32,000 nucleotides of DNA from a cyanobacterium endosymbiont of Rhopalodia gibberula (GCF_003574135.1 NZ_AP018341.1:1865740-1897739), one strand, 5' to 3'. Shown: positions 1-32,000, numbered from the stretch's first letter. Notes: generated by a model not told the origin, from the letters alone. Translations and numbers: made by a program.

Positions 1-32
1 CAACAGTCATTGGAATAAACTCAATAGATTTC

Positions 33-236
33 ATGAGTAATTTACCTCAATCCCCTCAACCTACTGACATGCCATCTTTATCTCCTAATGCTACTCCTAG
101 TGACACATCATCAAGTTACGTCAGACTGGCAATGCGTAACATGGTTCGTAAAAGAGGAACTTCCATTAAGCACTTTGTAGTAACAACGGTAGGCTTATTA
201 GGATTTCTTATTAGCATTTCCTATTTAACTCGTTAA
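33..236 (+). CDS. small membrane protein, DUF3285-like cyanobacterial conserved hypothetical
   Basis: 67-aa ORF. S/T/P-rich N-terminus, then the basic stretch YVRLAMRNMVRKRGTS and a single C-terminal TM helix. It lies immediately upstream of ybeY. The family name is from memory. Confidence 0.5.
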   Translation: MSNLPQSPQPTDMPSLSPNATPSDTSSSYVRLAMRNMVRKRGTSIKHFVVTTVGLLGFLISISYLTR

Positions 237-249
237 AATCGAGGGTATC

Positions 250-786
250 ATGGCACCTTCTCCCGTAAAAACCTTAACTGTTGACCTTTATCTTCAGGAT
301 GTTTTTAACTGCGAAGCATCAAATGATTCAGATATCTCTGACATTATTACAGCAACTTGGCAACAGTGGATTCAAACTTGGTTAGAAGAACTACACTCAA
401 TAATTACTATATCCGGGGCTTACGAACTGAGTCTAAGGTTAACCAGCGATTACGAAATACAAACTTTGAATAACCAATATCGTCATAAAAACCAACCCAC
501 AGATGTCTTAGCGTTTGCCGCTCTTGAAGTTAAAGTTCCTCAATCATCGGAAAAAATAAGTGCTGATGAATCTCTATATTTAGGCGATATTATCATTTCG
601 GTGGATACAGCTAAACAACAGGCACGACAAAACCATCATTCTCTAACTGTAGAATTAGCATGGTTAGTGGCTCATGGACTTCTACACCTTTTAGGTTGGG
701 ATCATCCAGATGAAGAAAGTTTACTACAGATGCTTGCACAACAAGAAACTTTGTTAAAGCTTGTGGGCCTTCAGCCAAATAATTGA
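250..786 (+). CDS. ybeY: rRNA maturation endoribonuclease YbeY
   Basis: 178 aa. Zinc-binding motif HGLLHLLGWDH near the C-terminus. Size is typical for YbeY. Confidence 0.9.
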   Translation: MAPSPVKTLTVDLYLQDVFNCEASNDSDISDIITATWQQWIQTWLEELHSIITISGAYELSLRLTSDYEIQTLNNQYRHKNQPTDVLAFAALEVKVPQSSEKISADESLYLGDIIISVDTAKQQARQNHHSLTVELAWLVAHGLLHLLGWDHPDEESLLQMLAQQETLLKLVGLQPNN

Positions 787-866
787 TATATTGAATTAAT
801 TTAATTGTTTCAATTCCACAGTATTTCCAATAAGATTTAACAGTTCCATCGTAAAATTTTAAGATA

Positions 867-1394
867 ATGAAAACAAATTTACACTTGAACCAATCCTCCT
901 GTACTCAGTTAGTTGCCCCTTCCCCATTGCCTTCTGGTGTTTCCTTCAGGAGCTATCCTAGTCTTCAGACAAGCTCAACTGCAGAATTAAAATTACATTC
1001 CCAACGGCAATTGGCTTGGCAAATTGCCCCTAACTTGTTTTTAAGTTTTAAATATGCTTGGGCTGGCATTTGTTACGCTTTTGAGACTCAACGTAATTTC
1101 CGTATTCATACCGCCATGACCGTGATTGCCATTAGCCTAGGACTATTTTTACAAGTCACTGGTGTAGCCTTGGCTATTGTTTCTCTAACCTGCGCTCTCG
1201 TAATGGTTTTAGAGTTATTGAATACTGCTTTAGAATCGGTGGTTGATCTAACCGTAGGTCAGTCTTACCATATGCTAGCTAAAATTGCTAAAGATTGTGC
1301 TGCCGGAGCGGTAATGGTTGGGGCAATGGCAGCGGTTTTAGTCGCCAGTTTTATTTTGTTACCCTCTTTGGTTCCTTTTCTTCTTACCCTGTAA
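867..1394 (+). CDS. dgkA: diacylglycerol kinase (DgkA family) with N-terminal extension
   Basis: Three TM helices. DgkA motif ELLNTALESVVD and AKDCAAGAV. There is no alternative start before the conserved core. Confidence 0.85.
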   Translation: MKTNLHLNQSSCTQLVAPSPLPSGVSFRSYPSLQTSSTAELKLHSQRQLAWQIAPNLFLSFKYAWAGICYAFETQRNFRIHTAMTVIAISLGLFLQVTGVALAIVSLTCALVMVLELLNTALESVVDLTVGQSYHMLAKIAKDCAAGAVMVGAMAAVLVASFILLPSLVPFLLTL

Positions 1395-1470
1395 GACTTT
1401 GCGTTAAGGTCAAAGACAGATTTTGGGCGGAGACTAACTGCTCCCCCAGTAAGCCTCAAGGAGACAAGTA

Positions 1471-2100
1471 TTGATTCTTATTATCGATAATTACGACAGT
1501 TTTACTTACAATTTGGTGCAGTATTTAGGAGAACTGGGTGCCGAACTTCCCGTGGCTTTAGATATCCAAGTTTACCGTAATGATCAAATTACTCTTGATA
1601 AGATTCGTTATCTACAACCGAATGGAGTTGTGATTTCTCCAGGGCCAGGCCGTCCTGATGATGCAGGAATATCCCTCGCGTTAATTGAACAGTTAGGACC
1701 AACTCTACCCATTTTAGGGGTCTGTTTAGGTCATCAAAGTCTTGGTCAAGTTTATGGAGGACAGGTTGTAGCCGCACCTCTGTCAATGCACGGCAAAACC
1801 TCTCAGATCTATCATAGGGGAGTCGGAGTGTTTACAGGTTTAGAGAATCCTTTTAGTGCCACTCGTTATCATAGTTTAGTGGTAGATCGAGATAGCTTAC
1901 CACAAGTATTTGAAATAACTGCTTGGGTTGAAGACGGTACCATTATGGGGCTTCAACATAAAGGTTATCCTAACCTTCAAGGGGTGCAATTCCACCCGGA
2001 AAGTATCTTAACTCCATCAGGAAAACAACTTTTACGTAATTTTTTGGTCAGTTTGGAAAATTTTGACAATCAAGAAATCAAGAACGGGAAAATGTCTTAA
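1471..2100 (+). CDS. trpG: anthranilate/aminodeoxychorismate synthase glutamine amidotransferase component II
   Basis: N-terminus [22 protein letters not shown]. Catalytic GVCLGHQ and QFHPES. TTG start is preceded by AAGGAG 7 nt upstream. Confidence 0.9.
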
Positions 2101-2162
2101 CCGTTTTGGTAACTGCTATAAATTCCAAAAGGAATAAGTTAATCAAATAAGTAATAGATAAA

Positions 2163-2221
2163 GTAGGGTGTTAACCAAAAACGAGTTTTTATAAGTCCAA
2201 GAACTTTTAGATTCACCCTAC
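2163..2221. repeat. 8-bp inverted arms GTAGGGTG / CACCCTAC around an AT-rich 43-nt spacer
   Basis: gtagggtg at 2163-2170 and its exact reverse complement caccctac at 2214-2221, about 60 nt after the trpG stop. The same GTAGGGTG end is seen at 5186. Confidence 0.35.
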
Positions 2222-4015
2222 CTACTATGCTTGACTAACAATTAAATCTTAGAATAAGTTTTAAGATTTAATTTGTATTAAAATTTATAGCTACACTTCA
2301 ACAATTTTTTCTCTTCTTAAGGAATAGGATTTATTCTAAAAACCAGTTTTATAAAAAAATGTTTAATTATTATCTTTTTATAGAGATAATCTTATAGAAG
2401 ATTACTAATATTTTTTAAACTTTAAACTTGAGATTTAATTTCTTTTACATCACTAGGTTTCTCTCTAGGTTTCTCTATTGTAGGTAAGTACAATAATTTT
2501 AAAAAACTTTTATATTTAGTTTTTAACAGTTGGTTATCTTGCTTTTAATACTGACATTACTTCTCAATCTTAATTTTTAGTTAAATTATTAATATTAATA
2601 TCTTCAAGAAGATAATATTGTCTTTTAATTCCTATAAGTAGTGGTCTATTTTGTTTTTAATACGCTCAGTTAACCTTCTTTATAACTTCATAATGGCGTA
2701 TTTTAGTTTCAGTATCTTTTCTCTTAATCAAAATAAAAAGAAGCAGTATATTTTAAATAAATTTGCCAAATTTTTGTGGATTTATAAAATTTAGTAGCAG
2801 ATTCTCAAATAAATTCTAATAAATCTCTTTTTTAAGAGTTATAAGTATATAAATTAGAAAGCCCGTTTGATAAATTTTTGCTGAAGTCAAAATTCTCATT
2901 AAAATAATTATTAAATATATTGTCAAACTCCTAATTTTTATCTTTTCTTTTTGTACTAATTACTCATATAAATTGAAGATTATTATAAAAACTTATAGTA
3001 TCTTATTGTTTTATATTACCTATTTCTTCTGTGCTTAAAACTTACTCAAATAGATTCTGAATCTCATCATAAAGTTTAATCAGTTTTTTAAAACTTTAGT
3101 ATTATTTTTCAAATACTTAAGTAACAATAGAATATCTTTTTTCAAGTAACTTCTTTGATTCTTTATGTTTATGTTCTCTTCATTGAAGAAGCTATGTTCA
3201 TGATAAAAAGAAAGTTTTAAAAAATTTTTTTGAGGTTGGTTATTATTAATAATATGTATGATTTTAGAAAAAATTATACACTCTTTCTGAATCCTAACTA
3301 ATTTATTATACGTATTGATGTTAAGGCAACTGTAATGTTAATACCTATCTAAATTTCAGTACTTACCAATTAACTAGGTGAATTTAAATAATTTTAATAT
3401 ATAAAAATAATTGGTAATAACCGTAGCATAAATATTATACTTGAATTTTTTAAAAAAAATTATGTTTACTATTGAACGTTTATTTGAAGTTTTTAATTAA
3501 AAGTTCTTGCTGAAGATAGATTTATTATTAAATAATATACGTATTAATGATAAGAGTTATTTAATGAATTTATAATAAATTCTGTTGTTAATTTAGAATA
3601 TTTTTTGGATAAAAATTAACTATTTATTAAATGTTAATAACAGTATTTATTTTCAATTAATTATGATAAGTAAGCAGAACAAACAGTCTAGTTAAACTCT
3701 CGTTCTAAGATTATTAAAGTTAATTAAGCGATTAGCTTATCTTCCAATCAATTGAGTTTTATGATCGACCAGCAATGATTATTCCTTGACTATTGGAAGA
3801 TCTTGAACATACTCTTCCTGTAGCTACTCGTTGGATCGAATATCCCGACCCTCTACCAATGCTGATGTCTAATACAATCAAGGAAAGACGATGTTAATTA
3901 GTAAATTTGCCGGAATTAAAAAATACAATCCCGATTTTCGAAAAAAATGTAAAAATTGAAACAATAGATACCAACTCTAATCACCAAAACTTAGAAATAG
4001 AGAAAAAATAGCATT

Positions 4016-4422
4016 TTAGGAGATACTTTTCGATATTTTTAGAGACTCTTCATTCAGAGAAAATAAAGGAGGAGTTTGATATAGATTTATCATTTTGTAG
4101 AGTAGACGAGAATTCGGTGATATATAACCATTTAAGATAGTTTTATATCTGTTGACCCTAAGGTCTAGGAATTTATCAGGAACAGTCCTAAAAAGATCAT
4201 GGGAGCAGTTTATCGATGATAGTCAGGAGTCATCCCATAAGTGGGTCAAGCTTCCCTGAAAGAAAAATAAATAATGTCAGATTTAGGTAACAAATTGAAA
4301 CCCTGTATTTCCTCACCGCAGTAAAATTGTCGCACAATTCGATCGTGACAAAGGTCGTAAAGATTGTCCACCGTCAAGACTTCAATCCAGTCATCACTTG
4401 AGCTATGTTGTAGGAACATCAT
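4016..4422 (-). pseudogene. frameshifted small gene of unknown family
   Basis: ATG-started 58-codon ORF at 4246..4422 (MMFLQHSSSDDWIEVLTVDNLYDLCHDRIVRQFYCGEEIQGFNLLPKSDIIYFSFREA). A 68-codon stop-free stretch with no start codon follows in another frame at 4019..4222 (LSSINCSHDLFRTVPDKFLDLRVNRYKTILNGYISPNSRLLYKMINLYQTPPLFSLNEESLKISKSIS). The region is GC-richer than the surrounding desert. Confidence 0.35.
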
Positions 4423-4555
4423 TTTTTTCGTTACTATTCCCTGACAATTTCAGTGCACACACATACCCAAGATAGTAAGTTAAACTATATACAATTTTGC
4501 AAAATAAAGCTGAAACTGTTAAGAATTAAGAGATAGTCTCCTTAAAAATATTAGC

Positions 4556-5122
4556 GTGAAAAATATTAACGTGTCCTTCAACTTTCCGTTAACCTTTCGT
4601 ATTTCTTCGCTTATCCGTATCACTTTAGTTAGTCTTTATTTTTCCCTGACTCTTCCCCTTCCCTTCCTTGTAGACGTTACATCCGTTTCTATTCCTCCTT
4701 TTATGTTATGGACAGGAATCGTCATGGGCTTCATAGTTTTAGTAGGAGCTTTAAGTGAACGGGTTATTGTGGATGAGGATACTATAAAAGTGACTTATCC
4801 TAGTTGGGTTCCCTCTTTTCTCTGTAAAGGATGGTCTTTGCCTTGGTCAGAAATTAAAGATTTAAGATTGCGCACTACTGGACAGGGGGGGCTTGTTTAC
4901 TATTTTGTTTCTCGTGAGGCTCAAACAGCGTATTTATTACCGATGCGAATCGCTGGATTTTCCCGTTTGGTAAATATTGTTACCGAAAAAACAGAAATTG
5001 ATACCACTGATATTCGTCCCTTACCTCAACCTTGGATGTATTTAGTTTTATTAGTATTAACTTTATTTTTAATAATAGTAGATGGCTGGACTATCACTAC
5101 TGCAATAGGTATGGGACGCTAG
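4556..5122 (+). CDS. conserved hypothetical membrane protein
   Basis: 188-aa ORF with GTG start. Two N-terminal TM helices and one C-terminal TM helix flank a soluble middle domain. Codon composition is gene-like. No family recognised. Confidence 0.6.
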   Translation: MKNINVSFNFPLTFRISSLIRITLVSLYFSLTLPLPFLVDVTSVSIPPFMLWTGIVMGFIVLVGALSERVIVDEDTIKVTYPSWVPSFLCKGWSLPWSEIKDLRLRTTGQGGLVYYFVSREAQTAYLLPMRIAGFSRLVNIVTEKTEIDTTDIRPLPQPWMYLVLLVLTLFLIIVDGWTITTAIGMGR

Positions 5123-5185
5123 AGAAACTAAAGTTTCTTGGGTGATTCTTCCCCTTTTTTCTACCGTAACTCACCAAAATGGTTT

Positions 5186-5219
5186 GTAGGGTGTGTCGCG
5201 TTGCGCTCATACATCCTAT
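5186..5219. repeat. eroded palindromic element (GTAGGGTGTGTCGCG arm plus decayed partner)
   Basis: The left arm is gtagggtgtgtcgcg. The expected right arm cgcgacacaccctac is recognisable as cgc..atacatcctat. In the 11-nt block I could align, every mismatch is a C-to-T change. Confidence 0.4.
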
Positions 5220-5819
5220 AGTTCTTCTAAGATTTACTTAATAAAAAGTTCTTTATTTTTTGAGAAAACATCTCCCATATGAACTACAGGGTAGGAAGAT
5301 TAGGTCTTATAAACTATATTATTTTTTAGTCTCATTTACAGGAATATAAATAGTTGCAGATAAATAAACAACCCTATATTAAAAACTTTTAAAAAAGCAT
5401 GTAAGTTTTCAAATTTTACTAAAGTAAAAATACTTTTTTAATAAAAGGCTTAAATAAAGTTCAGAACTAATAGAAAGATTAGTGAGTGTAAGTTTGGTAC
5501 TAATTTTGAATATACTTAGACAATATTTAGACTTTTCTCTTTAATTATTAGTCAATGAACTTACTATATTTTGTAATCCTTAACAAGAAATATTTCTACT
5601 TTTAAACTATTTTTTTTGAGTAAAATTTAATAGTTTATATTACTGCGATTACCAACTTATATTCGTATTTTTATAACCAAGTAAGTTTCAATAACTGTAA
5701 AATATAAAAGTAGTTTAAAAAGAGCAATCACTAGATATTAGTTTGTCTAAAAGTCTATCAAATACAATTATAAAAGTAAAAACTATCAAAGTTAACTTGT
5801 GTTCACAAATTACTCTAAA

Positions 5820-6640
5820 ATGAGAATGAAAACAGAAACCTTCTGTTTAGATCTAAGGGGCTGAAAAGTTAAAGAAAAATAGGTTAAACGATTAGAAGAT
5901 GAAATTTTAAAAACAATTTATATATGGATAATTTAAGGAATTAAATGATTTGGTTTTAACAAATAAAAAAAAGAAAAAATAGAAGAAAAAAATATAATAG
6001 TGGAGGATTATCTAGAATTTAAAAAAGAGAATAAATTAAACTAACTTTTAAATTAAATAAGTTCGCGATTTTTTTTAAAATGGTAAGAAATAGAAATAAA
6101 GAAAAGTGAGTATTATAATTAATAATCTACAAAAAGAGAAGCTAAAAAAGAAGATTAGAAGATATTGAGTTATTCAAAAAAAATAAAAGTATAAAGTTAA
6201 AATACTTAGATGAAGCAGGTTTATATTTATAAAACACAGTAATTTGTACTTATATAAAAATTAGGAAATAGAAAATGATTCCATAGAGTTAAATAGAATT
6301 AAAATTTGATCCAAAAATTGTAAAAATTTAAAGTTTGTTTTGTGAGAAAAGCTCTATTTTATTCAAGAAAACTTGTGAGCTATCTGAATATTATCTTAAC
6401 CATACTTAAACAAAATTTTTACAGATAAATTCGTAAAAATTACTAATATAATTGGAAATTATTAATCAATAAAATCAGTAAATATATCTTTTTAAACTTA
6501 TATTTAATTTGATTTCTACTAATAAATTAAATACTTTTTATTTCTCGTTTCTGTAAATATAAGTGAGTTAATTTTAGAAATCTAGCGCTAAAGAGAATTA
6601 GTTGACTGACCATTCTTTTCTAGAAGTGTCTTCGTTAGTG
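5820..6640 (+). mobile_element. fossil IS630-family (ISY100-like) transposase gene, heavily eroded
   Basis: Collinear remnants across frameshifts and stops. MKTETFCLDLRG*KV at 5826-5870 matches MSYSLDLRKKV. KTIYIWI at 5910-5930 matches ASIYRWL. KYLDEAGLYL at 6200-6229 matches FIDESGF (first D of the DDE triad). IIGNY*SIKS at 6448-6477 matches IMDNAPIHRK. STNKLNTF at 6515-6538 matches SPDLNDIE. Spacing agrees with a transposase of about 280 aa. Confidence 0.6.
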
Positions 6641-6856
6641 ATTACTTCTGATTTAGCTTTATAAAAACTATAAATTACCTTATCTCCGGCAAAATTATTG
6701 TATTTTTAAGGGGTATTTTAAATAATTTTAACTTTCAACAATGCGATCACTTCTCTCAATAAGTAGCCTCAGCTTTAAACACTGGGTATTACTTTTTACT
6801 AGGGGTTTATCTCAAAAAATGATTGAGGTTCTTGAAGTAGCTTCTAATTATTTATG

Positions 6857-7222
6857 AGGGTTAACAGCCGCTTTTATTTTAAACATTCTCAATTATCTTA
6901 ATTGGCGTTCTGATAGTAATTTTGATGTCAGTTTGTTTGAACACTGCATTATCTATAATCGTGAGCTGAACTTTATTGAAATGGGTTTATTTTGTCAGTG
7001 ATCATATCAGGCTTACTTAGAAAAAGCTAATTTAACCAAAAATATCATTGATAAAGAATGCATCCTCACCGAAAATTGTCAAATTTATTTTAAGTGGTCA
7101 GAGAAATTGTATATGGAGCTATGCCCTCTATCAATTAATTCATTAAACCAGTCAATAATAATCATTCTTGCCAACCGTTCTGAATCGTTTCTTTATTCTA
7201 GTCAATGCAATCTGATCTTTTA
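6857..7222 (+). pseudogene. possible eroded gene (pentapeptide-repeat-like?) with one internal TGA
   Basis: About 120 codons are open apart from one stop: ...WRSDSNFDVSLFEHCIIYNRELNFIEMGLFCQ*SYQAYLEKANLTKNIIDKECILTENCQIYFKWSEKL... There is a weak 5-residue periodicity with hydrophobic centres (AYLEK ANLTK NIIDK ECILT). Confidence 0.25.
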
Positions 7223-7577
7223 AGCAAATTACAAACCCCTGCCCGGAGATGGACACGAGATCTCATCAGATCAGAGGACAAATTAGCTTATCTTTTCCTT
7301 AAGTCTTGATTTCACAACCTGGACAAGCTCTATACACAAAATTTTCCTATAAATATCTATTGCTAAAACCTTATTTAGGTTGACAAAAAATAGCGATTTT
7401 CTCAAAAAGAGACAATGATACTTGTTGCCATCGGAACTCTCACTAATAAAAGTTAATGATGATTACCATAGAAATTAGCTAAATTAAACTTGAAAAACCA
7501 TTAAAGTTAATCTATGATTTGAGTAGGTTACTTAATACTTCAGCAGACTTAAAATCTCGCACTAGAGGAAACGCCCA

Positions 7578-8507
7578 TTGATTCAAGCCACCCTACATCA
7601 GTTAAAAGTCTTTGAGACTATGGCCCGTCATGGGAGTTTTACCCGTGCAGCAGAAGAATTGTTAATTACTCAACCTACAGTATCAAGTCAAATTAAACAA
7701 CTAACAAAAGTCATTGGTCTACCGTTGTTTGAACAAATTGGCAAACGTCTTTATCTAACTGAAGCCGGAAAAGAATTACTTCAAACATGTCAGGAGATCT
7801 TTGGAAGGTTAGAAAATTTTGAGATGAAAGTAGCGGACTTAAAAGGAACCCGACAAGGACAATTAAGATTAGCAATTATTACCACAGCAAAATATTTTAT
7901 TCCTCGAATTTTAGGTACATTTTGCCAACAATATCCCGGCATTGATATCTCCTTAAATGTCACCAATCATCAACATATCCAGGAACGTATGATGGAAAAC
8001 CGAGATGATTTGTATGTTGTAAGTGAACCTCCTGATGGCATGGGATTATCAACTCAACCTTTTCTTGATAATAATTTAGTAGTGATTGCCCCTAAAAACC
8101 ATCCATTAGCGGGAAAACAAAATATTCCTATCACCAATCTTGATGATGAAGTTTTCATCATGCGTGAATCAGGCTCAGGGACTCGACGGGCAATACAAAA
8201 GCTGTTCTATCAACATGGTTTATCTGTTGAAGTACGCCTAGAATTAGGAAGTAATGAGGCGATTAAACATGCGATCGCAGGTAACCTAGGGATTTCTATT
8301 CTTTCTCAACATACGCTTATTTCTGAGGGAAAGGATAGTGAACTAACTATACTTGATGTGGAACATTTTCCGATCAGACGTCGTTGGTATGTAGCATATT
8401 TAGAAGATAAACAACTATCAGTGGTAGCTCAAGCGTTTTTAGACTATCTACTTCAAGAGAACGCGAATTTTTCTGTCCCTCCTGTTAGTCTCCTAGCAAA
8501 AGCTTGA
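7578..8507 (+). CDS. LysR-family transcriptional regulator, CmpR/NdhR(CcmR)/CbbR-like
   Basis: N-terminus IQATLHQLKVFETMARHGSFTRAAEELLITQPTVSSQIKQLTK is near-identical in pattern to the cyanobacterial inorganic-carbon regulators. TTG start has GAGGA upstream. Full-length LysR substrate-binding domain. Confidence 0.85.
   Translation: MIQATLHQLKVFETMARHGSFTRAAEELLITQPTVSSQIKQLTKVIGLPLFEQIGKRLYLTEAGKELLQTCQEIFGRLENFEMKVADLKGTRQGQLRLAIITTAKYFIPRILGTFCQQYPGIDISLNVTNHQHIQERMMENRDDLYVVSEPPDGMGLSTQPFLDNNLVVIAPKNHPLAGKQNIPITNLDDEVFIMRESGSGTRRAIQKLFYQHGLSVEVRLELGSNEAIKHAIAGNLGISILSQHTLISEGKDSELTILDVEHFPIRRRWYVAYLEDKQLSVVAQAFLDYLLQENANFSVPPVSLLAKA
8271..8278. repeat. HIP1 octamer GCGATCGC
   Basis: The only intact copy I saw. 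Several one-off variants occur elsewhere, e.g. gcgatcac at 6742-6749 and 21520-21527. Confidence 0.8.
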
Positions 8508-10519
8508 GACTTAACGTAAAAATTGAGTTTCTACTAAACTTGTTATGTAAAAATTAAGCATATAAAGACTATAGTCTGATTATCAATAATAGGTGTAACA
8601 AAAGCTAACTCATTTAGATGGACAATGTTTTAGCTGGTTTTGTGTTTAAATTTAAATATACTAGTCCTAAGGTTTTTACTCGACTTACACATATAGCATC
8701 AAATACTCTACTCGGTTTAATCGATAAGATTCTAAATTTTTAAATACTTATCACTATCCATCATTAGATTTTAAATGAGATAGGAGTAGTTTTACTTATC
8801 GAAAAAATAGGTATAATATTTACTTTTATCTATTAAAATTAGACTATGAGAAAACTTCATCTAAATAATCAATTCTATTAAAGATTTATCTTGTACACAA
8901 AAATCAGTCTATCTCAGAATTAATCTTTATTAAGTTAAATATAATCAACATTTAAATAAATTTAAAGAATAGTTAAGTCTCTTAAAAGAAAAAGAGTATA
9001 TCTGGAAAAATTTTAAATAAAAATCATTGAAGCAATTTTAACTAGTGACATCATATAGTTTAATCTAGTTAAAGTAATGAAGTGAGTGCACAACAACTAG
9101 AAACAATGCTCAAAGATTTAGTGTAAAAATTACAAATAAAAAAACCTTAGATATTGAAAAAATTGGCAGTTACTAAAAACATCTTAATCGATAAATAATA
9201 AAATTGTTATGTAGTGTTAATGTATTTAGATACAAAGAGTGAGGGTAAGTTTACAGAAACAATAAAATATAAATTACTACTAAAATAGTTAAAAATATTA
9301 AAATAATTAGCTTTTAACTATATCAAATATATTTATATGTTTTGGTAAAAAGTATAATAATGTTGCATGTTAATTAACATAATAATCTAAATTATTAACA
9401 AATAAATATCATGAAATTAAACAGATTAACGCTAAGTCAGATAGCTATAAAAAACTTTTTAGTAAGTTAATAAAAATCTTTAAATATTAATGGTATAAAA
9501 CATATAATTTCTAAATTAGAAACTAAAATAAAGTAAAATTAAACAATATATGTTAAACATTAGTAGCCCTCTTGATATATACTAATCAACAGAATAATTA
9601 AGAAAATTATTTAAGATATCAAGAATGATATCAAGACCATTTAAATTGGCTAATTAATATCAAATATTTTATTTATGATACTTGTAAAATAGTAATACTT
9701 TCATCTTAATTTTGAAAAAATTATTACTTATTTTAGACAAGAAATAGTAAAGAATATTAATGGTAAAGCTAAGTTAATTGAAAGGAAGACTTATAGGATC
9801 ATAAATTTTGTATTTTTTTATACTAAAACTTTTTTACTTGATATTTTACTAATTATTTCTACATTATTATTTCAGTAAAACCAGAATTTATAATCAAAAA
9901 TAGTCAGTAATTTATACCTAATTAACAATAATCTAAAGTCTAAAAATCAGATTGCCTAAGAAGAAGAACTACTTGACGTAATCTTAAAAATTATTTATTT
10001 AACTCAATTACAAATTGTCAATTTTTTCCTAAGAGAAAACACTACTTTTTGGTTCTTTTAGATATAAAAACTGAACTGACTCAATAAAATTTAATTAAAT
10101 ATCCAAAATTAGATTTAATAAAGGTTAATTTTGGATAGATAAGTTAGCCAAATTCCATTAACCAACAGTTTTTATATCATGTAATTATTTCAGAATTAGC
10201 CATTAATTATCAACCAAATTAGTGTATAAATAAATTCATAGCCTTCCTAAACCAGAGAGTTTGTTTCTAAATTTAGAACAGGTTGCTTCTCTATCACTTC
10301 TAGGAGAAAAGGTTTTTGATCAACTCTCTATTAATCTCATCAATAAGTTAACTAATAATATTTAAATTGTTTTAATAAAAAAGCTAATATACTCACTTTA
10401 GTGACAATCCAATGTCAATAGTCAAAATAAATTTAGTTTATTTATTTTGACTGTTTTATAAAAACTTTATTTTTTTTATTTAAAATAAAAAATATTATTA
10501 CTAATAGTTATACTTTTTT

Positions 10520-11510
10520 TAAAAAAATAAAGTAGCCATAAATAAATTTAAACTCGTTCATGTCTTCAACTCATTAAACCTAAAGATAATGCCTATTCTA
10601 TAGTAATTCAACTACTTTATAAAAACCCAGTAATTGCTTGATAATCAAAAGTATAGTCAATAATTCTATCCCACAAAGAAGCAACAGAAATCTACTAATC
10701 ATCAGATTTGATTACTTCAAGTTAACAATTATTTATAGTTTCTTTGTATTTAGGTAAAGTAATGATATAAGATAAATAATAAACCCAATAAATTTGTACC
10801 AAGTATTGGTTTTCATTCAAAGTTAACTCAATTGTAAGAGAATTAATAGAAAAATAACCACAAGTTGCTAAAATCAAAATCGCCCCTGGTTTAAGTACTT
10901 CATAATACTTTTCAAGTAGTTTAGTTTTATCGGGCATATGTTCGCCACTTTCAAGGAACCAGACTAGGTCAAAATTATTATCCTAATAAGGGATATTTAA
11001 GGCATTAGTTACCTGAAAATTAACTGTAGATATTTTCTTGATAGTTAGCTAATTTTTAATTGAATTAGTGAACTTAAAATTTTTATCAAATTAATATAAA
11101 TTTCTGGACAAAACTTGATTATTTCTTCTAAATAAACAATGGCTTTATGTTAGCAACTTAGTCTAACTTGACAACGTACTTATTACTATCAAGTATAGTC
11201 ACTTTTTAGTATAGTATTCATATCTTTTTTATAAAAATTAATCTCTTCATAGAGAAGGTACAATTGTGATCAAATTTGCGCTTGATAATACCATGAACAA
11301 TAATCGTTCGATTTAATTTCTAAAGCTTTTCCTATGGTACTGTTTTCAACAATCATCAGAACAATGTTTTATAAATTGATTAATATAATAAAGCCCTCGA
11401 TTGTTTTATTTTAAAACAGACACAGTCTTGCTCGCATTACCCCATAATTCTTCGGTTGAACCTTTTGGTAGCCGACAACAGCCCTTCCATGATATCCGAG
11501 TTTTTCTAGC
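10520..11510 (-). pseudogene. gamma-tocopherol methyltransferase-like class I SAM methyltransferase, eroded
   Basis: The minus-strand frame reads FQVTNALNIPY*DNNFDLVWFLESGEHMPDKTKLLEKYYEVLKPGAILILATCG...LNENQYLVQIYWVYYLSYIITLPKYKETINNC*LEVIKSDD**ISVASLWDRIIDYTFDYQAITGFL*SS*ITIE*ALSLGLMS*RHERV*. This is collinear with the FD.VWS.ESGEHMP.K / LKPGG.L / YCLPYV.SLP.YE / WS.AVAPFWD.VI motifs of gamma-TMT. There are at least 9 in-frame stops. Confidence 0.75.
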
Positions 11511-11661
11511 CTCATACCGCGTTTAACCAAATCCAATAGTTATTAGTATAGATTTCATTGGAGTTTCAAGTGACTGACAGTTAATTTATGATTTATTTAT
11601 CAATAACCATATAAAAATTATATGTTGTTATTAAACACATACCAAACACGTATCGAATATT

Positions 11662-12876
11662 ATGTTGCCTTCTGATTTATTAATTTATCGTTATAGTGGC
11701 AAGTCTATAGTTCCTAGAAAACTGCCTTTAGATTCCAACGCGCTCACCCTTGCTTCTGAACAAATTAATTGTTTTCAAAACAATCTAGGGAGTACTCAAG
11801 AACAACTAAACCGAAAGCTTCTAGAACTAGAAGCAGATAATCCAAATTATCGGATTAAACGAGGGTTAGCCCATCTGTTAAAAAATAACTTTTCAACTTT
11901 TGAAATTGTCAGTCCTCTCGAACCCCAAGAACTACGACAACGGGTATTTAGTCGTGCGGCAGAATTCCTCCCTATTCCCTCTAACCGTTTCTATCTGTTA
12001 GACAACATTGCTAGTCTATTAAGTGAGGAATTAAATAGGGAAATCTTGCCTATTGAAATTGAACGAGGACTTTATGCAGACTTACAAGAAAATCGTATCC
12101 TAACTGATTTTGAGTCTCCTACTTCAGAAGAATTAATCCATCGCTATAATTTATCACAAGTTCAAGGAATTTTCTATCGTTCGAGTCACATTATAATCAA
12201 TGCTCATCGCAATGATCCAGGGGAATATAAATTGCTGTTCCGTTATCTTAAATTATTTCAATTAATGGCTTATATCGAAGGAGATGCAGATACGGGATTT
12301 ACCATTATGATGGATGGACCTACAAGTCTATTTAAAGCTAACACCCGTTATGGGTTAGCCTTAGCTAAAATGATTCCGGCACTACTCCATGTTAGTAAAT
12401 GGAGTCTTGAAACTAAATTACAAATCAAGGACAACTATACCGGAAAAATTAAAACTAGTCATTTTAGTTTAGATGATCGCTGTGGTTTAGTGAGTCATTA
12501 TTCTAAAGGAAAAACCTATGATAGTATGTTAGAAGAATCCTTCGCCAAACGATGGGCGAAATTGAGAACTCAATGGCGACTAGAAAGAGAAGTGGATTTA
12601 ATTCCTTTACGGGGGAGTGTAATGATCCCCGACTTTCGTTTAGTACATCCCGATGGACGAGATATTTTGTTAGAAATTGTTGGATATTGGCGACCAGAAT
12701 ACTTACAAAAAAAATTTTATCAGGTACAAAATTCCGATGTAGATAATCTAATTCTAGCTATCTCTGAACGATTGAATCTAGAAAAGGCAGGAGTTAAACT
12801 TACAGATACTCCCGCGAAGATTGTTTGGTTTAAAGATAAGCTGGACCCCAGAAAAATTTTGGATTTATTGGAATAA
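11662..12876 (+). CDS. DUF790 (Bax1-like) endonuclease family protein
   Basis: 404 aa. N-terminus MLPSDLLIYRYSG..IVPRKLP, then RIKRGLAHLLKNNFSTFEIVSPLEP, and a C-terminal nuclease-like IPDFRLVHPDGRDILLEIVGYW. This matches my recollection of the DUF790 family. Confidence 0.8.
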   Translation: MLPSDLLIYRYSGKSIVPRKLPLDSNALTLASEQINCFQNNLGSTQEQLNRKLLELEADNPNYRIKRGLAHLLKNNFSTFEIVSPLEPQELRQRVFSRAAEFLPIPSNRFYLLDNIASLLSEELNREILPIEIERGLYADLQENRILTDFESPTSEELIHRYNLSQVQGIFYRSSHIIINAHRNDPGEYKLLFRYLKLFQLMAYIEGDADTGFTIMMDGPTSLFKANTRYGLALAKMIPALLHVSKWSLETKLQIKDNYTGKIKTSHFSLDDRCGLVSHYSKGKTYDSMLEESFAKRWAKLRTQWRLEREVDLIPLRGSVMIPDFRLVHPDGRDILLEIVGYWRPEYLQKKFYQVQNSDVDNLILAISERLNLEKAGVKLTDTPAKIVWFKDKLDPRKILDLLE

Positions 12877-13255
12877 CTTTTAGAATAACTTAATGAATCG
12901 ATCGATTGACATAGAGTCATTTTTTTTCTAAAACATCTCAAAATTCAGTCCATCCACATTCTTTTTTCAGTTTTCAGGAATATTTGTAAAGTGTTAGAAA
13001 ACAGTATGAGTAATTTAGTCCGTCGTCAGATATGATTGGTAATCATATATATTTTTTCCTTTAGGAAGTTAGTTGATAAACCGGAACTCTGAGCGTAAGA
13101 ATTGCTGAAAAGGGTCTTTAGGAAAGAAAAAATATTTCATGTTTTTCCAGCAAACCCTAATTAATTACGTAAATTTTATCAAAATAAAGAGCTCAGCTTA
13201 TTTGGAGAGAGAAATAGAAGTTGTGGTATCCTTTAAATGCGTGTTAATCACTGAA

Positions 13256-13642
13256 TCACCAACGCCAAACTTGTTGATATTGTTCAAACAAATTGGGTAA
13301 ATCACGACGAGATAATTTTTGAATTCCACTAAGTAATTTTGCCTCGGGAATACCCCTTTGGGCGATATCCTCTGCAATTGCATACACTTTCAATCCACTA
13401 TCAAGAGCTTGTTGTAAATCTTGATCAACTTTGGCTGGACAAGTTTGTTGCCAAGAACCTAATGTCAAACCATCATTTCCTTGTCCACTAACAGCATAGT
13501 TAACGGCACTGCCTCGTAACAAAATATCGACTTCGCCACCGGCTGTCTTTAAAACTTGAACTATCCAAATAGCCGGATCATCTTGTTCTTCAACGATACA
13601 ACGATAAGCTGATTCAATAATTTGTAATGCTTTCATAGTCAA
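13256..13642 (-). CDS. DsrE/DsrF/DsrH-like family protein (third gene of trio)
   Basis: 128 aa. LLRGSAVNYAV and C-terminal VWRW are typical of DsrE-superfamily proteins of unknown role in cyanobacteria and actinobacteria. Confidence 0.6.
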   Translation of the reverse strand: MTMKALQIIESAYRCIVEEQDDPAIWIVQVLKTAGGEVDILLRGSAVNYAVSGQGNDGLTLGSWQQTCPAKVDQDLQQALDSGLKVYAIAEDIAQRGIPEAKLLSGIQKLSRRDLPNLFEQYQQVWRW

Positions 13643-13710
13643 TACTCCTTAAAAATTTAGAATCCTTTTACTCCTTGCCTTACTAAAACTTGTTTTAAAT
13701 AGGTTTTAGC

Positions 13711-14121
13711 TTATCTTGTGCCGATAACTAACGTTGATGCGGATTCGGTAGCCCATTGCCAAAAATCTTTGGGTCCGCCGCGACGACATCCTTTGATCGC
13801 TTCTTGTACACCCCTTTCATCAACACAAAGACCACAATTAATCCAATCAAATCTACAGCCTTTGTCTTGTGCTTTTGCTTGCATCGCTGCCACCCAATCT
13901 TTAGTTAATGGATGATTTTCTTCCTCAAAGGTACGGCCATGAATACTATTAGCGTGAGGTCTCTGGTGAGAAAACGCTAAGGAAACTGCTCCTTCATAGG
14001 CAAAAACATTGACATTGTAGCCTTTGTCTAATGCTGCATCCATCAGCCGAAAAGCGGTGGTTGTTCTCGCTTGTTCAAATGGCGCATCCATTAAGAGAAA
14101 TGTAAGGGTTGTTGTACTCAT
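13711..14121 (-). CDS. DsrE family sulfur-relay-like protein
   Basis: I start it at the internal ATG (MSTTTLTFLLMDAPFEQ...) rather than at 14172. It carries INCGLCVDERG with conserved cysteines. 136 aa. Confidence 0.7.
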   Translation of the reverse strand: MSTTTLTFLLMDAPFEQARTTTAFRLMDAALDKGYNVNVFAYEGAVSLAFSHQRPHANSIHGRTFEEENHPLTKDWVAAMQAKAQDKGCRFDWINCGLCVDERGVQEAIKGCRRGGPKDFWQWATESASTLVIGTR

Positions 14122-14199
14122 TATTTTGTCAGTTACTAATAAACAGTGATTCAGTAGATAATTTCTGGTCATAGGCTATCGCCTGTCGACCCTCGATAT

Positions 14200-14520
14200 T
14201 TATAACCACAAGGTTTTTTGTCCTTGTCCCATAGCATCGGCTACTGAAGATATGGTAGAAATTTGAATACCAGAATTCACTTCAGAATACTCAATTCCTC
14301 TTTCTTCGAGAGAAAATCTATCTGCCAAGACTTTAACTGAATTCAGGTTGGCTAATTCAGAAGGAATAATAGTTGAGCGGGTGGCTAGTACACCGTTTTC
14401 CACTAAAAATAAAGTCACTTCGTGCCCTGACTTAGCTAGATCAGATGCCAATTGATAATCGTGTATAACTTCTGTAGACTCGAAAGGACTTTTTGACTCG
14501 ATTAAAAAATATTGACTCAT
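14200..14520 (-). CDS. DsrE/DsrF-like family protein (first gene of trio)
   Basis: 106 aa. The YFLIESKSPFES...VTLFLVENGV pattern is an alpha/beta DsrE-like fold signature. It is 27 nt upstream of the next gene on the same strand. Confidence 0.6.
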   Translation of the reverse strand: MSQYFLIESKSPFESTEVIHDYQLASDLAKSGHEVTLFLVENGVLATRSTIIPSELANLNSVKVLADRFSLEERGIEYSEVNSGIQISTISSVADAMGQGQKTLWL

Positions 14521-15382
14521 GGACTCTTATTGAAAGACTATCGCTTCTGACTATATCTAACAATAGGTTTAAATCCAATTCTATTGGACTAAATTTAAGG
14601 CTTTCTTTAAAAGTAACTGGGTGGGCTTAAAAAAGCCTAAAATAGAAACGTAGTTAAAAAAGGGCTATCATTGTATACAAAACCCAAAATTTAGCTAACA
14701 AAATTAGAAGAGTAAATACTACTAAAATTGATTTATAACTACAAAAAAATGTATTTTTATATATAAAATTATTTAGAAGATTTCATTAAATAACAATTTA
14801 TAGATGAATTATTTAAACAATATAAATATTGTATTTTTTTCTGATAAATAGAAAAACTTTGAATTGAAGAAGATATGAAAATATTTATAATAGTCAACAA
14901 CTGTCTAAGTACCTAAGACTAAAAAATACTGTAAATATAAAAGGATAAATACGATGATTGTTATTAACATTGACTTAGTGCATACAAGTAGTTTATTTAA
15001 AGCTAAACTTGAACAATGGAAAGAGAAAGAATTATATATACACTTTCTACTAACCTATAGTCTAGGACTAAATATAATAGGAAGAGAATGACAGAAAACA
15101 AAAGCTCACAGAATTGCTATGAAGATTTTGAAGATGAATACAGTTTAGTTAAGATAGGTAAATAAAGTACTTATTAAATAAGCTTTTTTTTAAAAAAAAC
15201 TAGAGCAATATAAATTCAATTTTAGTTACCTAAATATAAATCCCAAAAAAAGAATATTTTTTATATTTATATCTATCTAGATCATCCTACTTACAAATAT
15301 ACTAAAAATGCCACCCAGCTATTAATTAAGCAGACATTGATAAGTTTAGTTGCTTCTAATAAAAATCAATATCTGTCCATAA

Positions 15383-16786
15383 TCAATTTGATTGAGATGA
15401 GATACGTTCAAATAGATAAACTTGGTTTTTTTTGTAGGTTAATTGAAAATCGGGAATTTGTTCAATTCTTCCTATTAGAGTGTCAACCAATTCTGGTGAA
15501 CTATTCCAACCTGGATGACGTTTATTTAACAATATATCATCAAATTGTTGAAGATTAATTTCTTGTGAACCCTCAATTGCTAATTCAACTTTAGTTCGAT
15601 GTGCAACATGGGGGGCAATATTAGCTGAGGTCAACACACTACCTTCTTTTGTCACTTGAGTTAAGGCTTCTCTGGTTGCTGACCAAGTATCTATAGATTC
15701 AAGGTAGCGAGAGGTAAAATAGCCAACTTTAGCTAGAGCAAAAAAAGTAACTAATGACCACAAAACAATATATTTAGGTCTTTGTAACCATCCTTGTCCT
15801 GCACTTATAGTTGCAATCACCACTAGGATTAAAAAGGGTAAAACTGGAAGAGAATATTGGTGCAATAAATCTTTTTGTTCTTTATTTTCAGTCAGTAAAT
15901 TTAAGAATAAAATAGGAAAAGCACCGATTAATGGAGAAAAATGTCTAGGAAGTAATCCCCAAATAAAAGGACATAAAAGCAACAACAAATACTCTAAATT
16001 ATTTAAAGTGAAGAGATGACTTAGAACAATTTGTGGTTTAAAAAAAAGATTTAAAATAATCTCCTGTAAAGATACCCCCAAAAAATTATATCTAGCAACA
16101 GCAGCCACCTGTTCTCCACTAAATTGAGGAATAATTACTTTAGTGGCTAAAACAAACCAAACTATTCCTATTACTAAAGAAATTACCCCAAACTTTATTT
16201 TTTTCTCTCCTAAGATTAGCCAAGCTCCCATTGCTGTTATAGTTAAAGATAAAGCATCCCGACAACTCAAAATAAAAATTAGTGCTAAGCTAAACGCAAA
16301 AATGTTGTTTTTTTTTGCGGCTAGTAATGCCCAAAAAAAAGCAGGCAGTGTCAATGTTTCGGGGTGAAAATCAAACAAATTTAGGTTAAAAATTAGGGGG
16401 TAAAAAAGATAAGAGAACGCGATTACTACAGCTAAGTTTGGGGTTAAATTTGCGTGTCTTGCTAGTTGCCAGACTGGTAATGCTCCTAAAGAAAGGGCAA
16501 TCGCTTGTAATCCAAATAGCCAATAAACACTAGGGTAAATCTTATATAATCCAGCAATTGCATAAAGAATGAATGCAGCGTGATCTCCTAATATGTGTAT
16601 ACCTCGCAAGGAAACGAAAGGAATTTTTCCCTGACTAATCAAATAAATACCATTATCAAAAATTGCTAAGTCATAAGCAGTAGATTGAAATAATATATGT
16701 CTTAAGCTACTACAAGTTAATAAAATCAACGTACTCACTGTGATCATAATTATTACAGAATAGCAATTAAAGTTTTTTGGGGTCAT
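15383..16786 (-). CDS. DUF2079 integral membrane protein (GT-C-like)
   Basis: 467 aa and polytopic. N-terminal motif AYDLAIFDNGIYLISQGKIPFVSLRGIHILGDHAAFILY is typical of DUF2079. Confidence 0.8.
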   Translation of the reverse strand: MTPKNFNCYSVIIMITVSTLILLTCSSLRHILFQSTAYDLAIFDNGIYLISQGKIPFVSLRGIHILGDHAAFILYAIAGLYKIYPSVYWLFGLQAIALSLGALPVWQLARHANLTPNLAVVIAFSYLFYPLIFNLNLFDFHPETLTLPAFFWALLAAKKNNIFAFSLALIFILSCRDALSLTITAMGAWLILGEKKIKFGVISLVIGIVWFVLATKVIIPQFSGEQVAAVARYNFLGVSLQEIILNLFFKPQIVLSHLFTLNNLEYLLLLLCPFIWGLLPRHFSPLIGAFPILFLNLLTENKEQKDLLHQYSLPVLPFLILVVIATISAGQGWLQRPKYIVLWSLVTFFALAKVGYFTSRYLESIDTWSATREALTQVTKEGSVLTSANIAPHVAHRTKVELAIEGSQEINLQQFDDILLNKRHPGWNSSPELVDTLIGRIEQIPDFQLTYKKNQVYLFERISSQSN

Positions 16787-17068
16787 TTCTATAATTCTTC
16801 CTCTGCTAAACTAAAAATAGTTATTTGAACTGATGATTATAATTTTTTTATAGACAAAATTATAATTAGTGTTTCAGTTCAACTTTTTTTATTAGCTCAT
16901 AAACTATCTTTATTATCAATACACAACACACAAAGATTAGCAAGCCCAGACAAAGTTACTATATCAGGATTCTTTATCCATTGGACATAGATCGGTAAGG
17001 TAGAGAACAATAGCTTATTTTAAATAAAATAGCTGATAATATTTATAAATATTTTAAAATTAAGAAAA

Positions 17069-17096
17069 AAGCGATTTTACTTCATAAAAATCGCTT
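17069..17096 (-). terminator. intrinsic terminator-like hairpin, functional orientation minus
   Basis: A 10-bp perfect stem aagcgatttt / aaaatcgctt with an 8-nt loop. On the minus strand it is followed by TTTTTTCTTAATTTT. On the plus strand it is followed by an A-run, so it is unlikely to act on plus-strand transcripts. Confidence 0.4.
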
Positions 17097-17143
17097 AATT
17101 TCAAAAAAAATAGTTTTAATACCTCTCTCTTATAGAAAAATTT

Positions 17144-17154
17144 TGTGGTACAAT
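17144..17154 (+). promoter_or_regulatory. extended -10 promoter candidate (TGnTACAAT)
   Basis: tgtggtacaat, with TG at 17146-17147 and TACAAT at 17149-17154. It would give pmbA a leader of about 300 nt. Confidence 0.3.
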
Positions 17155-17462
17155 CACGCATAGCAAAAATACCCTGCTCACTGCAGCGTGGTTTATGCAA
17201 AAAGAGCATCTGGAAAAGTTAAAATTAGAAACCTCTAGTGGCGGAGAACATTCCTTAAACTGAAGAGCTAACCAATCTAGACAACTGATAACACTTCTTA
17301 TGGTTAGCTGCTACGAGAGCAGAGATACTTAAGCGGTATGAATGATTCAGGAACTCTTATACACAAGTTTGGGCAAATCTGCTTTCTGTGCGTGCGTGGA
17401 GTTATGTTAACTCTCGATACATTCTAAGATAGATGTATTAACAATCCTTGGTTATCCTCAAT

Positions 17463-18803
17463 ATGCTGAATATTAAAAAGATTGCCGAATACGCCCAATT
17501 AAGTGCGAAAGAATTGGGAATTGATAAATATGATATCTATGGTTTATCTATCGACGAGACCAGTGTTGAGGTTGATAGTGGTGAACCTAAACAAGTCCAA
17601 GCATCAAACCGATCAAGTGTTATTGTTCGTGTCTGGAATAAACGAAAAGCAGTGGGAGTGACAACTACCACAGATCTAGACAACAAAGGCGTAAAATTAG
17701 CCTTAGAAACAGCTAGAGAAGCGAGTGAATTTGGCCGTGAAGATAATACTCCTGAGTTCAGTCCAGAAGCTCAAAGTCCTGTTACTAAGTTATCCCATAG
17801 TTTGGTGAGCCATGCACCAGTTCCTACTCTTGTCGATACTTTAATTAAAGCCGAAAAAAAACTTTTAGAAGCACATAAAGCCATTATCGGAGTTCCCTAC
17901 AATGGCTTATCTCAAGAAAGTATAGCGCGGTTCTATCTCAACAGTGAGGGAGCCCTTCGCCAAGAAGAAGGGTCTTATTCTTCGATTTACCTCTACAGTC
18001 GTACTGAGGAGGAAGGTAGAAAACCGCGAGGGGCTAGTTCAGTTAAAATTAGTCACAGCTTACCAGAGTTAGACATTAACGGTTGTTTAAAAGAAGTGAT
18101 TGAAAAGACAATTAGTCACATAAATTATCAATCTATTCCATCGGGCAAATATCGAATTATTCTTTCTCCTACATCATTTTTAAGCCTGATTGATGCTTTT
18201 TCTAATATCTTTAATGCTCAAAATATTTTAGATAACCAAAGTCTTTCTACCCGAGATTCTCTAGGAACAGAGATTGCCTCCCCTCTTCTGTGTCTATGTG
18301 ATGATGCCCTTCATCCTCATAATGTTGCAACAGAAACTTTCGACGGAGAAGGAACTCCCACTCGTCGTGTAGAATTGATTACTAATGGAATACTGTCGGG
18401 TTTATTGCACAGTGCCGGAACTGCAAAACAAATGAACGCAAAACTCACAGGTAATGCAAATATTGGCTCAAAAGTTACAGTTAGCCCTCATTTTTATCAT
18501 GTTTTTGCTTCGGAAAAATATGCCCAGAAATTAAGTTTAGAAGAATCAGACGGAGTTATTTTAGTTGATCGTTTACAGGCACTTCATGCGGGAGTTAATT
18601 CCTTACAGGGCTCATTTTCCTTACCTTTTGATGGTTGGTTAGTTAATAAGGGAGAATTAACCAGTATTGATGCGGCAACGATAGCTGGAGATATACGAGA
18701 TGTATTAAAGTCAATCATTTATATTGAGTCTGAAACAAAAGTCCTTCCTGGGGGAATTTGTCCGCGAGTTTGGGTTGATGAATTGTCTGTTACTGGAGAG
18801 TAA
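17463..18803 (+). CDS. pmbA: TldD/PmbA family metalloprotease (PmbA-like)
   Basis: I start it at ATG 17463 (MLNIKKIAEYAQ...), which matches the N-termini of homologues better than TTG 17448. TldD/PmbA architecture throughout. Confidence 0.85.
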   Translation: MLNIKKIAEYAQLSAKELGIDKYDIYGLSIDETSVEVDSGEPKQVQASNRSSVIVRVWNKRKAVGVTTTTDLDNKGVKLALETAREASEFGREDNTPEFSPEAQSPVTKLSHSLVSHAPVPTLVDTLIKAEKKLLEAHKAIIGVPYNGLSQESIARFYLNSEGALRQEEGSYSSIYLYSRTEEEGRKPRGASSVKISHSLPELDINGCLKEVIEKTISHINYQSIPSGKYRIILSPTSFLSLIDAFSNIFNAQNILDNQSLSTRDSLGTEIASPLLCLCDDALHPHNVATETFDGEGTPTRRVELITNGILSGLLHSAGTAKQMNAKLTGNANIGSKVTVSPHFYHVFASEKYAQKLSLEESDGVILVDRLQALHAGVNSLQGSFSLPFDGWLVNKGELTSIDAATIAGDIRDVLKSIIYIESETKVLPGGICPRVWVDELSVTGE

Positions 18804-19556
18804 TTAATTGGTTTTTACTATGAGAGATAATTTATACATAAAACACTGAATCGAATGAAGTAGAGATTACTCTCAGAATTAAAGTCAACGGGAAGATTGT
18901 AGGCCTTAGTCGAACTGAGTAACAGAACTTACTTCCTAAACATTCTATAATCGAAATGGTTAACGACTAACTTAAAAATATCTCTTAAATATTACATTAG
19001 AGAAATTGCAGTGTTTGGAATTGTTTTGTTTACCTTTTTGCTCAACTGATGGCCTATACCTAGTCACCTGAAAAAATTTCTCTTGGCTTAAAATCACAAG
19101 GTTAACTAACCTTGTTTTCTGCCATTTTCAAACAATTATTGCAGTCTTATATTGTTGGCATTTACTATTACTATCTCGGATAATTGTCAATTTTGTCGTA
19201 TTTTAATTTAGATATTAAGAATAATAACCATGTTTTTAAATCTCGTCTAACTCACGCTGATACGAGAAGAGTACTCATCTACAATGAAGGTGTTTGTCAT
19301 AGAATTTTATAGGTATGGATGTTTTATGACACCGCCTAATTCAGTATCACAACATTGATTATGATCTAAAACTTTGTACTGACCTTTTTTTGTATTGAAC
19401 CAATCTTAAGAAGATTAACAAAAATTTTAACAACTAGCAAACTGTTAAACGTTTGAACAATTTCCAAGTTAATGCTTTCAGAAAATTGATATTAAAATCT
19501 TATATGACTGTTTCAGTAGAATTGAGTTAAGGCTCTCCTAGACCTAACATGATAAA

Positions 19557-19703
19557 TTAGCAGCTAATAACTTCCAAAACTTTTTTTACGACTGTATCCT
19601 TTAACTCTAAAAACCAGATCTTTATCAAGACCAATTTGACGAAGTCTTGGAAAATCTGGGAAACAAGACTTTCAGCTTCTATTTGTTGTTTGTCATGGTT
19701 TTG
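19557..19703 (-). pseudogene. start-less gene fragment
   Basis: A 48-codon open stretch bounded by stops, with no start codon: QNHDKQQIEAESLVSQIFQDFVKLVLIKIWFLELKDTVVKKVLEVISC. It begins 38 nt downstream of the 19742..20074 gene on the same strand. Confidence 0.3.
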
Positions 19704-19741
19704 TCACGGCTAGTCTAGAAGGGCCAGAGTTAATCACCGGT

Positions 19742-20074
19742 CTAATCAGAAACAGCCTCAGAAGGTTCTTGTTGTAATCTTCTTTGTTGGATTAGTTTAA
19801 ATTCCTGAGCTGCTTTATTGAGATTATTATTCGTATCTTCAGCAAAGTCGCCGGCGTTACGACTTCGTTGTAAATTAGAACGGTGCATTAGATCCATTGG
19901 ATTAAAAATGTTACCAAGTTCCCCAGCAGGATCTTGTTCGTTACTTTGATAACGATTTTCCTCATTAATAACATCAACAGACTGGGCTAATATTATCCGA
20001 GGAATTCCATTTACTGTTCCTAAACCAATTAAAACACAAAATAATTGTTTCAAAGACACGTTAATAGACATCAT
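19742..20074 (-). CDS. small secreted conserved hypothetical protein
   Basis: 110 aa. N-terminal signal-like hydrophobic segment, then a polar Q/N/E-rich body. It is the last gene after the ABC pair on the same strand. Confidence 0.5.
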   Translation of the reverse strand: MMSINVSLKQLFCVLIGLGTVNGIPRIILAQSVDVINEENRYQSNEQDPAGELGNIFNPMDLMHRSNLQRSRNAGDFAEDTNNNLNKAAQEFKLIQQRRLQQEPSEAVSD

Positions 20075-20128
20075 TAAAACTCACTTCTACATACAACCAA
20101 ACATTAAACATCTTAAATTGAGACTACC

Positions 20129-21025
20129 CTAAGCAAAACGACGACGCAACAAAGGTTGAATGGCTACTAATATTAACGCATTGAAGGCTAACAATAGAAA
20201 CAAAACCAATCCAAAACTTAGGTCTGCCCAAGGAGTTTGTAGTACCAAACTATTCAAAGACCAACTTTCATTGAGATAAACATAACGAATCGGTTCAATG
20301 GCATAGGTAAGGGGGTTTAAACTGACGATAATCTGTAGCCATTTGGCCATGAATGATAAAGGAGCTAAAGCGGTACTTGCAAATAATAAAGGCAAATTTG
20401 TCACGAAAATTACTGCGATTAATTCAATATGACCTGGTAAAGCAAAAGCAAGTCCCAAACTTAATCCTGTTACTCCTAAGACGATAGAAAAGACAACTAG
20501 GGAAATTGTACCTAATCCAATTAAGCTTGGCAAACTAGCTCCTAGAACAGTGCTAGCTCCCACAATGACTGCTGTCTGGATTAAACTCAAGATAATTATA
20601 TAGATGGTAGAAGCAGCCACAATCGAATAACGAGAAGCTAATGGCGCAACTAATAAACGATTGAGAAAACCAAATTCTCTGTCAAACATTACGGGCAAAC
20701 CCGCATTCAATGCGCCTGAAAAAGCAGTAAAAACTATAATACCAGGAGCAAGAAACTTAGCGTAATTAAGCTCTTCTCCAAATAACCCTTGAGGAGCATT
20801 GTGAAACAGTGCGCCAAACAAAACTAACCACATAAACGGTTGAATAATACCAGCAATTAAGGTTGATGGACGGCGTTGCAGTTGAATAAAAAGACGCTTT
20901 GTCATAGCAAGGGTTTCTTGAATAAATTCACCCAAAATATTGCCGTCTTCATCTATGGGGGTTGTTTTTTGTTTTTTCGGAGATAAAGCAGATTTAACCT
21001 TAGAAGAGATCATAGTTTGACTCAT
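20129..21025 (-). CDS. ABC-2 type transporter permease
   Basis: 298 aa. Six predicted TM helices with ABC-2 family layout. It lies directly downstream of the ATPase. Confidence 0.85.
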   Translation of the reverse strand: MSQTMISSKVKSALSPKKQKTTPIDEDGNILGEFIQETLAMTKRLFIQLQRRPSTLIAGIIQPFMWLVLFGALFHNAPQGLFGEELNYAKFLAPGIIVFTAFSGALNAGLPVMFDREFGFLNRLLVAPLASRYSIVAASTIYIIILSLIQTAVIVGASTVLGASLPSLIGLGTISLVVFSIVLGVTGLSLGLAFALPGHIELIAVIFVTNLPLLFASTALAPLSFMAKWLQIIVSLNPLTYAIEPIRYVYLNESWSLNSLVLQTPWADLSFGLVLFLLLAFNALILVAIQPLLRRRFA

Positions 21026-21191
21026 ATTGGTTATTCCTCATCGATACACAATATCTAAAAATTGACATGCTGACATACAATTTGCACCTAAAAAACGAAT
21101 TAACCTATTTTTTTGTCTATTGTCTGTCTTAATAAACAAGTAGAACTTAAATGCAAGGTGGGCAATGTTTACTCTAAAGAGTAGGATCACT

Positions 21192-22211
21192 TCATTTCAT
21201 TTGTTGTTTTTTCTCAGCTTTTAGATTTCGAATACTGGCGGACTCCAATTCGGCATCCATCAAAGTTTGACCAGTGGCGGCTAAGTAGACATCATCAAGA
21301 CTAGGACGAGATTGAGCTAAGCTGAAAATAGGTAGTCCTGACTCTATTAAAGATTGTTCAATTTGACTTAAACAATTACTTCCTATGGTCACCACAAGGT
21401 TAAGAGAATTGCCTTGGCAGTGATTAATTATCACCTCTTCAACAAAGGGTAAATCTTGAAGTAAAGTTTTGGCTTGTCGGGCCTCTTCGGCTGGAGAAAA
21501 TTCCCGGATTTTTAGGGTAACGCGATCACCACCTACTCGATTTTTTAACTGAGAAGGAGTTCCCTCAGCAATAACTTGCCCTTGATTTATAATGGCTAAG
21601 CGGTCAGCTAAGGCATCAATTTCTTCAAGATAATGGCTAGTAATTAAGATAGTTGTGCCAGCTTGTTGTAATTTCCGTAAGAATTCCCAAACAATAAACC
21701 TACTTTCTATATCTAGCCCTACGGTAGGTTCATCTAGTACCAATACCTCTGGTCGATGGAGCAAACCAGCTGCTAAATCTAGGCGTTTACGGATACCCCC
21801 TGAATACGTTCCAGTTTGGCGATCAGCGTAGGTTTCTAGGTCCAGCAAGCTGATTAATTCAGCAATACGATTTTTGGCTTTCTTTTGGGGAAGATGATAA
21901 AGGGCGGCTTGCAATTCTAATAATTCTCGTCCTGTCAATACTTGATCTAAGGCTACTTCTTGGGCTACATATCCTAAACGGCGACGGGCCGCTTTGGGGC
22001 GCTCAAGAACGGAAATTCCCGCTACTTCAATTTTACCACCATCAGGCTTGGACAAAGTACATAAACAGCGAATGGTAGTGGTTTTTCCCGCTCCATTAGG
22101 ACCTAATAAGCCGAAAATCTCCCCCGGTTGTACTTTAAAGGAGATGTCTTTAATCGCTTCAAGAGTACCATAATTTTTTTTGAGGGACTCAATAACAATG
22201 GCAGGGATCAT
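21192..22211 (-). CDS. ABC transporter ATP-binding protein (DrrA/ABC-2 subfamily)
   Basis: Walker A GLLGPNGAGKTT, signature YSGGIRKRL, Walker B LVLDEPTVGLD. I start it at the ATG at 22211 (MIPAIVIESLKKNYG), not at 22388. Confidence 0.9.
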   Translation of the reverse strand: MIPAIVIESLKKNYGTLEAIKDISFKVQPGEIFGLLGPNGAGKTTTIRCLCTLSKPDGGKIEVAGISVLERPKAARRRLGYVAQEVALDQVLTGRELLELQAALYHLPQKKAKNRIAELISLLDLETYADRQTGTYSGGIRKRLDLAAGLLHRPEVLVLDEPTVGLDIESRFIVWEFLRKLQQAGTTILITSHYLEEIDALADRLAIINQGQVIAEGTPSQLKNRVGGDRVTLKIREFSPAEEARQAKTLLQDLPFVEEVIINHCQGNSLNLVVTIGSNCLSQIEQSLIESGLPIFSLAQSRPSLDDVYLAATGQTLMDAELESASIRNLKAEKKQQMK

Positions 22212-22246
22212 AACCGATTTATAATTGGGAAGTAACGATACGAACA

Positions 22247-22298
22247 ACCTCATTACTTTCGCATGAGGTCTCCTTGGCTCAGTTCGATTCCGAACTGA
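22247..22298 (-). other. two adjacent hairpins in the ABC-ATPase leader
   Basis: A 7-bp stem acctcat / atgaggt at 22247-22269 and an 8-bp stem tcagttcg / cgaactga with a 4-nt loop at 22279-22298. Both lie 36-87 nt upstream of the ATG at 22211. Confidence 0.4.
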
Positions 22299-22624
22299 TG
22301 TCATCCTCGGTGTGCCATTTTTGAGCAACAGCCACACCTTAGGGAATATCTCCCGTAGGCGCAAATTCTGATAGTTATTGCCGTACAATAGATGACTTTA
22401 TTTAGTTGTTGTGAACCGATGTTTGATATCGATCCTTTTTTATTGTATTGGAAGTTTAGGAAATGTGGGGAGTACGAACAGAGATTGTAAATTATAGTCA
22501 GCAGATTATTTAATGGATGAACTGATTCCAAAGCAACCATAGGACGTCCAGTTATTTCTCTTCATTGAAATATTTAATTTTAAATTTATTTAAAATTAAA
22601 TCTAGAATTTAGAAAATAATGTTC

Positions 22625-22660
22625 TTAATCAACTGATTTTTTGAAAAATCAGTTGATTAA
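22625..22660. repeat. 36-nt near-perfect palindrome
   Basis: ttaatcaactgattttt tg aaaaatcagttgattaa. Two 17-nt arms that are exact reverse complements, separated by 2 nt. Confidence 0.9.
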
Positions 22661-23169
22661 AATTAATTGTAGGCAAAAGTTAGCCTTGTCCTTTTGAGAA
22701 ATTACATTTGTCCTCAGTCTTTTGTATTCTCTGAATAAGAATACTGATAACAGTCAAAAATTGACTAAATTAATCGAGGTAGCCAGTTTAAATTATGATT
22801 CAAGTTCCTCAACGACTTCAAGTGTTGAATTAACATCTAAAACTTCTATACGCTGAAATAAATTCTTCTCTTATGCATCAAATACAATAAGTTTCAGAAA
22901 TCATGGCGCTCAATCTTAATAACCTGGATTCTTCGGTCATCTTAACTCTGTTGTAGACAGGTATCGTATTCATAATTGTTGGAGTTACACACGATAAGTC
23001 AATCAATTCAATCGATCCATATCGGACTTAATATATTAATTACCAGAACAAAAAAGATCTCTTTAAGCGATCATTGGTTATTTTCCATACAATATGAAAA
23101 CCTGCCCCCCATTAGGGGGTAGTCTTGGAATTAGATTAAAAATTCCTAAGACTAAATCGATTCAGTCTA

Positions 23170-23549
23170 GTCCAAATTTTCCTTTATATACCCTAACGAT
23201 CCCTCAATATCTTTCCATTCAGTAAGACTAAGAAAGAGAACACACAAGCACAAACTAAACAAAGGACCGACGATAGTCACCTAAATAAGAATAGAGTAAT
23301 GGAATTAGACTTAATACCTTGAGGGCAATCAACTAAGCTATGCCCTAATTAATGAAGTAAGGCCGAACTAAATAGTAACAAAACAATTGATTAGCTAAGT
23401 TAACCATCCTAATCCAGGGATACTACTCGCCAACTCTTAGCTTATAAGACCTTGAGCATGAACAAGAGCGATCAAAATCACAATTAAAAGCCAAAACTAA
23501 GAGGAATCAAGATATATAAAGATTCCTAAACAAAGAGCCGATTTACCAT
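23170..23549 (-). pseudogene. eroded membrane-protein gene (family unknown)
   Basis: One minus-strand frame contains FWLLIVILIALVHAQGLIS (23440-23496) and VTIVGPLFSLCLCVLFLSLTEWKDIEGSLGYIKENLD (23170-23280), separated by several stops. Confidence 0.3.
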
Positions 23550-23815
23550 TTTTTTGTACAGATCTCAGGAGAGGTGAAGTTAGCTAGGGTCAGTAGATAA
23601 TTAAGGGAAGTCTTATTAGCTGCGAGCTCGCCGATAGATCATCTACAACAAGAATTTTCAGAGGGGTGTGAACTAATAGTTAAGTGCAAACTATAAGCTA
23701 CAGCACCTTAAATATAAACTACAGAACCTCTATGGTGGAAAGAAAATAATAAAACATTCATGGTCTTTACCCTGCTTACCCTCAAACCTTATCAAGAATA
23801 ACTTGTCAGCTTCTG

Positions 23816-24538
23816 TTAACCTTTTAGTTCAGCCCCGGCTGCTTGATCAAGTAACCACCAGAGTTCGTCTTGGGGCTTAATAAAACGGGAGGGATAAGTT
23901 TTTCCATCGGCTTCAGGAGCCATAATTTGAGCTAAAGCCGGACGTTTATTCTCGCCAGCCACAATAAAAATCACACAATGAGCTTGATTAATCAAAGGGA
24001 TAGTAAACGTTAGACGAGGTTGTCCATCTTTGTTACCTACAGTGATTAAGCAATTACGAACATCGAGGGCTGCTGTTTGAGGGAACAAGGAAGCTGTATG
24101 ACCATCATCCCCCATACCAAGTAATACGACATCCAAAGAGGGAAACTCTTCTGGAAAAACCTGAAAAAACTCTCTTAATTCAGCCTCGTAGATTTGGGCA
24201 TCAACAGCAGGATCACCTGACTCTGTGGGCATAGGATGGATATTTTCTGCTGGAATAGGGACTAGATTGAGCCAAGCTTGACGTGCCATTCGTTGATTAC
24301 TGTCTGAATGATCACGACTCACGTAACGTTCGTCTCCCCAGAAAATATGTATTTTTTCCCAGGGTAAAGATTGCTTAGCTAAGGCTTCATACAATGGTTT
24401 AGGAGTGCTGCCCCCAGATAGAGCGAGGCTACATTTTCCTTTGTTTTGAATAGCATTAGTTATTTTTTCCACCGTCAGAGACAGAGATCGCTCAATTAGA
24501 GCAGTTTTATTGGGTAAGACTTCAATCAATTTTTTCAT
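23816..24538 (-). CDS. pgl: 6-phosphogluconolactonase
   Basis: LALSGGSTPKPLYEAL, IFWGDERYV and GMGDDGHTASLFP motifs. 240 aa. Confidence 0.9.
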   Translation of the reverse strand: MKKLIEVLPNKTALIERSLSLTVEKITNAIQNKGKCSLALSGGSTPKPLYEALAKQSLPWEKIHIFWGDERYVSRDHSDSNQRMARQAWLNLVPIPAENIHPMPTESGDPAVDAQIYEAELREFFQVFPEEFPSLDVVLLGMGDDGHTASLFPQTAALDVRNCLITVGNKDGQPRLTFTIPLINQAHCVIFIVAGENKRPALAQIMAPEADGKTYPSRFIKPQDELWWLLDQAAGAELKG

Positions 24539-25013
24539 TGCTTTTAAATCGTGTTCAACTGTAACCTATGTAGACTCTTTATGAGCAAGGCTTTTAGATA
24601 GAAGGTAAAAGGAGACACCGGATCTATATTTTCGATGGGATTTCACCAACACGCAGTGTCAACCTAAAACAACTGAGAGGAACAAATTTCTTCAAATTCT
24701 AAACCCGTTCTCAGTTATTAGCTGTTTTAGCACAAACTAATCGGACCACTAAATACTATCATATTGACAGTGATTGTTATCCTGACAAATTTGTACCTAA
24801 TGTTTTAACAGGATGGTTAGGAGAAAGATTTACTTGTCAATTCCCCAACAACATCCATTTTTTGGGGAGAGGGTTTGCCGAAAAGGGTATGACCCGTAGC
24901 TATTTTCGGTGTTTAAATTGCCTCTGAAATGGTGGTGAACTCTATTATTGTCAGGTATGGTTTAACCTCTTTCATCAATCCCCACTGAATAAATCAACAG
25001 CCAAGCAGATAAA

Positions 25014-25811
25014 ATGACGATGAATAACCGTGCCTTTACCTCTCTTTCGCTTAAACTCATTGGAGTGGTTTTGCTCCTGTCTTCCTTGTTGGACTATATT
25101 ACTCTAGCTATTCCTTTAAACTTGCAAAGTTCTCAATGGCAAATTGGATTGCTTACAAGTATTGTTGATCGTGGAATCGTTCCCTTGGTGGGGATAGGGT
25201 TGATTTTGGTCGGATATTTTATCGAAAACTTGAACGATGCTAATCCTCATAAACCCTCTGAATTCGATCTACGAGTCCCTATTTATGTCCTGGCTACCAT
25301 TATGGGGCTTATGTTTTTGTTAATTGTTCCGCTTCATCTCAATAATCTTAATGAAGCTAAAGTCAATGCCCTTAATCAAATTGAACAAGGAGCTGGACAG
25401 GGATCTGAGCAAATTCAAGCATTTTTAAGTCAAATCGATCAATTATCTAAAAATCCCCAACGTCTTAGCCAACAGATTCAACAGTTAAATCAAGTAGTTG
25501 AGTCAGGACAAGTTCAAGGACAATCTCTCAATGCTCAACAGCTAGAACAATTACAACAACAACGTACCCAACTCAAACAATTACAGGATTTATCTAAAAA
25601 TCCAACAGAATACAAAAATCGCATTGATGAGTTGACTGAACAATTAGAAGCGCAGTTAGTTGATCAACGCAGACAAGCCGAAAATAAAGCCAAAACTCAA
25701 GCTTTTAAGCAAAGTTTACGTATTGGGTTAAGTAGTTTGATGCTAGCTATCGTTTATAGTGCTGTTGGCTGGATTGGATTAAAAGTTGTGATGGGGAGCA
25801 AAACTTCTTAA
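25014..25811 (+). CDS. HpsJ-like membrane protein with Q-rich coiled coil
   Basis: N-terminal pattern LSLKLIGVVLLLSSLLDYITLAIP..QWQIGLLTSIVDRGIVPLVG. Three or four TM helices plus a central Q/L-rich coiled-coil. The family name is from memory. Confidence 0.5.
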   Translation: MTMNNRAFTSLSLKLIGVVLLLSSLLDYITLAIPLNLQSSQWQIGLLTSIVDRGIVPLVGIGLILVGYFIENLNDANPHKPSEFDLRVPIYVLATIMGLMFLLIVPLHLNNLNEAKVNALNQIEQGAGQGSEQIQAFLSQIDQLSKNPQRLSQQIQQLNQVVESGQVQGQSLNAQQLEQLQQQRTQLKQLQDLSKNPTEYKNRIDELTEQLEAQLVDQRRQAENKAKTQAFKQSLRIGLSSLMLAIVYSAVGWIGLKVVMGSKTS

Positions 25812-26011
25812 ATTTCAAGAAGACAAACCATCATAGCTAAATTGCCGATGTTCCTTTTGTCTTTCTGACTCAAATACTTTTTCAGCAATGCCTAAAAAGC
25901 CTACGATGACTAGACTCAGTGCGATTGGTTAGATTGATATCCCCTAAATTCTGAACAAACTATGATACGATAAATGGGATTAATTACCTTCTTATTGAAG
26001 AGTTTGCGGAC

Positions 26012-26752
26012 GTGCTTCAAGGCTTCAAGCAAGATCTAAAAAATGATCTAATTGCCGGTTTGTTAGTGGTGATTCCTCTAGCAACAACCATTTGGCTAAC
26101 TATCACTGTTGCTAGCTGGGTAGTTAATTTGCTGACGCAAATTCCTAAACAGCTTAATCCTTTTGACGGGCTTGATCCGATTCTGAGCTACTGTCTTAAT
26201 TTGCTCGTGGGATTAGCCGTTCCTCTGCTCTGTATTTTGATTATTGGCTTAATGGCCCGCAATATTGCAGGCCGTTGGTTGTTGGATTTAGGAGAACGAA
26301 TTTTACAATCAATTCCCTTGGCTGGAGCTGTTTATAAAACCCTTCAACAAATTCTAGAAACCCTATTTAAGGATTCTAAAAGTAAGTTTCGCCGCGTCGT
26401 CATGATCGAGTACCCCCGTCAAGGGGTATGGAGTCTTGGTTTTGTCACTGGAGCGTTGAGTGCTCAATTGCAATCTCATCTGAATGAGCCGATGCTTAGT
26501 GTTTTTATTCCGACAACTCCTAACCCTACCTCTGGGTGGTATGCTATTGTTTCTGAAAATGATGTGATTAACTTATCGATTTCCATCGAAGATGCCTTCA
26601 AAGTGCTGATTTCTGGCGGTATAGTCAGCCCTCATGCCACAGCATCGATTTCAGTTACTGTATCTCAATCTCATGATCAAAAGTTAGTTTCATTAGAAAA
26701 CCCCATCATTCCAGAATCTGCTCATACTATTTCGACGGAAGACGAAACCTAA
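26012..26752 (+). CDS. DUF502 domain membrane protein
   Basis: LKNDLIAGLLVVIPLATTIWLT and TPNPTSGWY motifs. GTG start. Confidence 0.8.
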   Translation: MLQGFKQDLKNDLIAGLLVVIPLATTIWLTITVASWVVNLLTQIPKQLNPFDGLDPILSYCLNLLVGLAVPLLCILIIGLMARNIAGRWLLDLGERILQSIPLAGAVYKTLQQILETLFKDSKSKFRRVVMIEYPRQGVWSLGFVTGALSAQLQSHLNEPMLSVFIPTTPNPTSGWYAIVSENDVINLSISIEDAFKVLISGGIVSPHATASISVTVSQSHDQKLVSLENPIIPESAHTISTEDET

Positions 26753-26913
26753 TAAATGTGCATCATAAACTATACGGTTAATGGTTCATAGTTTGTCATA
26801 GCCTTATGAATTCCTGAGTACGAGTCTATTGCCTATTAACACGAGTGCAATTGTACAGTCTACTTTGGAATTTTTCTTGTTTTCTCACTTTTGATTCCTG
26901 ATACCATCATACT

Positions 26914-27561
26914 ATGCATTTTAATCAGAAACCTCGCCGAATATCCCGTGAATTGGCCTTGTTGAGTCTAAGTCAAATTAAGGGAGGTTCCGAAAAAATT
27001 GAACAAAAAGAGTTGAGCAATTTAGTCTTAGCAGCAATTCGTACTTTAACCACTGAAGGACAAGATATTTTGGAAACTGCTGCAGCAGAGATAACACGTA
27101 GTTATGAACGGTTGCTAAAAAGTGAGACTCGAGCGGCTGATGTTCAAAGTGCAAAAGCTATGGTGTCCGAAGCTATTGAACTAGCCCAAGGAGCTATTAA
27201 CCGCTTAGTCCATGCAATTGAACTACCAGAAATAATTCAGCTTTCGAGTCAACACGAGGTGCGAGAGTATACATTGGAGTTGATCGAAACTGTTTATCAT
27301 CGTCGACTCGAGATCGACCAGCAGCTTGAGTCCGTTCTCGTAGACTGGCAATTAAGCCGTTTGCCCAAAATTGATCGAGATATTTTAAGAATATCAGCGG
27401 CAGAGATTCTTTTTCTCAATGTCCCTCGCAAAGTCTCCATTAATGAAGCAGTAGAAATGGCTAAGCGCTATTCTGACGATGAGGGTTATCGTTTTATTAA
27501 TGGAGTTTTACGGCGATTGACCGAACACTTGAGAAAATCTGAGAAAATTAATGACCCCTAA
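26914..27561 (+). CDS. nusB: transcription antitermination factor NusB
   Basis: RELALLSL at the N-terminus, [14 protein letters not shown] and [25 protein letters not shown]. This is the long cyanobacterial form. Confidence 0.9.
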
Positions 27562-27641
27562 AGATCCCATCCAAAAAACTAGAAGACTTTGGAGTAGGGA
27601 ATTAAAGCGATTTAGGAAGACTGACGATTGAAATGAGACAT

Positions 27642-27911
27642 CTATTTCAATTGTTGGGTATTTTCTTTCTCATTAAAAATCGTTAAATTACTTGGCCTAC
27701 ACCGTTTAACAATTACTTGAATTTCTTGAGCTCCCTCAGATTGTAAGTCTTCGAGATAACCTCCGTAGCTGGCTTGCGCCGATTCTTTCCGGACAAATGG
27801 ACCAAAATAGTAAGTACATTGGGGAGTTTTTGTAATAATTTCTATCCAGTAAGCTAGTCCGAGAAAATTCAACATTTTAAGCATAAGTTGTTTTATCCTC
27901 ATTCTCTTCAT
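27642..27911 (-). CDS. DUF1816 domain protein
   Basis: AYWIEIITKTPQCTYYFGPF...GYLEDLQSEGAQEIQVIVKRCRP matches the DUF1816 core. The true start may be one of the downstream Met codons. Confidence 0.7.
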   Translation of the reverse strand: MKRMRIKQLMLKMLNFLGLAYWIEIITKTPQCTYYFGPFVRKESAQASYGGYLEDLQSEGAQEIQVIVKRCRPSNLTIFNEKENTQQLK

Positions 27912-28000
27912 AACAATTTTGATCGTTTTTGAAGTGCTATTGTAACGTTCTCTTCGTAAGAAAATTTCTAGCGTTTCATTAACCCCTTATGGTGTGTTAG

Positions 28001-28924
28001 TTATGAGTCAACATTTAGTTCTTTAACTTTAGAGTCTAGTTCAGACCCGAGATAAAGCTTACCTGACCAACGTTGACGATAGACTTCGTAAAGGGTAATA
28101 GCCGCCGCTACAGAAGCGTTTAAGCTTGGGGTTTTTCCTTCTAAAGGAATGGAGATAAGTTGATCACAAAAGCGTTGAGTTAATAAACTCAATCCATTCT
28201 CCTCCGAGCCTATCACCAATCCTATCGCGCCTCGAAGTTCTATACTGTGTAATAATTTACCTCCCTCAGTTGTAGTGCCATAAATCCAAAAACCAGCCAT
28301 TTTTAATGTTTCTAAAGCTCGACTGAGATTTACAACCCTAGCCACAGGAAAGAATTCCAATGCCCCTGCGGCCACTTTAGCTACAGTAGAAGTCACTCCA
28401 GCTGCCCGTCGTTGAGGGATTACTAATCCTTGCGATCCTAATGCTTCAGCCGTGCGGATGATTGCCCCTAAGTTGTGGGGATCAGCAATGCCATCGGCAA
28501 TGATGATTACTGGATCATCTATACTAGCTTTAGCTTGAGAAATTAACTCGTCTAGATCTTGATAACTATGGGAAGCAATTTGGGCTGCTACTCCCTGATG
28601 ATTTCCCCCATGAGTTATTTGGTTTAGACGTTGAATGTTAACTTCATCAATTACTGTTCCTTTAGTTTTCGCTATTTGGAGTAAGGAATGAAAGCGAGTA
28701 TCATAATGGAGTTTGTTCGTAATCCAAATTCGATTTAACTGGCGACCACTTTCTAAGGACGTAAGAACAGAATGGCGACCATAAACTAGATCGTTAGCGT
28801 CATCATCTTTCTGTGGAGCCTTGGGATGAATATTTGTTTTCAATAAAGATTTTTGTTTTTTTATTGTTGGTTTTTTAGATTTATAAGAATTACTATGAGA
28901 AACTGGATGAGGTTTTTCTGTCAT
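28001..28924 (-). CDS. rlmB: 23S rRNA (guanosine-2'-O)-methyltransferase, RlmB/SpoU family
   Basis: SpoU substrate-binding domain ([15 protein letters not shown]) plus the SpoU methylase motifs [24 protein letters not shown] and [22 protein letters not shown]. Basic N-terminal extension. Confidence 0.85.
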
Positions 28925-29245
28925 AATCGATGTGTAGAGAAGAATAAAGATATGTATATATTTTTGGAAGCAAAGATTCTGGCGATCAATTTACCCATAA
29001 AACAATAGATAGTGAGTTAACTACCATAGAATTCCTCAGAAATAGCTAATGAAACTTACTAGAGGTGTACAAAATCTGAACTTTTGATTGTGGTCAGTTA
29101 TATCATTTTTAGAGCTAGGACTACTTTGAACTAATTATAATAAATAGGCGAAGAATTGAGATAGAGCTAGTTTATTCTCTGCTAGCAGCGGTAGTCTTAT
29201 TGAGATGAAGGTCATCTTGTATCTTCTAGATCACCCTATGAGAGG

Positions 29246-30520
29246 TCAGGTATGAACCACTTTATTTTCAGGATTTACTAACCTTAAAAGTTTTTGCTTA
29301 ATTTGGGAGTCAAAGACTTCCCATTTAAGTTTAGTGTAGTTAGTGTTATCGTTGCCCCCCCCAAGAAAACCAATAGGAATTTCAAAACCACCAGCCATTT
29401 CTCTTCCTCCTCCATAGTATCGACCTTGACCATCTTTTCCCAGAGTTTCCTGTAGAAATTCATCAGGATCGAGGGTAAGCTTATTGGTTCTCAGGGAACC
29501 GACAACTACTTCAATATCATTATCTTGATCGTGAATAATGCCATACACTACGGCGGTATGAATATTCTCTTCTGTGACTAAAAAATCAGCAGCCTGGGGG
29601 ATTGCATCTCGATCTTCGTAACGTAGATAACCTACTCCAGCAATAGAAACATTGTTTTGAGTCCAACGGTTTTTCAGTGATCGCTCGATCACATCCATCA
29701 CTCTCCGTGAGCGCGCTGATTGTAGCACGGCATTAAGTAACTGAGAGTCATAAATCCGAGATAAATAAGCTGCTGCTAATAAGTCTTGTTCTTGAGCTTG
29801 GAGTAAATTATTAGTATCCGAACGAATGCCATGCATCAAAGCAGTTGCACACTTCACATGAACGTTATCACTGCTATCAAGGTCTAATAGTCCTGCCTGC
29901 AGGTATTGAGTAATAATCGTTGCGGTAGCGCGAATTTGAGGTCGCAAGTCAAGAAACTCTGCTCTAATATCTCCTTGTTTGCCATGATGATCAATAACAA
30001 CAGCAATGGGAATGTTAGCTTGTTTCAACAACGGCATCAGTTGACTGGTATTCCCTTGACTATCGACTAACACGCAACTTTGATAAACAGAAAGATCTCG
30101 TTCTTTAAGGGTATTAACACTCCATCGTTTAGCAGGTAGCCCAGTTAACTTGACTAAGGCAATATTTTCCTGGTGGGATAAGGTTCCGGCATAGACGATA
30201 TCACAGTTAATGTCATAGGGTTGGGCAATAAGTTGATAAGCCCAGGCACTTGAGAGGGCATCAGGATCAGGAAAATCCTGAATAACAACAATCTGACATT
30301 CTCCTTGATGGTGTTCTAAAGTCTGTTGTAACTTATGAGCAAGTTTTCCCGGGAGTACATCATGATTTTTCTTTCCATGACTGGAGAGAATAGTTGTCGA
30401 ACTGTTCTCATCAGAATCCGTGTTCGTTCGGTCAGTTTCCCCCGGAGTTGACTGCGATCTTAACTTTGTCTGCGAGGTTGTATGGTTACTAGGAGTAAGT
30501 AAGGTTGATTTCATCTGCAA
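29246..30520 (-). CDS. DHH-family phosphoesterase (NrnA-like) with S/T-rich N-terminal extension
   Basis: DFPDPDALSS (DxD), VVIDHHG (DHH) and a DHHA1-like C-terminus with GGGREMAGG. Confidence 0.8.
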   Translation of the reverse strand: MQMKSTLLTPSNHTTSQTKLRSQSTPGETDRTNTDSDENSSTTILSSHGKKNHDVLPGKLAHKLQQTLEHHQGECQIVVIQDFPDPDALSSAWAYQLIAQPYDINCDIVYAGTLSHQENIALVKLTGLPAKRWSVNTLKERDLSVYQSCVLVDSQGNTSQLMPLLKQANIPIAVVIDHHGKQGDIRAEFLDLRPQIRATATIITQYLQAGLLDLDSSDNVHVKCATALMHGIRSDTNNLLQAQEQDLLAAAYLSRIYDSQLLNAVLQSARSRRVMDVIERSLKNRWTQNNVSIAGVGYLRYEDRDAIPQAADFLVTEENIHTAVVYGIIHDQDNDIEVVVGSLRTNKLTLDPDEFLQETLGKDGQGRYYGGGREMAGGFEIPIGFLGGGNDNTNYTKLKWEVFDSQIKQKLLRLVNPENKVVHT

Positions 30521-31237
30521 GTAGTTTAGTTAGAAGAGATGGCTAATAATGGAAATTAATTTAAGAGGTTCAGAGATTTTTAACTAACTGCGGTCAGAGT
30601 CTAGCATTTCACTAGAAAGATTTGGCAAGAAGACAACTCTATGAAGAGTAAAAGGCAATTAGGATGGGTAACCGTATATTCAACTACTTTATCGACATAC
30701 AGAAGGATACCTAAGGTTACTTTAGGGTCCTCTTATGATTGATCGGCAAGACAAAGTATTTCTAAATCTTTTGACAAAAAATCTAGAAATAAAGACTCAA
30801 TTTAGATTAGACACATTTTCTAAATTACTCTATTATTTTAACGTAATTTTTACAGTAGGTTTTTTTTTGTCATAAAACAGTAAGATTTAACCACAGATCC
30901 TTAAATGAATATCATTATAATCAATAATTTTATCTTAAATACTTCTAAATAAACCCATGTTTTATTATCGATAATTTTGTTTACTCTTAAATTATTCTCC
31001 AAAAAACCAAATGATAATAATCAAGCATAGAATATTTAGTAAACTCAAGGATAATGACTTAAAGTTATGGAACAAGATAATAGGGATGATCGTTAAAACA
31101 TGAAAAAAAATCCAGTTAAATATTAGGAATATTAAAACTAAAATTAGTAATTTCATCGGTTGAAATAATTTAGATTTTAAGTTCTTGCTTAACTAACGTT
31201 AATTAACTTTTTTTATAGAAAAATAAAAGATAATCTT

Positions 31238-31744
31238 ATGATTTATATAATAATGGGTGTATCTGGTTCGGGAAAAACAACTATAGGAAAACAACTTAGC
31301 TATCATTTGGAATATCATTTTTATGATGCAGATGATTTTCATACACCAGAAAATATCCAAAAAATGAGTAAGGGAATTTCTCTTAATGACAAAGATCGCC
31401 AGCCCTGGTTACTATCTCTCAGTTACTTAATTAATAACCTACAAGAACACAAAAAAAATGCTATTATTGCCTGCTCATCTCTCAAGAAATCCTACAGACA
31501 ATTATTACAAGGTAATCATCAAGATCTAGTTTGGATTTATCTTAAAGGAAGTTTTGAACAAATTATGGAAAGACTTGACAAACGAAAAGAACATTTTATG
31601 AAAAGTCAGATGCTCAAGTCTCAATTTAAAGATCTAGAAGAACCAGAAAACGCGATTATTCTCGATATTAGTTCAACTACAGAAAAAATAATAAAACAGA
31701 TCTTATCTAAGATAATTTTCTCTGAAAAATTTAGTAAAAATTGA
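31238..31744 (+). CDS. gntK: gluconokinase
   Basis: P-loop GVSGSGKTTIG, FYDADDFH and ACSSLKKSYR. 168 aa. It is noticeably AT-richer than the other genes (32% GC on two sampled 60-nt lines). Confidence 0.85.
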   Translation: MIYIIMGVSGSGKTTIGKQLSYHLEYHFYDADDFHTPENIQKMSKGISLNDKDRQPWLLSLSYLINNLQEHKKNAIIACSSLKKSYRQLLQGNHQDLVWIYLKGSFEQIMERLDKRKEHFMKSQMLKSQFKDLEEPENAIILDISSTTEKIIKQILSKIIFSEKFSKN

Positions 31745-31835
31745 AAATTATTAGTCAAAAAAAAATTCTAATTGAGAAGTAAAATCATGATATTTAGGGT
31801 AAAGTATGAAATATAATCATTAATATAATTTCTGA

Positions 31836-31875
31836 TTAATTGTAGCAATTATTGATATTGCTACAATTAATTTTT
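31836..31875 (+). terminator. intrinsic terminator candidate downstream of gntK
   Basis: A 14-bp perfect stem ttaattgtagcaat / attgctacaattaa with a 7-nt loop (31836-31870), followed directly by TTTTT. Confidence 0.4.
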
Positions 31876-31913
31876 AATTATATAAGTAGCCAGCATAACG
31901 TTCCTTCTACCAA

Positions 31914-31936
31914 AGCTATCCCCGTCAGGGATAGCT
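31914..31936. repeat. 9-bp perfect inverted repeat agctatccc / gggatagct with a 5-nt loop
   Basis: Read directly from the sequence. No adjacent T-run on either strand, so function is unassigned. Confidence 0.5.
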
Positions 31937-32000
31937 ATATCGATTAATTTATTTAGCTTTTTTTCACAAAAATAAATGATAAACTATTGATAGCATTTGC

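Follow-up and report, generated by a model that had tools for sequence, protein, structure and literature searches.

AT-rich blocks and decayed genes in a 32-kb stretch assigned to the spheroid body of Rhopalodia gibberula

Coding islands and AT-rich blocks

The window, that is, the whole stretch of 32,000 bp analysed here, carries 22 open reading frames (ORFs) of at least 80 aa, which together account for 16,650 bp (52.0%; 52.2% coding after orthologue-based start correction and inclusion of a gene tail at 3-236), and eight AT-rich blocks, 12,861 bp (40.2%) in total, none of which holds an ORF of that size. These values agree with the initial annotation, in which about half of the window was described as non-coding. 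Block GC ranges from 0.235 to 0.344 with a floor at about 0.17-0.20, and the minimum among 500-bp windows is 0.168 (9251-9750). The line counts given earlier were reproduced at 9301-9360 (13.3%), 2581-2640 (15.0%) and, inside the ABC ATPase gene, at 21781-21840 (51.7%). Intact genes have a GC of 0.33-0.425, except for gntK, which was measured at 29.6% where 32% had been written. Among 500-bp windows GC varies with a standard deviation of 0.070, where a binomial model predicts 0.021, so this variation goes beyond chance.

The LysR protein of the window is 100% identical over 309 aa to a protein of the R. gibberula endosymbiont (one protein matched), and by this sequence match the window is identified as part of the Rhopalodia gibberula spheroid-body genome (RgSB), for which 3.02 Mb, 1,671 CDS, 286 pseudogenes, 33.9% GC and 22 dead IS elements were reported (Nakayama & Inagaki 2017, PMC5638926). 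It was compared with SU2 (the closest free-living relative), Crocosphaera XPORK-15E and Rippkaea PCC 8801, and with the symbionts EcSB, E. pelagica symbiont, L085 and L087. The coding fraction is 0.52 in the window, 0.57 and 0.67 in other spheroid bodies, and 0.83-0.89 at the homologous SU2 and PCC 8801 loci. Low coding density is common to the whole genome and to the clade, so the isolated low-density island considered in the initial annotation was not found.

Gene and transposase remnants in the blocks

Remnants were decoded in five of the eight blocks by comparison with SU2, Crocosphaera XPORK-15E and Rippkaea PCC 8801 and by transposase profiles. Of the 12,861 block bases, 3,935 (31%) belong to six dead genes in collinear position and to two dead transposases. 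The earlier proposal of a search against free-living relatives was borne out, as collinear homologues were found and the dead genes sit where SU2 has intact ones.

Block 1 (2101..4555; 2,455 bp, GC 0.255; the blocks are given without strand) is unreadable in its left part (2101-3774, GC 0.216) and holds two remnants at its right end. The first, on the plus strand at 3775..3996, is what is left of ccmO, whose product serves in beta-carboxysome assembly. In tblastn the match to the SU2 protein is confined to its C-terminal part, aa 187-266 of 270 (60% identity, E 2e-20, collinear), and this query is CcmO by NCBIfam NF053792 (374.8 bits, cut-off 270). The surviving C-terminus (GC 0.33) adjoins DNA of GC 0.20 in which the ccmO N-terminus is not recognisable, and therefore the deep-AT DNA is of a different, older or non-genic origin. 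The second remnant, on the minus strand at 4204..4449, is the orthologue of a 71-aa gene of SU2 and is recognisable end to end (tblastn, 53% identity, E 1e-20); it has a premature stop at codon 59, homology resumes past this in-frame stop, and the gene is recently dead or truncated. Block 1 is alignable in part to EcSB (74% identity), and the interval that corresponds to it measures about 1.96 kb there and about 0.70 kb in the E. pelagica symbiont. Blocks 1 and 2 are separated by an intact gene for a 188-aa membrane protein with no family assignment (4556..5122, plus strand), which is 82% identical at the amino-acid level to its SU2 orthologue and is intact in EcSB and the E. pelagica symbiont.

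Block 2 (5123..7577; 2,455 bp, GC 0.261) consists of a purine-skewed, unreadable segment (5123-6343), an egtD remnant and a conserved region upstream of the LysR gene; the matching SU2 interval of about 1.83 kb carries intact egtD and a 68-aa ORF. The egtD remnant (6344..7073, plus strand; L-histidine N-alpha-methyltransferase, ergothioneine pathway) is frameshifted and covers aa 61-304 of 344 in several frames (tblastn with SU2, E 2.5e-41, identity up to 69%), the SU2 query being EgtD by TIGR03438 (397 bits, cut-off 291). EcSB retains other portions of this gene, aa 3-88 and 222-261. The weakly conserved stretch at 7140..7374, with no strand assigned, overlaps the 68-aa SU2 ORF and gives tblastn E values from 3.6e-4 to 3.6e-10 that vary with strand and frame, and a DNA identity of 78% to SU2 extends from it into LysR; it may be either a gene remnant or conserved 5′ regulatory DNA. 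The LysR regulator itself (7578..8507, plus strand) is intact and of CbbR type, with the Pfam domains HTH_1 and LysR_substrate and with CbbR as its best NCBIfam match, scoring under the cut-off of that family.

Block 3 (8508..11661; 3,154 bp, GC 0.235) comprises, in this order, a transposase remnant, an unreadable segment of about 1 kb (9485-10529, GC 0.203), and the remnants of a methyltransferase and a TPR gene. The dead ISL3-family transposase (8777..9484, plus strand; aa 20-255 of 399, GC 0.20) matches the annotated ISL3 transposase gene of Rippkaea PCC 8801 plasmid pP880101 in blastn (67.6% identity, E 1e-21) and in three collinear tblastn pieces (E 4e-14). The SAM-dependent methyltransferase remnant (Methyltransf_11; 10530..11027, minus strand, aa 122-287 of 292) is matched by an SU2 ORF (tblastn, 60% identity, E 8e-56) and by Crocosphaera XPORK-15E (49% identity, E 5e-44), and a direct Pfam search with the window fragment gives PF08241 (E 2.2e-5). 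The gamma-TMT-like label that this dead gene had received is consistent with such an assignment. EcSB retains aa 8-185 of the methyltransferase instead. The TPR-repeat protein remnant (11060..11524, minus strand, aa 72-287 of 297) lies immediately upstream of DUF790, the same arrangement as in free-living relatives; SU2, whose counterpart is a TPR protein by Pfam, matches it in tblastn with E 1.7e-15, and collinear matches come from many Crocosphaera/Cyanothece loci. EcSB, which lacks a counterpart of window positions 8990-10821, has a gap of about 1.68 kb in place of block 3, and the E. pelagica symbiont one of about 1.10 kb.

Block 6 (18804..19741; 938 bp, GC 0.314) contains the C-terminal remnant of an IS982-family transposase (~18848-19015, plus strand), recognised by Pfam PF13612 DDE_Tnp_1_3 (E 4.8e-5, profile positions 101-155 of 155) and NCBIfam NF033520 (IS982 transposase, E 1.6e-4, positions 190-240 of 243), both scores being under the full-length cut-offs, as expected of a fragment. 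The detectable transposase remnants thus belong to the ISL3 and IS982 families, and the IS630-like dead gene named in the initial annotation has to be replaced by these. Both coincide exactly with breakpoints in gene order between spheroid bodies and free-living relatives, ISL3 between LysR and the methyltransferase and IS982 between PmbA and a 110-aa gene. The initial ~215 bp of the ISL3 remnant fall within an HSP common to the window and EcSB, and the insertion appears to be older than the RgSB/EcSB split. These positions could suggest that the deepest-AT unreadable DNA is mostly the wreckage of an early IS burst, which rearranged the ancestral spheroid-body chromosome and then became extinct, and not of ordinary dead housekeeping genes. 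We regard this scenario as rather unlikely. The window contains no intact transposase, just the two badly decayed fragments.

Block 7 (22212..23815; 1,604 bp, GC 0.344) lies between the ABC ATPase and 6-phosphogluconolactonase genes, and its SU2 equivalent carries intact M50 protease and NADAR genes. The Peptidase_M50 (site-2 protease family) remnant was found at 22897..23559, collinear and on the expected minus strand; it covers about aa 1-267 of 417. The SU2 and PCC 8801 proteins match it in tblastn in pieces of up to 64% identity, with E values from 8e-8 to 5e-6. L087 retains aa 309-415 of this gene, and the E. pelagica symbiont retains none of it. Pfam searches of the stop-masked frames of 22389-23815 and a plasmid search of block 7 gave no match.

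The three short blocks hold no remnant. Block 4 (14521..15382; 862 bp, GC 0.238) is unreadable and has no match with SurE, the neighbour expected from PCC 8801, or with other context genes in a block-sized search space. Blocks 5 (16787..17462; 676 bp, GC 0.309) and 8 (30521..31237; 717 bp, GC 0.261), also unreadable, are the intergenic regions of the divergent DUF2079/PmbA and DHH-family gene/gntK pairs, and neither gave a Pfam match on stop-masked frames, nor did block 8 match plasmids. The DUF2079-PmbA spacing is just 225 bp in PCC 8801 and ~570 and ~620 bp in other spheroid bodies, and the gap equivalent to block 8 is 697 and 753 bp. Both are promoter regions of divergent gene pairs and keep a similar length across three or four spheroid-body lineages, so blocks 5 and 8 are not necessarily dead genes. 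A portion of the AT DNA, chiefly such short blocks, could then be maintained as functional non-coding sequence, whether as enlarged promoter or 5′ regions, as small RNAs, or as AT-rich spacers with a role in nucleoid organisation or transcriptional insulation, and the conservation upstream of LysR points the same way. However, block 5 is 76% identical to EcSB, which is the neutral block average, no Rfam family matches the blocks, the large blocks differ 2- to 3.5-fold in length among lineages, and the composition equals that of demonstrably dead DNA, so that such a function is very unlikely.

Signal searches and divergence among symbiont lineages

In each block, stop codons are as dense in all six frames as base composition predicts, with no coding excess, and the longest open stretch of each block falls within the distribution from 200 shuffles. 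No tRNA was found in the window blocks, and Rfam gave no match, whether at the gathering score or with E<=0.1. Repeat families, tandem arrays, flanking repeats and element borders are likewise absent. The remaining 69% of block DNA is unreadable and matches no assignable gene; the synteny-predicted Raf1, glutaredoxin, peptidase S8, SurE, NmrA-type epimerase and NADAR gave no match even in block-sized search spaces. Plasmid and phage searches covering most of this unreadable DNA returned nothing convincing, and the deep-AT core of block 3 matched no phage.

The blocks might also be AT-rich islands of foreign DNA, such as a prophage or plasmid, gained horizontally and inserted between native genes, as DNA of this kind is frequently more AT-rich than its host, two blocks hold transposase remnants, and block 2 exceeds the intact SU2 interval by about 0.6 kb. 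Yet most identifiable remnants are native cyanobacterial genes in ancestral order and orientation, the ISL3 gene comes from a close relative, and the only other plasmid match is a short AT-rich one, in block 4, to a plasmid of Stammera, another reduced symbiont. The blocks are found at the same sites in other spheroid-body lineages, orthologous and alignable, and no active mobile elements are described in the published accounts of these genomes. As foreign genes, element borders and absence from close relatives were not found, a foreign origin is extremely unlikely and can be considered largely refuted.

Positions 1-22723 of the window (22.7 kb) are collinear with the complete chromosomes of EcSB and the E. 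pelagica symbiont, and ~13.8-32 kb with the L085 and L087 spheroid-body assemblies. This bears on the explanation of the blocks as assembly artefacts, i.e., chimeric joins or collapsed low-complexity sequence, to which very AT-rich DNA, liable to coverage dropouts, might be prone. Gene order and AT gap positions recur in independent assemblies (EcSB, E. pelagica symbiont, Logan assembly), block DNA aligns among them at 72-78%, and the source chromosome is described as circular, closed and PCR-finished (Nakayama & Inagaki 2017, PMC5638926). The probability of an artefact is negligible, and chimeric assembly is refuted for practical purposes by this recurrence.

Against SU2, the remnants show 471 GC-to-AT and 229 AT-to-GC differences (2.06:1) at 70.8% identity, and the intact genes 630 and 545 (1.16:1) at 82.5%; the GC of the remnants is 0.27-0.39 vs. 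0.36-0.45 in SU2. Between the window and EcSB, genes are 91.7% and blocks 76.7% identical, and the Jukes-Cantor distances of 0.088 and 0.279 differ about 3-fold. In a three-genome alignment of the window, EcSB and the E. pelagica symbiont, covering six blocks and 10,525 block bases, 2,739 bases (26%) have no counterpart in EcSB and 5,711 (54%) have none in the E. pelagica symbiont; for genes the number is 27. Which fragments of a dead gene survive, if any, differs between lineages, and gaps are far shorter in the smallest spheroid-body genome, so deletion is slow yet ongoing and not absent. The slow deletion proposed in the initial annotation therefore stands, but its statement that the blocks were never deleted does not hold for the bases gone elsewhere.

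Orthologous deep-AT segments have similar GC in the window and EcSB (0.210/0.223, 0.232/0.232 and 0.225/0.241). A crude equilibrium GC from the remnant-vs-SU2 substitution counts is at most ~0.245, and a parsimony estimate of mutational equilibrium gives 0.42-0.49, a value attributed to parallel GC-to-AT changes. The GC floor of the blocks would represent mutational equilibrium, to which the blocks may be close.

Gene decay in spheroid-body genomes

Very probably, the window is a typical stretch of the RgSB chromosome, formed by host-restricted gene decay under AT-biased mutation with slow, lineage-specific deletion. The remnants, the AT drift and the low density bear out the initial proposal of a recently host-restricted cyanobacterium with blocks of eroded genes. 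This holds for the 31% that is demonstrably ex-genic, except that the AT DNA derives in part from dead insertion sequences and not from host genes. The unreadable remainder, the three remnant-free blocks included, would have the same dead-gene origin and be older. Diatom spheroid bodies had been suggested as a parallel, and rightly so, since the LysR identity and the collinear chromosomes identify the window itself as belonging to a spheroid-body genome; from rhopalodiacean spheroid bodies it shows no difference in kind, being the identical organism and phenomenon.

The early phase of genome reduction that follows recent host restriction is classically exemplified by Mycobacterium leprae, Sodalis glossinidius, Serratia symbiotica and 'Nostoc azollae', each with about 50% coding DNA. 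UCYN-A/nitroplast and Richelia share with RgSB nitrogen fixation, a cyanobacterial origin, an endosymbiotic life and a reduced genome; that of UCYN-A is much smaller (~1.4 Mb) and compact, at a later stage with its debris deleted. In the published spheroid-body phylogeny, UCYN-A serves as an outgroup. The published symbionts include RgSB (Nakayama & Inagaki 2017, PMC5638926), EtSB, and those of R. gibba, E. adnata, 'E. clementina' and E. pelagica (Abresch et al. 2024, PMC11131595; 2026), and the phenomenon as such is known from these reports. They describe spheroid-body (diazoplast) genomes as highly syntenic, of ~3 Mb, 33-35% GC and 0.58-0.68 genes per kb, with hundreds of pseudogenes, IS elements that are all dead, and non-coding DNA ascribed to highly degraded gene remnants (PMC5638926; PMC11131595; bioRxiv 10.64898/2026.03.19.712447).

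The window resembles the early-stage reductive genomes of the model outlined by McCutcheon & Moran (2012), as cited in the spheroid-body literature, in near-minimal coding density, near-peak pseudogene load, AT drift, core-gene retention and deletion that lags behind inactivation; low density, orthologous pseudogenes, AT drift and unconstrained evolution of the debris were all found. The same model expects active, proliferating IS and frequent rearrangement, whereas spheroid bodies have dead IS and are syntenic; here, too, there are two decayed fragments and collinear chromosomes in a genome that is still reductive, a departure already published for spheroid bodies. As far as the consulted parts of the published accounts extend, the local detail is new, i.e., which genes died within these 32 kb, the lineage-specific fragments of the same dead genes, and the 3-fold block-to-gene divergence ratio.

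RgSB is described as a non-photosynthetic, nitrogen-fixing cyanobacterial endosymbiont of a diatom, and the literature on spheroid bodies presents its lifestyle as obligately intracellular. The probable cause of the decay is relaxed selection plus drift. Host restriction would relax selection on carbon-fixation genes such as ccmO, on egtD, the SAM methyltransferase, the TPR protein and the M50 protease, and on insertion sequences, and the inactivated genes would then be neutral under AT-biased mutation, falling from a GC of ~0.36-0.45 to a floor near 0.20. Small and kb-scale deletions would clear the debris slowly and independently in each symbiont lineage, and purifying selection would keep the needed genes intact, leaving coding islands of 33-43% GC amid the AT debris.

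Composition and coding content of the window

The 22 ORFs of at least 80 aa cover 16,650 bp (52.0%) of the window, and eight AT-rich blocks that hold none of them (block 1, 2101-4555; block 2, 5123-7577; block 3, 8508-11661; block 4, 14521-15382; block 5, 16787-17462; block 6, 18804-19741; block 7, 22212-23815; block 8, 30521-31237) add up to 12,861 bp (40.2%) with GC of 0.235-0.344. This confirms the view of the initial annotation that about half of the window is ORF-free in kb-scale AT blocks, and its GC counts on single lines were reproduced exactly in three cases of three (13.3, 15.0, and 51.7%). In the sliding profile, GC is ~0.17-0.26 at 2.1-3.9, 5.2-6.7, 8.5-11, 14.5-15.3, and 30.7-31.2 kb and 0.33-0.44 in the ORF-bearing stretches between them; GC in 500-bp windows has a standard deviation of 0.070 where 0.021 would be expected from a binomial distribution, so that the heterogeneity is well beyond chance. 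The blocks lack a coding signal, i.e., in all six frames stop codons are as frequent as expected from base composition, and the longest open stretch of every block lies within the range of 200 shuffles. No tRNAs are present in the blocks, comparison of the blocks with Rfam gave no match either at the gathering score or at E ≤ 0.1, and repeat families and tandem arrays were looked for there and none was found.

It was proposed from the raw sequence that this DNA comes from a host-restricted cyanobacterium, and this diagnosis was correct, since the window belongs to the genome of the Rhopalodia gibberula spheroid body (RgSB), with whose LysR protein that of the window is 100% identical. That genome comprises 3,020,309 bp with 33.9% GC, 1,671 CDS, 286 annotated pseudogenes and 22 non-functional IS elements (Nakayama and Inagaki, 2017; PMC5638926). 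Low coding density and degraded intergenic remnants have been published for RgSB and ~29 relatives, explicitly by Abresch et al. From called genes, the coding fraction is 0.52 in the window, 0.57 in L087 (a spheroid-body locus from Logan assembly SRR28397362) and 0.67 in the E. pelagica symbiont; at the homologous loci of 'unicellular cyanobacterium SU2', the closest free-living relative, and of Rippkaea PCC 8801 it is 0.83-0.89. With 0.58-0.68 genes per kb given for the spheroid-body clade overall, the low coding density is not local to the window. Misassembly as a source of the AT blocks has practically no chance of being correct, since independently assembled genomes have identical architecture.

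Gene remnants in the AT blocks

Neighbor proteins from SU2 contexts (LysR, DUF790, PmbA, 6PGL) and from PCC 8801 contexts were searched against the window, and the decoded remnants total 3,935 bp, or 31% of block DNA, spread over five of the eight blocks. Apart from two transposases, the remnants lie where SU2 has intact genes, and to this extent the earlier claim that the AT blocks are eroded genes is borne out; for the undecoded 69% of block DNA we infer a dead-gene origin. In block 1 there remain the C-terminal 80 aa of ccmO (3775-3996; 60% identity, E 2e-20; CcmO by NCBIfam). GC jumps from ~0.20 to ~0.33 at the 5′ edge of this remnant (3500-3996) and the DNA at the expected site of the N-terminus is unrecognizable, which implies loss of the N-terminus by deletion and a greater age or a different origin for the deep-AT DNA next to it; the AT blocks would thus be mosaics of different ages. 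The same block contains the orthologue of a 71-aa gene (4204-4449, minus strand) with a premature in-frame stop at codon 59; it is alignable to SU2 along its full length, EcSB (another spheroid body with a complete chromosome) has aa 1-54, and from such alignments it would either have become a pseudogene very recently or encode a truncated protein that is still functional. In block 2, egtD survives in frameshifted form (6344-7073; E 2.5e-41; EgtD by TIGR03438), and some DNA upstream of LysR is weakly conserved. Compared with the intact interval of SU2, block 2 has ~0.6 kb more, thus something additional was formerly present. Within its unreadable DNA, 5750-6330 is strongly purine-skewed (GC skew to +0.37, AT skew to +0.27) and may be the ghost of a plus-strand coding region that immediately preceded the egtD remnant.

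Block 3 contains remnants of a SAM methyltransferase (10530-11027; E 8e-56), which is the dead gene initially described as gamma-TMT-like, and of a TPR protein (11060-11524; E 1.7e-15), in the order found in SU2 and Crocosphaera XPORK-15E. In SU2 (locus L001, 7345-9050) a TauD-family dioxygenase and a class II aldolase lie between the two genes. Loss of this pair from the symbiont was considered and rejected, since the methyltransferase and TPR genes are adjacent in Crocosphaera XPORK-15E too; the pair is missing at the locus there and in spheroid bodies, and is probably an SU2-specific insertion. The M50 protease remnant of block 7 (22897-23559; E ~1e-7) has the expected strand; at precisely this place, between 6PGL and the ABC ATPase, SU2 carries the M50 and NADAR genes intact. 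Two remnants derive from transposases. Aa 20-255 of a 399-aa ISL3 transposase were mapped by tblastn to 8777-9484 in block 3, after a DNA search had matched this stretch, at 67.6% identity and E 1e-21, to a Rippkaea plasmid gene annotated as ISL3 transposase. Block 6 keeps ~55 aa from the C-terminal end of an IS982-family transposase at ~18848-19015 (Pfam E 4.8e-5; NCBIfam E 1.6e-4). The IS630-like dead gene of the initial annotation is to be corrected to IS982 and ISL3; no IS630-like remnant was found in the window.

The undecoded DNA comprises 2101-3774, 5123-6343, 9485-10529, the whole of blocks 4, 5, and 8, and what lies on either side of the remnants in blocks 6 and 7. Synteny-predicted neighbors were sought there, even in block-sized search spaces: Raf1, RND-MFP, glutaredoxin, peptidase S8, and NDH-2 gave no match, and SurE, an NmrA-type epimerase, GST, NADAR, GlgA, and TopA were undetectable. 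Pfam gave no match for stop-free pieces of block 5, block 7, and the short spacer 24703-24924, and in the stop-masked six frames of four blocks the IS982-type DDE domain was the sole one. Several undecoded stretches were compared with phages and plasmids, and the only matches were the ISL3 gene and a 127-bp, 75% match (14730-14856) to a plasmid of 'Candidatus Stammera capleta', an extremely AT-rich reduced symbiont, which is taken as compositional convergence and not homology. It is extremely improbable that the AT blocks are foreign AT-rich islands, given that their remnants are native and collinear, that the blocks are orthologous across spheroid-body lineages, that element borders are absent and that the stretches tested lack convincing phage or plasmid matches. 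One may ask if some of the AT DNA is functional but non-coding, chiefly the short divergent-promoter blocks 5 (16787-17462) and 8 (30521-31237), in which no gene remnants were found. Their lengths are similar across the spheroid bodies examined (~570-680 and 697-753 bp, respectively) and the DUF2079-PmbA spacing is only 225 bp in PCC 8801; the divergence of block 5, however, is that of neutral DNA and RNA families gave no match, which makes such a function quite unlikely.

The ISL3 remnant is located at the LysR/methyltransferase junction and the IS982 remnant at the PmbA/110-aa-gene junction. At both, gene order differs from SU2, Crocosphaera XPORK-15E or PCC 8801; other breakpoints in the window carry no IS remnant. 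This suggests that IS-associated rearrangement preceded IS death and may point to an early burst of IS activity that has since died out, anecdotally, as with two cases and at least half of the blocks lying at breakpoints anyway the pattern is not statistically meaningful. The presence of IS remnants at spheroid-body-specific synteny breakpoints is the sole mildly new point. In L087 the interval from the 114-aa gene to PmbA (14787-17841) extends to ~3.05 kb with GC of 0.31, compared to 0.94 kb in the window; only ~270 bp of it aligns to the window, in inverted orientation, and the interval may retain a larger part of the IS982 element or further genes that have been lost. SU2 itself (locus L084, 6732-7911) has intact IS605-type OrfB and Y1 transposase genes between NusB and DUF502.

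Substitution and deletion in decaying DNA

Against SU2 orthologues the remnants show 471 GC-to-AT and 229 AT-to-GC differences (2.06:1) at 70.8% identity, and their GC is down from 0.36-0.45 to 0.27-0.39, while intact genes show 630 and 545 (1.16:1) at 82.5% identity. In a three-genome alignment (MAFFT, FFT mode) window and EcSB are 91.7% identical in genes and 76.7% in blocks, i.e., Jukes-Cantor distances of 0.088 and 0.279, and this ratio of ~3 indicates that the blocks are without constraint. Of 10,525 aligned block bases, 2,739 have no counterpart in EcSB and 5,711 none in the E. pelagica symbiont, as against 27 in genes. Between TrpG and the 188-aa gene lie ~2.46, 1.96, and 0.70 kb in the window, EcSB, and the E. 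pelagica symbiont, respectively; between LysR and DUF790 the distances are ~3.15, 1.68, and 1.10 kb. The blocks had been described as mutated towards AT but never deleted; the AT drift is evident, but deletion is slow and ongoing. Different pieces of the same genes were retained: aa 122-287 of the methyltransferase in the window and aa 8-185 in EcSB, ~aa 1-267 of the M50 protease in the window and aa 309-415 in L087, and pieces of egtD that differ between EcSB and the window, with nothing left of the three in the E. pelagica symbiont. Shared debris has been eroded independently in separate spheroid-body lineages.

Orthologous deep-AT stretches of window and EcSB have nearly equal GC (0.210/0.223, 0.232/0.232, and 0.225/0.241) despite ~0.28 substitutions per site, and the remnant-vs-SU2 difference counts give a crude equilibrium GC of at most ~0.245; both are consistent with the proposed near-equilibrium state of the blocks, although not proof of it. 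Parsimony polarization with the E. pelagica symbiont as outgroup gave 0.42-0.49 and was discarded as artefact-prone at 23-35% divergence, because under AT bias parallel GC-to-AT changes mimic AT-to-GC ones. In its place, the asymmetry against SU2 and the equal GC of orthologous deep-AT DNA were relied on.

Retained genes and significance of the debris

The intact genes belong to ordinary cyanobacterial families: YbeY, diacylglycerol kinase, class-I glutamine amidotransferase, LysR regulator, DUF790, three DsrE/F/H-like proteins, DUF2079, PmbA/TldD, an ABC-2 transporter pair, 6-phosphogluconolactonase, HpsJ, DUF502, NusB, SpoU methyltransferase, a DHH protein, and gluconokinase, in addition to the 3′ end of a further gene at 3-236. 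Orthologue alignment corrected the starts of PmbA and the ABC ATPase to 17463 and 22211, as the initial block boundaries had already implied. In a scan of species-representative genomes, DUF790 of the window is 90% identical to that of SU2, 89% to EcSB, and 84% to Cyanobacterium sp. uoEpiScrs1 (E. pelagica symbiont), which puts the window beside the other spheroid bodies and close to SU2. The CbbR-type LysR regulator (7578-8507, plus strand) is fully intact, 86-87% identical to SU2, and kept in all three spheroid bodies examined; close homologues carry the JGI annotation 'low CO2-responsive transcriptional regulator'. It stands near the dead carboxysome gene ccmO (3775-3996) in a non-photosynthetic symbiont, and presumably was kept or re-purposed for other targets. 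The three DsrE/DsrF/DsrH-like genes (13256-14520, minus strand) are the best conserved among proteins measured in the region (86-94% aa identity, SU2 vs. EcSB), which suggests a strongly selected function of sulfur-relay or tRNA-thiolation type in the symbiont. The most AT-rich intact gene is gntK (31238-31744, plus strand; GC3 0.22), whose GC is 29.6% and not 32% as first given; it scores above the NCBIfam gluconokinase cut-off (175.6 vs. 113.75 bits), and selection on it may be weakened.

The observation is thus confirmed and its interpretation supported, for a phenomenon that was already known. The window fits an early stage of the standard endosymbiont genome-reduction model, from which spheroid bodies depart, as already published, in having only dead IS elements. 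With synteny to SU2 as a guide, a useful 31% of DNA left blank by standard annotation can be decoded. Dating at the level of loci would extend current work, with small discovery value, and not reveal a new phenomenon. Yet spheroid bodies are among the rare cases where the debris of genes can still be seen after at least 34 My, the fossil-based age of the symbiosis, so that locus-by-locus comparison could put dates on the deaths of individual genes and yield neutral rates of substitution and deletion for the time in which an organelle forms.
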